From: an uncultured Chloroflexia bacterium
GTDB lineage: Bacteria; Chloroflexota; Anaerolineae; CG2-30-64-16
Assembly: GCA_963800615.1 (NCBI GenBank)
Contig: CAWDBO010000021.1
Coordinates: 504,166-568,165 of the forward strand
Length of the DNA stretch: 64,000 bases
Direction of reading: 5' to 3'
Part shown: positions 1 through 64,000 of the stretch, in pieces
Position numbering within the stretch: the first letter of the stretch is position 1
How the letters are laid out: every line of letters starts with the position of its first letter
Notes under the pieces: model-generated
What the model was told of the DNA's origin: nothing
Seen by the model: the letters and a program-made list of their open reading frames with translations, nothing else
Database searches by the model: none
Made by a program: the position numbers and the translations under genes

Positions 1-1045
1 CACTTCCTTCGGGCCCGCCAGCCATAGCGCTGTTGCCACGATCCGCCACTCGATCGAAGCCTTGGCGAGCCGGCAGCACGCCGTTCCCAATCACGTGTGC
101 CCGGTCGCCTTAGTACAGCGCGCTTCCTCCGGATCGCGTCGAGCGAAGCGGCGCCAAGCAGGACGACGCCAATCACGATGCCTTGTGCATTGGTCTGCAC
201 ATTGGCGTTGAGCAGGCCCATGCGGATGATCTGAATGAGCGCTGTCCCGAAAAGCACGCCGATAATGCTGCCGGTTCCGCCCTGCAGGCTGCCACCGCCA
301 ATGATGACAATCGCCAAAACCCACAGCAGCCACCCGTTTCCGATCTGCGAATCGGTCGTCCCGCTGTAAGCCATCACTAAGATGCCTGCCATGCCGCAAC
401 AAACGCTCACGAACACGAAGCAAAGGGTCTTGACCAACGTGACGTTGATGCCTACAATCTGCGCAGCCCGGCGGTTACCCCAACGGCCCTCAGGGTCGGG
501 CCCAACTTCGAGGTCCTCATCAGCAGGTCGCCGATAACGTAGGCGATGAGAAGTGACGACGAACCCACGGTAAGGCCAGGATGGCGAAGTTGGACCAGCG
601 TCTTCATCAACACCGGGATATCGTCCGCTACATAAATCCACGCGCCCTTCAGCATCCAAATCGCCAGCCCGCTCACCATGAAGCTGGTGCCAAGCGTAGC
701 GAAGAACGGAAGGCATCCGGATCTTGAGCACGATAAACGCGTTGAGCAGCCCCACCAGCACCGCGCCAGCAGCGCCGCACCGTACGCGGCAGGCTCCGAC
801 CACCCTGGTTCATGATCAGCACCCCCGCGAGGGCTGCGCTCAGTGCGGCGGTGCCGCCGCTCGACAGGTCGATTTCGCCTGCGATCATGAGGAAGCCCAT
901 CGCAAAGGCGGCAAGCCCGAGAAAGGTGCCCTGGAACGCCATGCGCACCAGGTTCTCCGGGTTCGCCATGCTGGAATTGGCCGCCGTGAAGATGAGGAAG
1001 AACAGCGATGACGGCCGCGAGGACGCCCAGCTCGCTCACGTTCAA
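1..1045 (-). pseudogene. ABC sugar-type permease (RbsC/branched-chain family) remnant, interrupted by several frameshifts; 3' end probably runs off the window
   Basis: Minus-strand pieces 452..1045 and 673..969 carry permease motifs (IAGEIDLSSGG, GTSFMVSGLAIWMLKGAWIYV) in different frames; no single intact frame. Confidence 0.35.
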
Positions 1046-1142
1046 GCAGGCGTTTCCACAACGACTGTCTGTACTCCACAGGGGAAACTGCGTTCTCTGT
1101 ATCGAATCATCGGCCGATCCTGGAACTAACCGTCTACGATCC

Positions 1143-2027
1143 TCAGGCCCGCAGAACCACCGGGTTCTCCAGCGCGCCGACCTTCTCGATCTCGACCCTT
1201 ACGACATCGCCGTGCCGCAGCCAGCGGGGGGGTGTCCGCGCCGCGCCGATGCCCGCCGGCGTGCCCGTGGCGATCACGTCGCCCGGCTCCAGCGTCATCA
1301 CGCAGCTCATGTCCGCGATCAGGTGCGCGATCGGGAAGATCATCAGGCTGGTGTGGCCCTCCTGCAGGACCTCGCCGTTGATCACCGTGCGAATCCACAG
1401 GTTCTGCACATCCGGGATTTCGTCCGCGGTGACAAGGGCGGGTCCCATCGGGCAGAAGGTGTCCGGCGTCTTGCCGATCACCCACTGGCCTGTCCGGTTT
1501 TGCCAGTCGCGTGCGCTGACATCGTTCAAGGGGAAATAGCCGCCGACGTACTCTAGCGCCTGCGCCTCAGGGATTTCGCGGCCCCGCTTGCCGATCACCA
1601 CGGCCAGCTCGCCCTCGTAGTCCGGCTTCTGCACCGCCGGGGGAACCACGATCGCCTCGCCGTGCGCGATCACCGTGTTGTTGTACTTGGCAAAGATGAT
1701 GGGATAAGGCGGCGCGGAAGCGTTCGACTCGTGCGCGTGCGCCAGGTAGTTCTGCCCGATGCAGATGATCTTGCCGGGGCGGGGAACCGGGGCCTTCAGT
1801 TGTAGGGTGGCGGGATCCAGGCTTTTGTCCGGCGCCGCAGCAGCCACGGCCGCTTCGGCAAGCCCGAGCGCTTCTGGTCCGGCTTCGAGGAAGGCCAGGA
1901 TGTCGGCCGGCAGGCGAGGGTCGAGTTCGTTGAGGTCGTATACCCTCTCGCCGAGTTCGCTGGTGACCAGGGCTCCGAGCCGGTCGCCCGCTGTGGAGTC
2001 GCGGTGGGTAAAGGTGACTAGCTTCAT
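1143..2027 (-). CDS. Fumarylacetoacetate hydrolase (FAH) family hydratase/decarboxylase/hydrolase
   Basis: ORF 1143..2192; in-frame ATG at 2027 (MKLVTFTH...); FAH-fold motifs (GKIICIGQNYLAHAHE, GTPAGIG); 295 aa intact. Confidence 0.75.
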   Translation of the reverse strand: MKLVTFTHRDSTAGDRLGALVTSELGERVYDLNELDPRLPADILAFLEAGPEALGLAEAAVAAAAPDKSLDPATLQLKAPVPRPGKIICIGQNYLAHAHESNASAPPYPIIFAKYNNTVIAHGEAIVVPPAVQKPDYEGELAVVIGKRGREIPEAQALEYVGGYFPLNDVSARDWQNRTGQWVIGKTPDTFCPMGPALVTADEIPDVQNLWIRTVINGEVLQEGHTSLMIFPIAHLIADMSCVMTLEPGDVIATGTPAGIGAARTPPRWLRHGDVVRVEIEKVGALENPVVLRA

Positions 2028-2201
2028 GCTTGTTCCGCTCCGTTGCGATGGTTCCAGGGGAATCAGGTTCCCGTGGGAATGAACCGCCAACTCGGGTGCT
2101 GCCTGTCGAAGCGGGCATCCGGAGTGGCGGCTGAAGCTGTTGCTGTTTTCGATCGCGGCCCTCGACGCCGTCCGCGTGCGACGTGCCCTCACGTTGTCTT
2201 G

Positions 2202-2897
2202 CTACGGGCCGGTCGCGTGCTCGTAACTCCCACTCACCAGGTTGTAGGCAACGCCCATGTGGCCTTCGTTGATGTGCAGTGCGACGTCCTTATCGCGGGC
2301 GCTGATCGCGTCCAGGATTTCCTGGTGGCCGCGGGCGGCCTGTTCCAGGTAATCACCGCTGGCCGCATTCCGGCTGAGCAGAAACACGTACATCTGGGGC
2401 CGCAGGATATTCCAGAAATCCAGTAGACGTTGGTGGTGCGCTGCCTGGTACACGGCTTCGTGAAAGCGCATGTCTAGCTCGGCCATGGCCTTCGCGCTGA
2501 CGTCCTGGTCCGTCGCTCCCGCCATCTCGTCCACAACGGCCTGCATCCTCTGGAGGTCTTCAGGCGTAGCGCGCACGCAGGCGTACTCAACCGCCAGCCG
2601 TTCGAGTGCCTTCCGCAGGCTGAAAACGTCGTCGAGTTCTTCGTGTGAAAGCCGGGCCACGTAGGTCCGCCCGGTAGGGGTAGTGACCACCAGGCCCTCG
2701 CGTTCGAGGATGGTAAGGGCCTCGCGGACGGGACCACGACTGACGCCCATCAGTTCGGATAGCGTCGCCTCGCGCAGAGGCTCTTCGGGAGCGAGTTGCC
2801 CGTGCAGGATCGCGTCACGCAGGCGCTCGCTGACTTCGTCGGCGAGCGGGCGCTTGACGGTCGGTGTCAAGATCTGCGCGAGGTTTTCGAGCTGCAT
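2202..2897 (-). CDS. GntR-family transcriptional regulator with FCD (FadR C-terminal) domain
   Basis: N-terminal wHTH (LADEVSERLRDAILHGQL...LSELMGVSRGPVREAL) plus C-terminal helical FCD domain; 231 aa intact. Confidence 0.8.
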   Translation of the reverse strand: MQLENLAQILTPTVKRPLADEVSERLRDAILHGQLAPEEPLREATLSELMGVSRGPVREALTILEREGLVVTTPTGRTYVARLSHEELDDVFSLRKALERLAVEYACVRATPEDLQRMQAVVDEMAGATDQDVSAKAMAELDMRFHEAVYQAAHHQRLLDFWNILRPQMYVFLLSRNAASGDYLEQAARGHQEILDAISARDKDVALHINEGHMGVAYNLVSGSYEHATGP

Positions 2898-3062
2898 AGG
2901 TCGGTAGGGTGAGATTGTGAAAATGTAAACAGGAATTTGTTAACCGTTTACGATTTGCAGAACCACAGTACCATACCGTCAAACCAGTGTCAAGGGCCTC
3001 AGAAAAGTTAATTTTGGCGCAAGCGAGCCGTATGGGATAGTCTCGCAGTTGGGACAGTTGCA

Positions 3063-3956
3063 CTATGCAAGGCCCATGAAGGCGTCGATGGCGGCCCGCT
3101 GTTGGGAGGTCAACGGCTGTAACGGCGACACGGTTTTGCCAGAGCCGATGCCCAGACGCGACACGGCGTACTTGATGCCTGCCAGCCACTGGTCCCCGGC
3201 GAGCGCCACGGACTCGCGGACCGCCGCGATGCGCGCGGCGCACCGCGCCAACTCCTCGTCGTCGCCGGCTGCGGCAGCACGGTAGGCCCCCAGGAAAGCC
3301 TCCGGGTCGTAGTTCGAGCAGCCGGGCACGATGCCCACCGCACCCGCCTTCAGCGCTGCCGGCATGTGCCGCTCGTCCCCCTGCAGCACCCGCAGTCCAA
3401 CCGCCGCGCCTTCCTGGATTAGCCGCGTCAGGTATGCGAGGTCGCCGGAGCTTTCCTTGATTCTCCGGATCCAACCCCTCCGGGCCAGCTCGATGACGAC
3501 CTCCACCGGGATGACCGACGACGTGCACGACGGGATGTTGTACGCGATAACGTCCATCTCCCCGGCATGATTCGCACACTCGCCGAACAGCCGCAGGAAC
3601 TCGTCCGGGTGGCGCAGGATGAGGTAGTAGGTCGGGGTGACGACGCAGTGCGCGTAACCCAGTTCGCGCAGGATTTTCACCTTGACGAGCACGCGCTGGG
3701 TTGACGTGTCCATCGCGCCGCCCAGCAAGTACGCCCGCTCGCCGACCTCGTCTCGCGCGATGGTCACCATGCGTTCCCACTCCCGCTCGGTCAGGAGCGG
3801 GCCTTCCCCGGCCGATCCCCCCACGAAGATCCCGTGTACGCCCGCCGCGATGAGCCGCTGGATCTGCGCGCGGAATGCCCCCTCGTCGACCCTGTCGTCA
3901 TCGTCGACCGGCGTAATGATGGGTGTGACAACGCCATGAAGTTCGCCTGTTACCAT
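3063..3956 (-). CDS. Dihydrodipicolinate synthase / N-acetylneuraminate lyase (DapA) family class I aldolase
   Basis: ORF 3063..3992 (alternative TTG start) with in-frame ATG near 3956 (MVTGELHGVVTPIITP); TIM-barrel DHDPS-family pattern (GIFVGGSAGEG, YNIP). Confidence 0.7.
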   Translation of the reverse strand: MVTGELHGVVTPIITPVDDDDRVDEGAFRAQIQRLIAAGVHGIFVGGSAGEGPLLTEREWERMVTIARDEVGERAYLLGGAMDTSTQRVLVKVKILRELGYAHCVVTPTYYLILRHPDEFLRLFGECANHAGEMDVIAYNIPSCTSSVIPVEVVIELARRGWIRRIKESSGDLAYLTRLIQEGAAVGLRVLQGDERHMPAALKAGAVGIVPGCSNYDPEAFLGAYRAAAAGDDEELARCAARIAAVRESVALAGDQWLAGIKYAVSRLGIGSGKTVSPLQPLTSQQRAAIDAFMGLA

Positions 3957-3998
3957 GATTGCTCCTCTTCCGCATTGACGAGATTGCTGCAAACGCTT

Positions 3999-5064
3999 TC
4001 AAAGGTCGATCGGGTAGGCCCCATACTCGAACGTGGCCTCCCGCATCGCGTTGAAGTTCTCCAGAGTGACATAACGGGTCGCACCCGCGCCGGAAGCAAT
4101 CCCATAACCACCGCCCGGGGCCAGCGCCTTGATCTTCTCGCGCACCTCCGCCCGCACGGCCTCCGGGTTGCCCCTGCCTTCAGTCAGCGTGTACCCCAGG
4201 TCGATGTTGCCGAAGAGGGCAAGCCTCCGGCCGTACTTCGCCCTCAGCTCGTAGATGTCCATCGCCTTCGGCTCGATCGGATGCAGCGCGTTCAGGCCGA
4301 GCGCGACGAGATCGTCGAGCACCTGCACGAGCCGCCCGTCCGAGTGCATGATGAAGGGCATGGCCGCGGCGTGCGCCAGCCCGGCGAGTTCCTCCATCCA
4401 GGGAAAGAAATGCCGCCGCAGCACCTTGGGCGAGGTGAGCAGGCTTTCCGTGTATCCCAGGTCGTCGCCGTACCAGACCGCCACGATGCCGGGGAGCTTG
4501 AGGAGGCGGCGGAGAACGGCCACCTGGATGCTGCCGACGCGCCGGGCGATAGCCGCCACCAAGTCCGGCTCGTCGATCAGCGAGGTCGAGAAGTGCTCGT
4601 AGCCCATCAGCATCCACGTGCGGGTGAAGATGCCGCCCACGCCGGTGATGATTCCCAGCCCGGGCGGCGCCAGCTCGAACGCGCGTTGGATGTGCGACAC
4701 GTCTACCGTCTCGGGATCGGGCCAGGGGTACGTCTCCATGTCGGCGAACGTGCGGATGGGTCCGGCCTGGTACGTGCCGACGGTCTCCTGTTCCGGCGCA
4801 ATCGAGTGCGCCCACGAGATGGGCGTGCCGCTGGCGACGACCGGCGAGCAGCCTGTCATACTCGTAGTTGGCCCGCAGGTAAATGAAGTCCATCCCCGCC
4901 TCAACCTGGAACGCCAGGTGGTCCTCCAGGGTACGGACGGGCCGGCCCATGAACTTGTCCTTGAGCGCCGTGTCGACGCCCAGCTCGGCCAGGGGAACCC
5001 GGTCGGGTTCTTCGAAGGCGATCGCTTGCAGCAGCCGCCTGTAGTCGGGGTCCGGTCGCATCAT
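3999..5064 (-). CDS. Uroporphyrinogen decarboxylase (UroD)-family methyltransferase, MtaA/MtbA/MtsA-like; one apparent frameshift near 4865
   Basis: N-terminal piece (MMRPDPDYRRLLQAIAFEEPDRVPLAELG...) in ORF 4180..5079 and C-terminal piece in ORF 3999..4904 (..HSDGRLVQVLDDLVALGLNALHPIEP..APGGGYGIASGAG) are in different frames; ATGATG start at 5064, 4 nt after the upstream gene's stop. Confidence 0.65.
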
Positions 5065-5068
5065 CCCC

Positions 5069-6191
5069 CTAACTCCCATACGTGCCGATTTCGAGGCCGC
5101 GTTCGACGAAGAAGCGGTAGGTTTCGTAGTCGACCAGCGGCGAGACGCTGTGGTCGACCTGCAGCACGTACCCGCTGCCGGCCATCACCGCAGGCAGCTT
5201 GGCCTGCAGCTCCGCCTCCACCGCCCCGCAGTCGTTCGTCTCGAGCACCCGCTCGTCCATCCCGCCGATCAACGCGATCTGCTCGCCGAAGCGCTGCTTG
5301 AGCCTGACCAGGTCCATGCCCGGCCTTCACCTCCAGCGGCTGCAGGCAGTTGATCCCCGCTTCGATCAGCGATGGCACAAGCGCCTCCACGTATCCATCG
5401 CAGTGCAGCACGACGGGGAGTCCCTGGCTGTGCGCGAAGTCGAACAGCTTCTTGTGCGCCGGGAGCAGCAGGCGGCGGTACATGGCCGGCGACATAAATG
5501 GCCGGTGCTTGAACCCCAGGTCGTCCCACACCCACAGCCCGTCCGGTCGCCCTTCGCGGCTGAACAGGGTCTCGAGCAGCCGCACCATGACGGTCATGTA
5601 GGTGTCTGCCATTTCCGCGACCCATTCGGGGTCCAGCGCCATGCCTGCTAGCAGGTGCTCGTGCCCGCACATGGGTGACATCTGGTCGAAGGCCCCGACC
5701 ACGCCGCAGGTCATGAACCGCTCGTCCCTCGCACACTTGTCCCGTGTTTCCCGGTACAGGCCGAAGTTGATGCGCCGCTCGTAGGTGGTCTCGTCCAGCA
5801 GCCGGGGACGGATGTGCTCTTCCCAGCCCCGCCGGTCCTTCACCGCAAAGTCGACGTGCTCCGGCGCGCCCGAGCTGCCCTTCAGCCAGCGCAGCAGCGC
5901 GCCGTTGCCGTCGCGCACCAGCTTGACCGTCTCAGTCTCCTCCACCGGCTGCTGACTTGCGTCCAGGTCCGCGATCAAATTGATCATGTGGTAATTGCCG
6001 GGAGTAATCTCCCCGCCGGTGCGGCGCACATCCAGCCCGAAATGGTCGCTCACCATCTCCGGCCTTGCCAGGTGGCCCTCCGCGGACCAGCGCTCGACCG
6101 TCTCGCGCCAGTAGACTTCAAAAAGCCCGATACGGTCGACCGGCTGGTGCGCGAGGATGCGGGTGAACCGCTCCTTGCTGCTAAGCGACAT
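5069..6191 (-). CDS. UroD-family methyltransferase (second tandem paralog); apparent frameshift near 5315
   Basis: ORF 5061..6218 body (MSLSSKERFTRILAHQPVDRIGL...VVLHCDGYVEALVPSLIEAGINCLQPLEVKAG) continues in ORF 5069..5317 (MDLVRLKQRFGEQIALIGGMDERVL...); ATG at 6191 with AAGGGAG RBS. Confidence 0.65.
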
Positions 6192-6278
6192 CCGATGAAT
6201 CTCCCTTCTGCTTGTCACGCCTTCTCGCCGCCAGACCTGGCAGGTTTCGCATCCTGCCGGAGCAGGGTCCTGTCAGGT

Positions 6279-6998
6279 CTATCCAGGTGGCGAGCCGGCA
6301 AGTTGGCCGTCTTGCAGGCGGAAAACGTGGTCGGCCAGCGCGTCGACCTGCGGATCGTGTGACGCGACCAGGACCGTTATCTCTTCCTCGTGCGAGAGCC
6401 GGGCGAAGAGCTCGAGGATCTCCCTGGCAGTCACGCTGTCCAGCTCGCCCGTCGGCTCGTCCGCTAGGATCAGGCGCGGGCGATTCGCGAGCGCACGGGC
6501 GATGCCCACCCGCTGCTGCTGCCCGCCCGACAACTCGTAGGGCCGGTGATCGCGCCACTTTGCCAGCCCGACGAGGTCCAGCAGGTCGCAGGCGCGCGTT
6601 CGCGGCGCTCCAGATAGCCGCCTCCGGCGATTCTCAGCGCGAGCTCGACGTTTTCGTAAGCCGAGAGGGTGGGCAGCAGGCCGAACGATTGGAAGATGAA
6701 GCCCACCTGCTCCGCCGCCAGCGCGTCAGCTCCCGGTCGTTCAGCCTCGCGATAGCGCTTCCGAAGACCCTAGACCGCGCCCGACGTGGGCGCGTCCAGT
6801 CCGCCAATGCAGTTCAACAGCGTGGTCTTGCCGCTGCCCGACCGGCCCTTCAGTGCGGTCAGGCAACCCGCCTGGATGGTCAGGCTGATCCCGCGCAGCG
6901 TGTGCACCTCGCGTCCGCTGCCACCGGAGCCCCCCACCCGGTACACCCGGGTCACGGTCCTCGACCTCCACTGCTGGCGTACGGGGCTCAGTCGTCAT
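6279..6998 (-). CDS. ABC transporter ATP-binding protein (MacB/LolD-like NBD), gene 1 of a tandem pair; 2 apparent frameshifts
   Basis: Walker A (GRSGSGKTTLLN), signature (SGGQQQRVGIARAL) and Walker B (LILADEPTGELD) spread over ORFs 6770..6955, 6470..6706 and 6279..6533; start ATGACGACTGA overlaps the upstream ATPase stop. Confidence 0.6.
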
Positions 6999-8051
6999 GC
7001 TCGCCTACGGGGGCATTTGCCGGGGTGCGCTCCCACCTCGCAAACGTAGCTGTCGCAGCCTTGCGAAGGGGCCACTCTCGGGACGCTGGAAGCCCAGGGC
7101 CAGCAGATAGTTCTCCCCGCGTGCCCGGGCCCGCCCTCGGCCGGAGCGAATGCGCAATCTCGTCCTCGCGCAACTCCAGCCGCACCCGTCCCTTTACTTT
7201 CGAAGCGCTCGAGGTATTCTTTCGGCACCTGCAGCCGGCCCGCCGCATCCACCACGACCAACTCCTCCAGGCCGGCCGTCGCCCCGCCCTCCGGTGCAGC
7301 CGCCTCGGGCCGGCCGCTTTCGTCCTGGCGCCGCGTGTCTCGGTCGACGTCGCAGGCCGTCGTGTATCGTGACCACCCGGTTCACCTTGTAGGCGATCTC
7401 CGGATCGTGGCTGACAATCACGGTCGTGACGCCGTAAGCCGCGGTTAGGTCTTGCAAGGCCTGGTATATCGTGGCGGCCGTGGCGCTGTCCAGCTCCCCG
7501 GTCGGCTCGTCCGCAAGGAGGAGGGCGGGATTATTGGCCAGCGCGACCGCAATGGCGACCCGCTGTTGCTCTCCGCCCGACATCTGCTGCAGCCGGTGGC
7601 GCCGCCGGTCGGCCAGGCCGACCGAGTGCGCAGCAGCTCTTCGGCGCGCTGCCGCTTGCGCCGGCCCGTCACGCCGGCCAGCGTCATCGGCAGCATGACA
7701 TTCTCGACGGCGGTCAGATAGGGGACCAGGTTGCGCGCCCCTTGCTGCCATACGAACCCCACTTTAGAGCGGCGATACCGGTCGAGAGCCAGAGATCGGA
7801 CAGCTTCAGCAGCTCGCGCGCCGTCGACCCACACCCGGCCCGCCGACGGCCGGTCGAGGCCTCCCAGGATGTTCAGCAGGGTGGACTTCCCGCTGCCACT
7901 CACGCCGACGATGCCCAGCAGCTCGCCGCGCATCGACCACGAGGTCCAGGCCCTGCAGGGCCACCACTTCGAGGTCCGCGATCTTGTAGATCTTGACCAG
8001 GTTGTCGCAGATGATCAGGGGTCCCTGATTTCCGGCGTTCGGCTCGCGCAT
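6988..8051 (-). CDS. ABC transporter ATP-binding protein with C-terminal extension (VVVDAAGRLQVPKEYLERF...RVRLELREDEIAH), gene 2 of tandem pair; frameshifted
   Basis: Pieces 7806..8051, 7445..7933, 7194..7751, 6995..7261 and 6988..7248 carry Walker A (GVSGSGKSTLLN), LSGGEQQRVAIAVAL and LLLADEPTGELD. Confidence 0.6.
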
Positions 8052-8053
8052 GG

Positions 8054-10963
8054 CTACACCGTCTCCCCCAGCTTAATCGCCTGGTAAATCTTCAGGCGCA
8101 GCAGCAGGACCCCGAGCACGACGAGAGCGACCAGGAACAACAGCCCAAACAGCCCGTAGATGCGGAACACCGCAGGCCACGCGATCTCGACGAGGAACGG
8201 CGGGACGCGGGCATCGGTGCCGGCGCCGACCTGCAGGTAGGGGATGAACAGCCGGCTGATCCACGCTCCCATGGCTGTGCCGATGACCAGGCCGGTCCCG
8301 ATCAGGAACACTAGCTCCCAGCCCAGGAACGCCGTCATCTGCCCGGCCGACAGGCCGATCGCACGCAGGATGCCCAGTTCGATGGTTCGCCGCCGGAAGG
8401 AGAAGAAGGCATAGAGCAGAAAACCCAGCACGGTCAGCAGCGCTGCCGCCGCAAAGCCGATCGAAAGGACGCCAAACAGTCCCTGCCGTTCGGGCCGGCG
8501 CTGTTCTTCCGCGATCTTCTGGCGCGGGGCATCCCAACTAACGACGTACAGGCCCGTTGCCCGAAGGTCCTCGACGATGCGTGCATAGTGCGCGACCTGC
8601 CCGTGCGCAGCCATACCCGGTAGGGCACCGTGTATCCGAGTTGCTCGAAATAGTGGTCCAGGTTGCCCACGAACAGCGGACCGCTGTCGGGGGACCAGGA
8701 AGGAAACAACTCAAACTGGCCTGCGATGCGCAGCTGGAGTTCGGTTGTGTTGCCGAAGCTGCTGACCTCGGTGCGGACCATGTCGCCCACCTTCAATCCG
8801 TACTCGCGCAGGTATCTCCCGCGGCATGAGGACGGCAGCCGGATCACCGGCGAGCAGGTTCATCAAGGTCCCCAGCGATTGGCTGCCCCGCACCGCGAAG
8901 TCCCGGCGCCAAAAGGCCACGCTTGGGAACGCGGCCCGGTCGAGGCCGAGGTAAGTTGCGTTGATGCGGTTTCCATTGAGCAGCAGGACCGCGGTGTACC
9001 TCCCGACTCGGGCCGCCGCCGTTACGCCGGGAATGCGAAGGTGATCGGCGATAGGAGGAAGAAGCCAGTGCTGGGTGTCTTCGACGGGAGTGCTCCTCGA
9101 CGGGTCCTCGATCAGCGGGTGCTGGCCTAACTCGTCGATGTCGAGGTCGGAGCCGGCGACATAGTAGCTCTTGTCACGCAGATGATGATCCAGCGTCGTG
9201 GCCAGCGAGGCCGTGAAGGCAGAAAGACTGAGCGTGAGGACCAGCAGGAGCAGGGGCGCACTGTAGAAGCCCGGGGCCCGGGCAAGATGGCGGATTGCCA
9301 GGAGGAACCCGGTGCTGCGGGTCCGTGCGACGACCCAGACAACCGCCCGCATCAACAGCGGCAGGATGCGCAGGACCAGCAGGGTGCAGGCGAAGACGGC
9401 CAGGGCCGGCACGAGAAACAGCAGCGGGTTCTGGAACGGGTCATTCGGTTGAACAGCGGTGGACGACGACGGGAGTTGGCCGGCCGCAGCCCCTGCCGGC
9501 CCGCCGATTGCGCCTTGCTGGCGGAGCAGGTAGATGCCATAGCCGGTCGGGATCAAGAGCAGCACGTCGATCCACATGCGCTGCCACAGCGGCGGCTTGA
9601 GCTCCCGAGCTCGCTCCTGCTTGTAGGTCACGATGGTATGCCGGGCTGCGGCGAACGTCGGGATCAACTGGATGACCAAGGCCAGCCCTGCCATGATCAG
9701 GCCGAAACGCAACGTCGAAGGCGTCATCCGGATAGGTGCGTCCGAAGAGGCTTCGAACAATAGAAAGCTGCGGGTCCGGCTGATGATGCCGGCAAACAAC
9801 TCGCCGAGCGGCCAGGCCAACGCGAGTGAGATCGCGTCGAGCAGCACCGCCTGAAGGGCAGCAATGCCGATCACTTGCGCCGCTGTCGCTCCCCGGCTGC
9901 GCAGGACGGCAATCTCGTTACGCTGCGCCCCTACGGTCAAGCCGGCTACGAGAGCGATGAACGCCAGGATGAGCCCAAGGATCGGGATACTGAAGGCAAG
10001 CAGCTGGATGGTCAGCAGCGCTGACGCGCTCTGGAATCGGGCGAGCGCGTCGAGAGGGGACACGGTGAGGGTCAGTCCGGGCAGGAGGCCCGCTGCCTCG
10101 GCCTCGACCGCCCGGATGCGCCGGGCCACCCCATCCGCGTTGCTCGCGGCCACCTGGCTGCCATTCAGGACGACGTACCACACAGCCACCTGAACCGGAT
10201 CGCGCATCAGCGGCACCAGTTGCTCGGTGTAGGTCTGGTCCGGAACCATGAACACGTCCGTTAGAGCCCACGGCTTGTAAAACCAGTAGTCCTCGGTCGG
10301 GTCACGCGGCGTCCAGATGCCTGCGATCCGGATTGGGATGAGCAGCGGAGTCGCTCCCGCGCCGCCGGTCTCGCCAACCAGCAAATACGTTTCGTCGACC
10401 TGGTACCCGAGCTTGGCGGCCTGCTCCAGCGCTGACCAACACCTCGAAGGGCTGCCCCGCGGGGGCGGTCACGGCCGGCAACCGCCCTTCTGTCAGCGTG
10501 ACATGATCCTCAAAACCCTGGGCAGCCCCGATCGTCATGATCCCAAGGCGGTTGCGGAGCGTGAACCGTTCGGCAGTCGTCCCCGCAGGGAAAAGGCTCA
10601 GCTGGTCGGAACGCAGGAAGCGGACGCGCTCCTTCTCGGGCAAGCCGAACGACGCGCCCGCCTTCTTTACCCAGGGTACGCGTCGACGGCCTGTACTGCA
10701 GGCCATTTGGCCGGCCGGCTGCCGCTTGCGAGCTGGCGGAACAGGATGGCGAAAGGCGGGTACGGGTCGCCCTGCTTGGCTTGATCGAGCAGCGCGCGGG
10801 TCAGCGTGCGCCCGTAGACGGCGTCCGCGTACAAGGGCACGCTCAGCGCGAGCGCGATCGCCACCGTCAGCCCAGCGATCGTGAGCAGGGTAAGCCGCCA
10901 CTGTGCGAGCACGCGCTTGGTCGCAATGGTGAGCATCGAGCCGAGGCGGAGCAGAAAAGCCAT
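8054..10963 (-). CDS. Large ABC transporter permease with two FtsX domains (MacB/DevC-like, about 970 aa); at least 3 apparent frameshifts
   Basis: N-terminal TM plus periplasmic region (10667..10963, 10302..10901), central 557-aa piece (8711..10384) and C-terminal FtsX domain (8434..8847, 8054..8614), all collinear on the minus strand. Confidence 0.55.
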
Positions 10964-10987
10964 CGCGCGCCTTGCGGCGCCTCCTCC

Positions 10988-12396
10988 TTACGGCGCAACC
11001 ACGGTCTGGCCTTCGGTCAAACCGTCCAGGATTTCGACCCTGGCTTCCGTCTGAATTCCAAGCTCGACGTCAACCCGTCGTTGGCCCGTACCGGCCGCGG
11101 CGCCCTCGTCCTGGACCACGACGAACTTGCGGCCCTCGAACGTCCGAATGGCTTGGGGTGGCAACCAGAGGACCACGGGTTTTTCCTGGAGCACCAGCGT
11201 GATCCGCACCAGGTCGCCGTTCCGGAGTTCAGCCATTTGATTCGTGTCTTCCAGCTCAAACCTGAGGTCCTTCCCCTGGCCCCCTTCGGTGAGCACCCCG
11301 AGCTTCGGGACTTGCCGGATTCGGGCCTTCAGGTCGACGCCGGGCTGCGCAACCGGGGAGACGATTGCCGGCATCCCAACTGCCACTCGGCTGAGCGGCA
11401 CGTTGGCGACGTCGCCTGTGATGTCAAGCTCTGAAATGTCCGAGACCGACGCGAGGTAGCGATACGCTTCAGCTGCCGACCCGGGGTTGAGGCCGAAGCT
11501 GATTTGTACTTCGCCCTCGTAAGGTGCGACGATCTGCACGTCGGCCAGCCCCGCTTGCAGCTTGTCGACCGCAAACCGAGCGCGCCCGGCGTCGTTTGCT
11601 AGGAGTGGGTCGGCTTCGCCGGCCAGCGAATCGACTGCCAGCTGCGCCAGGTCGACCTGACGCTCTGCGACCACCACCCGGTGTCCGAAAGCCTCCACCT
11701 CCTGGAGCACCGAATCCAGAGCAGCTTTGACGATCGTGTAGCCGGCCGCCGCCTGCTGTAGCGAGGCCGCTTCGGGCGAGCGCATCCCGCTCAGGGCCGG
11801 CCGGCAGACGCGTCGTAGTTCTTCTTCGCGGCGTTGCCACGTAAGCGATGCCTGCTGCAACTCGACCTCGGCCTTTGCCTTGCGCGGGGCCGGGTCCTGC
11901 GTCTTGACAATTGCCAGGTTCTCGTGGGCGATTTCGAGGTTTAGTTGTGCCTCTTTGGCGTTGCGGGCTATTTCGTCCCGGCGGGATTTCAGCTTCGCCT
12001 GCGCTTGCTCCAGGTCGAGCTTGCTGCCCGCGAGGTCCCGCTCCAGTTCGTCCATCTCCAGCTCCGCGATCACCTGACCCGCTTTGACCATTTCGCCGGA
12101 CTTGACGAGGACGGACTTGATCCGCCCGTTTGTCTGGAAGAACAGGTCCGCCTGGCGCACGGGCGCTACCCGGCCGCTGATAACGACTTGCTCGACGATT
12201 TCGCCCGCGCTGCACTCGATAGGTGGGGCGAGCGACCGCGGGCGCGGTCGGGATGGCGGTCGGGGTTTCGAGGTCGTCCGCCCCAGCGGGATACATCTGG
12301 ACCCGAATCCGCGTAGGGATCGTCGGTGTCGGTTCCTCCGCCGGCGCAGCTCGCCAGCGCGAGCATTGCGAATGCGAGCACTGCGAGCACCAGCAC
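10988..12396 (-). CDS. HlyD-family periplasmic adaptor (membrane-fusion) lipoprotein of the efflux system; one frameshift near 12230
   Basis: Signal peptide plus lipobox (MLVLAVLAFAMLALASCAGG) in ORF 12166..12396; coiled-coil and beta-barrel MFP body in ORF 10988..12484. Confidence 0.6.
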
Positions 12397-12497
12397 ACGG
12401 AACCGCAGACAACCCCGGGATGCGCTTGTGCCTCATCCTTTCGCTCCTTCGCGCCTGCCGGGAGTGCCTGGGGCGCAGGCCCAAGAGCCGCGCCCTG

Positions 12498-14502
12498 TCA
12501 GGCGACCCGTCGATAGGTGAATAGCGCTGCGCCGGGTGCCGGGTCGATCTCTATGGGAAACCCTTCCGTCATGAGCGTCCGGCCGCTCGCGCGCAGCGAG
12601 GTCTTGCTGTCCCATGAGTATAGGTCGTACTCGGCAGGCGCCTCGAGTGCACGGACCGTCGCTTGGAGGCAGCGGAAGGGCGAGGCGTGCCGGCGGAAGG
12701 CAGCCACCATTCCCTCGCCGAGATCGGGCCGGTCATACTGCCACGCGGCCCACGCATCCGCGGCCAGGCTGAAGGCGAGCAGCGGGTAGAAGTCGCCGTA
12801 GAAGTACTTCCGCATCGTCAGCGCTTCTTCCATGAGTTCCCGGATGCGCTCGATAGGCAGATCGATGCCGCCTTCCAGCGCCTGGCTGCTCCAGTGCGTC
12901 ACGATGGCGGGCCCCAGGGCGCTGCGCATCGCGTAGAGCGTCGGCGATTCGCAGACGGCTGCGCTCAGCGGCGCCCACGGGGCCAGCCCCTGCGTCTGCG
13001 TCTGCATCGCCACCGGGTTGAACGGGAAACACTGGAGGTCGCTGCGCCACAGGGGCACGCTGCGCGAGATCGTTTCGAGGTCGATGCGCTGCCCGCCGCC
13101 CGCGCAATTGTCGATGATTAGGCCGGGGTGCCCGCGAGCAGCTCGTCCCAGAACGCATAGAGGCCGCTGATGTGCCCGATCTCGGTCATGCCCACCCGGT
13201 CCGGCGCATCGGCCATCGCGCAGATTTCCGGCGCGCCGCAGGTCGTTGAAATCCTGCCGGTAGCAGGTCACGCGGCCTTCCTCGATCAGGCCGGACACGA
13301 GATCGGTGACATACCGTCGCGCCTCGGGGATTCCGAGGTTCACCAGGTAGTTCAGCCCGCCCGCGGCACAAGGAGTGGGGCCGAGCAGCCATTCGGGATG
13401 CTCCTCGTAGATGCGCGTCCCATCGTGTACCCGCTCCGGTTCGACCCAGAGGAGAAAACCCATCCCCGCCGCGGCCGCTGCTTCGCCTACGGGCGCCAGG
13501 CCATTCGGGTAGCCCGCCGGATTCGGTTCCCAGCTCCCCACCTGCAACATCCATGCGTTGCCCGTGCCATCCGCTGCTTCATCGAGAGGACGCTCGCCAT
13601 ACCAGCCCGCATCGATCCAGTAGCATTCGACCGGCAGCTTTGCCTCCTGCAGCCACCGGATCTTTTCCAGGTGGCTTTCGGCAGTCCGGGCGCCCCATAC
13701 ACCCTCACAGAACGGCGGCGTCAGCGGCCGTCCGTTCGCCTGCGGCGAATAGTGCTTGAGCAGCAGCTGCCGCCAGGCGTTGTGGGCCTGCATCCGGTCC
13801 CCCTCCCAGAACAACAGCAGGATGCGTGGAGTCCGGATTTCTTCGCCCGGATGCAGTACGAGGTGCGTCCGTTCCATGCCAGCTTGCACGCGGATGCCCT
13901 CGGGCGTCCGTTGGAACGAGGCGCTCCACCCTCCGCTCCAGCCGATCGCGCCGATGACGCCGCCATTGCCCATCTCGAGGTTGAAGAACGGCAGGTGTAG
14001 CGTTGAGGACTTGCCCGTCCGCGCCGAGAGGCTCAGCGCCGACCCGCCTTGCCGGAACGTCAGGGGCGTGACCAGGGGCTCGAAGTCGTCGGTTTGGGTG
14101 AGCGTGCCGCGGGCATGGTGTACCCGGCACGGGAGCGATGGGTCAACTTCGAACAAGACATCGAGCGGAAGAATGTCGGAGAGGATGTGGGAGGTGTGCT
14201 CGCCGCGATTGGCAAATCCGGCGACCCATTCGACCGCCGGATACTCGGCATACCGCTTGATATGGCAGGTATGCTCGACGACCGTCGCCCGCGGCCGCGC
14301 TCAAGGTTTCCTGGGCGAGCAGTGGCTCCGAGCCGGATCGCCGCTCTTTCCGCCAGTTCAGCGGCAGTTTGCTCGATCGAACGCCGGCGTAGCGAAAGGA
14401 CAGGGGCAGTTCGGGCAGGGCGCCGCTGTCGGCAGGTCGGAAGCGCCTCGCGCACCACTCCTGTGCAGCTGCGAAATCGGCGGCGGTTTCTGGGTTAGGC
14501 AT
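12498..14502 (-). CDS. GH36-like (clan GH-D) alpha-galactosidase-family glycoside hydrolase; frameshifted
   Basis: N-terminus MPNPETAADFAAAQEW.. (14143..14502), then 12498..14156 with GH36-like motifs CYWIDAGWYG, LLWVEPERV, CYRQDFN (like KWDMN), IDNCAGGGQRID (like CSGGGGRFD). Confidence 0.5.
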
Positions 14503-14586
14503 TTGCGTTCGCCAGGTTGCGGGAGCGCTGCAAGGGTCGGTTAACCGTTAACCATACTAGCACCGTGGCAAACGTTTGTCAACTGC

Positions 14587-14615
14587 TTGACGTGACCGGC
14601 ACGTCGTGGTATTTT
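14587..14615 (+). promoter_or_regulatory. Candidate sigma70 promoter of the GntR gene (-35 TTGACG, 17-nt spacer, -10 TATTTT) inside a divergent intergenic region; nearby palindromes GGTTAACCGTTAACC and TTGTCAACTGCTTGAC
   Basis: Read directly from sequence; lies between the divergent GH36 and GntR starts. Confidence 0.3.
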
Positions 14616-14642
14616 GCCTTAGATTCCGCTTAGTCACACTTC

Positions 14643-15392
14643 GTGCCGGGCGTCGCGACCAAATATTCTCGAGCGATGGGAAACATAATGGGTGGGAATC
14701 TCGAATTCTTGAACCATTCGGCGCCGTTGAACCGGACACTGAGTGATCAGGTGGCCGACCAGTTGCGGCAGGCTATCCTCCTGGGCCAGCTGAAACCGGG
14801 GCAGCGCATCATCGAACAGGACATGGCGGAGGCCCTCGCGCTCAGCCGCGGCCCGGTGCGCGACGCGCTGCGGATTCTGCAAAACGAGCGGCTGGTCGTC
14901 CTTAACCCGTACCGCGGCGCCTCGGTCGCAAAGCTAACGCTGGAGGACGCTGAGGAGATCAACAGCCTTCGCGAAGCGCTGGAGCTGCTGGCGCTTCGCA
15001 GCGCAATCAGGGTTGCCACCGATGTGCAGATACGCGAGTTGAGCGACCCGCTTGACAGGATGGTCGAGCTTCTCGACCGCGAGGATCACACCTCCGCCGA
15101 ATTGATCTCGACCGATCTGGACTTCCACTACACGCTCTGCCGCATCTCACGGCACAGCCGGGTGCTTTCGGCGTGGACCGCGCTGCGCGGCCAAGTGAGC
15201 CTCCTGATGCTGACGCACCAGGTGCTCAAGGGGCTTGACATGAGCGAGGTCGCGGTGGGTTGGCACGGCCTGCTCGTGGAGGCGATGTTGCGCCGCGATA
15301 GAGTCACGGCAGAGGAAACCTTGCGCAAGCACCTCGCGCGATCCTACGAAGCCACGGTCGAGGCAATCCGGCAAGGCACGGCTGCAACCTGA
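14643..15392 (+). CDS. GntR-family regulator with FCD domain
   Basis: wHTH (LSDQVADQLRQAILLGQLKPGQRI...ALSRGPVRDAL) plus FCD; likely ATG at 14676 (MGNIMGG). Confidence 0.8.
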   Translation: MPGVATKYSRAMGNIMGGNLEFLNHSAPLNRTLSDQVADQLRQAILLGQLKPGQRIIEQDMAEALALSRGPVRDALRILQNERLVVLNPYRGASVAKLTLEDAEEINSLREALELLALRSAIRVATDVQIRELSDPLDRMVELLDREDHTSAELISTDLDFHYTLCRISRHSRVLSAWTALRGQVSLLMLTHQVLKGLDMSEVAVGWHGLLVEAMLRRDRVTAEETLRKHLARSYEATVEAIRQGTAAT

Positions 15393-15409
15393 GAACGGGC
15401 CGCGTCCCC

Positions 15410-16557
15410 CTACACCGGATACCTTCCGGCATGGCGGGCCTGGCGGTACATCGTTAGCAGGTTCTCCACCGGCACGTCCGCCTGCACGTTGTGGACCGGC
15501 GCCAGCACGTAGCCTCCACCCGGCGCAAGGTCTGCGATCCGCCGCTCGACTTCTCGCTCCACTTCCTCGATCGTCCCGAACGGCAGCGCCTGCTGCGTAT
15601 CGATCGCACCCCAGAACGAGAGCCGGTCGCCGAACTGAGCCTTGAGCCGGGCCGTGTCCATCCCCGCGGCGCTGACCTGTACCGGGTTGAGGATTTCGAA
15701 GCCCGCATCGACCAGGTCGGGTAGGAGCGTGTACACGCTGCCGCACGTGTGCAGGTAGATCCGCGCGGGTCCTGGCCTTGATGAAATCGCAGATTTCCCG
15801 GTGGTAGGGCTTGACGATCGACGATAGGTCTTCGGCGACATCATCGGGCCGCCCTGGGTCCCCAGGTCGTCGCCGAGCTTGATCGCCTCGATATAGGGTC
15901 CGGTCAGTTCGAGGAAGCGTCCGAGCGCGGCCAGCGAAAGATCGGTCAGCCTCCGGAGCACGGCATGGACGAATTCCACGTCGACCACGAGGCTCTCGAG
16001 CGCTCGCACCAGGCCGCACAGGTACCACGTCCGTTCCCAGACGCCGTTGAATGCGGGACAGCCGACGACTGCAAAATCGGTTTGCTCGTAGAGCCGCCGG
16101 GCGTTCTCGCTGGTGTCGCGGAAGCGGTCCCCATCGAGCGGGTCCGGCCAGGCATAGCTGGCAAGGTCGTCGATGGTCGCGTCGGCCAGGGGGCTTTCCG
16201 CAAGCTCCCGGTACACGGTTGAGCCTGCGTTCACTTCTCGCCACTTAACCCCGAAGTCGTCATAGAACGCGGCCCGGCTCGGCGCACGGCCGGATGCCCT
16301 TTTTGACCGGCCCCATGTAAACCGCCCGCGTGTCGATATCGAGATCGCACAGGATGCGCTCGTCGACGGGGGTGAGCCGCATGATGTGCATCAGCATGCG
16401 GTCCGGAGCCGGAAGGCCGTAATGGGCTGCGAGCGCGCTGCTCGAACTCGGGCACGGGGGACGTGGTGCCGCCCGTTGCGAAGTCGAGCGGCACGAGGTC
16501 CGGTTCCTCATGCCGCAGCGCCCTCGCGACCCGTTCGCGGTGGGTGAGCGCTGTCAT
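15410..16557 (-). CDS. UroD-family methyltransferase (MtaA/MtbA/MtsA-like), third paralog, terminal gene of the RLP operon; 2 frameshifts
   Basis: N-terminus MTALTHRERVARALRHEEPDLVPLDF (16231..16557), middle LAAHYGLPAPDRMLMHIMRLTPVDERI (16260..16511), C-terminus ..IYLHTCGSVYTLLPDLVDAGFEILNPVQ...APGGGYVLAPVHN (15410..16234). Confidence 0.6.
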
Positions 16558-16579
16558 TGGCTCTTGCTACCTCAAAGCG

Positions 16580-17110
16580 TTAAGAAGTCACCTTGCCGTC
16601 GACGATCATGGGCGTGCGCCCGTCGGTTCCGGCCAGCGCCTGCATCACCTCGATCGTAAATCCCACCCGGGCGACGCTGTCGAAGTTCGCCCATTCGGTC
16701 CCCGGGCGGATGCCGTGCGCTGACTGCGCCACCCCGATGCCTTGCCCCGCCAGGTATTCCGTCACCGGCTTCATGTCGTCCACGTTGAAGCGGATGTGGT
16801 GGATGCCCGGGCCGTGCTCCTCGAGGTAATCGGCCCAGATGCTCCGGCCCGAGACCGGCTGGATCAGTTCCAGTTCCACCGGACCGGCCTCGGTAAAGGC
16901 CATCCTGGCCGTGAAGTCGGCCGGCTCATCATAGTATCGCCGCTCCATGTCCTCCCGCCCCGCAGGGGGCCAGTCTATGATGCGGAAGGGTCCGATGCCG
17001 AAGACCGAAGTCAGGCCCTCGATCGCCTTCTCGATATCTGCCACGATGACGCCGATCTGCACGACGGAACGGAAGAAGCCCGGCGTGTTGTTCGAATTAC
17101 TCCATGCGCG
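16580..17110 (-). CDS. VOC-superfamily (glyoxalase / methylmalonyl-CoA-epimerase-like) metalloenzyme
   Basis: ORF 16580..17269; conserved part starts at ..FRSVVQIGVIVADIEKAIEG.. and ends ..HGPGIHHIRFNVDDM..; exact start unclear (ATG with AAGGAGG RBS is 1 nt out of frame, so GTG start or an indel). Confidence 0.6.
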   Translation of the reverse strand, partial: RAWSNSNNTPGFFRSVVQIGVIVADIEKAIEGLTSVFGIGPFRIIDWPPAGREDMERRYYDEPADFTARMAFTEAGPVELELIQPVSGRSIWADYLEEHGPGIHHIRFNVDDMKPVTEYLAGQGIGVAQSAHGIRPGTEWANFDSVARVGFTIEVMQALAGTDGRTPMIVDGKVTS

Positions 17111-17142
17111 CGTCCCTCCTTGGGGCAGGCGTGCCGCCGCGG

Positions 17143-18129
17143 CTACGCCTCGTTCGTCAGCGCCTGCCGCACCATGCGCTGTGCGGCCGCGGCGTTGCCC
17201 GCTCGAATGACCTCCGTGATGCGCTCGTGCCCCATGCGGTCCACAACCTTCCGCAGCGCCTGGAGCCACAGCACGCTTTCGGTGATCGCCTCCTCCGGGT
17301 TTTCGCGGTACGGGTACTGGTCGAGCGACAGGTACCCGTCGTAACCGACCCGGTCAAGCCAGTACAGCAGCTCCAGGTCTCGATCGTGTGTACCGATCCG
17401 ACGATCATGTCGTCGTCCCACAGCCGGTAGTTGTCGTTGAAGTGCATGTGGAACAGCTTGCTGCCCGCGTGCGACAGCATCGCGATGGATTCGCCCACGT
17501 CCTCGTAAGCCACCAGCGCGTGCCCGACGTCGATCGTTACGCCCACATTCGGCAGCCCGATTTCCTGCGCGATGAGCAGCGTCCCCGCCGCAGTGCCGAG
17601 ATAGCTGCGGTTGCGCGGCTCTTTGAGCTTGTACTCCAGTGATACCCGGACGTCCGCCCGGTGCTGCGCGCACTCGCGCAGCCCGCTCACGAGCCACTCG
17701 CGTTCCTGGAGATAGTCGGCCTCGAACGGGTAGTCGTAGCCGTCCTGGCCGTTCCAGATGTTGATCAGCCCGCAGCCCAGCTCCGCCGCGATGTCCATCA
17801 TGGCCTTGGTGTCCGCGATCGCCTGCGCCGCGCACCTTAGCGTCTTTCGAGGTGAAGGCACCCGAGCTATAGACCTGCGTCGCGAAATGATCGGGGATGA
17901 TCGAGACGAGCTTCAAGTTGTGGTCTTCGAGCTGCGTCTTCACCTCCTGCACGTTCTTCGTCGTGATGTGCCACGTGCCCACGATCTCGACGCCGCTGAG
18001 CCCCGGCACCGTGACCGCCGAATCGCACAGCTGCGCGAAGGTGCGGTCTTCGCCGTAACCCGAGAGGAATCGGTCCGACCGGTTGCCGAAGTTGCTGATG
18101 ATGACCGAGTACTTATCCTGCTTCACGTC
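17143..18129 (-). CDS. Xylose-isomerase-like TIM-barrel enzyme (sugar-phosphate isomerase/epimerase family); 2 frameshifts
   Basis: GTG start with AAGGAGG RBS near 18127 (VKQDKYSVIISNFGN..); middle in ORF 17157..17861 (..NIWNGQDGYDYPFEADY..VTIDVGHALVAYEDV..FHMHFNDN); C-terminus in 17143..18600 (LYWLDRVGYDGYLSLDQYPYRENPEEA). Confidence 0.6.
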   Translation of the reverse strand, partial: DVKQDKYSVIISNFGNRSDRFLSGYGEDRTFAQLCDSAVTVPGLSGVEIVGTWHITTKNVQEVKTQLEDHNLKLVSIIPDHFATQVYSSGAFTSKDAKVRGAGDRGHQGHDGHRGGAGLRADQHLERPGRLRLPVRGRLSPGTRVARERAARVRAAPGGRPGITGVQAQRAAQPQLSRHCGGDAAHRAGNRAAECGRNDRRRARAGGLRGRGRIHRDAVARGQQAVPHALQRQLPAVGRRHDRRIGTHDRDLELLYWLDRVGYDGYLSLDQYPYRENPEEAITESVLWLQALRKVVDRMGHERITEVIRAGNAAAAQRMVRQALTNEA

Positions 18130-19292
18130 TGCCTCCTTGTCATGCGTTCCACCGACCGCCGGAACTCCCGGCTGCTCTGGAGCAGGTCCGGGCCGTGGCT
18201 GTAGAGCCCGCCGGCGATCAGGAAGATGGCTTCTGAGCCGTAAAACTCGACCAGTTCGGGCATCCGCTCGAGCGTCATGCCGCCCGCGGGGATCGGGAAG
18301 ATGGGGGCCAGGCCGCCCATCGCCTCTTCTGTCCCCGCAACGATTCCCCGGCAATCCTCTTCGCTGAACGAGAACCGGCCCCCGTAGTTCACGAAGATCG
18401 TCGCGTCCGCGCCCGCCAGCCGGGGCAGCTGCCCGTACAGCACGTGGTGCGCCATCCCGTGCTCCGGGCTGACCGCAAAGGTCCCGAGCAAGGCCGGATG
18501 GCTGAGCACCGGCAGGGCCAGTGCATCGTCCTCCGCCAGCAGCCGCAGCGCATCCCAACCGGTGAGCCCCGGCGCGACCATCACCGCGCCCGCGCCCCAC
18601 GCTTTCGCCTGCATCGCCCGCGTCAGAATCCGGTCGGCCCGCGTCGTCACGTTCGGCGCGTACAGGCAGCGGTAGCCCGTCTCGCGGTTCGCCCGGCCGA
18701 CGGCCTCCGCGCAGCGCGGCACGCGCTCCTCGAACGGCGCGAACGGCTGGTCCGTCAGCCCGTGGTCCTCTTTGATGACGTCAACTCCGCCTAGCGCCAG
18801 CTGGTACGCGAGCTCGGCCAGGTCTTTCGCGCCCAGGCCCATCGGCTTCAGCGCCGTGCCCAGCAGCGGCCGCTCCGGCACGCCGAGGAGTGCCGCTTAT
18901 CCCCGCTCGCCCGAACCGCGGGCCCTTGTACTGGCGCAGGGTGCCCTCGGGGAGGTCGAGGTGCAGCACCCGGATCCCCGGCTGCATGGCCGAGTTCCCG
19001 AACACCACGTTCAGCAGCTGCGTCAGCTCGCCGGCCGCGGTCTCGACCGCGTAGCTGATGGCCGCGTCAAAGCTGCCCGCACCCGCGGCTCGCAGCGCCT
19101 CGATCCGCCCGACGACCTGGCCGCGGATGTCGTCGTCTGCCAGCAGCGCGTCCGATGTCTCGGTGGTCTGCTCCAGGCAGATGCCGCGGGCAATCGACCG
19201 CGCCTGCGCCTCGTCGCCGGCACGGAGCCGGTAATGGACCGTGAAGCGTTCGCCGGAGAGGGCCAGGCGGGTTGCAGGGAAGATCACGCGCG

Positions 19293-19296
<4 letters not shown>
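18123..19296 (-). CDS. RuBisCO-like protein (form IV RLP, large-subunit homolog); one frameshift near 18890
   Basis: N-domain in ORF 18781..19296 (GTG start overlapping the kinase stop: MTRVIFPATRLALSGERFTVHY..); C-domain in 18123..18881 (GLGAKDLAELAYQLALGGVDVIKEDHGL.., HPALLG, GGRFSF, IAGGLYSHG). Confidence 0.7.
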
Positions 19297-20851
<1,555 letters not shown>

Positions 20852-20879
20852 GATGAGTAGTTAGCAGGGGCAGGGTCCT

Positions 20880-21130
20880 GGACCACGAAGGCGCGAAATG
20901 GTCTGGACTACGAAGCCACGAAGGCGTCTGGACCACGAAGCCACGAAGGCTGCGAAGGACACGAAGCACGAAGCGTCTGGACCACGAAGCCGCGAATTTG
21001 GCGAAGGACGCGAAGCCGCGAAGCTTCACGAAGCCGCCTGCGACCAACGTTCTTCGCGTTCTTCGTGCTTCGTGTCCTTCGCAGACGCTGTCGCGGCTTC
21101 GTGGTCCAAGTCACGTTACGTCTTTGCGGT
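20880..21130. repeat. Intra-operon repeat array: about 25-bp direct repeats (GTCTGGACCACGAAGCCACGAAGGC x3-4 plus degenerate CGAAG/CACGAAG units) followed by their inverted complement (..CTTCGTGTCCTTCGCAG..GCGGCTTCGTGGTCCAAG)
   Basis: Seen directly in sequence between the dehydrogenase stop (21145) and FGGY kinase start (20851); can fold into long hairpins. Confidence 0.6.
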
Positions 21131-21144
21131 CCAAAGTGGCGATC

Positions 21145-22037
21145 CTACAGCTTCCTAACCTCAACCCCCGCCTGGTCCTCCAGGTTGCGGATCAGCGCGG
21201 AGGCGTTTTGATCGCCCCAGCCCTTGTTCACCGCGGCCTTGATGTTCTCGCGGATGGCTGCGGCGGCGGGCGTGGGGACGTTCAGATCCTGCGCGAAGCG
21301 GGCGATCAGGTTGGCATCCTTCAGCATGAGCTTCGAGCGCGAAGTGGGTCGAGAAGTCCCGGTTGATCAGCGCGTTGCCCACGCCGTCGAAGATCGGGGT
21401 CTTGAAGTCGGTGACGTGGAGCACGCCCAGGACGTCCTCGGGATTCAGGCCGGCCTTGGTCGCCATGATCATCGCTTCGCCCAGCGCCTCCATCTCGGCC
21501 GCGACGCAGAGGTTGCCGACCAGCTTCATCGCCGCGCCCTTGCCGTTCTCGCCCATGTAGTGGGTGGTCTCGCTCAGCGGCTCGAGGAGCGGCAGGACGC
21601 ACTCGTACAGGTCCCGGTCGCCGCCCGACGACGATCCACAGCCCGCCGTTCGCGGCTTCGTTCTTGCTGCCGAACACCGGCGCGTCCAGGAACTTCGCGC
21701 CCTTGGCCTTGTAGGCTGCCGCCTCTTTCAGGCTGGTCGATGGGTGCAGCGTCGTCATGTCCACGACGATCTGGCCCGCCTTGACCGCGTCCAGCAGGCC
21801 GCCCGCGCCCCACACCAGGTCTTCGACTGCCGCGTCGTCGCTCAGGCAGTACATGATCACCTCGGCGCCGTCCACTGCCTCCGCGGGCGTGGCCGCCTGC
21901 TTCGCGCCCCGGGCGACCAGGTCGGCGCACCGGTCCGGCGTGCGGTTCCACACGGTAACATCATGGCCGGCCTTGATCAGGTTCCCTGCCATGCCGCGTC
22001 CCATCGTGCCCATACCCAGATAAGCGATCTTGGTCAT
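21145..22037 (-). CDS. 3-hydroxyisobutyrate dehydrogenase / tartronate-semialdehyde reductase family NAD(P)-dependent oxidoreductase; 2 frameshifts
   Basis: N-terminal Rossmann [33 protein letters not shown] (21321..22037); middle (21161..21556: [20 protein letters not shown]); C-terminus (21145..21327). Confidence 0.65.
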
Positions 22038-22097
22038 CGAAATCCCCCTTCAGTGCGATTTGGAACTGTGTCAAGTGTCTCAATAGTGTCAGGTGTC

Positions 22098-23214
22098 TCA
22101 GGTTATACACACACCCCGGCATATTTGTTGCCGGCCTGAGAGAGAGCGGAGGTCACGTCTCGGTCTCGTCGCCGCTTCGTTTGGCGGCGTCTTCGGCTGG
22201 CGGTTGCGGCGGCGCTCGTCATAGTAGTTCAGGACCATGACCAGCAGCAGCAGCGCGCCCCACGCGAACTGGCGGAAGAAGATGGCCGCGCTGGAAGGAA
22301 AGAGACTCAGCATCAGGATGTTCAGCCCGGTGGAGAGGAACTGGATGGTAAACACCGAGAGCACGATGCCCGACATGCTGCCGAAACCCCCCGTCGTGCT
22401 CACCCCGCCCAGGATCGCGATCAGCACGGAGAGCAGGATGAACGAAGTGCCGTAGTCGGGCTTCGCCGAATTGGTCCGGGCCAGGAAGATGATGCCCGCC
22501 ACGCCCGCAGCCACGCCCGCCATCCAGTACGTTCGCATCAGCACGCGGAACGAGTTGATGCCCGAGAAGCGGGCGGCGGTCGCGTTCGTTCCCAGCATGT
22601 AGATGTTGAACCCGAAGGCGGAGCGGTTGAGCAACAGCGCGCCGAAAGCGGCCATCGCGATGAAGACCCACATCGGGTAGGGCACGCCGAGAAACGAGCC
22701 GTTGCCGATGAACGCCAACTGCGTTGTGGGGATGGCCGGCCCGCCGGTGATGACGAACGAAAGCCCGGTGTACAGCGCGCCGGTGCCCAGCGTCGCCAGG
22801 ATCGGGGTGATGCCGATGACCGACACGAGAAAGCCGTTCAGCAGGCCGCACAGCGAACCGACGACGAACGCCGCGCCGAAGGCCAGCGGAATGGCCACGG
22901 CCAGTGGCTCTCCTCCGCTCCCCGGTCATGCGAGTGAGGACAAGGGCCGCCACGATGGCCGAGAGGTTGGCCGCGCCCACGATCGAGAGGTCGATGCCGC
23001 CTGTCAGCATGGTAAGCATGATGCCGAGCGCCAGGATGCCGAACTCGGGCAGCTGGACGGCCATCGACTGCAGGTTGCGAACCGTGGCGAAAGTTCCCGG
23101 CAGGACGATGCTGAACGCGATGAACAAGATGATCGCGATCACCAGCAGCCGCAGCGTCGGGGTGTCGAACGGCAGGCGGTTTCTGATCGAGCTGGAAGTG
23201 GTTTTTGCTGCCAT
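22098..23214 (-). CDS. Sugar ABC transporter permease 2 (RbsC family); one frameshift near 22900
   Basis: [31 protein letters not shown]...GGIDLSIVG (22219..23214) continuing in 22098..22898. Confidence 0.65.
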
Positions 23215-23224
23215 GTCTCTCGTC

Positions 23225-24265
23225 CTATGCCGGGTGCTGCACGCCGGCCGTGGGGCCGGCGGTGGGGCCGCTGGTCGACACAGCAGCCATGCGCTTGCTC
23301 GCGCGCCGCGCCTGGATCGCCGGGAGCCCGGTGCCGACCAGGATGATGATGCCGATCACCACCCGCTGCCACACCGAAGGCACCCCGATCAGGATCAGGC
23401 TGTTGTTGGCAATGGTCACCAGCGCCACGCCGAGGAGCGTCCCGATCACCGTGCCGCGGCCGCCGGTCAGCGTGGCCCCGCCGAGGACCACGGCCGCGAT
23501 AACGCTCAGCTCCGTGCCGACCAGGGCTTGCGGCTCAGCCTGCCGGGCCAGCGACCCGAACGTCATCCCCGCAATGCCGGACAACACGCCCACGAACGCG
23601 TAGATAAAGTACTGGGTCCGCGCGATGTTGAAGCCTGCGCGCTCGGCGGCCTCACGCGCGCCGCCCAGCGCATAGATGCCGCGCCCGAGCATCGTGTAAT
23701 TCAGCAGGAAATAGGTGATCAATGATCGCGCCGAGCGTGATGAAGATGGCCGGGTGCAAATTGGCGATGCCGCGTTCGAGGGGACGCGCACGATCGCGCT
23801 CCGGGCAAAGGCCGTCAGCGCGGGCGGCACGTCGCGGATGATGTTGTTCCCGATCACGACGAGCAGGAAGCCCTGGAACATGCTCATCGTGCCCAGCGTG
23901 ACGATCAGCGTCGGCAGCTTGAACTTCGCGATGAAGAACCCGTTGATGAGCCCCAGGCACAGCCCGATCAACCCGGCGACGATGAAGGCCGGCCAAATCG
24001 GCGCGTCGGGCGCAAACCCCTTCATCAGCTTCACCGTCGAGTAGAGCGCGAAGATACCGATCGCCATGAACGATAGGTCGATCCCGCCCGAAACGAGCAC
24101 GATCAGGACGCCCATTGCGAAAATGCCGATGACGATGCTGCTTCGGAGCAGATCGAAGAGGTAGCCGATCGAGAAGAAGACCGGGTTCCGAAGCCCGATG
24201 ATCAGGGCCAGAACGATGATGGTAATCGCCACCAGGAATTCGCTGCGGCGCAGGAGTCGGTCCAT
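23225..24265 (-). CDS. Sugar ABC transporter permease 1 (RbsC family)
   Basis: 346-aa ORF with multiple TM helices and [12 protein letters not shown] motif. Confidence 0.7.
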
Positions 24266-24268
24266 GGC

Positions 24269-25769
24269 TTATTCCTCGATCAGCTTGGCGGTCAGCCGGT
24301 TTTCGGTCGTTTCTTCGGGCCGGATTTCGTCCACGATCTGCCCGTGGCGCATGAGCAGGATCCGATTGCACGTCTGGAGCAGCTCCGGGATATCGTCCGA
24401 AATCACCAGCAGCCCCATGCCCTCGCCCGCCAGCCGGCGCATCATGTCGTGCAGCTCGTCCTTCGAGCCGATATCGACGCCCACCGTCGGCCCGTTGAGG
24501 ATCATCAGCCGAGGCTTGCTGGCCAGCCACTTTGCCAGCACCACCCGCTGCTGGTTCCCGCCCGACAGCGTCTTGACGGGCAGGTCCGGGTTGGCGGTCT
24601 TGATGCGGAGCGAATCGACCCAGGTTGTCCACCTGCCCCTTCACCCGCCGCGGGTCGGTCAAGCCGAGCTTGTTGTGCAGCTGGTCGATGACCCGCACGA
24701 CCACGTTCCGGGAGATGGCCTGCTCCAGGAAGAGCCCCTCGCTCAGCCGGTCTTCAGGCACGTAGCCGATGCCGTGATCGATCGCATTCTGGATCGACCG
24801 GATGGTCACCGGCTTCCCGTCCATGCTGATGTGGCCGGAATCGATCGGCAGCATGCCGAAGAGCGCCAGCGCCAGCTCGGTGCGCCCGGAGCCGAGCAGG
24901 CCGGTCACGCCCACGATCTCGCCGCCGCGCATCTCAAAATTGATGTCCCTGAGCGCCTGGTCGACGTTCAGCCCCTCGACCTTCAGCAGCGGGGGCTTGC
25001 CCGGGTCCGGCGTGAACCGGTAGGTCTTTTCGGTGATGGCGTGGCCGGTCATTTCCAGGATCAGGCGGGCCGTATTGTATTCCTTGCGGTCGCCCGTGCT
25101 GACCACTTTGCCGTTCCGCATCACCACGATGGTCTGCGAGATTTCCAGCACTTCATTCAGCTTGTGGCTGACAAAGAGGAAAGTAATGCCCCGCGCCTGC
25201 AGCTTGTGGATCACCGCGAAAAGGGCCCGGATCTCCCGTTCCGTCAGCGCGCTCGTCGGCTCGTCCATGATGATGAGCCGGGCATTTTGACGCAGCGCCT
25301 TGGAGATGGCGATGAGCTGCTTGTTGGCAACCGACACCTCCTCCACCCGCGCGTCGAGGGGTATGCTCACCTCGATCTGCGCCAGCGCGTCCTTGGCGAT
25401 GTCGCGCACCTTGCGCCAGTTAACCAGGCGCTGGCCCTCGGCCAGCTGCTCGTTCAGGGCGATGTTCTCGGCGACCGTGAGGTTCGGAAAAAGGGAAAAG
25501 TCCTGGTAAATAACCTGGATGCCCTCACGGATCGAGTCGATCGGCCGCAGGTGCTCGTGCTCTTTCCCGTTGATGGCGATCGTGCCCGCATCCTGCTCAT
25601 ACACGCCGGCGATGATCTTGATCAGGGTGGATTTGCCGCAGCCGTTCTCGCCGACCAGGCAGTGGATCTTGCCCGTCTCGATGGTCATGCTGACGTCTTG
25701 CAGCGCACGCACGCCGGCAAATGACTTGTAGATGCCGGTCAGTCGCAGGAGTTCCTCGGCCATAGCCAT
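24269..25769 (-). CDS. Sugar ABC transporter ATP-binding protein, duplicated-NBD (RbsA/MglA type); frameshift(s) near 24550-24650
   Basis: First NBD intact ([22 protein letters not shown]) in 23652..25769; second NBD in 24269..24544 ([29 protein letters not shown]). Confidence 0.7.
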
Positions 25770-25887
25770 CGCCTCGTAGGAGCTAAGAAGCGGCGGGGAT
25801 GAGGGGATGAGGGGATGGCCGTAGGAGCGGGGTCACCCCGCCCCTACGAGCCTCTGCCTCATCCCCGCAACCCCGCTGGTCATCCGC

Positions 25888-26958
<1,071 letters not shown>

Positions 26959-27147
26959 GGTGTATCTCCTCCTAAAGAGATAGAAATGGATGTACCGCAA
27001 ACGGGGTAACCGCGGGTGGGCCTGACCGGCGGCCGCAGGCTGCCCCTACAGACGAACAGAACAGGTAGTTGGCAGTTCATCACAAGCTGTTTCGCGCCAT
27101 GGCCCTCCTTCTCAACGTGGTTCCGGGCTCGCCGGCCCGGGCCTGCT

Positions 27148-27777
27148 TCAGCCGTTAATGGCCTGGAGCACGAGAACGAACATCGCACAGCCCGCGTCGA
27201 CCTTGCCTTCGGTGCGCTCTCCCACCCAACTGGCGCGGCCGACCTTGCTGCGGAGTGGCGTGACGCTGTCCCGGCCGGCTGCCGCCGCTTCGACCGCGGC
27301 CGCGCCGGCTGCCTGCAGCCCGGCCCCCGCCTCGATCGCCGCGGCAAAAGCCTCGCTCGCCGGGTGCAGGGCATCGACGATGGTCTTGTCGCCGGGTTTC
27401 GCCTTGCCGCGGGTCTGGATGCCTTCGTCCGCGGCCCGGAACATGGCGGCCAGGTCGCTCGGCTGGAGCTCCGTCTGGCCGCGCACGACCTTGCCCGCGC
27501 TCATCGAGCGCGCCCGCGGTCAGGGTCCCCATGGTCGACGGCGCGGCCTTGTTCGTGGCCGTGCCCAGCTGGAACAGGTACTTGCCGATGTCGTCGATCG
27601 GGTTGGCATTGACATACTCGAGCAGGGCTTCGCCGATCCTGCCCATCGTGATGCCCATGTCGCCATCGCCCATCGCCTGGTCCAGCGACGTCAGGTAATC
27701 GACCTGCCCGACCATCGCCCGGGCGACCCGGCGGACGGCGTCGACGATGTCACTTCCCTGGATAGTGTCCGTCATGA
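27148..27777 (-). CDS. dhaL: Dihydroxyacetone-kinase L subunit (DAK2/DhaL domain, nucleotide-binding); one frameshift near 27490
   Basis: [44 protein letters not shown] (DGDxG motif) in 27155..28315; C-terminus in 27148..27504. Confidence 0.65.
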
Positions 27778-27792
27778 GCTCCTCTTTCGGCC

Positions 27793-28795
27793 TCAGACCT
27801 GCGTGAAGAACGGCGTGCGCGCGGGATGGTCCAGCAGCCCCGCCAGCTCGTCGTCCACCCGCATCAGCGTGATGCTCGCGCCGGCCATTTCCATCGAGGT
27901 TGCGTACTCGCCGACGTAGGCCCGGTGGATGCCGATGCCCTGCCCGGCCAGGATCTCGTGGGCCTTCCGATAGATGATGTAGAGCTCTTCGGGAGGCGTC
28001 GCGCCGAGGCCGTTCACCATGACGGCCAGTCGGTCGCCGGCCGCGGGCTTGAGGTCTTCCAGGATCGCGCTCATCATGCGCTCGGTGATCTCGTCCGCGC
28101 TCTGGAGCTTCTCGCGTTTCATCCCCGGCTCGCCGTGGATGCCCATGCCGATCTCCATCTCGTCGTCGCCGATCGTGAACGTGGGCTTCCCGGCCAGCGG
28201 CACCGTGCAGGGCGACAGCGCGACGCCCATGGTGCGGGTGTTCGCCAGCGCCTTCTCCGCGGCCGCGACCACGTCGTCGAGCGAGCCGCCCTGGTCGGCC
28301 CGGGCGCCCGCGCACTTGAAGGCGAAGACCATGCCTGCGACGCCTCGGCGGCGGCCGGCTTCTGCCGGCGGCGCGGACGCGACGTCATCCTTGACCAACA
28401 CCGTGCGGACCTCGATGTTGTCTTCGAAGTTGACCGTCTCGGCCGCCATGTCGAAATTCAGGACATCCCCACCATAATTGCCGTAAATGTAGACGACGCC
28501 CGCGCCGCCGTGGATACGCCGGGTGACCGCGGCCATCTGGTCCGCGCTCGGGCGAGGAAAACACGTCGCCCACCGCGCACCCATCCAGCATGCCCTTGCC
28601 CACATAGCCCAGGAACACGGGCAGGTGGCCGGACCCGCCGCCCGTCGCCAGCGCCACCTTGCCCTGCACAGGCGAGTCGGCGCGCACGATGCAGTGCAGG
28701 TCGCCCTCGTAAGCAAGCTGATCGGGATGCGCCTTGATCAAGCCATCGAGCATCTCGGGAACGAAATTCGCCGCTCTATTCAGGATTTTCTTCAT
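27793..28795 (-). CDS. dhaK: Dihydroxyacetone-kinase K subunit (DAK1/DhaK domain); one frameshift near 28530
   Basis: N-terminus [35 protein letters not shown] (28385..28795); remainder in 27793..28716 (..[18 protein letters not shown]..). Confidence 0.7.
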
Positions 28796-28805
28796 AGTCT
28801 GGCTC

Positions 28806-30070
28806 CTAAATGGTGATGTGAGAGGCTTCCTCCTGGACGATGCCGACCAGGTCGTCGATGCTGTTCACCGACTTGCGCTCCATGACCCAGCGGGTCCCGA
28901 TGTGGATTGCCGCCCGCTCGGCCACCGCGCGCTTCTCGGGGTCAGTGATGCTGTTGAAGTCCCAGACGCTGACGATGCCCATCATCCGCCGCAGGAACTT
29001 GGTCCCGCCGTGCCCGGCCATCTCCTGCAGCAGCCGGTGGATGTACTGCCTGCGGAACTCCGCAAAGGCTTCCTCGCCGCCCGGGAAGTCCCAGTACCCC
29101 TGCGGCACGAGCTCGCCCCGGTTGTTCTCTTTCCACACCGCGTCCCACTTGCGCCGCGAACTCGTTCCAGATGGACCGCACCATGTCGAGCAGGTAGGCT
29201 TGATAGCACGCCCGCTCGTCGCGGTCCGGCGTGTGCGCGAAATGCGACAGGTAGTTGAGAATCAGGTTCTGAATGACCGCGCCCACATCGTAGGCGATAG
29301 GCCCGAAAAAGGCGAACTCGGGATCGATCACGCGGGTGTCGGCTTCGTTCAGCATGATGGAGCCGGTGTGCAGGTCCGCATGGATCAGCGCTTCCGCATG
29401 GGTCATGTACGCCTGCTTCATCTCTGCCAGCGCCATCTTCAGCGGCCCGTTCGAGCGCACGGCCCGCACCTCGTCGTCGACGAGCGGGTTCCAGTGGTTC
29501 TCCGGCGACTCCATGTAGGGATTCGTGTAGACGAAGTCTTCCTGGAGCTTCCGCAGCTGCTCGTTGACGAACTTCGCGGCCAGGAGCTTCTTCTCCGGCC
29601 CGGTCGAGATAGAGGTCGGAAGTGTAGAACAGCGAGTTCACCAGGAAGGTGGTGATGTGGTCCACGAAATGGGGAAAGCGCATGCGCGCCACCAGCGACT
29701 TCCGCATGATCTCGTGGGCCTTGAGATGCTCCATCACGACGATGGACATCTCGTCGTCGTGATCGTACACCTCGGGCACCAGACCGGGCGCGAGCTCGTT
29801 GTGCTTGAGCAGCGCCTGCACCTCGTAGCGCATCCGCTCGCGCGTCAGCGGCCACGACTCGCCCGCAACCCTGCAGGAACGGCAGCGCCTGCTTGAGCAC
29901 CACCGATTCGCCCGGGTTCGCCTCGTTGCGCAGGATGAACACCAGGTTCAGGTTGCCGTCGCCGACCTCGCTGACCGAGATGTGGCCGAAGTCGGAGAAG
30001 ACGCGCCTAGCGCGGGTCGCTGCGCGACGTAATCGACGATGGTTGCTTCGTTCAGCGGTCGGTAGGTCAT
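28806..30070 (-). CDS. mtnK: 5-methylthioribose kinase (MtnK/DrdK family; aminoglycoside-phosphotransferase fold); frameshifted
   Basis: ATG at 30070 (MTYRPLNEATIVDYVAQRP..FGHISVSEVGDGNLNLVFIL); then 28982..29833 (EVQALLKHNELAPGLVPEVYDHDDEMSIVVMEHL), 28942..29514 (ALIHADLHTGSIML) and 28806..29138. Confidence 0.75.
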
Positions 30071-30100
30071 AGCGTGTTGTCCTGCGAATAGCGCGCAGCG

Positions 30101-31220
30101 CTACCTGCGCTTTTCCGGGTAAAGCGATAACACGGCGTCGTCCGATGCAGCGCAAATGCCGCGCTCGGTAATCAGCCCCGTGACCAGCCGGGCGGGCGTC
30201 ACGTCAAACCCGTAATTGGCTGCCGGGCTTTCTTCGGGCGTCAGCAGCACTTCGACCAGCTCGCCCTCGTGCAGGCCCTCGATGAGCCTGACTTCCGTGC
30301 CGTTCCGCTGCTCGATGGGAATGTCCCGGACGCCGTCGCGCAGCTCCCAGTCGAAGGTCGAGGACGGCAGGGCCACATAGAACGGGATTCCGTTGTCGTG
30401 CGCGGCCAGGGCCTTCAGGTAGGTCCCGATCTTGTTGGCGACATCGCCAGTATACGCCACCCGGTCCGCCCCGACAATCACCAGGTCCACCAGTCCGTGC
30501 TGCATCAGGTGCCCGCCCGCGTTGTCGGCGATGACGGTGTGGGGCACGCCCTGCTGCACCATTTCCCACGCCGTAAGCCGCGCGCCCTGGTTGCGCGGCC
30601 GGGTTTCGTCGACCCAGACGTGGACGGGGATGCCTTCTTCGAAGGCCGCGTAGATGGGCGCGGTGGCCGAGCCGTAGTCGACAAACGCCAGCCAGCCCGC
30701 GTTGCAGTGGGTCAGGATGTTGACCGGCTCGCCGCCCTTGCGCCGGCTGATCTCGCGGATCAGCGCCACCCCGTTCTGCCCGATGCGGCGGCAGAACTCC
30801 GCGTCCTCGTCCGCGATCGCGCCGGCTGTTTCCAGCGCGGCCTGGATGCGCGAGCTCGGGGTCGCTGCCCGCCGCTTCCATCGCTGCCAGCTGCCGCTTG
30901 ACCGCCCATTCCAGGTTGACGGCGGTTGGCCGGGTGGCGATCAGCGTCGCGCCGTCCCGCTCCACCGCGGCCTGGAACGCCTCGGGCGACGAGCGGGGCA
31001 CGTGCAGCGCCGCAATGTACATGCCGTAGCCCGCGGCCGCGCCGATCAGGCCGGCCCCGCGCAGGTGCATGTCCGCAATCGCGACCGCCATATCCGCCAC
31101 CGTCGCCAGGTCCTCGATCACGAAGCGATGGGGCAGCCCCCGCTGGTCGATGATCTGGACGATCTCGGGATTGTCTTCTTTGAGCCAGATGGTCCGGTAG
31201 TGCCGGCCTTGTGCAAGCAT
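30101..31220 (-). CDS. mtnA: Methylthioribose-1-phosphate isomerase (MtnA, eIF-2B alpha/beta/delta family); one frameshift near 30800
   Basis: N-terminus [39 protein letters not shown] (30204..31220); C-terminus ..[38 protein letters not shown] (30101..30769). Confidence 0.75.
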
Positions 31221-31232
31221 AGGGTCGTCCTG

Positions 31233-32129
31233 TCAGAGCATCTTGGGGAGCAGCGCGTCCCAGATGCGTTCTTCGTTGGCGCTGGCCCCATCGATCGAGT
31301 TGAGCGCCATGATGACATACAGCGCGTCGGCGATGCTGACCTGGGCCAGCCGGGACGCGATGGCCTCGATCCGGGCCGCCCGGTCGACGCTCAGGAGCGT
31401 GACGTCCGCGTGCTCGGTGAGGGAAGACTGCGCGTTGCCCGTGATGCAGATGGTGGCCGCGCCGTTTTCGCGCGCCAGCTTGAGCGTGAGCACGGGATCG
31501 ATGGAGGTGCCCGACTGCGAGATAGCCACCACGACGTCGCCCGGTCCCACCAGCGCCACTTCCATCAGCTGGAGGTACGAGTCGGTCTGCGCCTTGCAGG
31601 TCAGGCCCAGCCGCATGAGCATGTTGTACATGCTGTGGACGATCGGGCCCGACGTGCCGACGCCGACGATCAATATCTTCTTTGCCTTCGTGAGAAGCTC
31701 GATGGCCTTTGCAAGCGCGCCCTCGTCAAGCACTTCGAGCGTGTCGTACAGCGCCTGGATGTTCGCCATGAAGACCTTCCGCGCGATGAGCGCCGGGCTG
31801 TCGCCCACCGCAATGTCGTCGTGGATGATCTGCGTCGGGCTGGAAACGTCACGCGCGATGGAGAGCTTCAGGTCGGTGAAGCCGAGGAAGCCGGCGGCCC
31901 GGCAAAAACGGAGCACGGTGGTGTCGCTGACGCCGCAGGCTTCGGCAACCTGTGCCATGGAGAGGTGAACGATGTGCTGGGGCTGCTGGATGATCCAGTT
32001 GGCGACGCGTGCCTCGGACGCGGCCAACGCGGGGAGACTGCTCCGGATTCGAGTCAGGGAGTTGATAGAGGCGATAGTCGAAGCGCCGTTGGCGAGCTTT
32101 GGCTCTGACTCGTTTTGCACGTCGAGCAC
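31233..32129 (-). CDS. RpiR/MurR-family transcriptional regulator (HTH plus SIS domain), first gene of the mtnA-mtnK-RLP operon
   Basis: 298-aa intact ORF; HTH_6 (LSMAQVAEACGVSDTTVLRFCRAAGF) and SIS domain (ILIVGVGTSG); ends 12 bp before the mtnA start. Confidence 0.8.
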   Translation of the reverse strand: MLDVQNESEPKLANGASTIASINSLTRIRSSLPALAASEARVANWIIQQPQHIVHLSMAQVAEACGVSDTTVLRFCRAAGFLGFTDLKLSIARDVSSPTQIIHDDIAVGDSPALIARKVFMANIQALYDTLEVLDEGALAKAIELLTKAKKILIVGVGTSGPIVHSMYNMLMRLGLTCKAQTDSYLQLMEVALVGPGDVVVAISQSGTSIDPVLTLKLARENGAATICITGNAQSSLTEHADVTLLSVDRAARIEAIASRLAQVSIADALYVIMALNSIDGASANEERIWDALLPKML

Positions 32130-32402
32130 CTTCGTGGTGATACAACCGCAATCTACTCCAAACCGGTAACAATACCACGCAATCCTAGCGCAAACCCTTG
32201 GCGCTTGTCAAATCACGGATGATCCAGGGCGAATCATTCGTGCACCATACCGGGAGGGCTCGGGCCGCGATCATACACATAAGTAATTGATGAATCTGTC
32301 TGGAATGTTGTCTACTGTAAGTCCTGTTACTTCTGCCGGTGTTCGACGCAGGTACCCTAGCCCCCATGTTGGCTCTTGCACTAACAAGCTCTTGGAGGCA
32401 CC

Positions 32403-34449
32403 TTGACACAAAGACCCCACGGCCAGCCGTGGCGATTGGCCTTACATATTTCCGTTGCGCTCGTCCTGCTGCTCCTCCTGGTCATCCCAGTGGTGAGCGC
32501 TGGCAGTGCGGCCGCAGCGGCGTCGGCGCCCATCACCTTCGCGGTGATTGGCGATTACGGAGCAGACACGAGCAATGAGGGGGCCGTCAGGTCACTCGTA
32601 AATGGCTGGTCACCCGCCTTCATTGCCACAGTAGGGGACAACTTCTACAATGCCGCCCTCGATTCAGGCGACACGGGCAACAAATACCACGAGTCGACGG
32701 GCAAGTACTACTGCAGCTATCTGAAGGATGTGGCCGGGACAGACACCTGTCCGACCGGCCAGGCCGCGACCAACGCGTTCTTCCCCGCGATGGGCAACCA
32801 TGACTACAGCGATGCGACGCCTGCGCCCGGAACCTACACCGACTACTTCACGCTGCCCGGCAGCGGCGTCGCCACGAGCGGCAGTTCGGGCAATGAACGA
32901 TACTATGACTTCGTCGAGGGACCCGTTCATTTCTTCGTCCTGAACAGCAACACGGCGGAGCCGGACGGCACGAGCAGCACGAGCGATCCAGGCGCGGTGG
33001 CTGCAGGCGCAGCTGGGCGCGTCCACGGCCGCCTGGAACATCGTGCTCTTCCACCATCCGCCCTACTCGTCCGATTCGTCGCACGGCTCGACGACCTACA
33101 TGCAGTGGCCGTTCGCCCAGTGGGGCGCGGACGCGGTGCTGGCCGGCCATGCCCACGATTACGAGCGCATCGTGCGCGATGGGATCGTGTACTTCGTGAA
33201 CGGGCTCGGCGGCGCGTCGTTGTACGGCTTCGGCACGCCGGTCGCCGGCAGCGCGTTCCGCTACAGCGCCAAGTACGGCGCCCAGCGGGTGACGGCTACC
33301 GACACCAGCCTGACGTTCGAGTTCGTCTCGGTGGATGGGGTGGTGCAGGACTCGTACGCGGTCTCGGCGGGTCAGGCCCCGACGCCGACCCCAACCGCGG
33401 CCGCCAGTGCGACGCCCGCGCCGACAACCGCCTCGACTGCGACGCCCGTCGCCGCCACTGCCACGCCCGTGCCTTCAGGTGCGGTCACTGTGGCCTTCCA
33501 GAACGGCGTTGCGCCGAGCTCGGCCTACGCGGGCGGCGACGATGCCTATCTGTCCCAGGCGAATCCGGGGAGCAACTATGGAGGGGCGAGCTCCTGCCTT
33601 GCCGATGGGGACGACCCGGTTGGCTCGGGAAACGATCTCTCGTGTATGCTGCGCTGGGATGTCAGCTCGATTCCGACGGGAAGCACGGTCACCGCGGCCG
33701 GCATCACGCTCAACGTGACCAACGCTTCGAACGGCAGCTATCCGATCTACCAGCTGCTGCAGCCGTGGCGTGAGGCGGAGGCGACGTGGAACGTGTTCGC
33801 GTCCGGGCAGGCGTGGGTGCGCCCGGCGCGCTGAGCAGCGCGGATCGCGGGGCAGAAGCGCTCGGCGCAGTTGCTGCGTCGGGCACCGGCTCGCGTACGG
33901 TCAACCTTAACAGTCGCGGGGATTGCGGCGGTTCAGTCCTGGATCGATTCGCCGGGTGGGAATCAGGGCTTGATCATTGCGGACACGAATGTCAGCGACG
34001 GTGCGGATTTCTCCTCGAATGAGTCCGGCACCGCGGCAAACCGGCCGAAGCTCACGATACAGTACCTGCCGCCCGCCGGTGGGAGTCAGCCGACGCCCAC
34101 GCCTGTGGTCTCCGACTCTCTGCACGTGGGCGATTTGGACGGCTCGGCGACGCGAGGGTCCAGCCACTGGGCCGCCACGGTCGTGATCACGGTGCATGAT
34201 GCGGCGCACAACGACCGTGCGGGTGTGACTGTGAGTGGGAGCTGGGGCGCGGGCGCATCCGGCACGGCCGCATGCACGACCGGAACGAATGGCGCATGCT
34301 CCGTCCGGAAGGGCTCGCTGTCCTCGTCGACGAACAGCGTGCAATTCAGCATCACGAGCGTAACGGCCAGCGGCGCCACCTATGACGCCGCCGCAAACCA
34401 CGACCCCGACGGTGACAGCGACGGCACGACCATCGTCGTGACCCGCTAA
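32403..34449 (+). CDS. Secreted multidomain metallophosphoesterase (calcineurin-like) with P/T-rich linker and C-terminal beta-rich accessory domains; 2 frameshifts
   Basis: Signal peptide (32403..), metallophosphatase motifs GDYG, GDNFY, GNHDY, GHAHDYER across 32403..33773 and 33043..33834; linker TPTPTAAASATPAPTTAS; C-terminal part in 33871..34449. Confidence 0.6.
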
Positions 34450-34618
34450 CCAGCTCACGAATGACCTCCGAGGTCTTCAAGACCTCGGAGGTCTGCCGCC
34501 CCCCGGGGAGCTCACGCAAACCACGACCCCGACGGCGACAGCGACGGCAGGACACTCGTCGTGACCCGCTAACCAGCTCACGAATGACCTCCGAGGTCTC
34601 GAAGACCTCGGAGGTCTG
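34393..34618. repeat. 103-bp imperfect tandem duplication (copy A 34393-34495, copy B 34516-34618, about 94% identity) covering the last 55 nt and stop codon of the phosphoesterase gene; each copy ends in a 13-bp-stem palindromic hairpin GACCTCCGAGGTC-N5-GACCTCGGAGGTC
   Basis: Read directly; copy A contains the TAA stop at 34447-34449. Confidence 0.7.
34465..34495. terminator. Bidirectional hairpin (13-bp perfect stem, 5-nt loop) between the convergent phosphoesterase and MttB-1 genes; second copy at 34588-34618
   Basis: GACCTCCGAGGTCTTCAAGACCTCGGAGGTC; no U-tract, so intrinsic terminator function is not shown. Confidence 0.4.
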
Positions 34619-34648
34619 TTTGCGAGCCCGGAGGTCTCGTTCCGATCC

Positions 34649-36022
34649 CTACAGTGCGGCCAACCCCATCGTCCGCACCTCGCACTTGATCTCTTCGTAT
34701 AGTCCATTCCAGGCTTGCGTCGGGTGCACGGTCACCAGGTCATATACTTCGTTAAACGGTAAGCCCTGATTTTCCGGCGCGCCCTTCTGGAACAGGAACT
34801 CGTAACGCTTCACGAGCGCGACTGCCAGCTCGTTGGCCCGCTCGAGATCGAGCGCCTGCTCCGTCGCGGCCCGGCCCACTTCGGCCATGAACCGCGCCTC
34901 GAGCCCGCTGGCATGGTGGACCTTGCCGTCGGCCGCACCGCAGCCCTCCAGGTGGCTCCCGCTGACCGTGTGGACGATCGCGTTGGCCGCGGTCTCGTAC
35001 AGCAGCTCGCGCGTTCCCGCGCCCGACTTCGGGTAGATGTCCCCCACGATGACGCACGGCGACCGTTGGGCGAACGCCTGCGCCACGATGCTGCTGACCC
35101 ACAGCACCGCCCGCGTGCTGGTCGCCACGTGCCGGATGTCGATGGGGTGAAGCAGGTGATAGTCCGCCGCGCAGCACAGGTTGGCGAGGATGAAGGAGGC
35201 GGCTTGCACCACCGCGGACCCCGGCGCGGCCCCGCCCATGCCGCCGACGATCACGCACGCGAGGCTCGCATTCAGCATCCCATAATCCAGCGAGTTGATC
35301 ACCCGCGCCAGGTTGCGGTTCTCGATCTTCAGCTCGTTCAGCATCGGCACAAGGTGCGCGTCGCACGGCCGCATGAAAGCGGGACTCGCGACCGAGAGGT
35401 CGCCGATCTCGGACACGCTGCTCTGTGCGGCCAGCAGCCCCGTGCCGGGCCGCCCGGCCTGGCGCAGCGCCTCGCGCAGGTAAGCCAGCTCGCGCCGGGT
35501 CGCGGTGATCTCCAGCGGCGAGCCTGTCTCCACCACCCGGCCGTCCACGTGCGTCAGCGTGCCGCAGGTGACCATGTCGATCAGCCGCTCCTGCGCGTAC
35601 GAGAGGGTCATCGGGACGAAGAGCTGCTCGGGAACCGGGGTGCCCGGCGTGCCGCCCCACGCCTTCGGTGGGCGCCGGTCACAGACCGTGCGGGCATCGA
35701 GCGTGCGCGCGTCCTTCCCCTCCCCCAGCGTGATCGACCGCGGCGCGGCGCGCAGGCCCTGCAGCAGCTCGTCGGGCGTAAAGCGGACGGCCCGGCCGGT
35801 TGAGTAGTTGTAGACCCCCTGCCGCTCGGCCAGCTCGAACGCGGCGTCGAACAGCGCGCTCGCCCGGGCCGGGTCGTCGTTGATCACCCGCGTCTTGTCC
35901 CAGTCCAGCCCGTGCTTCTTGACCAGCTCGCGGGTGGTCATCGCCACTTCATAGTCCCAATCCGACGCGGACAGCGCCCGGCCTTGCTCGCTGCGTTCGA
36001 GGATTTCGAGGAAATTGAGCAC
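34649..36022 (-). CDS. MttB-superfamily (trimethylamine-methyltransferase-like) corrinoid-dependent methyltransferase, non-pyrrolysine type (MttB-1)
   Basis: 457-aa uninterrupted ORF; GTG start at 36022 with AAGGAG RBS; no in-frame TAG. Confidence 0.8.
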   Translation of the reverse strand: MLNFLEILERSEQGRALSASDWDYEVAMTTRELVKKHGLDWDKTRVINDDPARASALFDAAFELAERQGVYNYSTGRAVRFTPDELLQGLRAAPRSITLGEGKDARTLDARTVCDRRPPKAWGGTPGTPVPEQLFVPMTLSYAQERLIDMVTCGTLTHVDGRVVETGSPLEITATRRELAYLREALRQAGRPGTGLLAAQSSVSEIGDLSVASPAFMRPCDAHLVPMLNELKIENRNLARVINSLDYGMLNASLACVIVGGMGGAAPGSAVVQAASFILANLCCAADYHLLHPIDIRHVATSTRAVLWVSSIVAQAFAQRSPCVIVGDIYPKSGAGTRELLYETAANAIVHTVSGSHLEGCGAADGKVHHASGLEARFMAEVGRAATEQALDLERANELAVALVKRYEFLFQKGAPENQGLPFNEVYDLVTVHPTQAWNGLYEEIKCEVRTMGLAAL

Positions 36023-36064
36023 GCTGAGTCTCCTTGTGAGTGAGGTGCTTGGATCAGATCGCCA

Positions 36065-36236
36065 CGAGACCTCCGAGGTCCTCGCCAGCGCTGCTGGCGC
36101 AAGACCTCGGAGGTCAACTCGGACCTCGGAAGTTAGCTCGGAGCCCCGAAGTCAGCTCGTACCTCGGAGGTCAGCCCGTATCGAGGTGAACTCGGGGACT
36201 CGGACCTCGGAGGTCAGCTCGGACCTCGGAGGATGC
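36065..36236. repeat. Array of about 8 tandem 19-20-bp repeats (consensus GACCTCGGAGGTCAGCTCG) with the same palindromic core as the 34.4-kb hairpins
   Basis: Read directly; lies between the amidohydrolase 3' end and the MttB-1 RBS. Confidence 0.65.
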
Positions 36237-36244
36237 TAACCCGA

Positions 36245-37638
36245 GAACTCGGGATGTACGCGGCGGAACGGCGCTGCCGCTGCGTCGCGGCAGCATAATA
36301 GTCGGCGAACTCGGCGCACAGCTGCGCGCCCGGCCGATGATCGCTTCCTCGTCCAGGCTGACGAAGGCCCCGTCGCGGCGCACGAACGCGCCGTCGACCA
36401 GCACGTCGCACGTCTCGCTGCCCGCGCCGTTCGACGCCAGGGCCCAGAAGAGCGAGTCGCGGTCCAGCGGGAAGAGGCTGCTGTTGCGCCTCAGGTCGAA
36501 GGTGATGATGTCGGCCCGCATGCCCGGCTCCAGCGCGCCCACCTCGTCGCCCAGCCCCAGCACCCGCGCGCCGCCCGCCGTCGCCAGCTCGAAGATCGTC
36601 CGCGGGTCGAGCCCCCGCAGGGCGCGCGGCATGATGTTGTGGTGCTGGAGGACGGAGAGCATGACGCTGAACAGGTTGTGCGTCACGCAGTCGGTGCCCA
36701 GGCCCACGGGCACGCCCGCCGCCAGCATGTAGGGCACGTACGCGCAGTAACCGAACCACGCATTCGTCGCCGGGCAGTGAACCAGGGCGGTCCCCGTCTC
36801 CGCCAGGACGTCGATCTCGCGCTCGTTCAGCAGCGTGCCGTGAAACAGCAGCGGTCCGCGGCCCCAGCAGGCCCGCCCCGCGCATGTGCCCGATCAGCCC
36901 GCCCTCCGCGGCCCACAGCGCATCCGATCGTTCCTTCTCGTCCGGCGATTCCGCGACGTGGACCGCGAACTGCACGCCGTGCTTCTCGGCCAGCTCCTTC
37001 GACCGGCGCAGGAAGCGGTCGTTGCAGTTGAACGTCGCATTCGGGTGGACCCCCACCCGGATCAGCCCGCCGGCCGCGCCGTGATGGTCGCGGATCGCGG
37101 CCTCGGTGTGCGCCAGGTACTCGGCCTCGTCGCGCGCATCGGGCAGGGCCACGCTGGTGATCATCTGCGGGTGGATCACCGTTCGCGCGCCCGCCGCCAC
37201 CGACGCGCGGTAGATCGCCTCGGGGAAGATCATCGCATCCGCGTGGGTCGTCGCGCCGTGCTTGAGGACGTTGACCAGCCCGAACAGGGTCAGGTCGTAC
37301 GCGCGCTCTTCCGTGAGCCAGTTGTAGGCGGGCCAGTAGATGCGATCCATCGCATCCACGATCCCGGCCACCGGCTCCTGCAGCCAGCCCGGGATCAGCA
37401 GCGTGTGCGCCTCGCCGAGATGGTTGTGGGCGTCCACCAGCCCGGGCATGACCAGCTTGTCGCTCGCGTCGAGCGTCTCGATCCCCGGCCGCCCCCCGAC
37501 CAGCGCCTCGATCTCGGCCGTCGGCCCCACCGCCGCGATCCGCGCGCCCTCCACGTACACCGCGCCGCCCTCGACGATGGCGCCCGCGTCCGCCCGGCGC
37601 ACCAGGTAGCGGCAGTTGCGGATGAGGATTCCGTTCAT
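36245..37638 (-). CDS. Amidohydrolase-superfamily deaminase (MtaD / guanine-deaminase / SAH-deaminase-like); 2 frameshifts; 3' end inside the repeat array, exact stop uncertain
   Basis: N-terminus MNGILIRNCRYLV..MPGLVDAHNHLGE (HxH metal site) in 36214..37638; C-terminal pieces in 36827..38590 and 36171..36737 (..PVGLGTDCVTHN..). Confidence 0.6.
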
Positions 37639-37649
37639 GCGCCCCCGCG

Positions 37650-38590
37650 CCTACTCGCGCGCGTACGGCACGCCCAGCTGGCTCGGCGCCTCCGAGCGCG
37701 CCCGGTTGACCATCATTGCGACGATCGCAAAGACATACGGGATCGCCAGCAGGATCTGGTACGGGATCTGCACGCCGATGCCCTGCACCTGGAGCTGGAA
37801 CGCATCGAGCAGCGCGAAGATCAGCGCGGCCAGCGTGATCCGCCACGGCAGCCAGTTGCCCTGCGATGACGATCACGATGGCGAGCCACCCCCGCCCCGC
37901 CGTGATCCCCGGCACGAACCGGGGCGACGCGCCCAGGGTGAGGGCCGCGCCCGCCAGCCCCGCCATCAGCCCGCCGAAGATGGTCGCCAGGTAGCGCAGC
38001 CGGGCCACGTTCACGCCCTTCGTGTCGACCGCCTTGGGGCTCTCGCCCACCGCCCGCAGCTGCAGCCCGTACTTGGTCCGGTACATGAAGAACCAGATCA
38101 CCGGCACCAGCAGGAAGGCCAGGTACGTCAGCGGCCGCTGCCCGAAGAGCACGGGGCCGGCAATGGGCAGGTCGGACAGCACCGGGATGTTCACCGGGTC
38201 GAACAGCCGGATGGTGACCAGGTCGCCCCGGAGGCCGAAGACCAGGCGCAGCAGGAACACCGACAGCCCCGCGCCGAGCAGGTTCAGCGCCATGCCGGTC
38301 ACGATCTGCTCCACCTTGAGCGTCACGGCCATGAACGCCATCAGCAGCGCCATCAGCCCGCCCGTCGCGGCCCCGGCCAGCAGGCCCAGCAGCAGCGAAT
38401 TGGTCCAGAAGGTCACGACGTAGCTGGTGAACGCGCTCAGCAGCATCATCCCTTCCACGCCCAGGTTCATGACGCCCGAGCGCTCGGTGACCATCTCGCC
38501 CAGCGCGGCCAGCAGCAGCGGCGTCGCCAGGCGCAGCGTGGAAGCCAGGATGCTAGCGATGACTGCCGTCTGCAGCAGCTGAGTCGGCAT
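37650..38590 (-). CDS. BMP-family ABC transporter permease 2; one frameshift
   Basis: N-terminal 240 aa in ORF 36827..38590 (MPTQLLQTAVIAS..); C-terminus ..FAIVAMMVNRARSEAPSQLGVPYARE then TAG near 37650. Confidence 0.55.
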
Positions 38591-39704
38591 CGGTTATCCT
38601 CTTGATCCGGAAGCGTGCGAGCACGAACGCGGCCAGCACGCACAACAGCAGGATGGCCTGCATCGCCTCGATAATCGCGGACGAAACGCCCGTCGTCGTC
38701 TGGAGCCGGGCCGCGCCGTTGGTCAGCCCGCCGAACAGGACCGCGGCCAGCACCACGCCCAGCGGATCGAGGTTGGCGAGCATCGCCACGATGATGCCCG
38801 TGTAGCCCAGCCCCGAGGCCAGGTCGAGCACCAGGCGGTACTGCACGCCGAACAGCTCGCCCGCGCCGGCCAGCCCCGCCAGCCCCCCGCTCAGGATCAT
38901 CACGACGACGATCGTGAGCGGTACGTTCGTGCCCTTGAACCGCACCGCGGTCGGATTGAAACCGAGCGCCCGTATCTCGAAGCCCAGCGGCGTCCGGTCC
39001 AGCAGGATCTTCACGAACGCAGCCGCGAGGAGCGCCACGAAGAGCCCGATGTGCAGGCCGGAGGCGGGCACAAGGTTCGGGAACCGCAGCGGCGCAGGGA
39101 TCAGCAGCGACTGCTGGTAGGCCGAGCTCGGGTCCTTCCAGGGACCGCCGTTCGAGACCATGAAGGCCACGAAATAGAGCATGATGTAGTTCAGCATCAT
39201 GGTGGAGATGATCTCGTCCACCCGGAAGCGCACCTTGAGCAGGCCGGATATCGCGCCCAGCAGCGCGCCGCCCGCCAGCGCAAAGACGAAGACCAGGACG
39301 AACAGCACCGGCCGTGGGTAGCTGCTGAACAGGGTGTAGGCGAAGAACCCGGCCGCGCCGCCCGCGATGAGCTGCCCCTCCTGCCCGATGTTCCAGATCT
39401 TGGCCCGGAAGGCGACGGCGGCCGACAGGCCGGTCAGGGTGAGGGTGGTGGCGCGCACCATCGTCTGCAGGACCGCCCGCCGGGTGCCGAACGCGCCCAG
39501 GAACAGCGCGCCGAATGCTTCGGCCACGTTCACCTTGGCGATGAGCAGAAACACGCTCGAAATCGCCAGGCCGACGATAATGGCAACTACGATCCACAGC
39601 ACCTGCGACCAGCGGCCCGCGTCCTCGCGCTGCTCGACGCGCCACCGCGGCCTTCTCCCGGCGTCCTGGGTCTCGGCTGCGAGGGATGTGTCGGGGTTGG
39701 TCAT
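38553..39704 (-). CDS. BMP-family ABC transporter permease 1
   Basis: ATG (MTNPDTSLAAETQ..) in an ATGA overlap with the upstream ATPase stop; about 380 aa with multiple TM helices (ORF 38553..40070). Confidence 0.65.
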   Translation of the reverse strand: MTNPDTSLAAETQDAGRRPRWRVEQREDAGRWSQVLWIVVAIIVGLAISSVFLLIAKVNVAEAFGALFLGAFGTRRAVLQTMVRATTLTLTGLSAAVAFRAKIWNIGQEGQLIAGGAAGFFAYTLFSSYPRPVLFVLVFVFALAGGALLGAISGLLKVRFRVDEIISTMMLNYIMLYFVAFMVSNGGPWKDPSSAYQQSLLIPAPLRFPNLVPASGLHIGLFVALLAAAFVKILLDRTPLGFEIRALGFNPTAVRFKGTNVPLTIVVVMILSGGLAGLAGAGELFGVQYRLVLDLASGLGYTGIIVAMLANLDPLGVVLAAVLFGGLTNGAARLQTTTGVSSAIIEAMQAILLLCVLAAFVLARFRIKRITDADSAAADGSHR

Positions 39705-41221
39705 GCTACCTCGTCCACGCAGCCCGCCATCAGCAGGCCGATCTGCTCCAGCCTGGCCTCCCCGGCTTCGAACACGCCCATGATCTGCCCCTTGTAGAGC
39801 ACCGCAATCCGGTCCGACAGGTCCATGATCTCGTCCAGATCTTCGGAGCTCAGCAGGATGCCCACGCCCTCCGCCCGCTTCTCCAGCAGCCTCCGGTGTA
39901 CGTATTCGATCACCCCCACGTCCAGGCCCCGCGTCGGCTGGTTCGCCAGCAGGGCCTGCGGGCAGTGGGTGAACTCGCGCGCCAGGATGATCTTCTGGAT
40001 GTTGCCGCCCGACAGGTGCTTCGTCGTCTGCTGCAGCGATGGCGTCTTGATCTCGAACGTCGAGACGCACATCTTTGCGAACTTCCGGATTTGCGGGAAG
40101 TTCAGGAACGGCCCGCGGCGGTACATCTGCGAGCGCTGCTGTCCGAGCAGCAGGTTCTCCGTCACCGAGAATTCGGGCACCAGGCCCTCGTGCAGCCGGT
40201 CCTCCGGCACGTGACCCACGCCCCGGTGCATCAGGTGGCCGGCCGACCGGTTCGTCACGTCCTCACCTTCGAGCAGCACCTGTCCCGACGTCGCCTTGCG
40301 CACGCCCGCGATGACCTCGAACAGCTCCTTCTGGCCGTTGCCCGAGATGGCTGCGAGCCCCAGGATTTCCCCCCGGCGCAGGGTCAGCGAAACCCCGCGC
40401 AGCGCCTCTTGCCCCCGGTCCCCCAGCGCGTGCAGGTCCTTGACCTCCAGCACGGTCTCGCTGCCGGGCGGGCAGTCCTTGTGGACGCTGAAGACGACTT
40501 CCCGGCCCACCATCATCCGCGCCAGGTCGGCCTTGCTCACGTCCGCGGTGTTGACGGTCGCGACGTACCGGCCCCGCCGGAACACGGTCACCCGGTCCGA
40601 CACCTGTTTGACCTCGTTGAGCTTGTGGGTGATCAGGATGATCGACAGGCCGCGCCGGGTCATCGCGCGGATCGTGAGGAAGAACTTCTCGGTTTCCAGC
40701 GGCGTCAGCACGGCCGTCGGCTCGTCGAGGATGAGCAATTCCGAGCCGACATAGAGGGCCTTGAGGATTTCAACCCACTGCTGCTCGCCCACCGAAAGCT
40801 GCCAGATGCGCGCGTGCAGGTCCAGTTGGATCCCGTACTCTTCGCACAGCTTCCGGAGCGCGGCTTCCACCTGCCGCAGGTCCGGGACGACGGGGGAGCC
40901 TGGCGTCCCGACGATGACGTTCTCGATCACCGTCAGGGGCGCCACCAGCGCGAAATGCTGGTGCACCATGCCGATGCCCAGCCGGATCGCGTCGCTCGGC
41001 GAGGTCAGCTTGACCGGCTGTCCCTTGTAGAAAATGCGGCCGGAGTCGGGATGGTAGAAGCCGTACAGGCACTCGGCCAGGGTCGACTTGCCCGCGCCGT
41101 TCTCGCCCAGCAGGCAGTGGATTTCGCCCCTCCGCACATCCAGCGAGACCGCGTCGTTCGCCACCACCTGGCCGAAACGCTTGGTCAGGGCTTCGACCCT
41201 CACGATGGATGTTTCTTCCAT
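39701..41221 (-). CDS. BMP-associated ABC transporter ATP-binding protein, duplicated NBD
   Basis: ATG at about 41221 (MEETSIVRVEALTKRFGQVVANDAVSL..GENGAGKSTL); intact 506 aa. Confidence 0.8.
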   Translation of the reverse strand: MEETSIVRVEALTKRFGQVVANDAVSLDVRRGEIHCLLGENGAGKSTLAECLYGFYHPDSGRIFYKGQPVKLTSPSDAIRLGIGMVHQHFALVAPLTVIENVIVGTPGSPVVPDLRQVEAALRKLCEEYGIQLDLHARIWQLSVGEQQWVEILKALYVGSELLILDEPTAVLTPLETEKFFLTIRAMTRRGLSIILITHKLNEVKQVSDRVTVFRRGRYVATVNTADVSKADLARMMVGREVVFSVHKDCPPGSETVLEVKDLHALGDRGQEALRGVSLTLRRGEILGLAAISGNGQKELFEVIAGVRKATSGQVLLEGEDVTNRSAGHLMHRGVGHVPEDRLHEGLVPEFSVTENLLLGQQRSQMYRRGPFLNFPQIRKFAKMCVSTFEIKTPSLQQTTKHLSGGNIQKIILAREFTHCPQALLANQPTRGLDVGVIEYVHRRLLEKRAEGVGILLSSEDLDEIMDLSDRIAVLYKGQIMGVFEAGEARLEQIGLLMAGCVDEVA

Positions 41222-41348
41222 GCGCCTCTTGCTAACCGTCGTGCTCTCGAACCGGCGCCGCTTGGCGCCCGCTCTATGAGCAGGGAGAGGTGTCTCCCGC
41301 GCTCGGGCGGAAGACACCTCTTCGCGTCATGACTTGCGTCCGTGTCCG

Positions 41349-42524
41349 CTACTGATCGGATTTCGGGGTGTCGATATTGACGGGCACCGTGAACTTGCCG
41401 CTCATGATGTCGGCCTGCTTGGCCTTGATCGCGTCCAGCACGTCCTGCGGCACCTGGGCGGCCTGCGGGTTCCAGCCCGCCAGGTCCGATCCGCCGTCCT
41501 TCATGCCGAACCAGACCGGCTTGTCGTTGCCGGCCCACGGCTTGCCTTCGGCCGCATGCGCGTACCACTGGTCGATGGCCCACTTGATCCCCGGGTCCCA
41601 CCGGGCCACGGTGCTGTTGGGCACGTTCTTCGGTGCCAGCGCGCTCTGGTCGCCGAAGTTGCCGAAGCACTGGATGTTCTTCGACGTGCAGGCTTCCCAC
41701 CCGTCGGCGAGCTGCAGCATGTAGTCGACGCCGGCCGCGGCCTGCGCGCTCGTCGCCTCCGCGCCCTTGATCGGGTCGTACCAGCTCTGGATGAACGAAA
41801 CCGTCGTCTTCACGTTCGGGTTCGCATCCTTCGCGCCCTGGAAGAACGCGTTGATCTCGTCGTTGACGTCGTCGGCTTCGAAGGTGCCCACCGCGCCGAC
41901 CCGGTTGGTCTTGGTCATCTTGCCTGCCATCATGCCCAGCAGGTAAGCCGGCTCGTGCACCCGCATATACACCCACTGCTGGTTCTTGCCGAGCCCGCGG
42001 TTGCCCGAGCCTGTCACCACGAACATCGTGTTCGGGTACTGGTCCATCACCTTCTCGACCTGGTCCGAGTAGGTGCTGTTCGTCCAGATGATGTCATACT
42101 TGCCGCTGTCGGCATAGTTCTGAATCACCGGCGTGGCGTCGTCGCCAAACGTGTTGTCGGTCACCTGGTAGGTGATGTTCAGCCCGTGGGGGCTTTCGGC
42201 CTTGACGCGGTCCAGTGACTTCAGGAACTGCGCGTCCCACTGGCTTTCGAGGCTGCAGCAGGTGATGACGGCGATACGGAGGTCCTTGGGTGCGGCGCCG
42301 CTGCTCGCGGCCGGGGCCTTTGTCGGCTCAGCTGCCGGCGCTTGTGCCGCGGGTGCCTTCGTCGGCTCGGCCGCGGGTGCTTGGGCTGCCGGCGCCTGTG
42401 TCGCAGGTGCCTGGGCAGGTGCGGCAGGGGCCGGCGCGGCGGGCGCTGCGCAGGCCGCGGTGACGAGGATCACCACGACCAGTGCAACTGCGAGGACAGC
42501 GAGTGAGTTCCTTCTCTCCAGCAT
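41349..42524 (-). CDS. BMP-family (PnrA/Med-like, nucleoside-type) ABC substrate-binding lipoprotein
   Basis: ATG at 42524 with AGGAGGAAGG RBS; lipobox LVTAACAAP; APA/QAP linker; BMP fold. Confidence 0.8.
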   Translation of the reverse strand: MLERRNSLAVLAVALVVVILVTAACAAPAAPAPAAPAQAPATQAPAAQAPAAEPTKAPAAQAPAAEPTKAPAASSGAAPKDLRIAVITCCSLESQWDAQFLKSLDRVKAESPHGLNITYQVTDNTFGDDATPVIQNYADSGKYDIIWTNSTYSDQVEKVMDQYPNTMFVVTGSGNRGLGKNQQWVYMRVHEPAYLLGMMAGKMTKTNRVGAVGTFEADDVNDEINAFFQGAKDANPNVKTTVSFIQSWYDPIKGAEATSAQAAAGVDYMLQLADGWEACTSKNIQCFGNFGDQSALAPKNVPNSTVARWDPGIKWAIDQWYAHAAEGKPWAGNDKPVWFGMKDGGSDLAGWNPQAAQVPQDVLDAIKAKQADIMSGKFTVPVNIDTPKSDQ

Positions 42525-42614
42525 GACCTTCCTCCTGTTTGCTGTGTTTGTAAGCGTCGCGCATTGCGCTGTATTTGTAAGCGTCGCGCCGGGATGGGCC
42601 GGCGCTCCATCCTC

Positions 42615-42649
42615 CCCCTCTCCTGACCCGCAGGTCAGGAGAGGGGGCC
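42615..42649 (-). terminator. 15-bp perfect-stem hairpin (CCCCCTCTCCTGACC-CGCA-GGTCAGGAGAGGGGG) immediately 3' of MttB-2
   Basis: Read directly; lies between the MttB-2 stop (42662) and the direct-repeat element upstream of the BMP operon. Confidence 0.45.
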
Positions 42650-42661
42650 AGGGGGTGAGGT

Positions 42662-44035
42662 TCAGTTCAGAGGCAACCCCCACCCTTTCGCCTCCTGCTT
42701 TATCTCCTCGTAAAGACCCATCCATTCACGGCTCGGCTCGACCGTCTCGACGTCGTAGACCTCGTCAAACGGCCGGCCGTACGGCTTCTTGTCAAGCTGC
42801 TCGCGATACGCTTCGTACGCGCACCGCACGATCTCGTCCGCGCGGCCCCGCTCCAGCCCGGCCGCCGCCCGCATGACCTCTCCGTTGAAACGCGCCTCGA
42901 GCCCGCTGAAGTGGGCCGGAATGCTGCCGGTGGCCGAGCGCGGGCCCAGGATGCGGCTGCAGCCGGAAACGGTGCAGAGCGTCGTAAAGGCAACGCATTC
43001 GTGTAGTAACACTCTCGTCCCGGGACCGCCCACGGGCGTCAGGGTCATGTTCGTCATCAGGTGCGTGTTCCGGGCCAGCGCCTGGCAGGCGAGGCTCGTC
43101 GCCTGCATGACCTCTTTTCCCGTATCGTTGAACTGGAACGGGTGCGTCGGCGACGACCCGACGCAGGTTGCCATGAAGACCGCGCTGAGCGCGATCATCG
43201 CCGCCGTTATCAGGACGGCCTGGCCTTCGACGCCGCCCCCCAGCCCGCCGTAGATCGGGTTGGCGTAGGGATCGACGATCCCGCCCATCCGGATGGCGTG
43301 CGTTAGCTTGTTAAGGATATCGAAGTTCGTCTTGAGCTCGGACAGGATGCCGAACGTGTGCAGGTCGGTCGACCGAAGTCCCAGGGGATTCGCCGTCGAA
43401 AGCTGACCGGCAGCGCTCATGCTCAACATCACGCCGGTCCACGCCATGCCCGGCCGGCCTGCGCGCTCCAGAACCTGCCGCATCAGGTCGACCTCTTCCC
43501 ACGCCGCGAGGATCTCGGTGGGCGAGCCGACCCGGATCTCCTGGCCGCGCACGGTCATCAGGCTCGGCGCACAGGTCACGTCGACCAGCGGCTCTTTCAC
43601 GTAGCTGAGCATCACGGGAACGAACAATTCCTCCGGCAGCGGCGAGCCGATCGGACTGCCCATGTTCAGGGGTGGAAATGCAGCGCCAATTGGCCGGAAG
43701 CGTTCGTGGACCGCGTCGGTTCCGGTTCCCTCCCATACGTCGGCAGGCGCCTCACGTAGGAGGTCGAGGAGCTCCTGCCGGCTGTGCAGAATAACCCGGT
43801 TGGTGGATTGGCAGTATACACCGCAGCCCGCGAGAAAGTCCAACGCGGCTTCGAAGGTGCGGTCCGCCAGGTCGTCGTCGAGGTTGACGATGTGGTCCCG
43901 GTCGACGTGGACGCCGTACGCCCGCACGACCCGGCGGATGCCCTGGGTCACTTGCCGGTTGAACGCTTCCTCTTCCAGGAGCGGGCCGGTCAGGCTGCGG
44001 TTGAGGAGTTCCAGCATCCTGCCTGTGAGGTCCAT
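42662..44035 (-). CDS. MttB-superfamily methyltransferase, non-Pyl (MttB-2)
   Basis: 457-aa uninterrupted ORF with full-length MttB-family similarity. Confidence 0.8.
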   Translation of the reverse strand: MDLTGRMLELLNRSLTGPLLEEEAFNRQVTQGIRRVVRAYGVHVDRDHIVNLDDDLADRTFEAALDFLAGCGVYCQSTNRVILHSRQELLDLLREAPADVWEGTGTDAVHERFRPIGAAFPPLNMGSPIGSPLPEELFVPVMLSYVKEPLVDVTCAPSLMTVRGQEIRVGSPTEILAAWEEVDLMRQVLERAGRPGMAWTGVMLSMSAAGQLSTANPLGLRSTDLHTFGILSELKTNFDILNKLTHAIRMGGIVDPYANPIYGGLGGGVEGQAVLITAAMIALSAVFMATCVGSSPTHPFQFNDTGKEVMQATSLACQALARNTHLMTNMTLTPVGGPGTRVLLHECVAFTTLCTVSGCSRILGPRSATGSIPAHFSGLEARFNGEVMRAAAGLERGRADEIVRCAYEAYREQLDKKPYGRPFDEVYDVETVEPSREWMGLYEEIKQEAKGWGLPLN

Positions 44036-44062
44036 CTGTGCGCCTCCGCCCTCTGATCTACG

Positions 44063-44711
44063 TCAGGCGGTCATCAGCCTGGCCGCCTGCTTCACCGCGT
44101 CGATCGCGTCGTCGCCGTAGCCGTCCGCGCCGGCCTTCCTGGCCCATTCCACGCTGACCGGCCCGCCGCCGACCAGGATTTTGAAGCGGCCGCGATGCTT
44201 GTCGCTCTCTTTTACCATGTTGATCGCGTCGCGCACGTAGGGCAGGGAGGGGAGCATCAGGGCCGAGATCGCGATGACGTCGGCCTTGAACTCGCTCGCG
44301 CCCTTCACCACGTCGAGCGGCGAGACGTTGACCCCAAGGTCGCGCACCTCGAAGCCGTTGACTTCCAGCATGGAGCGCACGATGTTCTTGCCGATGTCAT
44401 GCAGGTCGCCCTGGATGGTGCAGATTGCGACCCGGCCCCTGTACGTGGCCTCGATCTCGCCAGCCTTGACATAAGGCTTCAGCGCTTCCTGGACCGCCTT
44501 CACCACGTCGGCCGATTCCATCATCTCGGGCAGGAAGATGTCGAGCCGGCTGAACTGGTCGCCGATGTCCTGCAGGCAAGGTTGGATGCAGTCGAGGAAG
44601 ATTGCGGCCGGCGACTCGCCCGCTTCGGCCAGCCGCTGCGCCTCGGCTGCGCCGGCATCGACGTCGCCCTCCCGGATCGCGCTGTTCGAGCGCCGCGTAC
44701 AGGGGCTTCAT
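44063..44711 (-). CDS. Cobalamin-binding corrinoid protein 1 (B12-binding-2 cap plus Rossmann B12 domain, MtmC/MttC/MtgC-like); one frameshift in the cap domain
   Basis: ATG at 44711 (MKPLYAALEQR..), then ILEGDVDAGAAEAQRLAEAG..DIFLPEMMESADVV; DLHDIGKNIV (DxHxxG) in ORF 44063..44524. Confidence 0.7.
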
Positions 44712-45365
44712 GCCCGCGCCTCCACCCCTAACAGCGCCTTGCAGAGCTCGACCGCGGCCGCGGCATCGCCGGCATAGCCGTCCGCGCCTACCTCTTTGGC
44801 CCATTCTTCGGTAGCCGCGCCGCCGCCGACGATCACGCGGAAGCGCTGCCGCGCGCCGACTTCGTCGAAGACGCGGACCGTGCGCTTCGCCGCGGGCAGC
44901 GTCGTCGTCATCAGCGCCGACAGCGCGACGATCTGGCAGCCCGTTTCCTCCGCGGCCGAGAGGAACCGGCTCGGCTTCACGTCGCGGCCGAGATCGACGA
45001 CCCGGAACCCGTGCGCGGTCAGCAGCGCCTTCACGATGTTCTTGCCGATGTCGTGAACGTCGCCCTCGACCGTGCCCAGGACGACCGTGCCCAGGACCAG
45101 CGGCGCCTGACCCGCGGCCTTCGTGGCTTCTTCCAGCACCGCGGTCGCCGCCTTCGCCGCCTCGCCCGCCATCATCAGCTCGGGCAGGAAGATTTCGAAG
45201 TCCTGGAAGCGCCGGCCGACCTCGCTCAGCGTCGGCACGACCACCTCCTGCACCACCGCAAGCGGGTCCGCGCCCGCGGCCACGGCCTCCCGGGTCAGCT
45301 GCCGCGGCGCGCACGTCGTCCCCCTCGCGCAGCGCGGCGCCGAGCTCTTCGTAAATGCGTTCCAT
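44708..45365 (-). CDS. Cobalamin-binding corrinoid protein 2; one frameshift near 45300; TGA stop overlaps the corrinoid-1 ATG (ATGA)
   Basis: MERIYEELGAALREGDDVRAA.. then TREAVAAGADPLAVVQEVVVPTLSEVGRRFQDFEIFLPELMMAGEAAKAA...VEGDVHDIGKNIV...; contains in-frame 15-bp tandem duplication (VLGTVVLGTV). Confidence 0.7.
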
Positions 45366-45366
45366 T

Positions 45367-46775
45367 TCACCTGCCACGGCGCACCTCTTTCCAGCCCCTG
45401 TCGAGGTCCAGTCCCATGTCGCACAGCTTCGTCCGCACTTGCCCGTAGAGGTCCAGCCATTCGGGCAGCGGCTCGACGGTGTCCAGGTTGTAGATCTCCG
45501 CAAACGGCTTCCCGGGGTCCGGCGTCGCCGCCTGGCTCTCGTAATGCGCCAGCATCGCCAGCGCCAGCTCGTTCGCCTCGCCGCGCTTCAGCCCGCGGCT
45601 CGCGTGCATCACCTCTGCGTTGAAGCGGCACTCCAGCCCGCTCGTGTGATCCGCGCGGCTCCCGCCGGTCGCACCCACGCCGAGGCTGTTCACCCCGCAC
45701 ACCATCGAGACCACGGACACGGCCGCGACCTCCCACAGGACCTGTTCGGTACACAGCCCAGCCCGGGTGTATGGCGTGCAGGTCGTGATCATCGGCGTGT
45801 TGCGGCTCAGCGCCTGGCCCGAGACCGCGTAGACCCACAGGCCGAGCCGGTCGCTGTTGTGCGACCACCGGAGCGACATGTGGCCGTGGATGTGGTAGGA
45901 GCAGTGGTAGCAGACCGCGCCCAGGATGTGCGCGGCGACGGTTGCCACCGCGGTCCCTTCCGCGCCGCCCGCCAGCCCGCCGATCAGCGGCGTCTGCAGG
46001 TCGACGATGTGCATGTCCCGGCCGAGCATCCAGGCGACGCGCGATAGCTGGTCGTAGTTCGTCTTGAGCTCGGGGATCTGCGTCACCAGGAACGCGTCGG
46101 AGGGCCGGAGCCCGTTGTCCTCGTCGCAGGCGGCCAGTTTGGCCGCGCAGTTCAGCGGCGCCGCAACGTCGTTGATGTGCATCCCCGGCCGGCCCGCCTT
46201 CCGCAGCGCCTCCACGCGCGGCCGCGGCGTCGCGCCGGGCTGCCAGCATCTCGTTCGGCGACCCCGGCACGATCGGCCGGCCCATGTAGGTGGAGACCGA
46301 CCCGGCGCCCAGGCAGTCGACCAGCGGCTCGACCGCGCAGCTTTCGAGGATCAGCGGGTGGCAGCGCTCGCTGCACGGGGTGCCGGTCGGACCGCTGTGG
46401 ATGACCGCGGGCGCAGTGCCCTCCACCTCCAGATGCTCCATCCGCACCGCGTCGCGGCCCGTCCCGAGCCGCACGCTCGCCCGGCGCGGCCGCCACCGCG
46501 TCCTCGACCTCCTCCCGGCTGAAGAGGATGCGGCGCTCGGTCGTCTGGTTATAGACGCCCATTTCGACGAACAGGTCGAGCCCGGCCCGGTACACCCGGT
46601 CCGCCAGGTCGTCGTCCGCCGGAACCACCTTGTTGCGGTCAAACTTGATCCCGTAATGCTTCACGAGCTCGCTGATTCGACGGGCGAGGGCCATGTCGAA
46701 GTCGGACTCGCGGGTGAACGGTCCGTTCTCCGACCGTTCGACGATGACGGGTAAGCGGTTGCTGGATGCTTGCAT
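45367..46775 (-). CDS. MttB-superfamily methyltransferase (MttB-3); 2 frameshifts
   Basis: N-terminus MQASSNRLPVIVERSENGPFTRESDFDMALARRISELVKHYGIKFD (46152..46775), middle in frame of 44708..46642, C-terminus 45367..46215. Confidence 0.7.
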
Positions 46776-46778
46776 ACG

Positions 46779-47291
46779 CTAATCTTCCTCCGTTGGAACG
46801 CGCGGCCGGGCTTCGCGCAGCCGGGAGATGTCGGCGGGGTTCTGCGCCCAGTCGTACGTCGCCTTGATCCATTTGAGCATTTCGAAGGTTTCGACGCGGA
46901 TCACGCCGGGGATGGCGCCGAGGGTGCCGGTGACGAACTCGAGAAGCTCTTCCCGCGAGCGAAACCACCCCTCCGCCAGCAGGTCATAGCGGCCCAGCGT
47001 CCTGCCGATGAACCGCAGCTGCTGCAGCCCGCTCACCGCCTCCTGGATAACCTCCATCCGGTTGTATTCCACCTGCAGGCCGATCATGGCGAGGATCGAG
47101 TAACCGAGCGCGCTGGGGTTCACGAGGATGCCCTCGCGGTACACGCCGGCCTTCAGGAGCGCAGCCCGGCGGCGGCGCACGGTGGTTTCCGTGCTGAACA
47201 GTCGAGTGGCCAGTTCGGCGTTGGTCAGCGTCGGGTCGTCGGATAGGGCGGCGAGGAGGCCGAGATCCAGGTCGTCAAGCGCCACGGGCAT
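46779..47291 (-). CDS. Lrp/AsnC-family transcriptional regulator
   Basis: ATG at 47291 (MPVALDDLDLGLLAALSDDPTLTNAELATRL..); HTH plus RAM domain. Confidence 0.8.
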   Translation of the reverse strand: MPVALDDLDLGLLAALSDDPTLTNAELATRLFSTETTVRRRRAALLKAGVYREGILVNPSALGYSILAMIGLQVEYNRMEVIQEAVSGLQQLRFIGRTLGRYDLLAEGWFRSREELLEFVTGTLGAIPGVIRVETFEMLKWIKATYDWAQNPADISRLREARPRVPTEED

Positions 47292-47539
47292 GAGCACCCC
47301 CTGATACGCCGCCATCCTACGCGCTTTGTGCATTTGGTGTCAATATGCCGGCGAAAGTTCGGTCAAAACGATCATGGGAGGTCCATTTCGTGGCGTTTTT
47401 CGCCACGCCGGGCAGTATCCCCCACGGACGCCAGCCTTCGTGCTGCTTGGCTTCCGGCTCACCTTAAAGAACTGCGCTGCATCTGCAATTGCTTACGCAA
47501 CGCGCGTTGACTTGTGCTATGATGCACTTGACGCCGAAT

Positions 47540-49218
47540 GCACGAGGTGCATTCGTCGTGGCCTGAGTCCGCCTCGAGCCGGGTTTGCCGAAGCCTACCT
47601 CAACCGACGGCCGCCTGCTGTACGAGCACAAGGCGACCAGGCGCGGGCCATGGACGACTACGACAAGGCGATCCGGCTGCAGCCCACTTCGGCCTCGCGT
47701 ACATGAACCGGGGCAATATCCTGTGGGCGAGGGGCGAGTTCGACGCGGCCATCGCCGAGTACGGACCCGACGCTTCAGCTCGATGCCACCATCGCCCTGG
47801 CCTATATGAACCGCGGCGTGGCCCACAACGATAAGGGCGAGCACGATCGGGGAATCGCCGACCTGTGACAAGGCCATCGATCTCGATCCCAGCTTTGCCC
47901 TGGCCTACATGAATCGCGGCAAGGCCTACGACGACAAAGGCGACTACGACCAAAGCATCGGCGATCAAAGCAAGGCGATCGAACTCCCAGCCGACTTGGC
48001 CGGGGCCTACTTCAACCGCGGCAACGCCTACGGGGGGAAAGGCGATCCCGCAGCCGCGGCAGCCGACTACGACTCGGGCCATCGAACTTAAGCCCGACTA
48101 TGCCGACGGCCTACGTCGGCACGGGCGGGGCGCGCCTACATCGACCAGAAGGACTACTGCCCGCATGCCCTGACCTGGACACAGTCGGAGAAGGCTGAGC
48201 GTTGAAGCTTAAGCCCGACGACGCCGCTGCCTACCTCAACCTGGCTCGTCGTTTACCGAGCCGGGGGTGACTTCGAGCGAGCTTTCGCCAACTTCGACAA
48301 GAGCATCGAGCTGAAGCCCGACTTCGCGGAGGCGTACCATAGACGCGGCGCCGCGTACGGCGACAAGGGCGACTACGTCAGGGCCATCGCCGACTATGAT
48401 AAGGCCATCCAGCTCAATCCTGACTACGCCGAAGCCTAATCGAACCGCTGTGATGCCCGCCGCGCCGTCGGGGACGAGTAAGCCGAAGCCGTCGCCGACT
48501 GCGACAAGGCCATCGCAGCTCAAGCCTGATTTGGCCTGCGACTTACCGCAACCGAGCGCATGTCTACTGGGTGACGGGCGACCTCAACCGGGCGATCGCC
48601 GACTATGACAAGGCCATCCAGTTCAAGCCTGATTTCGGCGAAGCCTACGGGGACCGTTGTGGCGCCCGCGGCGCCGCCGGGGACGAAAAGGGAGCCATCG
48701 CGGACTGCGACAAGGCCATCGAACTCAATCCTGATTACGCCATGGCCCACAACAACCGGGGCTGGATGTACTACCGGGCAGGTGACATGGACAATGCCAT
48801 CGCCTCTTACAATGAGGCCATCCGTCTCGAGACCCGGGCGATACCCACGCGTACATGAACCGTGGCCTCGCGTATGAAGAAAAGGGCGACCATGACAAGG
48901 CCGTCGCCGACTTCGACAAGGTCCTGGCCCTGAACGCCAATGATGCAGGCGCGTATCTGTACCGGGGCATCGCGTACGCCGGTAAGGGCGACTACAGCCC
49001 GCGACTGCCGACTTCGACAAGGTCACCCAGCTCGCGCCCAAAGCGGCCGAGCCTTACTACTATCGCGGCGTGGTGCTGGCAAAGCAGGGCGACACGGCCA
49101 GAGCAGTTGCCGAGTTGCGGAAGTGTCTCGAGCTGACAAGCAGCGCCAACCTGCGCCAGGCGGCCGAGCAGGCATTGGGCAAGCTGGGGCGAAATAGCTC
49201 TACCACGCCTACAACGTA
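47540..49218 (+). pseudogene. Degenerate tetratricopeptide-repeat (TPR) gene; at least 15 repeats of AYxNRGxAYxxKGDYDxAIADYDKAIxLxPD, broken by frameshifts or stops about every 80-150 bp
   Basis: TPR units visible in all three plus-strand frames (47326..47706, 47538..47834, 47909..48091, 48571..48858, 48855..49136 ...); in-frame TAA/TGA stops at about 48435-48560. Confidence 0.45.
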
Positions 49219-49246
49219 ACCTTGACCAGAAACGAGAGGGGGAAAC

Positions 49247-50233
49247 ATGCACCGTCGCTTTGCCTGCCATTCGCTTCACGGAATACTGTTGCTCACCCTA
49301 TTGCTTGCCGGTTGTGCTGCGCCGCCAGGCCCGGCCGCGCTTGCTCCCACGACCGAGCCGCCGACACCGACCCTCGTTGCACCTACCTTTACGCCTGTAC
49401 CCCCAACCGCCACGCCCCTGCCGCCCACCGACACTCCCGCGCCGCCGACCCCGAAGCCCACTGCTCCGCCGACAGCGACACCGACCCTCGCTCCGGCAGA
49501 CGCCGTTCCGAGCACCCCGCCTGACCCAAAGGCCGATCCGCTCGGCGCGCTGCGCTATGCGTCGGCGCCCGGCCGGGTCAACAGCGCCACCTTCACGATG
49601 GATATGAAGGTGGCCGCGAAGGCCGCGGACGACGCTTCGGGGCAAGCGTCAGGCCCCGCCGCGGGCCAACAGCAAGAGCTGGCGGGCAGCGGAGCATTCG
49701 AGGTCGTCGATGCGGCCGCCAACCAGGTCAACACGCGGATGACCATGACGGTCACGGCCGCGGGCCAGACGACGACCGTGGAGACGCTCGCGCTCGGCGA
49801 TGAACTCTGGGTCTGCATGCCTGAAACAGGCTGTCTACCGGGCGGGAACTCCTCGGGCAACGGCGTCGATCCTGCGCAGATGCTCAAACTGTTGAGGCTC
49901 GCGTCCGACCCGGAGTGGGTGGACGACAAGCCGCTCGAGGGTGAACAGATGCACCATCTCCGCTACCAGGTCAAGCCGGAGGACGCGCCGCAGTTGGTTT
50001 CCGGGCTGATGAGGGAAAACTGGCAGAACCTGGTCACCGAGATGACGATCACGGTCGACATGTGGTTGACTGCGAAGGACCTCGTACCCCGCCAGATGAC
50101 GGAGACCATCGGCATGATCATGGCGCCTCCCGGCGCAGAAGCAAAGATCCAGTGGGACATGGTCATGACCATCAGGTACGACAACATCAACCAGCCGGTC
50201 AAGATCGAAGCGCCTGTCATGCCTGCGCCGTGA
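49247..50233 (+). CDS. Hypothetical lipoprotein with P/T-rich linker
   Basis: ATG with GAGAGGGGGAAAC upstream; lipobox LLLAGCAAP; PT-rich 80-aa linker; about 200-aa domain of unknown function. Confidence 0.6.
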   Translation: MHRRFACHSLHGILLLTLLLAGCAAPPGPAALAPTTEPPTPTLVAPTFTPVPPTATPLPPTDTPAPPTPKPTAPPTATPTLAPADAVPSTPPDPKADPLGALRYASAPGRVNSATFTMDMKVAAKAADDASGQASGPAAGQQQELAGSGAFEVVDAAANQVNTRMTMTVTAAGQTTTVETLALGDELWVCMPETGCLPGGNSSGNGVDPAQMLKLLRLASDPEWVDDKPLEGEQMHHLRYQVKPEDAPQLVSGLMRENWQNLVTEMTITVDMWLTAKDLVPRQMTETIGMIMAPPGAEAKIQWDMVMTIRYDNINQPVKIEAPVMPAP

Positions 50234-50269
50234 CCGCGGCCGACCCCGACCGGCCCCGGCATCACCACA

Positions 50270-51219
50270 GCGGCCGCGGCTAACCTGCGTGCCGGGCCAG
50301 GCGCCGGACACCCCGTCGTCGGCGCAACGAAGCCGGGGCAGGTGTATGCCGTCGAGGGGCGCAACGCGGACGGGACCTGGTTCGAGATCTGTTGCGTGGG
50401 CCAGAAGACTGCCTGGATTGCAGCCTCGGTGGCCAAACTAAGCGGCGATGCCAAGACGTGCCGGTCGCCAAGAACATCCCCACGCCGCGTCCCGCGGCGG
50501 CGCCGGCGGCGGCGAAGCCATCAGCGGCCAGCAGCTGCGAGACGCCCGCGGATGACAAGATCAGGACGTGGTGCGCCAACGTCGCGCAGCTCACCGAAAC
50601 GATCCGGCTCACCCCGAACGATCCGAAGCCATACCGCGACCGCGCCTTCGTATACTCTCTTTTGCACGACCCAGACCGGGCCATCGCAGACTACAGCGTG
50701 GCGATTGAGCTCGATCCCGGTAACTGTGAATACTGGATGGAGCGAGCGGGCCTCTATCGTGAGAAGGGCGACCCGAAGCGTGCCATCGCCGATTACAGCA
50801 AGGCGCTTGAGATCGATCCCGCATGCTACGTCATGAACGGAGGGTACATCCACAACGTGCGCGGCCTCGCCTACGCTGAGCTCGGCAAGTATGATCTGGC
50901 CATCACTGATTACGACGAGGCCATCCGGATCAATCCGAAATATGCCTGGGCCTACTATAACAGAGGCCTCGCCTACGAGGCACAAGGCAATCTCGATAAG
51001 GCAATCGCCGACTACGACAACGCCATCCGGGTTGGTGGTGGAGATATCGCTCACTGTTACCGCGGTTTGGCACTGAAAACGCAGGGCAAAAAGACGGAAG
51101 CCATCGACGCGCTCAGAAAGTGCATCGATGTACTGGACAGCGGCTGGGGTAATAACCCCGAGGGGCCGGGCGTGCGAAAGTCGGCGGAGAGTGCCCTGAA
51201 AGAGCTCGGTGCGCAGTGA
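50270..51219 (+). CDS. SH3b (bacterial SH3_3) domain - linker - TPR protein; one frameshift near 50440; 5' boundary uncertain
   Basis: NLRAGPGAGHPVVGATKPGQVYAVEGRNADGTWFEICCVGQKTAWIAASVAKL (SH3b) in 50342..50836; TPR repeats in 50392..51219. Confidence 0.5.
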
Positions 51220-51435
51220 CGTGACGGCGCGCGACTATGCGCCGGGGCGGCGCTAGGCGCCTCGACCCTGACGCGCGATGGGCGTGCGCGGAGAGGTAGG
51301 AGCAGGTGTGCGCTACACCTGTTGCGCGCTATCCCTATATCGTGGTATTTGCGGGATTTGCGGGAGTGTGGGATTTGCCAGAACGTCGTGATTCAGGCAG
51401 ATCAGCTCTGCGGCCCGGGCGTCCTGGGTCTGCTC

Positions 51436-52669
51436 CTATCTACCGGGCGGAGCCACCCACGTCTGCACCGTGGTGTCCGCCACCACCCGGCCGTTTCTGA
51501 CGACCTTCCGCTGCGCCGGCTGCAGTTGCAGCGCCTCCTGCGCATCCGCCGCGGGCAGGAAGACCATGTCCGCCGGCGCCCCGACCGCCACCCCGTAGCC
51601 GGTCAGCCGCAGCGCCCGCGCCGCCCGGCCCCGCGGCATGTCGAACGCGGTCTCGATCTCATCCGGCGCGGTCAGGTGCGCGGTCACCGAGGTGAACATC
51701 GCGACCTCGAGCATGTCCATCCGCCCGAACGGGAAGAAGATGTTGCGGACGTCGTCCATTCCGCACGCCACGTTCACGCCCGCGGCCAGCAGCTCCTTCA
51801 CCCGCGTGATGCCCCGGCGCCGCGGCTCGCGGTCCCCGCGGCCCTGCAGGTACAGGTTGACCAGCGGGTTGGTGATCACGTTGATCTGCGCCTCGGCCAC
51901 CCGCTCGATCACCCGCGCCGCGTACGCGTCGTCGTACGCGGCCAGCGCGCAGCAGTGCCCCGCCGTCACGCGTCCCTGGTAGCCGTGCCGGATCGTTGCC
52001 TCCGCAAGCAGCTCCAGGCTGCGGGAAGCCGGGTCGTCCGTCTCGTCCACGTGCATGTCCACGTCCGCGTCGAATTCCTCCGCGACCTCGAAGCAAAGCT
52101 CGATGTGCCTCGCCGCGGCCGCGGGCGATGCCTCGTGGTGCGGCATGCCCCCGACGACGTCCGCGCCCTGCCGCATCGCCTCCCGCATCCACCTCACCCC
52201 GGCCGGGTCGTCGATCAAGCCCAGCTGCGGGAAGGCGACGATCTGCACGTCGACCAGCCCGCGGAAGGCGTCGCGCGCCGCCACCACCGGCGCCAGCAGC
52301 CGCACCTCCGACACCGGGTCGACGTCCACGTGGCTGCGGATCCACCCCGTCCCGTTCTGCAGCGCCAGCCCCAGGGCGCGGCAAGCCTTGCTGAAGACGT
52401 CCTCGTGCGTCCGCGCCCGCTTGATCTCCGCGTTGATCTCGATCGCTTCCGCCAGCGTGCCCGACCGGTTCGCCGGCTCGACAGAGATAGGCGCAGTCAA
52501 GGTGCTGGTGCGCGTCGATGAACGGCGGCGTCACCATCATCCCGCTCACGTCGCACTCCGCCGCGGCCGCCCCTCCGTAGCGCGCCTCAATCGCCGCGAT
52601 CCTCCCCCCCGCCACGGCAATATCCACCCGCTCCGTCGCCCCCGGGAAGTGCGCCCCCCGAAAGACCAT
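51436..52669 (-). CDS. Cytosine-deaminase (CodA/AtzC)-like amidohydrolase; one frameshift near 52500
   Basis: N-terminus MVFRGAHFPGATERVDIAVAGGRIAAIEA..VTPPFIDAHQHLD (51659..52747); remainder in 51436..52500. Confidence 0.65.
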
Positions 52670-52750
52670 CTCACAATCTGCCCTTGTCACCCCCACCTCC
52701 CCGTACGGGCGACCGGCCGGTCGCCCGTACCCCCGCATGGCCTCCATCCC

Positions 52751-55086
52751 CTACGCGCCTCCATCGATGGCCGCCAGCACTCTCTCGGGGGTGAGGGGTA
52801 TCTCGTTGATGCTGACGCCGAGCGCGTCCGCAACCGCGTTGGCGATCGCGGGCGCCGTCGACGTCACCGTCGACTCGCCGATGCCCTTAGCGCCGAGCGG
52901 CGCGTGCGGCTCCGGTATCTCGACCGTCGTCACCTTCATGGGCGGCACGTCGTCGGCGGTGGGGATCAGGTACCGGTCGAGCGAGCCGTTCAAGGTCACC
53001 CCCTGCTCGGTCACCAGCTCCTCCAGCAGCGCATAGCCCAGGCCCATCGTGGCCCCGCCTTCCAGCTGCCCCCGCACCGAGCCGGGGTTGATGATCCGGC
53101 CCGTGTCCTGGGCAATCACCAGCTCCTCGACGGTCACCTCGCCGGTCTCGGTGTCGACCAGGACCTTCGCCACCTGGGTTCCGAAGGTAAACACCTCGTG
53201 TGCGTACGGGTAGCCGTCCGCGGGGAAGTCGGCCGCGTATTCCATCGCATAGTACCCCTCTGCGTGCAGGCGGCGGCCGGTGGCATGACCCCTCGCGGCC
53301 AGCGCCGCCACGGACACCGGCAGCGCCTCATCTTCCGCATACACCCGCCCGCCCCGCAGGGCCAGGAGTCCCCTGGGCAGGCCCGTCTCCTCCGCGGCCA
53401 CGTCGAGGAGCGTCTCACGGATCGGCCGGGCCGCGTCGAGCACCGCGTTGCCGCTGAGGAAGGTCTGGCGGCTGCCCACGGCCGGCCCTGAGTCCGCCGT
53501 CCGCTCCGTGTCCGGCCCGATGACCCGGATGCTGGGGAGCTCGACGCCGAGGGCTTCCGCCGCGATCTGCGCCAGCGCCGTGTGGATGCCCTGGCCCATC
53601 TCGGTCGCGCCGGTCCGCAGCACCACCGAGCCGTCGCGCGCCATGTCCAGGCTCGCGGCGGAGTGGTCCGGCACGTTCCGTCCGAGCCCGATGGTGAAGA
53701 TGATCGAGCCCATGCCCCAGCCGCGCCGCAGGTGTGGGGCCGGCTGCCTGGGCTCTTCCCCGCGGCCTGCCCACCCCGACAGCCTCGCCGCCTCCTCCAT
53801 CGTCGCCCGCGCGGGCCGCCCCTCGCGGACGGTCGCGCCGGTGGGCAGCACGGTTCCCGTATCGAGCACGTTGCGCAGGCGGATCTCGAGGGGATCGAGG
53901 CCCGTGGCCCGCGCCAGCTCGTCCATCTGCCGTTCCCGCGCAAAGGCCGCCTGGGGGATGCCGTACCCCCGCATCGCGCCGCAGAGCGGGTTGTTGGTCA
54001 GCACCGTGTAGGCTTCGATGTGCGCGTTCGGGATGGCGTACGGCCCGCCCGCGGTGACTGCCACCAGGCTCATGACCTCCGCCCCCGCTGTGACGTACGG
54101 CCCGGTGTCGCCGATCGCCGTGACGTCGATGGCAGTAATCCGCCCGTCGCGCGTGGCCCCTGTCTTGTAGCGGATCGTCACCGGGTGCCGCTTGACGTGG
54201 GTCCGCATGGACTCTTCCCGCGTCCGTACGATCCGCACCGGCCGCCCCGTCGCCTGCGCCAACAGCGCCGCGTGAATCTGCACGTGCGCTTCGTCCTTGC
54301 CGCCAAACGCCCCGCCGATCGCCGGGGTGATCACCCTCACCTGGTTCTCTGGCAGCGCGAGCGCGCGGGCGATCTGCCGCCGGTCGCGGAAGGGCGCCTG
54401 GCAGGACGCGTATACCACGATGGATCCGTCCGCAGCGACTGCCGCCAGCGCACCTTCGGTCTCCAGGAAGGCATGCTCAACCCGCTGCGTGCGGTAGGTG
54501 TTCTCGATGATGATGTCGGCCTCGGCGAAGCCGCGGCCGGGCGAGCCGTGATCGAGCACCAGGTGGCTGCACACGTTGGGTCTGTCAGACCAGACCCGGT
54601 GCGCCCCTGGCTGCATCGCTTCGACCGCGTCGTAAATGCCCGGCAGCGGTTCGTACTCCACCTCGATCGCGGCAAGGGCAGCCTCGGCCGCTTCGGGACT
54701 TTCGGCCGCCACGGCTGCGACGATATCGCCCTGGTAGCGCACCCGGTCGGTCACGAAGAGCGGCTGATCGGCGAGGTCCGAGTAGAGGTAGCTGTTCTTG
54801 CCGGGAACGTCAGCATGTGTGAGAACCGCGACCACGCCCGGCAGGCGGCGGGCGCGCGCCGTGTCCAGCCGGAGGATGCGGGCGCACGGGTGCGGCGGAT
54901 GGAGCACCCGGCCGGTGAGCATGCCGGGCACGGGCGTGCCGAGCAAGGGCGTGCCGAGCAAGGTAAGGTCAGCCACGTAGCGCGCCTGCCCCGTCACGAC
55001 CTGCCGGGAAGTTACCGCGGGCGCGGGCCTCCCGGCCACCTCCGGCAGCCCGGTTTCCTCAAGGGCACGAGGCTCGCCTCTGTTCA

Positions 55087-55087
<1 letters not shown>
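52751..55087 (-). CDS. Xanthine-dehydrogenase-family molybdopterin-binding large subunit (CoxL/XdhA/NdhL-like)
   Basis: ATG (MNRGEPRALEETG..) at 55087 in an ATGA overlap with the small-subunit stop; 779 aa. Confidence 0.75.
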
Positions 55088-55576
<489 letters not shown>

Positions 55577-55579
55577 CCA

Positions 55580-56457
55580 CAGCAGCCTTCCGCCTGCCTG
55601 TGACTGCAGCCACAGGTTCTCCAGCGCGCCGCCGTGTCTGCACTTCGACCATCCGGCGCCGGTAGGCCGCGCTGGCCCGGATGTCGGAGATCGGCGTGCA
55701 CTGCCGCGCCGCGGCCTCCGCGGCTGCACGGATGACCGGCTCGTCCAGGACCGATCCCACCAGCAGCGCTTCGGCAGCGGTGGCCCGCATCGGCGCCGGC
55801 GCCACGGAGCCCAGCGCCACCCGCGCCTCCTCGACCCTGCCGTCGCACGACAGCGTCAGCCGGACCGCCACACTGACTACGGCGATTGCCATGGCCTGGC
55901 GTCGGCCCATCTTGAAGAACGTGGCGAACGTGCGGGGCGGGGCGGGGGGCAGGATGATCCGGGTGAGGAGCTCGCCGGCCGCGAGCGCGGTGCGGCCCGG
56001 ACCGCAGAAGAAGTCGGCCAGCGGAAGCCGCCGCTCCCCGCGGCCCGCCGATTGGAGGCACACCGAGGCGTCGTAGACAAGGAGCGCGGGCGCCGAATCG
56101 GCGGCGGGCGAGGCGTGGCAGAGGTTGCCGGCGAGCGTGCCGCGGTTCTGAATGGGCGTGCTGCCGACCGAGGCGCATGCGAGGCGGAGCGCCGGGTAGT
56201 CTGCGAGCTCCGGCGCGCCGTCGGCAACCAGTCGGTGGGTCACCGTCGCCCCGATTGCGACCTCACGCCCCGCAGACACGATCCCGCGCAGGGGCAAGCG
56301 GCCGAGGTCGACCAGGGCTTCCGGGCGCAGGGCATCCGGCACGCATGGCGGGGACCAGGTCGGTGCCTCCCGCCAGCGGCCGCGCATCCTCGTACGCGGC
56401 CAGCATGTCCAGCGCCTCGGCCAGCGTGTCCGGGCGGAAATACCTCGGGCAGCTCAT
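55580..56457 (-). CDS. FAD-binding medium subunit of the XDH-family enzyme (CoxM/XdhB-like); frameshifted
   Basis: ATG (MSCPRYFRPDTLAEALDMLAAYEDARPLAGGTDLVPAMR) in an ATGA overlap with the MttB-4 stop; body in ORF 55146..56387 (..IQNRGTLAGNLCHASPAADSAP..). Confidence 0.6.
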
Positions 56458-57832
56458 CCTTCCAGCGGCAGCCCCCACTGCCTTGCGGTCTCGGCGACCT
56501 GGTCGTAGATCGCGGCCCACTCGGCCCGGGGCTGCAGCGTCGCCGGGTCGTACGCTTCGTCGAAGGGGACGCCCACCGGCTTCGTGCCAAGCAGGTCCTG
56601 GTATTCGGTCACTGCCCGGCGGACGATCTCGTCGGCCTGCTCGCGGCTCAGCCCGGCCGCGGCCCGGGCGACCTCGCCGTTCCAGCGCGCCTCCAGCCCC
56701 GTGCAGTGGTTCGGCACGACGCCCACCGCGGAGCGGACGCCCAGCACCGCGACGCGCCGCACGAAGAGGCCGTGGCAGCCATCGCGATGCACTCGTAGAG
56801 CAGCGACGGCGTGCAAGGTCCGCTGATCGGGGAGGTCATGAACTCGGTGAAGAGGTTGGTGTTGCGCGCGAGCGCGGCGCAGGCGGCGCTGACCGCCCGC
56901 AGGATGTGCGGATCGGTGGAGTTGGAGTTGAACGGGTGCGTGGGGCACGACTCGACGCTGTGGGGGAAATAGACCATCTGCAGCGCCAGGAAGCCGGCGA
57001 CGATCAGGACCGCGACGCCTTCTGCCGGGCCGCCGAGCCCGCCGAGGATCGGGTTGTAGAAACCCAGGATGACGCCGTCCTGCTCGATGCTGTGCGCGAC
57101 CTTGTTCAGCAGCTCGTCGTTCGTCTTCATCTCGCTGATCAGCGGGATGACGTGCACGTCGCTGGGACTGAAGCCGCCGCGGCTGATCGAGGAGAGGTGC
57201 CCGATGTCGCTGATCGCCATCTCCACGCACATGCGGGCAATGCCGGGCCGGCCCGCCCGGCGAGCCGCTTCCAGGCCGCAGCGGGCTTCCTGCCACGACG
57301 CGATGATCTCGTAAGCGGAGCGCGAGCGGACCTCCCGACCGAAGCTGGTCGCAAGGGTGCCTGGAACGACCAGGTCGATGAGCGGCTCCTGCCAGTAGGA
57401 TTGCATGATGGTAATCCACCGGTCCTCGGAGAGGGGAGTCCCAATCGGTCCGCCGCTCACATGAGGAGGCCGCGGGTCGCCGACCGTGCGCCGGCGCCAG
57501 ACCCGGGCGTCCGCGCCCTCGCCGTAGCTGATCTCGTCGGGACCCTGCCGGGCGGCCTGCTCGACCTCGGCGCGGGTAAAGGTGATCAGGCGCTGGGCGC
57601 CCTTGTGGAAGATGCCGGAGCCGCAGAGGAAGTCGACCGCGGCCTGGAAGACCCGGTCGACCAGGTCGTCGTCGTACTGGATGATGCGCCGCCTGTCGAA
57701 CTTGATGCCGTACTGCTTGATGACCCGTGCGACGCCGCCGGCAACGACCCTGAGGTCGAACTCCTTCTCGTCGACGAGCGGGCCGCTGTAGGCGCGGTCC
57801 AGGACGTCGAGCATCCGAGCGGTCTTCTCCAT
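56454..57832 (-). CDS. MttB-superfamily methyltransferase (MttB-4), translationally coupled to the XDH-family genes; about 1 frameshift near 56780
   Basis: ATG at 57832 with GGGAGG RBS (MEKTARMLDVLDRAYSGPLVDEKEF..) in 56648..57862; C-terminus (..GLEARWNGEVARAAAGL...QWGLPLEG) in 56454..57956. Confidence 0.7.
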
Positions 57833-58144
57833 TGCAGAACCTCCCGAGCGCTGCGCTGTCATCTGCCTGGGGATGATGACGGTGCGGGATGGAACGATGA
57901 AAGACGTCTGAAGACTTGCCCGGGGGGAGAATACATGAAACCGGAAGGCCGGTCAAATGGATCGATAGAGGTTAGGACCGGCGACGGGCCGAGCACCACC
58001 GCTAAGAACCTGAGCCGCAGTGCAAAACTGGGGATTGACACGAGTGAAAAATGGTGCTACTGTGACAGCCATCAGATGGCAGCCATCTGATCTCCTTCCA
58101 CCGCTGAGCATTTTCCTGTTTCTCTGGCATCGAGGCTAACGAGC

Positions 58145-58937
58145 ATGGAAGCCCAGGTCCCGATCCGTCCCGCTTCGCTTGCACAGCAAGTCCTGCAGAT
58201 CCTCCTCGACCGGATCCGCCAGGGTGTGTATCCGCCGGGGTCGCAGCTTCCGCCCGAGAACCAGCTTGCCACCGAGTTTGCCGTCAGCCGCGCCACCGTG
58301 CGCAGTGCGGTCGAGACCCTGGCCGGGCGCCGCCTGATCGTGCGCCGGCAAGGCGTCGGAACCTTCATCAGCCGCCTCTCGGGGCTCGAGAATCCCCTCA
58401 ACGAAGCTATGGATTTTGCCGAATGGATTGCCGGCGCGGGCTACCAGCCGGGCTATCACTTCGCGCGGGTTGCGGTGGTGCCTGCGGGCGAGCACCTGGG
58501 CGCCGCGCTGGCGCTGCCTGCAGACGCCCGGGTGCTGCAGACCTACAAGGTGTTCACAGCGGACGGCGAGCCAGTGATCTATGCCATCAATCACATCCCG
58601 GTGGCAGTGCTCGGGCCGGCGCTGGCGGAGCAGGCGGTCGCGGATCCTTGCATGACCGAGCCCCTGTTCGATTTCCTCGAGCAGCGATGCGGCGAGCGCT
58701 CCGAGTACAGCATTGCGAGCGTACGCGCCGAGCTTGCGGCGAACTGCCCGTTTCCCGGCTTTGACGCGAAGCCCGGAACGCCCGGTGCTCGTCATCGAAG
58801 AAGTGGCCTACAATGCGAGCGAAATTCCGATCTGGCATTCTTACGAGTATTACCCCGGCAACCTGATTAGTTTCGATCTCGTGCGCCAGCGAGGCTCGTT
58901 CTCGCGCTCGGCGAATCGTGGCGCGCCCCGATCATAG
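58145..58937 (+). CDS. GntR-family regulator, HutC subfamily (UTRA effector domain); one frameshift near 58780
   Basis: wHTH (LPPENQLATEFAVSRATVRSAVETL) plus UTRA (58145..58870); C-terminus ..PVLVIEEVAYNASEIPIWHSYEYYPGNLISFDLVRQR in 58713..58937. Confidence 0.7.
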
Positions 58938-58963
58938 AAGCTCAACTCAATAGGGAGGATGGC

Positions 58964-59617
58964 ATGGCGGATGCAGCGTTGCGGAAGGCGATCCATGACC
59001 GCATCATCGACGGTGACAGTGATGCGATCGGCGAAGATGTCGATCGGGCCCTCGCGGCCGGCGACAGCCCACTCACGCTGATCGAGGAGGTGCTGAACCC
59101 GGCCCTCAAGGAGGTCGGCGACGCGTTCGACCGGGGCGACATCTACCTCCCCGAACTGATCATGGCCGCGGAGGCCATGCAGGCGGCCGTCGCCGTCGTG
59201 CAGCCGCACCTTGCCGCAAGCCAGCAGCAGGTCAGGAGCGCCGGACGGGTGGTGATGGCGACGGTCCAGGGCGACGTACACGACATCGGCAAGAACATCG
59301 TGTGCGCGGTGCTGCGGGCCAATGGGTTCGAGGTGTTGGACCTGGGCCGCGACGTGCCGGCCGCGGAAGTTGTGGCGAAGGCGCGCGAGTTCAAGGCCGA
59401 CATCATCGGCCTCTCGACGCTGCTCAGCACGACGATGCCATACTGCCGGGACACGGTCCGGCTGCTCGAGGAGCTTGGGATTCGCGACCAGTACAAGGTG
59501 TTCATCGGCGGTGGTCCGGTGACGCCGCAGTACGCCGAGGGGATCGGGGCGGTTTACGGCGGCGCCCACGCGGAGGCCGGCGTTCAGATGATGCTGCACG
59601 CGATGGGGAGGAGCTAA
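58964..59617 (+). CDS. Cobalamin-binding corrinoid protein 3 (intact)
   Basis: ATG with GGGAGGATGG RBS; cap domain plus VQGDVHDIGKNIV (DxHxxG); 217 aa. Confidence 0.85.
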   Translation: MADAALRKAIHDRIIDGDSDAIGEDVDRALAAGDSPLTLIEEVLNPALKEVGDAFDRGDIYLPELIMAAEAMQAAVAVVQPHLAASQQQVRSAGRVVMATVQGDVHDIGKNIVCAVLRANGFEVLDLGRDVPAAEVVAKAREFKADIIGLSTLLSTTMPYCRDTVRLLEELGIRDQYKVFIGGGPVTPQYAEGIGAVYGGAHAEAGVQMMLHAMGRS

Positions 59618-59620
59618 CCC

Positions 59621-60988
59621 ATGGTCGATTTCATCGAGGTCATGCGCCGCACCGAGAGCGGCCCGTACATGTCCGAGCGCGACTTCGACATCGAGATGAT
59701 CTTCAAGACCATCAGCGCGCTGGCAAAGAAGTACGGCGTGAAGTTCAACCGGAAGGAACTGATCACGCTCCAGCCCGAAATGGTGGACGGCGCCTTCCAG
59801 GCGGGACTGGAACTGGCCGAGATCGCCGGCATGTTCTGCATCAACACCTCCCGGCGCATCACTTTCACCCGTCAGGAACTGCTCGACGCGCTGCGGGTCG
59901 CGCCGCGCGAACTGCAAATCGGGTGGGGGAAGGATCAGCGCACGATCCGGGCGAAGGAGTGGGGCGTGCCCGCGCAAGCCGTTCATCTGGGGCGGTTTCT
60001 CGGGCGCGGCCATGACGGAGGAAGGGTACCGGGCGTCGATCCGGTCGTACATCAAGGAGCCCTGGTGGATGCGCTGGGCCACGGCAGCCTCTGGTGCATC
60101 GACGGGATGGAGGTGCGCACCGGCTCGCCGATGGAGGTGCGCGCGACCCGCCAGGAGCTGCTGTACGTGCGGGAGGCGCTCGCCCGCGAGGGCCGGCCCG
60201 GGATGCCCTTCGTGGCCGCCGAGAGCAGCACGACCGTCCTCGGCGACCTGGCCGTGATGCAGCCCAACCTGATGCCGCCCGGCGCATTCCACTTCGTGCC
60301 CACGCTGAACGAACTCAAGATCGACTACCACAACCTGACCAAGGTGATGTCGAGCTACGAGTACGGGGTGTACAACATCAACCTGGTCGACGCGATCGTG
60401 GGCGGTTACGCGGGTGGGCCGGAGGGCGCCGCCATCGTCACCATCGCCGCGTTCATCCTGGGGCAGATCGTCTGCCGGGCGTCCGTGTCGCTCTGCCATC
60501 CGGCGCACAACAAATGGGTTTCGACCAGCCCGGCGCCGTGCATCTGGGCCGAGAACATCGTGGGCCAGGCGTTTGCCCGGAACGCGCCGATCATCACGAT
60601 CGGCGACGTCTGGACCAGCGCGGGCACCGGCACGAAGGACATCCTGCAGGAGATCGCGGCTATCTCGATCACCAAGTCGCTGACCGGCAACAACCCGCAC
60701 GGCGTGGGCGCGACCAACGGCAAGTTCCACCACGGCAGCGGCCTCGACGTGCGCTGGATGGCGGAGTCGGCGCACGCCGCGTATAACAACCAGCTATCCC
60801 TGGAACGAGGCAACGAGATCGTCTGCGCGCTGGTCGACCGCTACGAAGGGAAATTCGCCAATCCCGACCTGGGCAAGCCGTACGACCAGGTGTACGACGT
60901 CGCCACTGCGCGGCCGCTGCCGTGGTGGCAGGAACTGTACGACGAGAACCGGCAGGAGTTCGCGCGCGACTTCGACCTGCGGCTCTAG
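59621..60988 (+). CDS. MttB-superfamily methyltransferase (MttB-5); a pair of compensating frameshifts around 59975-60090
   Basis: 455-aa ORF, MttB-like over most of its length; alternate-frame ORF 60012..60257 (MTEEGYRASIRSYIKEP..) holds the conserved stretch for that interval. Confidence 0.75.
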   Translation: MVDFIEVMRRTESGPYMSERDFDIEMIFKTISALAKKYGVKFNRKELITLQPEMVDGAFQAGLELAEIAGMFCINTSRRITFTRQELLDALRVAPRELQIGWGKDQRTIRAKEWGVPAQAVHLGRFLGRGHDGGRVPGVDPVVHQGALVDALGHGSLWCIDGMEVRTGSPMEVRATRQELLYVREALAREGRPGMPFVAAESSTTVLGDLAVMQPNLMPPGAFHFVPTLNELKIDYHNLTKVMSSYEYGVYNINLVDAIVGGYAGGPEGAAIVTIAAFILGQIVCRASVSLCHPAHNKWVSTSPAPCIWAENIVGQAFARNAPIITIGDVWTSAGTGTKDILQEIAAISITKSLTGNNPHGVGATNGKFHHGSGLDVRWMAESAHAAYNNQLSLERGNEIVCALVDRYEGKFANPDLGKPYDQVYDVATARPLPWWQELYDENRQEFARDFDLRL

Positions 60989-61004
60989 CGCCGCGAAGTG
61001 GCTA

Positions 61005-61033
61005 TTGACAAGGCGGGCGCCGGTTGTATAATG
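61005..61033 (+). promoter_or_regulatory. Perfect-consensus sigma70-type promoter: TTGACA, 17-nt spacer, TATAAT
   Basis: Read directly: cTATTGACAaggcgggcgccggttgTATAATgg, about 270 nt upstream of the BMP SBP start codon. Confidence 0.5.
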
Positions 61034-61305
61034 GCTCATCAGACGTCTGAGGTCTTTTAGACGCCGGCACCCGGATTGCCTTCTTCACTGTTTTCTGCGT
61101 CATCGAGCCCTGGATCATGCGGTCTTCATCCAGGGCAGAAACCTCCCTACAACCAAGGAGCTTGGCCGCCAGTATCTCCGTTTAGGACAAACACACATAC
61201 GGAGTGTATGCGGGCGCAATTGTTTATATTGCGCTGTGGTTCATGGCAAGGCGCAATACTCGCCCCTTGCTTAACAGTCCGGAAGTACATCAGCCAAAGG
61301 AGGTC

Positions 61306-62454
61306 CGAATGTCCCGGTCACGCACACTCATGCTCGTCTCGTTGTTCGTCCTGTTGGCAACGCTGGCCGCTTGCGCGCCGGCTGCCCCCGCCCCCGCCGC
61401 GGCCCCTGCCCCCGCTCAGCCGACGGCGCAACCCGCCCAAGCACAACCCACTGCCGCGCCGGAGCCGGTCCTGATCGGCTTCGGCTATGTCGGCCCCGTA
61501 TCCGACGGCGGCTGGACGATGACGCACGACGAGGCCCGCAAGGCCGTCGAGGCCGCATTCCCCGGCAAGGTGAAGACAGCCTACGTCGAAAGCATGCCTT
61601 ACTCGGATGAAGCCAGCCGCGCGCTCGAGCAGTTCATCGCGGACGGCGCGAAGATGATCTTCATCAATTCCGAGTATGCGGACTTCGTGAGCAAGGTCGC
61701 GGAGAAGCACCCGGACGTCCTGTTCGTCGAATGCGACGGCCACAAGGTGCTGAAGAACGAGACGTGGTTCTACATCAACCACTGGGACCCCACGTACCTG
61801 ATCGGCATGGCTGCGGGCCTGATGACCAAGTCGAACAAGCTTGGGTACATCGGGTCGTACCCCGTGCAATCGGTGTACGCCAGCGCCAACTCGTTCCAAC
61901 TCGGCGCCCAATCGGTCAATCCCGATGTCAAGACCAAGGTCGTGCTGATCAACTCCTGGTTCGACCCGGCGAAGGCCAACCAGGCGGCCAACGCATTGAT
62001 TGACGACGGCGCGGACTTTGTCATGGACATCATGGACGAGACCGCCGCGCTGCAGGTCGAGGAGAAGCGCGGGGTTTGGGGCGCGACCTGGAACACCGAC
62101 CAGCGCCAGGCGGCCCCGACGAAGTACGTAAGCTCCGTCGACCTGAACTGGAAGGACTTCTACGTCTCCCAGGTCAAGGCGATGTTCGACGGCACCTGGA
62201 ACAACACCCCGGTGCTGCTGCCCATCACGAAGGGCGTGGATCGCGACGAGTGGGGACCCAACGTGCCGGCCGACGTGCAGACGAAGGTCGACGCGGTGCG
62301 CGAGAAGATGATCAAGGAGGGGTTCAATCCCTTCAAAGGTCCGATCAAGGATTCCACGGGCAAGGTGCGGGTGCCTGAAGGCAAGACACTGACGCCGCAG
62401 GAACTGTACGAGTGGGATTGGGCCGTCGAAGGGGTGAGCGGGCTGGAAAAGTAG
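61306..62454 (+). CDS. BMP-family ABC substrate-binding lipoprotein (second copy)
   Basis: ATG at 61306 with AAAGGAGG RBS; lipobox LLATLAACAPA; APAPA linker. Confidence 0.8.
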   Translation, partial: RMSRSRTLMLVSLFVLLATLAACAPAAPAPAAAPAPAQPTAQPAQAQPTAAPEPVLIGFGYVGPVSDGGWTMTHDEARKAVEAAFPGKVKTAYVESMPYSDEASRALEQFIADGAKMIFINSEYADFVSKVAEKHPDVLFVECDGHKVLKNETWFYINHWDPTYLIGMAAGLMTKSNKLGYIGSYPVQSVYASANSFQLGAQSVNPDVKTKVVLINSWFDPAKANQAANALIDDGADFVMDIMDETAALQVEEKRGVWGATWNTDQRQAAPTKYVSSVDLNWKDFYVSQVKAMFDGTWNNTPVLLPITKGVDRDEWGPNVPADVQTKVDAVREKMIKEGFNPFKGPIKDSTGKVRVPEGKTLTPQELYEWDWAVEGVSGLEK

Positions 62455-62620
62455 GATCGTCTCCCCGAGAGTCGACCCGGCGGGCTGCGGCGCAGGGCTG
62501 ACCTGTGCCACAGCCTGCCGGGCGCGTACCGTTACGAACAAGGCGGCGCTTAATCGATGGGCAGCCCATCTCAAACGGTGACAGCCGGAACCCCGTAACG
62601 ACCAACTCCTGGTCGAAATG

Positions 62621-64000
62621 CGGGGCATCTGGAAGCGTTTCCCGGGCGTCATCGGCGAACCAGGGCGTCGACCTCGAGCTGAGGGCAGGCGAAGTGCACG
62701 CGCTGCTCGGCGAGAACGGCGCGGGCAAGTCCACCCTGATGCACATCCTCTCCGGCATGTATCGCCCCGATGCCGGGATCATCCGCCTCGCAGGGCAGCA
62801 GGTCGAGTTCCGGTCTCCTGCCGCGGCCATCGCGGCGGGAATCGGCATGGTGCACCAGCATTTCCGGCTCGTGGAGGTGCTGACCGCGGCCGAGAACATC
62901 CACCTGGGGTGGCGCGACACGCCGTGGGGCGTCGCGGGCAACGTGCTGAACGAGCGGACGGCCAGGCTATGCGCGGAATTCGGGCTGCACGTCGATCCTG
63001 CGGCGCGGATCTGGCAGCTTTCGACGGGCGAGCAGCAGCGCGTCGAAATCCTGCGCGTCCTTTCGCGCGGCGCGCGGGTGCTGATCCTCGACGAACCCAC
63101 CTCAGTGCTAACCCCTGCCGAGGCCGACGAACTGTTCCGGGTCGTGCGCTCGCTGGCTGCCAGCGGCCGCACGGTCGTGTTGATCAGCCACAAGCTGGAA
63201 GAGGTGCTTGCGGTCTCGGACGGGGTGACGGTGTTGCGCGGGGGACGGGTGGTTGCGAACCGCCTCACCCCGGAGTGCGACCAGCACACGCTCGCAAGCC
63301 TGTTGATCGGCCAGGAAATCGTCTCGCGGCTGAACCGGAAGCAGCTGCCGCCCGGTAAACCCGTCCTCGAGGCGCTGCGGCCTGAACGTGCTCAGCGATC
63401 GCGAATTGCCGGCCCTTGTCGGGGTCGACATAACCATCAGAGAGGGCGAAATCCTAGGCATTGCGGGCGTGGCCGGCAACGGCCAGGCGGAACTGGCCCA
63501 GGTGCTCACCGGACTGCGGCCCCTCGACCAGGGGACTATCTGCGTAGACGGGACGGTGCTGTCAGGCGCTGGCCCCGGGCGCTACGTGGAGGCGGGCATC
63601 GGGCACATCCCCGAAGACCGGCTCGGAATGGGGCTGGTGCCGAGCCTCTCGATCACCGACAACGCGATCCTGCGGGAGTACAAGAGGGCCCCGATTGCCA
63701 GGCGCGGGCGCATCGACGCACGCCAGGCGGCCGCGTTCGCAGATGCCCTGGTCGCTCAGGCAGCGGTGCGCGTTCCGAACACCCGAACGCCGGTGCGGAA
63801 CCTGTCCGGCGGGAACGCACAGCGGCTGCTGGCGGGGCGGGAAACGCGTATCGCCTCGCGGCTGCTCATCGCAGTGCATCCGACGCAGGGCCTCGACGTT
63901 GGCGCAACCGAGGAGCTGCGCCGGGTGCTGATGGAGCACCGCAACGCCGGCAGCGCAGTGCTCCTGATTTCGGAAGACCTGGACGAAGTGCTGATCATGT
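62621..64000 (+). CDS. BMP-associated ABC transporter ATP-binding protein (duplicated NBD), 3'-truncated by window end; one frameshift near 62660
   Basis: MRGIWKRFPGV then (shifted frame) ANQGVDLELRAGEVHALLGENGAGKSTLMH ... LSTGEQQRVEILRVL..LILDEPTS; second NBD begins near 63400 (GIAGVAGNGQAEL). Confidence 0.7.

Follow-up and report, generated by a model that had tools for sequence, protein, structure and literature searches.

The array of 25-nt repeats between the dehydrogenase and FGGY-kinase genes of this Chloroflexota operon is most probably a non-autonomous hairpin element that inserted passively and in this lineage only, i.e., a compound, gene-less copy of a repeat that is dispersed among Chloroflexota. 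It occupies positions 20876-21135 of the window (the whole 64-kb stretch of DNA that was analysed) and with that nearly all of the spacer between the two genes. As a lineage-specific passenger, the array does not merit annotation as a conserved regulator. For this operon it is of little importance, though it may split the polycistronic mRNA. It leads, moreover, to a hairpin repeat family for which no description was found in the open-access literature, neither of the motif family itself nor of Chloroflexi REPs or MITEs matching it.

Operon context

The genes surrounding the array are encoded on the minus strand. Upstream lies a HIBADH-type NAD(P) dehydrogenase (21161-22037; Pfam NAD_binding_2, E = 2e-40, and NAD_binding_11, E = 3e-12), which is frameshifted in this assembly. 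Downstream lies an FGGY-family sugar kinase (19293-20839, the lower bound being approximate), whose Pfam domains FGGY_N and FGGY_C are found on three frames. The kinase gene has three frameshifts in this assembly, and its 3' end overlaps the gene of a RuBisCO-like protein (RLP; 18123-19296, assigned by Pfam), which is followed by a xylose-isomerase-like TIM-barrel protein and a glyoxalase. Proteins of Caldilineales/Chloroflexota MAGs share 83-88% identity with the kinase as reconstructed from its frames. Ahead of the importer lie Dak1/Dak2, and not the mtnAK pair that the initial annotation had placed in the upstream half of the operon.

The intercistronic spacer between dehydrogenase and kinase measures 321 nt (20840-21160, minus strand). 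It is bordered by the dehydrogenase stop codon TGA (the reverse complement of 21161-21163) and by the kinase ATG at 20839, which has GGAG just before it and agrees with the MSGPY start of the homologues. The other junctions of the operon had been described as 50 bp or shorter throughout, which does not hold for all of them: the permease-to-dehydrogenase spacer is ~60 nt long and the binding-protein-to-ATPase spacer ~118 nt. The latter contains its own unit-built hairpin, composed of GGGGATGA units (-58.6 kcal/mol, z = -6.1).

Architecture and folding of the array

Direct repeats of 25 bp accompanied by units of their inverted complement had been reported at this site, and the sequence itself, TRF, and shuffled controls confirm that they are present as described. 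On the plus strand, four head-to-tail units starting (G/T)(T/C)CTGGAC(C/T)ACGAAG begin at 20876, 20901, 20926, and 20975. The exact 25-mer GTCTGGACCACGAAGCCACGAAGGC occupies 20926-20950, and near copies of it are found at 20901-20925 (1 mismatch), 20975-20999 (4 mismatches), and 20876-20900 (7 mismatches). TRF reports a period of 25 in 4.8 copies (20878-20996) and a period of 49 in 2.4 copies (20905-21024). The 25-nt units are followed by shorter CRCGAAG sub-units, and the reverse-complement units take up 21049-21135. Both arms pair perfectly along two stretches, namely 20950-20973 with 21061-21084 (24/24) and 20978-20995 with 21091-21108 (18/18). The motif counts of the array were matched by none of 100 dinucleotide shuffles of the window.

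The long imperfect hairpin that had been predicted for the transcript is likewise borne out by folding. Read from the coding (minus) strand, the spacer transcript folds to -155.5 kcal/mol, far below the shuffle mean of -111.8 (z = -10.1). Almost the same energy is reached by the plus strand (-153.6 kcal/mol, z = -7.5), as is expected of a DNA palindrome.

Within the array, one core full-length hairpin element can be delimited (20970-21111; neither this element nor the parts listed below are assigned to a strand). On the coding strand it runs from the head TTGGACCACGAAGCCGCGA... through a loop to the tail ...TCGCGGCTTCGTGGTCCAGAC, and its RNA folds to -84.3 kcal/mol (z = -7.6) with a terminal helix of 19 bp. 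The loop contains an 11-mer motif, CTGCGACCAAC (21038-21048), which reads GTTGGTCGCAG on the coding strand. Next to the core lies an extra arm unit of 49 nt (20926-20974), which supplies the 20950-20973 side of the 24-bp perfect pairing; core and 49-nt unit together fold to -118.4 kcal/mol (z = -9.8) and form a nearly continuous helix of ~45 bp. Farther out, there is an extra 25-nt arm unit, GTCTGGACTACGAAGCCACGAAGGC (20901-20925), and then the outermost and more diverged 25-nt unit, TCCTGGACCACGAAGGCGCGAAATG (20876-20900). Both match the family profile discussed below in part (E = 0.005 and 0.012, respectively), and a further weak partial match covers 20925-20956. The opposite arm ends in a decayed extra unit (...CGTCTTTGCGGTCCAAAG; 21112-21135), which is visible as an 81% repeat between 21094-21109 and 21119-21134.

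Genes throughout the window are frameshifted, as is typical of an error-prone long-read assembly, so that small errors in the unit count and at individual bases of the array are possible. These many frameshifts could also be taken to mean that the array as a whole is an assembly artefact. We consider this extremely improbable, since many independent short-read MAGs contain the family as well, with identical ends and similar tandem tails; what is in doubt is the unit count alone.

Orthologous operons

The array was compared with the corresponding junction of nine syntenic operons that share the gene order importer, dehydrogenase, kinase, and RLP and whose kinases are 83-88% identical. The family motif occurs in none of these nine orthologous loci. 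Three of them have dehydrogenase-to-kinase spacers of 5 bp (L205), 9 bp (the P0009 contig), and 22 bp (L204) with no insert at all. Three others, with spacers of 92 bp (L121), 94 bp (L119), and 99 bp (L122), contain one small GC-rich stem-loop each, one of which has a T-run after it. The spacer of L120 (222 bp) holds a different unit-built hairpin with GACGAT units, that of L118 (~240 bp) consists of unrelated sequence, and that of L123 (~950 bp) harbors an inserted AT-rich ORF of 284 aa. A stem-loop, hairpin element, or other insertion is thus found in 6/9 of the orthologous spacers. Judging from these sequences, the junction works without a long spacer, and unrelated insertions have landed there repeatedly. 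It is possible that a structure at the dehydrogenase/kinase junction is to some extent under selection.

The comparison bears directly on the proposal that the array is a dedicated cis-regulatory RNA (an attenuator, processing site, or stabiliser) that separates the importer half of the operon from the kinase/RLP half. The array does lie inside the operon, and its transcribed strand folds very strongly. Small GC-rich stem-loops in the three orthologous spacers of 92-99 bp (including the one with the T-run) and the hairpin in the binding-protein-to-ATPase spacer of the same operon would fit such a role as well. However, not one of the nine orthologous operons has the array, three of their junctions measure just 5-22 bp, and dozens of unrelated loci, with their genes in all orientations, contain the same family. 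The signals expected of a regulatory RNA are missing too. No promoter-like or terminator-like site was detected in 20500-21500, and no T-run follows the array hairpin, the sequence there being GGACCCTGCCCC; the internal attenuator suggested at first is thus not supported. Rfam gave no match in the window at the gathering threshold, only chance-level matches to miRNA precursors (E >= 0.2), and no compensatory changes are seen among the copies. On the strength of the synteny comparison, a regulatory RNA appears largely refuted, and we regard it as very unlikely. Both observations that the initial annotation had named as speaking against such a role were made, namely the absence of the array from the orthologous operons and its match to a dispersed repeat.

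A passive insertion may nonetheless leave its mark on the transcript. Located inside an operon, the array is probably co-transcribed. Bacterial RNase III cuts long helices, and long stems also block 3' exonucleases. If co-transcribed, the 24-bp perfect helix within the ~45-bp stem might act as an RNase III-type substrate with a side effect on the operon mRNA, for which we see somewhat less than an even chance. In the manner of 23S rRNA intervening sequences, Correia elements, and REPs, the stem would be cut by RNase III or would stop 3' exonucleases. Through cleavage or differential stability, the kinase/RLP mRNA would then, as a by-product, become partly independent of the importer/dehydrogenase mRNA.

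A dispersed hairpin repeat family of Chloroflexota

Relatives of the array were sought by a scan with the 18-mer TGGACCACGAAGCCRCGA, taken from the array, in one genome per species; all its counts are to be read as minimum values and its taxon shares as approximations. The 18-mer occurs at at least 117 genome loci, of which at least 43 are contigs of Chloroflexota MAGs. Among the matches listed, these MAGs are labelled Anaerolineae, Caldilineales, Litorilinea, or 'Chloroflexia', and the remaining loci mostly resemble single chance matches inside genes. At least ~30 of the loci lie on separate contigs of a single MAG, JAYUYB01, and several copies each were also seen (among the matches listed) in CAWEHT01, JBBITV01, CAYRFV01, and JACSRL01. 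The same 18-mer had no match in the viral contigs searched. Several family copies sit at contig ends.

In the Chloroflexota loci among the matches listed, the 18-mer is nearly always the 5' end of a 70-140-nt hairpin terminating in CTTCGTGGTCCA. The family layout comprises the arm start TGGACCACGAAG, CRCGAAG units of 7-9 nt, a short loop, complementary CTTCGYG units, and the end CTTCGTGGTCCA. Spelled out for the Chloroflexota loci, the order is 18-mer, CGCGAA/CACGAAG units, loop, TTCGCG/CTTCGTG units, and the end CGTTCGTGGTCCAGAC. The window array has this same build, with the ends TGGACCACGAAG ... CTTCGTGGTCCA around CRCGAAG units and their complements. Family hairpins have fold energies of -36 to -81 kcal/mol. 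The DNA flanking different copies is unrelated. According to a crude gene call, the copies are intergenic and situated between tandem, convergent, and divergent genes, and they have no preferred orientation with respect to the adjacent gene (10 vs 7).

For a more sensitive description, 22 JAYUYB01 copies were combined into a profile HMM (nhmmer). RNAalifold yielded a weak consensus for these 22 copies, without compensatory pairs or covariation, because the copies are too alike and their register is ambiguous; for this reason a sequence profile was chosen over a covariance model. The only full match of this profile in the window covers 20970-21109 (plus strand, E = 2.9e-12; minus strand, E = 8.7e-12), and the window thus has one full core plus tandemly amplified arm units. 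It is the only family copy within the 64 kb.

Compound copies of this kind are found elsewhere too. The loop 11-mer GTTGGTCGCAG recurs in the loop of a copy in an Anaerolineae MAG (L087), and blastn retrieved similar compound copies in L043, L067, L109, L039, and L025. There are four tails of 24 nt in tandem in L043, whole copies side by side in L039, L067, and L109, and 12.6 copies of a 58-nt arm unit in L025; L071, L018, and L111 have several tails each. Head-only copies occur as well (L113, L110, L116, L091, and L085), and with neither a distant tail nor a common cargo gene they look like truncated copies. Three of the JAYUYB01 copies lie between direct repeats, which measure 37, 36, and 13 bp (the null reaches 13 at most), and the other copies have none; such flanking repeats are a sign of insertion. 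At the window copy, no target-site duplication rose above the null, and no filled/empty site pair close enough to fix its ends was found.

The history that we consider most probable would start with one family element (20970-21111) entering the dehydrogenase-to-kinase spacer in this lineage only. A segment at the arm end would then have been amplified in tandem, giving three copies on one side (20876-20974) and the now decayed one on the other (21112-21135), likely by slippage or unequal exchange among the short units. Tandem amplification of the arm end would account for the 25-nt periodicity. The most economical reading is that the element is non-autonomous and either neutral (or nearly so) or selfish.

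Two other readings take the repeats at face value. A classical MITE, i.e., an IS deletion derivative moved by a DDE transposase that recognises TGGACCACGAAG terminal inverted repeats, would equally be small, non-coding, bounded by terminal inverted repeats, and present in many copies with unrelated flanks. We nevertheless deem this origin unlikely. The family has no target-site duplication of fixed length (the flanking duplications vary from 13 to 37 bp and the window copy has none), the arms consist of variable numbers of short units and not of a fixed TIR, and no IS with these ends was noticed in ~250 kb of family-bearing loci (8-kb loci). The regularly spaced short units on both arms could, alternatively, constitute a DNA-level protein-binding array, in which a regulator or nucleoid protein would find a CRCGAAG site every 8-9 bp. 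This is highly improbable: the spacing is in fact irregular (7-10 nt), the units occur genome-wide in other taxa and are always paired with complementary units, there is no associated regulator gene, and the array is missing from the orthologous operons.

Comparison with known repeat elements

The REP/BIME elements of Proteobacteria share several traits with the array, being extragenic palindromic repeats that are often clustered, are often found in the spacers of ABC-importer operons, and are able to stabilise upstream mRNA. The window array might accordingly be taken for a REP/BIME-type element moved by a RAYT (IS200-like Y1) transposase, as it too is extragenic, palindromic, multi-copy, and clustered and lies in an operon spacer near an ABC importer, like the classic REPs. 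Its dimensions differ, however: the element is much longer (a hairpin of 70-140 nt vs 20-40 nt for REPs), the arms are built from short direct units, and the 25-nt unit itself is not palindromic. A class of CGTC-tagged REPs (PMC3733652) was considered since the units begin with GCGTC; it was set aside because its stems differ in size and the CGTC of the array is base-paired. More generally, there is no unpaired GTAG or CGTC tag, CGTC/GACG being paired within the stem. A tblastn search with an approximate RAYT query, which makes for a weak test, revealed no RAYT-like ORF in the window, and the gene found beside family members encodes a PD-(D/E)XK protein of the GxxExxY type and not a Y1 transposase. 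A REP in the strict sense is therefore quite unlikely. Among the options offered at first, the small REP-like insertion is the one that has support, in spirit if not as an actual REP.

Other families of small repeats share traits with the array as well. Correia elements of Neisseria and the enterobacterial ERIC/IRU elements are co-transcribed hairpins that are cut by RNase III or alter mRNA stability. Like the array, they are non-coding inverted-repeat elements in intergenic or intercistronic DNA. Their sequence is unrelated, however, and the array family lacks a fixed TA-type target duplication. Unit-built arms and tandem amplification of the arm end are features of the array family that are not known from Correia, ERIC, or IRU. 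Cyanobacterial STRR heptamer arrays and mycobacterial MIRU, on the other hand, consist of short tandem units of variable copy number in intergenic or intercistronic positions. They are direct repeats and are not known to have an obligatory complementary arm, whereas the unit arrays of the family discussed here are all matched by their complement.

In build, the array also resembles the intervening sequences (IVSs) of 23S rRNA in Coxiella, Leptospira, and Salmonella. In the Coxiella IVS, which RNase III excises, a 28-bp terminal stem is combined with tandem GACAGAT heptamers, variable in number, that precede a small ORF (PMC4990558). As in the array, a long terminal inverted-repeat stem goes together with variable tandem heptamer-like units in the arms. 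Set against the terminal stem of at least ~20 bp that characterises an IVS, the array has perfect helices of 24 bp and 18-19 bp. Both can enclose a small ORF in the loop, S23p in IVSs and GxxExxY in relatives of the array's family. Unlike an IVS, which is inserted in helix 25 or 45 of a 23S rRNA gene, the window copy lies between protein genes and has no ORF. None of 40 loci with Chloroflexota family copies had rRNA beside the copy. Not being located in rRNA genes, the Chloroflexota copies are IVS-like in build and not members of the IVS class. All in all, the element behaves like hairpin MITEs (Correia, ERIC) and IVSs and not like a REP or a terminator.

GxxExxY gene cassettes with unit-built arms

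In two loci, family hairpins are found on both sides of a gene encoding a 137-aa GxxExxY protein (TIGR04256, E = 3e-24; PF13366 PD-(D/E)XK, E = 1.5e-26). One is in a Chloroflexota MAG (L109) and one in a Caldilineales MAG (L043), and the gene with its hairpins is the sole part that both loci share. A third case comes from an alphaproteobacterial MAG (L002), whereas the GxxExxY gene in L076 is without such arms. The link of GxxExxY to exactly this hairpin family therefore amounts to 2-3 loci, most copies being solo. The window copy belongs to this solo form, as its element contains no ORF and the 64-kb window no GxxExxY gene.

A broader look at these genes was obtained from a metagenome scan with an alignment of GxxExxY proteins. 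It returned 80 distant homologues (30-40% identity, GC 30-64%), 74 of them with both flanks. In 28/74 loci, the flanks upstream and downstream of the gene are complementary to each other (above the 99th percentile of the cross-locus null), with a score that is reached by just 0.33% of random placements in unrelated loci. The arms consist of two to four tandem units of 7-9 nt, with the purine-rich arm upstream of the ORF. The units read CGCCAAG, CGCAGAG, CACAGAG, CACAGAT, CGCAAAG, CGCCGAG, CACGGAG, or CACGAAG. In 19/74 loci, ACCRCNRAK stands upstream and a complement ending in GYGGT downstream, vs 4-5 with the motifs on the wrong side. The window element has ends of the same ACCRC...GYGGT type, namely ACCACGAAG and CTTCGTGGT. 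In its layout, a GxxExxY gene with such arms is much like the Coxiella 23S rRNA IVS discussed above. It is very common for a GxxExxY gene to be enclosed by inverted, unit-built arms whose ends are conserved, a regularity that was not found described in the open-access literature on GxxExxY and PDDEXK_3.

A GxxExxY-type nuclease may be involved in the spread of the hairpin element. Going one step further, we tentatively propose, as a rather doubtful extension, that the array is a solo, non-autonomous member of a superfamily of hairpin cassettes. Its members would be characterised by CRCNRAG-type units of 7-9 nt and ACCRC...GYGGT ends, the full form would enclose a GxxExxY PD-(D/E)XK gene (possibly a mobilising or homing enzyme), and the branch residing in rRNA would be represented by the classic 23S rRNA intervening sequences. 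That the link between GxxExxY cassettes and IVSs reflects a true evolutionary or mechanistic relation is possible, with at best an even chance. If the superfamily reading is true, the solo hairpins would relate to GxxExxY cassettes as REPs do to RAYTs. The regularity of the GxxExxY arms would, in addition, supply a candidate substrate for a PD-(D/E)XK family of unknown function and tie this family to the question, long without an answer, of how rRNA intervening sequences arose. At a more practical level, repeats of this kind break assemblies and generate spurious ORFs.

Repeats in the Operon

The RuBisCO-like protein operon, encoded on the minus strand, carries repeats in spacers other than the one between the dehydrogenase and FGGY kinase genes. 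The spacer between the binding-protein and ATPase genes (approximately 118 nt) holds a second unit-built hairpin at 25775-25870 on the minus strand, with arms GCGGGGATGAGG and CCTCATCCCCTCATCCCCGC made of GGGGATGA units and a predicted fold of -58.6 kcal/mol (z = -6.1). Four 9-nt direct units (TGAGACACC, TGACACTAT, TGAGACACT, and TGACACAGT) are found in the permease-to-dehydrogenase spacer at 22067-22100, where they lack a complementary arm. Within the dehydrogenase-to-kinase array itself, GCGAAGC occurs twice (21008-21027). As a DNA oligomer, d(GCGAAGC) is known as an extraordinarily stable mini-hairpin (PMC13037366), but the match is probably a coincidence since the other unit families do not fit this motif.

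The genes upstream of the importer, which the initial annotation took for mtnA/mtnK, are in fact Dak1/Dak2 (dihydroxyacetone kinase; 27151-28716). Most genes of the window are split by frameshifts (e.g., 19067-20851, 21161-22037, and 23652-25769), and the FGGY kinase is spread over four frames. Such window-wide frameshifts are typical for an uncorrected long-read assembly, and the syntenic ENA contig L118 suffers from the same problem.

Orthologous Spacers

The dehydrogenase-to-kinase spacers of orthologous operons differ in content. The one of a Caldilineales MAG (L120, 4779-5000) also holds a unit-built hairpin, in which GACGATGGACGATAGACGAT lies opposite ATCGTCCATCGT...ATCGTC between outer arms GATATTGGGTATTGGATA and TATCCAATACCCAATA; it is unrelated to the hairpin family of the window. 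In L123 (4052-5000), the palindrome GACCTGACAGGTTTTGGAAAACCTGTCAGGTC precedes an inserted AT-rich ORF of 284 aa that has no match in Pfam or NCBIfam and looks like a mobile gene inside a GC-rich operon. The 92-99-bp spacers of L121 (4909-5000), L122 (4902-5000), and L119 (4907-5000) have a small GC-rich stem-loop in common (GCGCCCTTGC...GCAAGGGCGC). In L121, this stem-loop looks like an internal terminator because it is followed by TTTTTT.

Copies at Other Loci

Elsewhere, a 58-nt arm unit of the hairpin family makes up a minisatellite of 12.6 copies with 95% matches, reaching the contig end (L025, 2-729). In the copy-rich MAG JAYUYB01, the copies share a conserved 5' extension of approximately 60 nt. 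Direct repeats (37, 36, and 13 bp) border three of these copies (L042, 1484-1732; L052, 632-882; and L034, 3226-3440); target duplications produced by a transposase are not usually this long or this variable. At another locus (L087, 274-536 and 759-856), a signal-recognition-particle RNA gene is followed by a family copy approximately 220 nt downstream.

Other Repeats

The MtmB-family gene of the window (34649-36022, minus strand) has arrays based on the palindrome GACCTCSGAGGTC at both ends, namely at 34392-34618 and 36040-36232 (a 123-nt unit × 1.8 and a 19-nt unit × 6.6). These form a repeat family distinct from the dehydrogenase-to-kinase hairpin, albeit similar in general style. Metagenomic GxxExxY genes (L124-L203; e.g., L149, L169, L192, and L147) commonly lie between, or in the loop of, inverted arms consisting of two to four tandem units of 7-9 nt. 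The arm ends are conserved (ACCRC...GYGGT), whereas the unit sequence varies from lineage to lineage.

Follow-up and report, generated by a model that had tools for sequence, protein, structure and literature searches.

The repeats that flank an MtmB-family methyltransferase gene in the 64-kb window (the whole stretch of 64,000 nucleotides of Chloroflexia DNA analysed here) are very probably REP/REPIN-type elements, members of a 33-nt hairpin family with a RAYT-like cognate transposase, on which local tandem amplification has acted. The repeats belong to this family, its hairpin structure is under constraint, its copies lie at gene ends and flank RAYT-like genes in a REPtron arrangement, and the MtmB loci of relatives lack the element. 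The REP reading accounts together for a pseudo 3' gene end, a low-complexity tail on an amidohydrolase and a repeat array.

Genes and repeats at the MtmB locus

The bracketed gene had been taken for MttB, but the Pfam search places it in the MtmB family (PF05369, E-value of 1.9e-94), and an identical protein (P0001) exists. It is the final gene of a minus-strand operon, with its stop codon at 34649-34651. The phosphoesterase-like gene on its 3' side is split over three successive frames (32403, 33043, and 33871; ORF translations), with a CBM96 match confined to the middle frame (domain search). On the 5' side, the amidohydrolase 3' end runs into a 19-nt array, and its final codons lie within the repeat in either of its two frames. 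The "SEVRADLRGPS" tail described in the earlier note belongs to the frame 36171-36737, the other frame ending at 36214 with ..SILRGPS and the stop. As the assembly contains frameshifts, fine details of the 19-nt array could include errors. The coordinates are collected in Table 1.

Table 1. Features at the MtmB locus, in positions of the window
Feature	Position	Strand	Description
Phosphoesterase-like gene (secreted, frameshifted), 3' segment	33871..34449	+	Stop at 34447-34449; ORF list and translations
Duplication copy 1	34392..34514		Gene 3' end, 12-nt spacer, REP hairpin, about 20 nt with degenerate third arm
REP hairpin 1	34462..34494		TGACCTCCGAGGTCT-TCA-AGACCTCGGAGGTCT; 12 nt past phosphoesterase stop
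Duplication copy 2	34515..34637		Non-coding gene 3'-end copy, REP hairpin, degenerate half-site
REP hairpin 2	34585..34617		Loop CGA; 31 nt past MtmB stop codon
Degenerate half-element	34623..34637		CGAGCCCGGAGGTCT, 3 mismatches, 20 nt past preceding arm; repeat family D4
MtmB-family methyltransferase gene	34649..36022	-	457 aa, GTG start, AAGGAG 9 nt upstream; PF05369
Compound REP hairpin	36067..36116		44 nt upstream of MtmB start; inverted repeat I23
Degenerate 19-nt tandem array	36103..36240		G-type arm plus AGCTCG spacer; 7 units, all direct; family D1
Amidohydrolase gene, frameshifted in assembly	36214..37638	-	Frame change near 36737; Amidohydro_1 split over two frames (Pfam)

The 13-mer GACCTC[C/G]GAGGTC occurs at 8 sites inside 1.8 kb and is absent from the rest of the 64 kb. 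Allowing at most one mismatch to GACCTCGGAGGTC, the window scan yields 15 strand matches, all of them in 34463-34616 and 36068-36215, against 0.19 expected, a number reached by none of 100 shuffles. With up to three mismatches, the 15-mer search of the whole window finds only chance-level sites beyond the cluster. The Rfam 15 covariance models give no family match over 33500-37000, only chance matches with E-values above 1.

On the MtmB 3' side, TRF reports a tandem duplication with a period of 123, 1.8 copies, and 94% matches (34392-34618), and the repeat search delimits the duplicated blocks as 34392-34495 and 34515-34618 (family D2). The pairwise alignment has 6 substitutions between the copies within the first 105 nt, the hairpin loop accounting for 2, and shows weaker similarity out to the full 123 nt of both copies. 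The final 58 nt of the 33871-34449 ORF, with its stop codon, fall within copy 1. Each copy carries a hairpin with a 14-bp stem and a 3-nt loop. Hairpin 1, included in alignment A5, has one mismatch to the 33-nt consensus and a predicted RNA fold of -27.9 kcal/mol (z-score of -6.8); hairpin 2 folds at -28.2 kcal/mol on the minus strand.

On the 5' side, two 13-mers form the base of a compound hairpin, where the inverted copy at 36068-36080 pairs with 36103-36115, and a nested 7-bp stem (CGCCAGC/GCTGGCG) forms its top (RNA fold of -44.3 kcal/mol, z-score of -7.3). This long-spacer design is also found in loci L002, L062, L074, and others. TRF assigns 6.6 copies with 68% matches to the adjoining array (36103-36232), in which we count, by eye, 7 direct units besides the one inverted copy. 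The repeat cluster, the tandem duplication, and the array reported in the earlier note are thus all borne out by motif counts, TRF, and alignment, the array being degenerate. Direct arrays such as the one at MtmB are uncommon in the family, where 4 of 127 pairs among the matches listed are of the same type.

A constrained hairpin family at gene ends

The repeat unit is a 33-nt hairpin, AGACCTCSGAGGTCT-NNN-complement of AGACCTCSGAGGTCT, in which each arm has 15 nt, AGACCTC[C/G]GAGGTCT, and the loop is a free 3 nt. Genome contigs were scanned in 8-kb blocks for two cores within 30 nt, a pattern for which we estimate about 0.5 chance matches. The hairpin is present in at least 119 blocks from at least 89 assemblies, and at least 98 of the blocks are labelled Chloroflexota. 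At least 23 assemblies have 2 to 6 separate blocks and a single block holds up to 7 copies, the window having one cluster in its 64 kb. A role as DNA-uptake sequence was dropped, about one element per tens of kilobases being judged far too sparse.

The 93 aligned copies show a mean column identity of 91%, with the consensus AGACCTCCGAGGTCTnnnAGACCTCGGAGGTCT. The element ends are sharp, with A at position -1 in 69 of 76 copies and T at +1 in 68 of 76, the bases further out being random; no duplicated flanking bases are found around the copies. A 5-nt spacer, giving the total of 33 nt, is present in 76 of the 127 copies among the matches listed. Stem pairing is maintained under substitution: 97.5% of cells are paired and 11 of 15 pairs have changed on both sides, which none of 500 shuffles matches, and all 15 pairs are intact in 19 variant copies that carry 2 to 6 substitutions. 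The loops vary among copies within one genome, so that recent copy-and-paste events are not evident. The viral-contig scan gave no matches for the hairpin, which indicates that the element is not phage-borne. Literature searches for such repeats in Chloroflexota found general REP papers and no description of this element, and the sole full-text match to the 13-mer is a mammalian primer paper on an unrelated subject.

An ORF of at least 100 aa ends less than 20 nt before 50 of the 127 copies, whereas random positions average 7.75 with a maximum of 13. Such hairpins, directly past stop codons in a window with several frameshifted genes, could be look-alike ordinary terminators, with the duplication and the array as artefacts of noisy long-read assembly. 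We regard this as quite unlikely, since at least 89 assemblies, the products of different assemblers, share the same 30 stem bases, and this cannot be put down to convergence. In addition, the hairpins have no T-run: past +1, T is not enriched in the 3' flanks of 76 copies, and the search for intrinsic terminators over 34300-36400 found no terminator-like sites. Between the two copies of the duplication there are 6 differences, and the array units diverge by about 30%, unlike collapse or expansion errors. A similar amplification is seen at locus L069, from an independent short-read MAG, in the form of a 191-bp tandem duplication of a gene 3' end plus hairpin. Amplification recurs at locus L098, with 3 hairpins inside 190 nt.

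The genes upstream of the hairpin span 131 Pfam families (91 proteins), and with crude gene calls the neighbour pairs run in the same direction in 41 cases, convergently in 10, and divergently in 8. The calls were taken as the longest ORFs, so the count of copies inside genes is trusted solely where Pfam confirmed the protein. At least about 10% of the family's copies lie in frame inside genes, and ValRS, PheT, MoeA, and restriction-modification genes are among the genes with such copies. The insert is exactly 11 codons and reads TSEVxxTSEV, DLRGLxDLGGL, or RPPRSxRPRRS depending on the frame. The 11-aa ValRS insert of loci L113 and L066 is absent from all 30 aligned orthologues, which are 70 to 88% identical over the segment.

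This diversity of neighbouring genes, together with the in-frame copies, also bears on the proposal that the 15-bp palindromes are operators at which a dimeric transcription factor controls MtmB or the methyltransferase operon. The arms are 7-1-7 palindromes, as operators typically are, several copies are located in the stretch from the amidohydrolase to the MtmB start, and the hairpin follows the Bmp-type binding-protein gene of similar ABC operons in three other loci. However, most copies lie past stop codons and not ahead of promoters, and in 123 of 127 pairs the two arms have complementary bases at their centres. Compensation of substitutions is seen between the arms and not within them, which suits a folded single strand and not a duplex-binding dimer, and makes operators a highly improbable explanation. 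The earlier suggestion of a shared element regulating this one gene likewise lacks support, given the number of families that the hairpin follows, and specific control of MtmB is not implied by the hairpins.

Among the three Bmp-type loci, L062 alone also has an MtmB-family gene.

A RAYT-like transposase and the proposed origin of the flanking repeats

By reading the ORFs between clustered hairpins, we found that 9 of the 119 listed blocks contain homologous genes that encode about 200 aa, with hairpins 3 to 33 nt from the gene ends, which is the REPtron layout. The sole NCBIfam match of these proteins is NF047646, "REP-associated tyrosine transposase", with E-values of 1e-14 to 1e-17 over the full profile length and scores below the equivalog cut-off (54 to 64 bits versus 80). 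Their Pfam match is Y1_Tnp, the closest solved structure is the E. coli TnpA-REP (PDB ID 4er8), and homologues are annotated as RayT by JGI, for which the hairpin now appears as the cognate repeat in Chloroflexota. The hairpin also lies in frame within the transposase gene, just after the HUH motif, and homologues of 188 to 189 aa have no internal copy. No RAYT homologue is found within the 64-kb window. An approximate IS200 TnpA query matched only one Y1 fragment, in L029, which is unrelated and lies 4 kb away from a hairpin. The earlier "REP/MITE-like" label is right, the core belonging to a REP-type hairpin family with a cognate RAYT-like transposase. With 33 nt and no flanking duplication, the element itself is not a MITE.

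We propose that a RAYT-like HUH tyrosine transposase, predicted to be encoded elsewhere in the genome, acts as the cognate enzyme and would mobilise the element on single-stranded DNA, mobility being suggested by the ValRS and RAYT homologues in which the site is empty. One copy would have inserted just past the phosphoesterase stop and a second between the amidohydrolase and MtmB, and local tandem amplification would then have produced the 123-bp duplication of gene 3' end plus hairpin and the 19-nt array. Since each arm is a near-palindrome, the two arms are also direct repeats about 18 to 19 nt apart, which favours replication slippage and makes an array possible; the array probably arose in this way. 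In the messages of the amidohydrolase, MtmB, and the phosphoesterase, the elements are predicted to form 3'-end RNA hairpins of -28 to -44 kcal/mol. By analogy with E. coli REPs, these may stop 3' exonucleases or make transcription pause or terminate, and with no T-run after them a terminator or stabiliser role is put forward from that likeness.

In relatives with 72 to 75% protein identity (L120, L121, and L123), MtmB ends the same Bmp-ABC-permease operon and has no element. The earlier note had proposed a mobile MtmB cassette, inserted or excised through the flanking repeats as recombination sites, and we give this almost no credence, because, although the 64 kb have the core only on the two flanks of this gene and the closest relatives are without repeats, relatives keep MtmB at the same operon end, the element is strand-symmetric and defines no orientation, it follows many unrelated genes and also sits inside genes, and no integrase or recombinase adjoins the repeats in the window (Pfam searches). 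The earlier note had itself named, as speaking against a cassette, a common genome-wide REP without enrichment here and an unchanged gene position in relatives; the REP is indeed common and the gene position conserved, but there is a true enrichment at this locus, which tandem amplification explains. The bracketing of MtmB, in turn, is explained by REPs at the 3' ends of consecutive genes, and other genes are bracketed similarly in L012 and L027. Dismissing both the cassette and a dedicated switch removes a false lead for this window.

More tentatively, and with doubt prevailing, the family may represent a long-lived, undescribed REP-RAYT lineage, whose stop-free 11-codon hairpin is nearly unchanged across most of the class Anaerolineae, recurs as a related 13-bp base in Acidobacteriota hairpins, is tolerated in frame in essential genes, and is carried in its own transposase gene. 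The in-frame hairpin after the HUH motif hints that the RAYT may regulate or target itself. A REP-RAYT pair with such wide sequence conservation would offer a model for how these elements persist. For annotation, the hairpin helps to recognise 11-aa TSEV/DLRG inserts, contig breaks, and misjudged gene ends.

Comparison with known systems

The Chloroflexota element resembles the REPs and REPINs of E. coli and Pseudomonas in being a short hairpin whose copies share a consensus, form several separate blocks in at least 23 assemblies, and are mostly located just past genes, between same-direction or convergent genes. Its two inverted half-sites correspond to a REPIN doublet, and a single small gene for an HUH/Y1 transposase, with the repeat at its flanks, corresponds to REPtrons as known for TnpA-REP. 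With 33 nt, a 14- to 15-bp stem, and a 3-nt loop, it agrees with the description of REPs as stem-loop palindromes of about 14 to 40 nt. A GTAG or CGTC tetranucleotide at the palindrome end marks two large REP superfamilies (Di Nocera et al. 2013, PMC3733652). Neither tag is found at the palindrome ends of the family copies, and the random bases past the terminal A/T place the element outside both superfamilies. It further differs from the E. coli and Pseudomonas REPs in having only 33 nt, perfect stems, and palindromic arms, in its share of in-frame copies inside genes, and in a stem sequence that is common to at least 89 species-level assemblies and not to one genus. The transposase, below the NCBIfam cut-off, is only distantly related to the E. 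coli and Pseudomonas RAYTs.

Rickettsia palindromic elements (RPE) exceed 33 nt several-fold and are not known outside Rickettsia, the Chloroflexota insert being exactly 11 codons. Both RPE and intragenic REPs (Di Nocera et al. 2013, PMC3733652) share with our element the in-frame palindrome that adds a short peptide in tolerant loops. Like MITEs, it is non-autonomous, dispersed, and bears inverted repeats. Target-site duplication is a MITE feature, whereas the Chloroflexota element has neither a flanking-base duplication nor an internal segment. MITEs are 70 to 300 bp long, with terminal inverted repeats around such a segment (PMC3733652). With Rho-independent terminators, finally, the element shares a GC-rich hairpin directly past the stop codon, but it has no U-tract, and its sequence, beyond its shape, is conserved across species.

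Repeats around the MtmB gene

The bracketed gene, which the earlier note had called MttB, belongs to the MtmB family (PF05369). It comes last in a minus-strand operon, which also encodes another MtmB paralogue, a Bmp-type binding protein, ABC permeases, and an amidohydrolase. Reading the sequence from 34200 to 36500, together with repeat searches, confirmed the description of its flanks. The repeats are built from a 13-mer core, GACCTC(C/G)GAGGTC, with 15 strand matches in the whole 64 kb against 0.19 expected, a number reached in 0 of 100 shuffles. No core was found outside the sites tabulated below, and a looser 15-mer search of the whole window added sites at chance level only.

Two cores form each REP-type hairpin. 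The first hairpin starts 12 nt after the phosphoesterase stop, and the second lies 31 nt past the stop of the convergent MtmB. Pairwise comparison of the duplication copies shows six differences, including two in the hairpin loop, and weaker similarity extends over the full 123 nt. Between the amidohydrolase and MtmB lies a compound copy, the 13-mers making up its base and a nested 7-bp stem its top; this design is also found in other genomes (L002, L062, L074, and others). Seven direct, decaying 19-nt units follow the compound copy. The repeat units encode the final amidohydrolase codons in both candidate frames. RNA folds of the window hairpins give -27.9, -28.2, and -44.3 kcal/mol, and none is followed by a T-run.

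The amidohydrolase, the phosphoesterase, and an MtnA-like gene are all frameshifted, and a continuous reading of each requires one or two changes of frame, which suggests indel errors of long-read assembly or pseudogenes. Truncation or frameshifting also affects many ValRS matches on megabase contigs. The minus-strand cluster at 34649-46642 comprises three MtmB-family genes, a Bmp/PnrA-type ABC transporter, and the amidohydrolase, which relatives replace with an XDH-like molybdoenzyme. Having no in-frame stop, its MtmB-family genes are non-pyrrolysine MtmB homologues.

Another short-repeat block, unrelated to those around MtmB, is found in the gap upstream of a minus-strand gene whose start is near 20841. 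About five direct units from the heptamer CACGAAG (consensus GGACCACGAAGCCACGAAGGCG) are followed by inverted copies (CTTCGTG...), giving a long imperfect palindrome. A search of JGI metagenome contigs with a 20-mer of this block gave 12 exact matches, where CACGAAG runs recur, some just past ORF ends; the block is probably another REP-like family.

Coordinates of repeats and genes in the window or, where an L number is given, in loci of other genomes
Feature	Coordinates	Strand	Details
Core sites	34463, 34481, 34586, 34604, 36068, 36103, 36203
Core site, one mismatch	36160
Tandem duplication	34392-34618		period 123 bp, 1.8 copies, 94%; TRF, separate repeat search concordant
19-bp array	36103-36232		6.6 copies, 68%; TRF, separate repeat search concordant
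Second short-repeat block	20878-21133
MtmB-family gene (bracketed)	34649-36022	minus
MtmB-family gene	42662-44035	minus
MtmB and B12-binding fusion	44708-46642	minus	644 aa, MtmB family
MtnA-like gene	30101-31220		frameshifted
Phosphoesterase	32403-34449		frameshifted
Amidohydrolase	36171-37638		frameshifted
Genes with intragenic hairpin	L113 254-2588; L066 6061-7996; L044 89-2528; L043 3403-4699; L068; L093; L096; L085
RAYT-like genes with internal hairpin	L001 3884-4486; L052 2383-2985; L068 5226-5819; L097 1255-1905; L003 72-698; L015 7760-7999
Bmp-type gene with hairpin directly 3'	L038 3713-4757; L062 790-1915; L101 4005-5215		ABC operon
Tandem duplication	L069 7547-7927		191 bp
Three consecutive hairpins	L098 2190-2381		compensatory changes in the stem of one
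42-nt array with direct cores	L106 1753-2086		Myxococcaceae-labelled MAG

A hairpin family across genomes

Searching one genome per species for pairs of cores no more than 30 nt apart gave at least 119 8-kb blocks from at least 89 assemblies, of which at least 23 contribute two to six blocks each. Chloroflexota labels account for 98 of the 119 blocks listed, mostly Anaerolineae, Caldilineales, and Thermoflexia. The element ends are sharp, with A before the core in 69 of 76 copies, T after it in 68 of 76, and random bases further out; the most frequent form measures 33 nt (15 + 3 + 15), and its loop is unconstrained. Among the matches listed, the arm centre bases are complementary in 123 of 127 cases, evidence for a folded single strand and against two independent duplex sites. 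Over 93 copies, 97.5% of cells are paired and both-side changes occur at 11 of 15 pairs (equalled in 0 of 500 shuffles), and nineteen variants with 2 to 6 substitutions still form all 15 pairs. The hairpin has no Rfam match and no copy in the viral collection, and a literature search did not find the sequence in this context.

Six Acidobacteriota- or Vicinamibacterales-labelled MAGs (L039, L056, L072, L080, L108, and L110) carry hairpins with an identical 13-bp base, a longer stem (ATTTT...AAAAT), and loops of 21 to 26 nt. These may belong to a related family outside Chloroflexota, or the contigs may be mis-binned.

With our own, crude ORF calling, an ORF of 100 aa or more ends fewer than 20 nt before the start of 50 of 127 copies, against 7.75 at random positions in the same loci. 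The preceding genes are mutually unrelated (131 Pfam families in 91 proteins, including gyrA, polA, CTP synthase, and Lon), and Bmp binding proteins are the only preceding family found three times among the matches listed. Other copies lie in frame within genuine genes, namely, ValRS, PheT, MoeA, and several restriction-modification or methylase genes, with restriction-modification genes making up about a third of confirmed cases. At 33 nt the element amounts to 11 extra codons, and its core is stop-free in every frame. The PheT copy occupies an interdomain linker; the ValRS copy sits in the same loop in two assemblies and is an insertion, since it is absent from 30 of 30 aligned orthologues (70 to 88% identical over that segment).

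The proposal of a REP-like repeat stood, and those of a mobile cassette or a dedicated regulator did not. Two hairpins do bracket MtmB, as a cassette would have it, and also genes in L012 and L027, because consecutive genes each carry one. In relatives, MtmB (72 to 75% identical) likewise closes this transporter operon, following the XDH-like gene or immediately following the permease, and no hairpin copy is present; a 67%-identical homologue in a different gene context (L122) also has none nearby. The variety of neighbouring genes, the compensation between arms, and the copies inside genes all speak against an MtmB-specific operator.

A RAYT-like enzyme

Between clustered hairpins (ORFs of L001 and L052) lies a protein of about 200 aa with the HUH motif PTHYHxL and the tyrosine motif YIHxNPV. 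Its only NCBIfam match, over the whole profile, is NF047646, "REP-associated tyrosine transposase" (E 1e-14 to 1e-17, below the equivalog cut-off). Pfam assigns it to Y1_Tnp, its best match among solved structures is E. coli TnpA-REP (4er8), and JGI names its homologues RayT. Homologues occur in 9 of 119 listed hairpin blocks, each time with a hairpin 3 to 33 nt from one or both gene ends; judged by sequence, this is the layout of a REPtron, a RAYT gene flanked by its own REPs. The window itself has no RAYT homologue, as expected if, like known RAYTs, these number about one per genome.

Most of the RAYT-like genes also contain their own hairpin internally, in frame and just past the HUH motif (..QTSEVxxTSEVS..), and homologues of 188 to 189 aa lack it. 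The internal hairpin of the L027 gene has decayed, and the C-terminus of some homologues reads into the flanking hairpin.

The interest of the system lies in a stem sequence conserved over at least 89 species-level assemblies, an exact 11-codon module tolerated by essential genes, and a hairpin copy within the transposase gene itself.

Proposed local amplification and likeness to E. coli REPs

The 123-bp duplication would have copied a gene 3' end with its hairpin, placing the second hairpin near the convergent MtmB stop. The same type of event is seen in an independent assembly (L069), with the 3' end of a GtrA-like gene and a hairpin. Each arm nearly equals its reverse complement, so the pair also amounts to direct repeats at a spacing of about 18 to 19 nt, a geometry that would favour slippage into the 19-nt array. 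Direct pairs are rare in the family (4 of 127 among the matches listed); a further array and a run of consecutive hairpins occur in L106 and L098.

On the model of E. coli REPs, the window hairpins would attenuate read-through or keep 3' exonucleases off the message upstream. E. coli REPs classically lie after binding protein genes, for example, between malE and malF, and the hairpins following the binding protein gene of an ABC operon in three Anaerolineae assemblies (L038, L062, and L101) resemble this placement.

Follow-up and report, generated by a model that had tools for sequence, protein, structure and literature searches.

The window, a 64,000-nt stretch from a high-GC, Anaerolineae-like Chloroflexota host genome, contains five homologous methyltransferase genes, MtmB-1 to MtmB-5 (M1 to M5), arranged in two clusters (A and B). 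Three of them are intact: M1 (34649..36022, minus strand, 457 aa), which matched PF05369 over its full length (E=2e-94), M2 (42662..44035, minus strand, 457 aa; PF05369 E=1e-88) and M5 (59621..60988, plus strand, 455 aa; PF05369 E=1e-70). M3 (45367..46775, minus strand) has one extra base near 46478 and another near 46225, with its coding sequence spread over frames -3, -1 and -2 in tblastn, and yielded a 468-aa protein after repair, the alignments being gap-free across both junctions (AAAPG|SVRLGTG and RRDAAAA|VEALRKAGR). M4 (56454..57832, minus strand) lacks one G in a GGG run at 56747; the repaired protein of 459 aa aligned without gaps at the junction to four orthologues at 65-70% identity. 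The original prediction had M1 and M2 uninterrupted, as we found, and asked for frame correction in the other three, which was right for M3 (two corrections) and M4 (one) but not for M5, an uninterrupted 455-codon ORF for which a single HSP spanned the whole orthologue at related locus L080 (66% identity).

Taken at face value, the frameshifted sequence would allow M3 and M4 to be true pseudogenes in decaying clusters. We consider this extremely improbable: all three indels are single-base and lie in G/C runs, the corrected frames are stop-free, and orthologue identity is undiminished on either side of them. Since about 30 comparable frame switches occur throughout the window, inside Pfam domains and also in housekeeping-type transport and sugar genes, the M3 and M4 interruptions are assembly errors rather than signs of pseudogenes.

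Judged by sequence, the five genes are real and belong to the MtmB family, not to MttB as first proposed, although their number and positions were confirmed by tblastn and Pfam. PF05369 (MtmB) was the sole Pfam match of all five (E from 1e-18 to 2e-94), and the MttB family gave no match among them. MtmB, MtbB and MttB are without significant mutual sequence homology (PMC9842639). Because the window genes belong to MtmB, the MttB-superfamily betaine enzymes suggested earlier for comparison are the wrong reference set. M1 aligned with Methanosarcina barkeri MtmB1 (1L2Q) over residues 7-454 (E=1e-62), and each of the five paralogs shares about 30% identity with the M. barkeri protein. The position of the pyrrolysine residue Pyl202 is occupied by Leu197 (CTG) in M1, Thr200 (ACC) in M2, Asn in M3, Met in M4 and Val198 (GTG) in M5. 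Since all five genes have a sense codon there, and no in-frame stop was found in any of their coding frames, they are non-Pyl proteins, in agreement with the earlier view that none is a pyrrolysine enzyme and that frameshifts, rather than TAG codons, cause the interruptions.

Pairwise identity among the paralogs is 30-45%, which rules out near-identical recent duplicates. Among 207 homologues, each paralog type formed its own conserved orthogroup with its own Pyl-site signature, such as GMGM-L-AAQS in the M1 orthogroup (Leu in 81/84 members) and Met at the Pyl position in all 26 M4 orthologues; M2 orthologues were found at many loci with 60-74% identity. The paralogs are old and divergent and probably act on different substrates, as had been anticipated.

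Three corrinoid protein genes accompany the methyltransferase genes. C1 (44063..44707, minus strand; B12-binding E=1.5e-26) has a probable N-terminal indel at its start and an orthologue at 68% identity, C2 (44708..45364, minus strand) is 44% identical to C3 in frame -1 by tblastn, and C3 (58964..59617, plus strand) contains B12-binding and B12-binding_2 domains and scored 200 bits against TIGR02370, below its cutoff of 215. All three had been predicted and stand by their B12-binding domains and the DxHxxG motif (DLHDIG in C1, DVHDIG in C2 and C3); only the C2 end at 45365 proved out of frame, the in-frame end being 45364. The proposal that each cluster has its own regulator was borne out by Pfam: an Lrp/AsnC gene (46779..47333, minus strand; HTH_24, AsnC_trans_reg) heads cluster A, and a HutC-type GntR/UTRA gene (58145..58870, plus strand; GntR E=1.5e-20, UTRA 1e-11) is divergent from M4. 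The Lrp protein had no matches in related loci and so is not conserved there.

Cluster A runs on one strand from 47333 to 34649 in the order Lrp, M3, C2, C1, M2, BMP-type ABC importer, amidohydrolase A and M1, with intergenic gaps of -64 to 191 nt. Its importer comprises the BMP/PnrA-family substrate-binding protein BmpA (41349..42524; PF02608 E=7e-31; probable start MLERRNS..., the ORF running on to 42725), a double ABC ATPase (39701..41317; two ABC_tran domains, E=9e-47) and two BPD_transp_2 permeases, both supported by Pfam and orthologue HSPs, one at 38553..39707 and the other, with one frameshift near 37857, at 37651..38590, all on the minus strand. Amidohydrolase A (36171..37638, minus strand) is a guanine- or 8-oxoguanine-deaminase-like TRZ/ATZ protein; its Amidohydro_1 match extends over two frames, orthologue-guided HSPs fell in frames -2 and -3, and there is one frameshift near 36852. 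The top NCBIfam and PDB matches of its orthologue were guanine-/8-oxoguanine-deaminase-type (TRZ/ATZ) deaminases.

Cluster B is divergent. Its minus strand encodes M4, the FAD-binding subunit (55629..56387; FAD_binding_5, CO_deh_flav_C) of a xanthine-dehydrogenase-family molybdoenzyme, the molybdoenzyme itself (52751..55729; Fer2, Fer2_2, Ald_Xan_dh_C, MoCoBD_1/2), in which 2Fe-2S and MoCo-binding domains lie within a single ORF, and amidohydrolase B of the cytosine-deaminase subfamily (51436..52747; Amidohydro_3 E=2e-37; frameshift near 52483). The top NCBIfam match of the molybdoenzyme was pucD at 612 bits, below the cutoff of 784, and the amidohydrolase B orthologue matched NF005748 (337 bits) and cytosine deaminase 1K6W (7e-77). 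The plus strand encodes the GntR/UTRA regulator, C3, M5 and a second BMP-type importer, represented by the purine-base-type substrate-binding protein BmpB (61204..62454; PF02608 E=9e-38) and an ABC ATPase (62502..64000; ABC_tran) with two frameshifts and orthologue HSPs spread over three frames, which continues past the window edge. Overall, the genomic neighbourhood points towards purine-like N-heterocycles rather than betaines.

The substrate-binding proteins were compared with AtzT (6PI5) and the Brucella BMP protein 3S99, which are guanine- and adenine-binding proteins; the affinity of AtzT is 110 nM for guanine and 2.5 uM for adenine (PMC6834077). BmpB matched both at full length (E=3e-68 for 6PI5, 4e-65 for 3S99) and keeps the aromatic sandwich and the Ser ligand, and BmpA matched 6PI5 at E=5e-28 and keeps the stacking Trp. 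The Asn218 that touches the amino group of guanine in AtzT has become Ile in BmpB and Leu in BmpA; Glu165 is replaced by Ser or Asp, and Asn220 by Asp. Because of these substitutions, the predicted ligand is probably a modified purine-like base and not guanine itself. As the substrate-binding protein, amidohydrolase and xanthine-dehydrogenase matches all fall below curated equivalog cutoffs, the true ligands could also belong to a different class of N-heterocycle (s-triazines, pterins and pyridinium compounds are examples).

We then compared related loci 10 kb or longer, 35 with M2-M5-type genes and 57 with only M1-type genes. Nucleobase-type genes were present in 33/35 of the former versus 5/57 of the latter, counts that include loci not phylogenetically independent of one another (L085-L087 are near-identical). 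In the window and in these 33 loci, purine-base-type BMP ABC importers, cytosine-/guanine-deaminase-like amidohydrolases and a xanthine-dehydrogenase-like enzyme are interleaved with the M2-M5-type genes; amidohydrolases occurred in 31 of the 35 loci, BMP proteins in 24, xanthine-dehydrogenase-like enzymes in 15 and a GntR/UTRA-like regulator in 16. The same gene orders were kept at 55-75% identity (L043, L074, L013, L024, L081, L084, L088-L090, L093, L124, L125, L129, L135, L139, L141). At L080, an adenine deaminase gene lies directly upstream of the C3-M5 orthologues, and at L024 an adenosine deaminase gene adjoins the C3 orthologue. M1-type genes elsewhere have a different context of ECF transporter, homocysteine S-methyltransferase and MtaA-like UroD genes. 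Family, gene order, conserved gene association and the absence of pyrrolysine are direct observations.

The complete pathway is not contained in the window, as both MT2 and the activase are absent from it: our search for RACo/RamA, pterin-binding, homocysteine S-methyltransferase and GcvT homologues found none within the window, consistent with the original prediction. Both components are present in related clusters (Pterin_bind MT2 in 11/35 and RACo in 12/35 M2-M5-type loci) and must here sit outside the window. The role of methylcorrinoid:acceptor methyltransferase had instead been proposed for three UroD-family genes, which do exist with weak PF01208 matches and are all frameshifted: gene 1 (3999..5064, minus strand; E=4e-19; frameshift near 4830), with 'MHSDG' in place of the HxC motif, gene 2 (5069..6191, minus strand; E=9e-8; frameshift near 5320) and gene 3 (15410..16557, minus strand; E=4e-17; at least three frameshifts). 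Besides the PF01208 matches, the proposal could draw on the HxCG motif of gene 3, which aligned with that of MtaA, and on a true MtaA-like UroD gene within the cluster in 13/57 M1-type loci. However, the window genes are separated from the two clusters by 18-40 kb and belong to unrelated operons, among GntR/FCD, DHDPS-family and FAA hydrolase genes (the neighbours of gene 1) or in a melibiase/glyoxalase context, with no corrinoid protein adjoining. They had no tblastn similarity to the MtmB-cluster-linked MtaA-like UroD at E<=0.01, and gene 3 matched MtaA 4AY7 at only 1.6e-6, with PGCG changed to PGGG and the third Zn ligand lost, compared with 1.8e-33 for the cluster-linked type. The three genes are therefore probably outside the corrinoid system, and their service as MT2 is highly unlikely. 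Since M2-M5-type loci carry Pterin_bind and RACo genes but none of the 35 carries a window-type UroD, the arrangement is an ordinary bacterial one rather than the methanogen-like one first suggested.

Our preferred reading, to which we assign a probability of about 0.5, is that the window holds two conserved catabolic clusters whose five non-Pyl MtmB-family MT1 proteins demethylate N-methylated purine-like heterocycles in a corrinoid-dependent manner, the substrate class being proposed from gene neighbourhood. In the scheme we infer for substrate class, methyl acceptor and pathway direction, N-methylated purine-like heterocycles would enter through the purine-base-type importers, and each substrate-specific MT1 would transfer the methyl group to the Co(I) form of its cognate corrinoid protein (C1-C3). 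The methyl group may then pass to tetrahydrofolate through a pterin-binding MT2, a RACo-type activase would repair oxidised corrinoid, and deamination and hydroxylation of the free base would fall to the enzymes encoded alongside. The several paralogs may correspond to different methyl positions or different bases.

Among the closest known systems is MtqB/MtqC of Methanococcoides methylutens Q3c, a tetramethylammonium/choline:corrinoid methyltransferase with a non-Pyl MtmB homologue (PMC13044021). By its published description, MtqB shares with the window genes the family (PF05369), the lack of pyrrolysine, an adjacent corrinoid gene and the MT1 role in a three-component corrinoid methyl-transfer system. 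It differs in being archaeal, in feeding coenzyme M via MtbA and in using aliphatic quaternary amines, whereas the window combines a bacterial host and five divergent paralogs with a purine-type importer, deaminase and xanthine-dehydrogenase context and, in relatives, a pterin-type MT2. The pyrrolysine-containing MtmB/MtmC of M. barkeri (1L2Q/1NTH) shares full-length homology, the conserved GRPG strand bearing Pyl202 and a same-family corrinoid partner, but the window genes have Pyl202 replaced and are unlinked to pyl genes or a methanogenesis context. The MtgB/MtgC/MtgA and RamA system of Desulfitobacterium hafniense and MtcB/MtpB/MtyB of Eubacterium limosum have the architecture expected from the related loci, although their MT1 proteins are non-Pyl members of the unrelated MttB family (PF06253) and act on betaines supplied by betaine-type transporters. 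The shared architecture consists of an MT1 dedicated to its substrate, a corrinoid protein, a pterin-binding MT2 acting towards tetrahydrofolate and a reductive activase. A possible functional analogue is NdmABCDE of Pseudomonas putida CBB5, a set of position-specific caffeine/methylxanthine N-demethylases acting on one purine scaffold and feeding xanthine catabolism; these are oxygen-dependent Rieske oxygenases releasing formaldehyde, whereas the window chemistry would be an oxygen-independent methyl transfer to Co(I).

The paralogs might instead remove methyl groups from aliphatic quaternary amines (choline, tetramethylammonium, betaines) like MtqB or non-Pyl MttB, with the purine-type genes as mere neighbours, which is essentially the idea of the original prediction. 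MtqB, the sole characterised non-Pyl MtmB, uses tetramethylammonium and choline and no heterocycle, and its clade is reported to keep a Met and a Cys near the ligand (PMC13044021); M4-type proteins have Met-Cys at the Pyl position, possibly the same sites. Against this, no BCCT or OpuA-like betaine/choline transporter was found in the window or its conserved neighbours, the MtmB genes are interleaved with purine-type genes in an order kept at 55-75% identity across dozens of loci, and the paralogs are as distant from one another and from M. barkeri MtmB as given above, leaving this alternative unlikely. A further scenario, distinctly unlikely in our view, has the amidohydrolases act first, releasing methylamine from N-methylamino heterocycles for use by the MtmB homologues without pyrrolysine; N6-methyladenine deaminase and AtzB/AtzC-type enzymes are the models for such alkylamine release. 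The amidohydrolase groups do include alkylamine releasers (matches to AtzC at 6e-43, TRZ/ATZ and hydroxydechloroatrazine ethylaminohydrolase), the family is named monomethylamine methyltransferase, and MtqB gave slight monomethylamine demethylation (PMC13044021). However, pyrrolysine is held necessary for methylamine activation (PMC13044021, PMC9842639), and in the five proteins its place is taken by Leu, Thr, Asn, Met or Val, which makes monomethylamine a very unlikely substrate; a single product would also not need five divergent paralogs with differing site signatures.

It is likewise quite unlikely that xenobiotic azines, such as methylated or alkylated s-triazines, take the place of natural purines as substrates. 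AtzT, the nearest structural relative of BmpB, comes from an atrazine plasmid, the amidohydrolases have TRZ/ATZ and AtzC-like matches, and eight related loci carry a gene with an allophanate-hydrolase C-terminal domain; but AtzT itself was judged to be purine-binding (PMC6834077), the clusters hold adenine deaminase, adenosine deaminase and pucD-like xanthine dehydrogenase genes, and their wide spread in environmental Chloroflexota at deep divergence better suits a natural substrate.

For purine-like substrates, the chemistry may also count in favour: ring-N-methylated purines such as 7-methylguanine and 1-methyladenine are cationic, as are the quaternary amines used by MtqB. Against them, to our knowledge there is no known case of corrinoid-dependent purine demethylation, and our literature search found no report of one. 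These two conserved Chloroflexota clusters with purine-type genes suggest an undescribed, vitamin-B12-dependent removal of methyl groups from purine-like compounds.

Searching the window by tblastn with intact copies as queries recovered exactly five homologous MtmB-family genes, M1 (34649-36022), M2 (42662-44035), M3 (45367-46775) and M4 (56454-57832) on the minus strand and M5 (59621-60988) on the plus strand. A Pfam scan at E ≤ 0.001 returned PF05369 (MtmB) as the sole family for all five, at 2e-94 for M1, 1e-88 for M2 and 1e-70 for M5 with profile positions 2-450 covered, and likewise for the fragments of M3 and M4, and it gave no match to MttB (PF06253); no NCBIfam model matched the MtmB homologues. 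M1 aligned across residues 7-454 with the M. barkeri MtmB1 structure (1L2Q; E = 1e-62), and this end-to-end alignment suggests a TIM-barrel fold for the homologues. Because MttB, MtbB and MtmB share no significant sequence homology with one another (PMC9842639), the original prediction, in which the five genes were MttB paralogs, had named the wrong family, and their reassignment from MttB to MtmB is certain.

In 1L2Q, pyrrolysine is the X of GRPGMGVXGPE. The residue at this position (Pyl202) is L in M1 (GTGLLAAQ, codon CTG), T in M2 (GMAWTGVM, codon ACC), N in M3 (GMHINDVA), M in M4 (GIARMCVE) and V in M5 (GMPFVAAE, codon GTG), and the coding frames of the five genes contain no in-frame stop; no tRNA gene was found in the window. 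These results agree with the earlier view that none is a pyrrolysine enzyme, and the window genes lack the residue that marks a true monomethylamine methyltransferase. Four M. barkeri positions that we take to be Pyl-contacting, E205, E229, E259 and Q333, were given no weight; E229, E259 and Q333 are changed in all five paralogs, mostly to hydrophobic residues, and E205 is retained in M4 and M5.

Pairwise identity was 30-45% among the paralogs and 28-32% between them and M. barkeri MtmB; they are therefore not near-identical recent duplicates of one betaine methyltransferase. Among 207 full-length homologues from 155 related loci, the paralog types separated into groups, each marked by conserved residues at the Pyl position, namely L in 81 of 84 M1-type sequences, T or N in the M2 type, N or E in the M3 type, M in all 26 of the M4 type, and V or I in the M5 type. 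Such separate signatures support predicted differences in specificity between the types, in line with the suggestion that the paralogs act on distinct substrates. At the pyrrolysine position and the one after it, M4-type proteins carry Met-Cys without exception (R-M-C-V-E-M), and in the tetramethylammonium/choline clade of MtqB a Met and a Cys close to the ligand are described as fully conserved (PMC13044021); compared by description, with positions that may differ, this likeness is a textual lead. The MtmB family is small: of 1.84 billion representatives, 1291 (50%-identity clusters) matched it at E ≤ 1e-3 and 327 still did so at E ≤ 1e-30.

Frame corrections had been called for in M3, M4 and M5. 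M5 is an uninterrupted 455-codon ORF that aligned with its orthologue in one piece, and it therefore needs none. The other two corrections were upheld: M4 has a single break at nucleotide 56747 (CGGGTG to CGGTG), spanned gap-free by four orthologues with 65-70% identity on either side, and M3 carries a single-base insertion at each of two junctions, AAAPG/SVRLGTG and RRDAAAA/VEALRKAGR. After repair the lengths of both agree exactly with those of the other paralogs, and the interruptions are, as had been stated, frameshifts rather than TAG codons. About 30 single-base frame switches fall within Pfam domains over the 64 kb (about one per 2 kb), affecting permeases, ATPases, Dak1/Dak2, an FGGY kinase, a RuBisCO-like protein (RLP), IF-2B, both amidohydrolases and all three UroD-family genes, the third of which (UroD3) has two compensating shifts inside about 60 nt (about 15700-15800). 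Because switches of the same kind occur all over the window, which comes from one 649,641-bp NCBI/ENA contig, they are best read as uncorrected assembly indels and not as gene decay, and the view that M3 and M4 are true pseudogenes was dismissed. This suggests an unpolished long-read assembly, so that ORF-based annotation of the contig will be fragmented. The minus-strand stretch at 17367-31208 holds the RLP (18141-19314) with a xylose-isomerase-like TIM-barrel protein, the FGGY kinase, a 3-hydroxyisobutyrate-dehydrogenase-like enzyme, a sugar ABC transporter and Dak1/Dak2, then an MtnK-like kinase (28806-29866), an MtnA-like IF-2B isomerase (30101-31208) and an RpiR regulator, and may encode an RLP-linked sugar or methylthio-sugar pathway.

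Coding segments were defined from third-position GC and then Pfam-scanned, which placed the MtmB-family genes in two clusters. Cluster A runs along the minus strand with little space between its genes (-64 to 27 nt, and 191 nt before M1), in the order Lrp, M3, C2, C1, M2, a BMP-family substrate-binding protein (BmpA), a double ATPase, two permeases, amidohydrolase A and M1. Cluster B is divergent, with M4, an FAD subunit, a 2Fe-2S plus molybdopterin enzyme of the xanthine dehydrogenase (XDH) family and amidohydrolase B on the minus strand, and GntR/UTRA, C3, M5, a second BMP-family protein (BmpB) and an ATPase running off the window on the plus strand. The one regulator predicted for each cluster, Lrp and GntR/UTRA respectively, was found in both cases. 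TPR-repeat genes (47834-51207, plus strand) part the two clusters.

The three predicted corrinoid-protein genes were recovered by tblastn as C1 (44063-44707), C2 (44708-45364) and C3 (58964-59617); each encodes a cap (B12-binding_2) and a B12-binding Rossmann domain by Pfam, with the DxHxxG motif in the form D(L/V)HDIG, and only the ends previously placed at 44711 and 45365 had to be moved. C3 scored 200 bits on TIGR02370, just short of the 215.3 cutoff. A corrinoid gene adjoins M2 (C1), M3 (C2) and M5 (C3), whereas M1 and M4 have no such neighbor in the window, although their orthologues often do, and the five substrate methyltransferase (MT1) genes therefore share C1-C3. In L081, L088, L090 and L074 a corrinoid gene sits between amidohydrolase A and the M1-type gene; the same gap in the window (36022-36214) is 191 nt long and holds no corrinoid gene.

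Scanning species-representative genomes with an M1-type profile yielded 80 loci, nearly all from MAGs of Anaerolineales or other Chloroflexota, together with Pelolinea submarina, with a best match of 75% identity, and a metagenome scan with an M2/M4 profile yielded 75 further loci. The gene orders of the window recur in several of them at 55-75% protein identity, with cluster A repeated in L081, L084, L088-L090 and L093, and cluster B in L124, L125, L129, L135, L139 and L141. In L043, RACo, TetR, amidohydrolase B, XDH, FAD and M4 are followed by GntR and an M1-like gene, and then by amidohydrolase A, the importer, M2, C1, C2 and M3. Clusters A and B are contiguous there, ending in the TetR and RACo genes (22-3904 compared), and in the window genome a rearrangement seems to have occurred between the two clusters, which may account for the absence of a nearby activase. 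An adenine deaminase lies directly upstream of the C3-M5 orthologues in L080, and an adenosine deaminase adjoins the C3 orthologue in L024. A gene with an allophanate-hydrolase C-terminal domain is present in related clusters in L144 (1601-1978) and seven others (L098, L099, L104, L107, L108, L110 and L112), which would fit breakdown of a nitrogen-rich ring via urea or allophanate.

Neighbors were counted in loci of at least 10 kb, 35 of the M2-M5 type and 57 with M1-type genes only. These loci cannot be treated as independent, L085-L087 being almost the same, but the contrast was large even so: any nucleobase-type gene was found in 33 of the 35 M2-M5-type loci against 5 of the 57 M1-type-only loci, an amidohydrolase in 31 against 3, a BMP binding protein in 24 against 3, an XDH-family enzyme in 15 against 3 and a pterin-binding (Pterin_bind) methyltransferase in 11 against 2. 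An ECF transporter was found in 0/35 and 40/57 loci, respectively, a RACo activase in 12/35 and 24/57, a homocysteine S-methyltransferase in 0/35 and 15/57, an MtaA-like UroD in 1/35 and 13/57, and a window-type UroD in 0/35 and 1/57; mean MtmB genes per locus were 2.8 and 1.0. The context of M1-type genes elsewhere (L036:17152-19141; L007, L018, L034, L048 and L052) differs and is itself conserved, comprising a corrinoid protein, an MtmB homologue, an ECF transporter (S component PF09819, CbiQ and a double ATPase), RACo, a PF13769 protein, a homocysteine S-methyltransferase-domain protein and a genuine MtaA-like UroD. It looks like a separate complete system, with a thiol or homocysteine possibly serving as methyl acceptor.

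Amidohydrolase B belongs to the cytosine-deaminase subfamily (337 bits; 1K6W at 7e-77; AtzC at 6e-43), and amidohydrolase A falls in the group of TRZ/ATZ, guanine-, 8-oxoguanine- and MTA-deaminases. The best model for the molybdoenzyme was xanthine dehydrogenase pucD (611.6 bits against a cutoff of 783.65), which makes it an XDH-family member below the pucD/XdhA equivalog cutoff; all three enzymes scored under curated cutoffs. The small 2Fe-2S and large molybdopterin subunits lie in one 992-codon ORF (52751-55729, minus strand) and are separate genes in L013 and L043, so this ORF may reflect either a genuine fusion or the indels. BmpB matched the purine-base binders AtzT (3e-68) and 3S99 (4e-65), and the nucleoside binder PnrA/TmpC weakly; the affinity of AtzT is 110 nM for guanine and 2.5 uM for adenine, and 3S99 has adenine bound (PMC6834077). 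Both BmpA and BmpB retain the aromatic sandwich and the Ser ligand, with Asn218, the guanine amino contact, replaced by Leu or Ile and Asn220 by Asp. In BmpA (41349-42725; a 17-letter example of its repeated unit is not shown), BmpB (61204-62454) and a sugar-binding protein (25891-27024), the signal sequence is followed by long repeats rich in Ala, Pro, Thr and Gln. An Rfam scan of the window and of seven intact related loci detected no riboswitch, so RNA gives no clue to the ligand.

As predicted, the window holds neither an activase nor a pterin methyltransferase: RACo/RamA (PF14574) was absent by Pfam in the scanned segments and by tblastn with a RACo protein from a related locus (E ≤ 0.01), and an acceptor methyltransferase (MT2) of the Pterin_bind type (PF00809; MtgA/MtrH-like) gave no tblastn match at E ≤ 1e-3, nor was any S-methyl_trans or GcvT homologue found there. 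The methylcobamide acceptor role had been assigned instead to three UroD-family genes, UroD1 (3999-5064), UroD2 (5069-6191) and UroD3 (15410-16557). These lie 18-40 kb from the clusters in other operons, surrounded by a GntR/FCD, FAA-hydrolase and DHDPS-like operon and by melibiase and glyoxalase genes; their Pfam scores are weak, and the cluster-linked UroD of L036 used as query matched nothing in the window at E ≤ 0.01. That L036 protein aligned with MtaA (4AY7) at 1.8e-33 over its full length, against 1.6e-6 over the C-terminal third only for UroD3, which retains the HTCG zinc ligands and has PGGG for PGCG, its cysteine gone; UroD1 has HSD and UroD2 HCD at the zinc-ligand motif. UroD1-3 were therefore rejected as MT2 on distance, context, similarity and zinc ligands. 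The extra components conserved in related M2-M5-type clusters are a Pterin_bind protein and RACo, which speaks against the methanogen-like arrangement once proposed, and together with the UroD evidence makes the usual bacterial one likely, with Pterin_bind and RACo genes elsewhere in the genome. A folate-binding GcvT-family (aminomethyltransferase) gene adjoins the corrinoid and MtmB genes in L013 (7978-9258), L120 and L140, so that one-carbon units may have another way to reach tetrahydrofolate.

Five MT1 genes without pyrrolysine and three corrinoid genes are thus embedded in conserved clusters with importers of the purine-base type, nucleobase-deaminase-type amidohydrolases and an XDH-type enzyme, and this observation is solid. 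Our most far-reaching interpretation, to which we assign a probability of roughly 35%, is an oxygen-independent, corrinoid-dependent demethylation of N-methylated purines or related nucleobases by position- or base-specific non-Pyl MtmB-family enzymes, with the base passing to the deaminases and the XDH-like enzyme and the methyl group to tetrahydrofolate. A methylated purine-like base would be imported and bound by an MtmB paralog, and the Co(I) of a corrinoid protein would take its methyl group; the demethylated base would then be deaminated and hydroxylated, tetrahydrofolate would receive the methyl group, and RACo would repair oxidized cobalt. Multiple paralogs per cluster would suit position- or base-specific demethylation, and candidate substrates include 7-methylguanine, 1-, 3- and N6-methyladenine and methylxanthines. 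Ring-N-methylated purines are cationic, as quaternary amines are, which on general grounds makes the leaving-group chemistry plausible. For the broad class, purine-like N-heterocycles, we put the odds at about even, and the substrate proposal is a testable hypothesis.

Quaternary amines are the substrates of the one characterized non-Pyl MtmB (PMC13044021), and aliphatic compounds of this kind are a possible alternative here, as for MtqB (ACT9XH_RS04775), which shares the MtmB fold family of the window enzymes; yet the clusters contain no matching transporter, and their MtmB genes are interleaved with the purine set. The window system would operate in the manner of bacterial corrinoid demethylases of the MtgB/MtgC/MtgA-RamA type, but with enzymes of that MtmB fold family. 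Methylamine set free by the amidohydrolases could instead be the substrate, but its activation would have to proceed without pyrrolysine, and triazine-like xenobiotics are a further rival to N-methylated purines. Our searches found no literature joining MtmB or corrinoid methyltransferases to purine catabolism or xanthine dehydrogenase; one preprint describes anaerobic caffeine N-demethylation in sediments, ascribed to methanogens, with Anaerolineae enriched as presumed fermenters only, which is a weak lead and not evidence.

Non-Pyl MtmB homologues have been recognized for years. To our knowledge, only one function has been demonstrated among them, on tetramethylammonium/choline in 2026 (PMC13044021), and the others are listed as of unknown function. 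Correcting the family spares follow-up study from the wrong reference enzymes, and the strongly conserved association, in 33 of 35 related loci, ties five MtmB orthologous groups to purine-type uptake and ring-catabolism genes and gives a short, testable list of candidate substrates. N-methylated nucleobases arise in abundance as RNA and DNA are turned over, and methylxanthine pollutants fall in the same class. If the proposal is true, the range of compounds that anaerobes demethylate would extend to these bases, a kind of substrate new to corrinoid methyltransferases; the large bacterial branch of non-Pyl MtmB homologues would gain its first physiological role, and the proposal would explain why Anaerolineae-type Chloroflexota carry so many such genes.

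Follow-up and report, generated by a model that had tools for sequence, protein, structure and literature searches.

What would bring the gene of a corrinoid-type methyltransferase together with those of a molybdenum hydroxylase and of a cytosine-deaminase-like amidohydrolase, and on which compound could their products act? This question is raised by five collinear minus-strand genes (positions 51436-57832), identified by Pfam and ORF analysis in a 64,000-nt stretch of DNA from an uncultured Chloroflexia bacterium (hereafter the window). Their order (methyltransferase, FAD, 2Fe-2S and molybdopterin (Mo) subunits, amidohydrolase; Table 1), which had been proposed from the letters and open reading frames alone (the sequence-only reading), is borne out by the Pfam domains of all five genes. 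The tight coupling proposed at the same time is also real: the methyltransferase stop and the FAD-subunit start overlap (ATGA, 56454-56457), as do the FeS-subunit stop and the Mo-subunit start (ATGA, 55084-55087), and an alternative start of the amidohydrolase gene, at 52747, lies 4 nt past the Mo stop. That the five genes form a single operon is part of the overall reading given below and shares its slightly less than even odds. The divergent intergenic region contains a weak sigma-70-like site on the minus strand (57956-57928, TTGACC-17-TATTCT, 9/12 matches); such sites are not more numerous there than in shuffled sequences (3 versus 1.5 +/- 1.2), so that this one is a positional hint only.

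Table 1. Position in the window of the cluster, the surrounding island and the frameshift sites
Feature	Position	Strand	Remarks
Companion module, upstream	34652..46775	-	Pfam and ortholog tblastn; parts follow in transcription order
Companion MtmB paralog	45364-46775	-	two frameshifts
Companion corrinoid proteins (two)	44729-45325 and 44066-44707	-	
Companion MtmB paralog	42662-44035	-	
Companion Bmp binding protein, ABC ATPase, two permeases	37654-42380	-	
Companion TRZ/ATZ-type amidohydrolase	36249-37638	-	one frameshift
Companion MtmB paralog	34652-36022	-	
Non-pyrrolysine MtmB-family methyltransferase (MtmB-4)	56454..57832	-	PF05369; ~459 aa after correcting one frameshift
FAD-binding subunit	55579..56457	-	PF00941 (FAD_binding_5), PF03450 (CO_deh_flav_C); ~292 aa
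2Fe-2S subunit	55084..55578	-	PF00111 (Fer2), PF01799 (Fer2_2); ~160 aa
Mo subunit	52751..55087	-	PF01315 (Ald_Xan_dh_C), PF02738 (MoCoBD_1), PF20256 (MoCoBD_2); 778 aa
CodA-like amidohydrolase	51436..52668	-	~411 aa; matches E. coli cytosine deaminase structures (2.2e-80)
Frameshift sites (±1 each)	~56745-56755 (MtmB); ~56335, ~55630 (FAD); ~55193 (FeS); ~52475-52490 (amidohydrolase)	-	
Divergent intergenic region, MtmB operon/GntR gene	57833..58144		one weak sigma-70-like site
GntR/UTRA (HutC-type) regulator	58145..58870	+	PF00392, PF07702; divergent from MtmB operon
Corrinoid (B12-binding) protein	58964..59617	+	PF02607, PF02310; nearest candidate methyl acceptor for MtmB paralogs
Second non-pyrrolysine MtmB paralog	59621..60988	+	PF05369 (1e-70); ORF open
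Bmp-family substrate-binding protein, purine-base-binding type	61204..62454	+	PF02608
ABC ATPase pieces	62618 to window end		after Bmp gene

The methyltransferase had been placed in the MttB family (as MttB-4), an assignment that we reject. Indeed, its sole Pfam match is PF05369 (MtmB), in two pieces that lie in different frames and cover profile positions 3-354 and 357-450 of 450 (3.9e-65 and 1.9e-18; 220.9 and 67 bits, cut-off 25), and PF06253 (MttB superfamily, COG5598) is absent from a Pfam scan of both pieces. The protein also matches the Methanosarcina barkeri MtmB structures (PDB 1l2q and 1nth) over residues 7-455 (5.8e-64), a full-length homology that implies the same fold. We therefore call it MtmB-4. 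Its start at 57832 (MEKTARML...) agrees with the N-termini of its orthologs, which when intact are 458 aa long and 60-72% identical to it, with the frame junction placed at CGAS-R-VLGVRS. Unlike M. barkeri MtmB, which carries pyrrolysine (Pyl) at position 202 (X of GMGVXGPE), MtmB-4 has a Met there (motif RPGIARMCVEM), specified by a sense codon and not by UAG; the RMCVE motif is invariant or nearly so among close orthologs. MtmB-4 is thus a non-Pyl member of the MtmB family, and its substrate is probably not monomethylamine.

Because the family is MtmB, a comparison with the MtgB, MtpB, MtcB and MtyB clades, as proposed by the sequence-only reading, is the wrong frame, and the relevant precedent is MtqB of Methanococcoides methylutens (tetramethylammonium/choline:corrinoid), the one non-Pyl MtmB whose function has been demonstrated and whose substrates are methylammonium compounds other than monomethylamine (PMC13044021). 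MtqB shares with MtmB-4 the PF05369 family, the lack of pyrrolysine and, with MtqC, a B12-binding corrinoid partner, a family-level likeness. It differs in being archaeal, in feeding methanogenesis via a CoM methyltransferase and in not being reported beside molybdoenzymes or deaminases, whereas the genes described here are bacterial (their relatives are found in Chloroflexota and Acidimicrobiia) and stand in a purine-like context. MtgB, MtpB, MtcB and MtyB follow the same logic, i.e. a pyrrolysine-free relative re-used for another N-methyl substrate together with a corrinoid protein, an MT2 and an activase, but within PF06253/COG5598.

MtmB-4 is one of at least five MtmB paralogs of the island, which are only 30-46% identical to one another; the others carry T, L or V at the Pyl position, and all lack pyrrolysine. 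These differing residues would fit different substrates. The paralog at 59621..60988 shows two compensating frameshifts (~59975 and ~60060), with a conserved stretch in another frame. Within the window, there is no B12-binding gene in the MtmB-4 operon itself: the nearest lies ~1.1 kb away on the opposite strand, and its product scores 199 against TIGR02370 (methyltransferase cognate corrinoid protein), under the cut-off of 215. In related loci (L009-L013, L015, L016, L020 and L026), a B12-binding gene lies directly 5' of the MtmB-4 ortholog.

All three component types of the xanthine dehydrogenase (XDH) family are present by Pfam, in separate subunits, as in the bacterial enzymes PucCDE and XdhABC (the E. 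coli xdhABC order is Mo-FAD-FeS, here FAD-FeS-Mo). The Mo subunit, the product of the only intact gene among the five, is a predicted XDH-family hydroxylase, whose putative substrate range is not fixed by sequence. Its best NCBIfam match is pucD (613 bits, cut-off 783.65); XdhA (534.6, cut-off 780) and xdhB (363, cut-off 849.5) are likewise under threshold. The best PDB matches are the alpha subunit of 4-hydroxybenzoyl-CoA reductase (4-HBCR; 2e-107), then nicotinate dehydrogenase (two chains, 7e-92 and 2.5e-56). Mapping onto bovine XDH, for which the reference fragment was checked against PDB numbering, shows that R912 (R373) and the catalytic Glu E1261 (E738) are kept, while E802 is replaced by D265, R880 by L341 and F914 by Y375; eight orthologs follow the same pattern, with D at E802, L, V or F at R880, and E at E1261. 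The proposed XDH-family molybdoenzyme thus stands as regards the three subunits and the catalytic Glu; a canonical xanthine dehydrogenase is rejected, given the E802 and R880 changes and the fact that no NCBIfam equivalog cut-off is reached. Note that the Glu/Arg pattern, on which the sequence-only reading would have judged the enzyme, does not discriminate, since E. coli XdhA itself has Q and A at these positions.

Two other identities were rejected. The enzyme does not group with CO dehydrogenases, the grouping that had been named as the one to fear: the Mo-subunit loop GAMRGYGIPQ lacks the Cu-binding Cys of the CoxL consensus AYRCSFR, and the TIGR02416 score is 284 (cut-off 991). Despite the best PDB match, 4-HBCR is rejected as well (TIGR03194, 521 versus a cut-off of 994.55). 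With the FAD subunit, which is ~292 aa long, the 321-position profile TIGR03195 gives a match in two pieces only (128 bits, cut-off 404.55); in 4-HBCR, a [4Fe-4S] cluster is held by an additional segment inserted in the beta subunit.

The amidohydrolase keeps, in alignment with PDB 1k6w, residues H61, H63, Q156, H214, E217, H246 and D313, and with them the HxH motif, the Gln of FPQ, HxxE, the His of TAGH and the DD pair. Its pocket differs from that of CodA (H312 to M, W319 to F; FDPWYP reads RNIFFP), and it remains under the cut-offs of the NCBIfam cytosine deaminase NF005748 (380.8 versus 438) and of NF006685 (321 versus 483). Its orthologs are 409-421 aa long. The Bmp-family protein encoded on the other side of the regulator gene most resembles AtzT (6pi5, guanine-bound, 3.4e-68) and a Brucella protein (3s99, adenine modelled, 5e-65). 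Compared with the guanine site of AtzT (Y45, S97, E165, W194, N218 and N220; PMC6834077), S97 and W194 are kept, and Y45, E165, N218 and N220 are replaced by W, S, I and D, respectively. The aromatic sandwich is therefore retained (W and W), and the Asp at N220 is as in adenine-bound 3s99, so that the pocket comparison fits a ligand that would be purine-like, identical neither to guanine nor to adenine.

With these gene identities and the translational coupling goes a linkage that is conserved in relatives, as the sequence-only reading had asked to see. Among 19 informative MtmB-4 ortholog loci from Chloroflexota and Acidimicrobiia, 13 have an orthologous Mo subunit (58-65% identical) less than 5 kb downstream on the same strand, versus 4/28 for other MtmB paralogs (Fisher p = 2e-4, the loci not being independent); in the remaining six, no Mo gene is found nearby. 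Two phyla conserve the adjacency, a third has a more distant form of it, and the arrangement is more than chance. The two genes overlap in one locus (L016) and are 25-40 nt apart in two others (L002 and L023), where the FAD and FeS genes are absent from the gap; in the latter two, a single gene array comprises the companion module and, directly after it, the MtmB-4 ortholog and the Mo subunit. The GntR/UTRA gene again adjoins MtmB-4 orthologs (L001, L005, L016, L023 and L026), and L005 also has the gene of a RACo corrinoid activase downstream. Deaminases recur in the same way: in three loci devoid of Mo genes (L011-L013), the next gene type after the MtmB array is still a CodA-like ortholog (65-69% identity); an adenine deaminase above the TIGR01178 cut-off directly follows an MtmB paralog in L024 and L025; and, in related loci, an amidohydrolase that passes the cut-off for 5'-deoxyadenosine deaminase is encoded between the genes of the MtmB-4 ortholog and of the FAD subunit. 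Altogether, the MtmB genes of related loci are interspersed, one by one, with those of deaminases and of a purine-type transporter.

We propose, with a probability of roughly 0.45, that the island serves the oxygen-independent, corrinoid-dependent use of N-methylated, purine-like amino-heterocycles. The base would be imported by the Bmp-type ABC transporter; a non-Pyl MtmB homolog would pass its N-methyl group directly to a Co(I) corrinoid protein, kept active by a RACo-type activase and unloaded by a second methyltransferase; and the demethylated base would be the substrate of two further reactions, deamination (CodA-like amidohydrolase, with partners of the TRZ/ATZ type) and hydroxylation (FAD/FeS/Mo enzyme). 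Each of the divergent MtmB paralogs would take a methyl position or base of its own. We infer the action of MtmB on the heterocycle itself, as well as the order of the steps. The AtzT- and 3s99-like binding proteins, the CodA-like and TRZ/ATZ-type amidohydrolases and the deaminases of the relatives suggest a purine-like substrate, for which N6-methyladenine, other methylated adenines, guanines, cytosines and methylxanthines would be candidates. The general idea of N-methylated N-heterocycle catabolism, already put forward in the sequence-only reading, is strengthened by the purine-type binding proteins, the deaminases and the activase of the relatives. Against the pathway count the NCBIfam scores of the Mo subunit, amidohydrolase and corrinoid protein, all under curated cut-offs, the missing bovine E802/R880 pair, the best PDB matches (4-HBCR and nicotinate dehydrogenase), the 6/19 ortholog loci without a Mo gene, the lack of a corrinoid gene in the operon itself and the frameshifts.

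No description of such a pathway, combining corrinoid N-demethylation with a Mo hydroxylase, was found in the literature. Aerobic degradation of caffeine and methylxanthines involves the Rieske N-demethylases NdmABCDE, oxygenases that release formaldehyde, and the XDH-family caffeine dehydrogenase Cdh. It shares with our proposal the logic of position-specific N-demethylases combined with XDH-family oxidation of the purine ring; here, by contrast, the demethylase would be a corrinoid methyltransferase, no oxygen would be needed and the methyl group would be conserved. Two hydrolytic systems are also close: the one that handles N6-methyladenine (6-MAD Bh0637/Bsu06560 and E. coli Add), in that the related loci encode amidohydrolases of the adenine deaminase and adenosine-analog deaminase types, and the Atz s-triazine pathway, in that the window encodes the closest known relatives of AtzT and more distant ones of AtzC. 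In both, however, the whole alkylamino group is hydrolyzed off, and neither a methyltransferase nor a corrinoid protein nor a molybdoenzyme is involved.

The order of events could be reversed, the amidohydrolases acting first to free methylamine from exocyclic N-methylamino groups, the MtmB homologs taking its methyl group and the Mo enzyme oxidizing the oxo-base. Indeed, bacteria are known to strip N6-methylamino groups hydrolytically with release of methylamine, ADE-family and adenosine deaminases turning N6-methyladenine and N6-methyladenosine into hypoxanthine and inosine (PMC8643624, PMC13296781); the CodA-like enzyme is structurally related to AtzC, whose reaction sets an alkylamine free; MtmB, which gave the family its name, uses monomethylamine, on which MtqB has trace activity (PMC13044021); and the adenine deaminase genes of L024 and L025 adjoin an MtmB paralog. 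We nevertheless consider this order unlikely: all the MtmB paralogs lack the pyrrolysine regarded as required for monomethylamine activation (PMC13044021), and a single small shared substrate is hard to square with at least five paralogs of such low mutual identity and varied Pyl-site residues.

Rather improbable, too, is that the methyltransferases act on small methylammonium compounds (choline, tetramethylammonium) or other non-heterocyclic N-methyl compounds, the purine genes being a separate nitrogen-scavenging path that shares the island and its regulation. This would agree with the MtqB precedent (PMC13044021), with the ortholog loci that lack Mo genes and with the Pyl-site Met-Cys, which may echo the Met/Cys conserved in the MtqB clade (a likeness by description). 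Yet the start/stop overlaps and the direct MtmB-Mo adjacency recur over two phyla, the MtmB genes are mixed in among the deaminases and the purine-type transporter instead of forming a separate block, and a choline or betaine-type transporter was not seen in the window.

An N-methylpyridinium such as trigonelline, the first example of the sequence-only reading, would be demethylated to nicotinate and then hydroxylated as by nicotinate dehydrogenase, which ranks second among the structural relatives of the Mo subunit, and its quaternary ring nitrogen would presumably be a chemically good methyl donor. For such a substrate, deaminases would be superfluous, yet the island conserves two to four of the amino-heterocycle type; the likeness of the binding proteins is to proteins that bind guanine and adenine; no enamidase is among the PDB structures that the amidohydrolase matches at E <= 1e-5; and downstream nicotinate-pathway genes were not seen in the window. 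Trigonelline thus becomes less likely than a purine-type base, and we regard it as quite improbable.

Finally, the cluster as sequenced contains five ±1 frameshifts in 6.4 kb, on which the sequence-only reading was silent and which were located by GC3 frame plot, three-frame views and ortholog tblastn. In MtmB-4, a G is apparently missing from a G run. The FAD-subunit N-terminus reads MSCPRYFRPDTLAEAL...GGTDLVPAMRAG in another reading frame (three-frame view), and past the 55630 shift no stop codon sets it off from the FeS ORF, so that the 3' end of the FAD gene is approximate; in orthologs, it is a gene of its own (292 aa). For the 2Fe-2S subunit, a second frame contains the GNLCRCTSY motif and the stop; its orthologs are 156-161 aa long and share 4 or 8 nt with the Mo gene. 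Elsewhere in the window, other ±1 shifts number at least 8 to 10 (at least 8 in 34-64 kb outside the cluster, more in 1-34 kb), in transporter, kinase, isomerase and other MtmB genes, and the orthologs are intact, so that the shifts of the cluster look like assembly errors and not gene decay. A decaying pseudogene array without function in the host, which four non-intact genes out of five and a truncated 394-aa product in the public record (P0001) might suggest, is very improbable, since comparable shifts affect many gene types throughout the window, codon-position GC periodicity is unchanged past each shift, the corrected frames are free of in-frame stops, and related long-contig MAG loci (L004, L006 and L018) are likewise broken whereas short-read loci are intact.

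Beyond this island, and with the odds leaning somewhat against it, the proposed reading could extend to the family: pyrrolysine-free MtmB homologs, widespread in soil and sediment Chloroflexota and Acidimicrobiia, may be O2-independent corrinoid N-demethylases for methylated purines and related bases (N6-methyl- and dimethyl-adenine, methylguanines, methylcytosines and methylxanthines), with one methyl position per paralog, wired into a purine catabolism of deaminases and Mo hydroxylases. If so, the methyl groups would be saved as C1 units and not lost as formaldehyde or methylamine.

The five collinear minus-strand genes at 51436-57832 (listed in the table) lie in GC-rich DNA (64-72% across the window), and because of this composition ORF lists are full of spurious frames; the genes were placed by codon-position GC and Pfam matches. 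This placement bore out the gene order proposed in the sequence-only reading, and both of the ATGA overlaps that it described are present: the methyltransferase stop overlaps the FAD-subunit start at 56454-56457, and the FeS-subunit stop overlaps the Mo-subunit start at 55084-55087.

The assignment of the methyltransferase gene, MtmB-4, to the MttB family had to be revised. PF05369 is the sole Pfam match of its product, which aligns over its full length with the M. barkeri MtmB structures (5.8e-64). The residue corresponding to pyrrolysine 202 (Pyl202) of MtmB is a methionine, located inside the motif RPGIARMCVEM, so that MtmB-4 is classed, from this position, as a pyrrolysine-free (Pyl-free) MtmB homolog. 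It had no NCBIfam match whatever, and none of the other four cluster genes scored above an NCBIfam cut-off. About 1000 Pyl-free MtmB homologs are known, and only MtqB has a demonstrated function, reported in 2026: its donors are methylammonium compounds other than monomethylamine, its clade has a conserved Met and Cys, and the function of the remaining non-Pyl MtmBs is stated to be unknown (PMC13044021).

Sequence alone makes the folds of the cluster enzymes clear. For the amidohydrolase, the match is to E. coli cytosine deaminase (2.2e-80), and all metal-binding and catalytic residues are kept, with changes in the pocket (H312 to M and W319 to F) and a sub-threshold NCBIfam score; an enamidase was considered and rejected. 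The top NCBIfam match of the Mo subunit is PucD (613 bits for a cut-off of 784), and its top PDB matches are 4-hydroxybenzoyl-CoA reductase, an identity that was considered and rejected, and nicotinate dehydrogenase. Residues were compared using a reference fragment whose numbering had been checked in the PDB (bovine): the catalytic Glu1261 and Arg912 are kept, Glu802 is replaced by Asp and Arg880 by Leu, and the Cys loop of CO dehydrogenases is absent. The orthologs agree on all these points. Of the XDH-type Glu/Arg pattern, whose lack together with a CO-dehydrogenase grouping would have told against the sequence-only reading, the Glu802/Arg880 pair is absent. We judged this pair non-diagnostic since E. 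coli K-12 XdhA (L027, NC_000913.3 3000345-3002603) has Gln and Ala at these positions; the textbook signature thus does not hold for bacterial enzymes of the XdhA/PucD type, and in this branch purine substrates are compatible with the pattern because XdhA lacks the pair too. The grouping with CO dehydrogenases that the same reading had allowed for was not found and, there being no Cys loop, is rejected. The Mo enzyme is thus a predicted hydroxylase-type member of the XDH family, distinct from both canonical xanthine dehydrogenases and CO dehydrogenases.

The homolog search yielded about 195 relatives of MtmB-4, the closest intact ones being 458 aa long, 60-72% identical and mostly from Chloroflexota/Anaerolineae MAGs. 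The loci compared comprised 22 from a scan of species-representative genomes and four metagenome contigs; MtmB-4 orthologs were defined by at least 59% identity and counted only when enough downstream sequence was available. An orthologous Mo subunit (58-65% identical) lies within 5 kb downstream on the same strand in 13 of the 19 ortholog loci, versus 4 of 28 for the other MtmB paralogs of the same loci (Fisher p = 2e-4, the loci being phylogenetically non-independent). These loci come from Chloroflexota and Acidimicrobiia, and a more distant version (MtmB 54%, Mo 38%) is found in a Desulfohalobiaceae MAG (L015). The arrangement varies. In L002, L016 and L023, the Mo subunit directly follows MtmB without neighbouring FAD or 2Fe-2S genes, either overlapping the MtmB gene (L016, Mo at 8878-11169) or 25-40 nt after it (L002, 11411-13651; L023, 10407-12683), and in L002 and L023 the transporter, TRZ/ATZ amidohydrolase, MtmB-4 and Mo subunit form a single uninterrupted array. 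L002 (MGNS01000002.1, Chloroflexi RBG_16_57_11) and L023 (JGI Ga0071116_1000459) are among the loci that carry intact orthologs. The FAD/FeS/Mo junctions of L024 and L025 overlap by 4 or 8 nt. Where Mo genes are absent (L010-L013 and L026), more MtmB paralogs follow, along with the CodA-like amidohydrolase or its paralog. Given the 13 linked loci and these variants, the linkage, whose absence from relatives would have told against the sequence-only reading, is therefore conserved. Locus L022 carries two Mo subunits in tandem (3027-7555).

The window encodes at least five MtmB paralogs, which are only 30-46% identical to one another and have M, T, L or V at the Pyl site, as well as three corrinoid proteins, two Bmp-type ABC transporters, a TRZ/ATZ-type amidohydrolase, and GntR/UTRA and AsnC regulators. 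Three URO-D-family genes could provide second methyltransferases to unload the corrinoid proteins. No gene for a RACo activase turned up in the window; L005 has one downstream of the CodA-like gene (17108-18904). The binding protein at 61204-62454 best matches AtzT (3.4e-68) and Brucella 3s99 (5e-65). AtzT has affinities of 110 nM for guanine, 2.5 µM for adenine and 2.2 µM for an N-alkylated aminotriazine, and adenine occupies 3s99 (PMC6834077). Compared with the AtzT pocket, the protein retains the aromatic sandwich and Ser97 but has Ser in place of Glu165 and Ile in place of Asn218, which would fit a purine-like but modified ligand. In the related loci L024 (457-2217) and L025 (471-2234), an MtmB paralog is immediately followed by an adenine deaminase that exceeds the TIGR01178 cut-off; in these two loci and in L007 (12866-14203), the MtmB-4 ortholog and the FAD subunit are separated by an amidohydrolase that passes the cut-off for 5'-deoxyadenosine deaminase. 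Elsewhere in the window, a minus-strand run at 16500-32200 encodes a glyoxalase, a xylose-isomerase-like TIM barrel, a RuBisCO-like protein, an FGGY kinase, a ribose-type ABC transporter, Dak1/Dak2, an APH (MtnK-like) kinase, an IF-2B/MtnA-like isomerase and an RpiR regulator; the run resembles a salvage set for deoxy- or thio-pentoses, and may be linked to the 5'-deoxyadenosine-deaminase-type enzyme of the related loci.

We favour a single putative pathway for N-methylated purine-like bases. The base would be taken up, the MtmB homolog would transfer the methyl group straight from it to a Co(I) corrinoid protein, and the demethylated base would undergo deamination and Mo-dependent hydroxylation. 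The main rival reverses this order, the amidohydrolases hydrolytically freeing methylamine before methyl capture, and such hydrolysis is known for N6-methyladenine (PMC8643624, PMC13296781). Direct demethylation is favoured because pyrrolysine, thought necessary for monomethylamine activation, is missing, because the sole characterised non-Pyl MtmB takes other methylammonium donors (PMC13044021), and because paralogs this numerous and divergent suggest more than one substrate, each distinct. Two weaker readings take the linkage as mere co-location of the methyltransferase and purine-type genes, or the substrate as a pyridinium compound, e.g. trigonelline.

Pseudogenisation, also a weaker reading, would account for the ±1 frame changes that interrupt four of the five cluster genes as sequenced, and is rejected because such frameshifts, located elsewhere by ortholog-guided tblastn and Pfam, run throughout the window. 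They occur about once per 2-3 kb of coding sequence in otherwise well-conserved genes, and the cluster rate (five in 6.4 kb) is somewhat but not remarkably above the average of the window. Codon periodicity persists past each shift, and the corrected frames are stop-free. In the open ORF of the MtmB paralog at 59621-60988 (plus strand), two frameshifts some 85 nt apart within 59950-60100 compensate each other, the conserved stretch KPFIWGGFSGA.MTEEGYRASIRSYIKEP being legible only in another frame. Orthologs from short-read assemblies are intact; long-contig MAG loci (L004, L006 and L018) are broken likewise. We read the cluster frameshifts as consensus indel errors, not decay. An exact-sequence look-up of the truncated 394-aa MtmB-4 product (P0001) and of the intact paralog at 42665-44035 gave no match, and we infer the origin of the window and the long-read explanation of its indels from the related MAG loci; with such error window-wide, ORF-based annotation of the record will therefore be fragmented. 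Past the shift near 55630, the FAD frame enters the FeS ORF without a stop, which may reflect a genuine fusion or additional errors in the sequence. In the other two frames at 55560-55640 (minus strand), a GTG start and a TGA stop overlap by 8 nt, as in ortholog L025.

Features of the window located by position
Feature	Position	Strand	Pfam
Methyltransferase (MtmB-4)	first of five in 51436-57832	-	PF05369 MtmB
FAD subunit	second of five in 51436-57832	-	PF00941 + PF03450
2Fe-2S subunit	third of five in 51436-57832	-	PF00111 + PF01799
Mo subunit, 778 aa	fourth of five in 51436-57832	-	PF01315 + PF02738 + PF20256
Amidohydrolase	fifth of five in 51436-57832	-	PF07969/PF01979
Frameshift, MtmB-4	near 56745	-	
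Frameshifts, FAD subunit	near 56335 and 55630	-	
Frameshift, FeS subunit	near 55193	-	
Frameshift, amidohydrolase	near 52475-52490	-	
URO-D-family gene (MtaA/MtbA-like)	4002-5060	-	
URO-D-family gene (MtaA/MtbA-like)	5064-6272	-	
URO-D-family gene (MtaA/MtbA-like)	15413-16390	-	
Frame-broken FGGY kinase	19296-20580		
Frame-broken second ABC ATPase	23655-25832		
Frame-broken IF-2B-type isomerase	30104-31232		
Frameshift, TRZ/ATZ amidohydrolase	~36852		
Frameshift, permease	~37857		
Frameshifts, another MtmB	~46480 and ~46230		
Frameshifts, ABC ATPase	~62654 and ~63360		

Rfam at gathering thresholds and a tRNA scan gave no match in the window, cobalamin riboswitch included, and neither promoters nor terminators were more numerous than in shuffles. 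Immediately downstream of the cluster, about 4 kb (47300-51430) shows weak codon periodicity; its ORFs at 47600-48082 (minus strand) and 49247-50233 (plus strand) have no Pfam match, and the segment has no tRNA or Rfam match.

The genomic association is well-supported and the substrate putative. In a full-text literature search, no paper connected MtmB homologs to XDH-family enzymes or methylated purines, and we found no description of the present linkage in the literature on trigonelline with corrinoid. Turnover of RNA and DNA frees methylated nucleobases wherever it takes place, and the known bacterial routes for them, hydrolysis aside, are oxygen-dependent. The hydrolytic routes are documented (PMC8643624, PMC13296781), and anaerobic N-demethylation of caffeine has been seen in sediments, its enzyme not being assigned (bioRxiv 10.64898/2026.01.06.697959). 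A conserved operon that unites a Pyl-free MtmB with purine-type uptake, deamination and hydroxylation is a concrete candidate pathway, and it yields a short substrate list and intact orthologs for expression. If the proposal is true, it would give corrinoid methyltransferases a new substrate class, and, in abundant uncultured soil bacteria, would newly tie nucleic-acid turnover to C1 metabolism.
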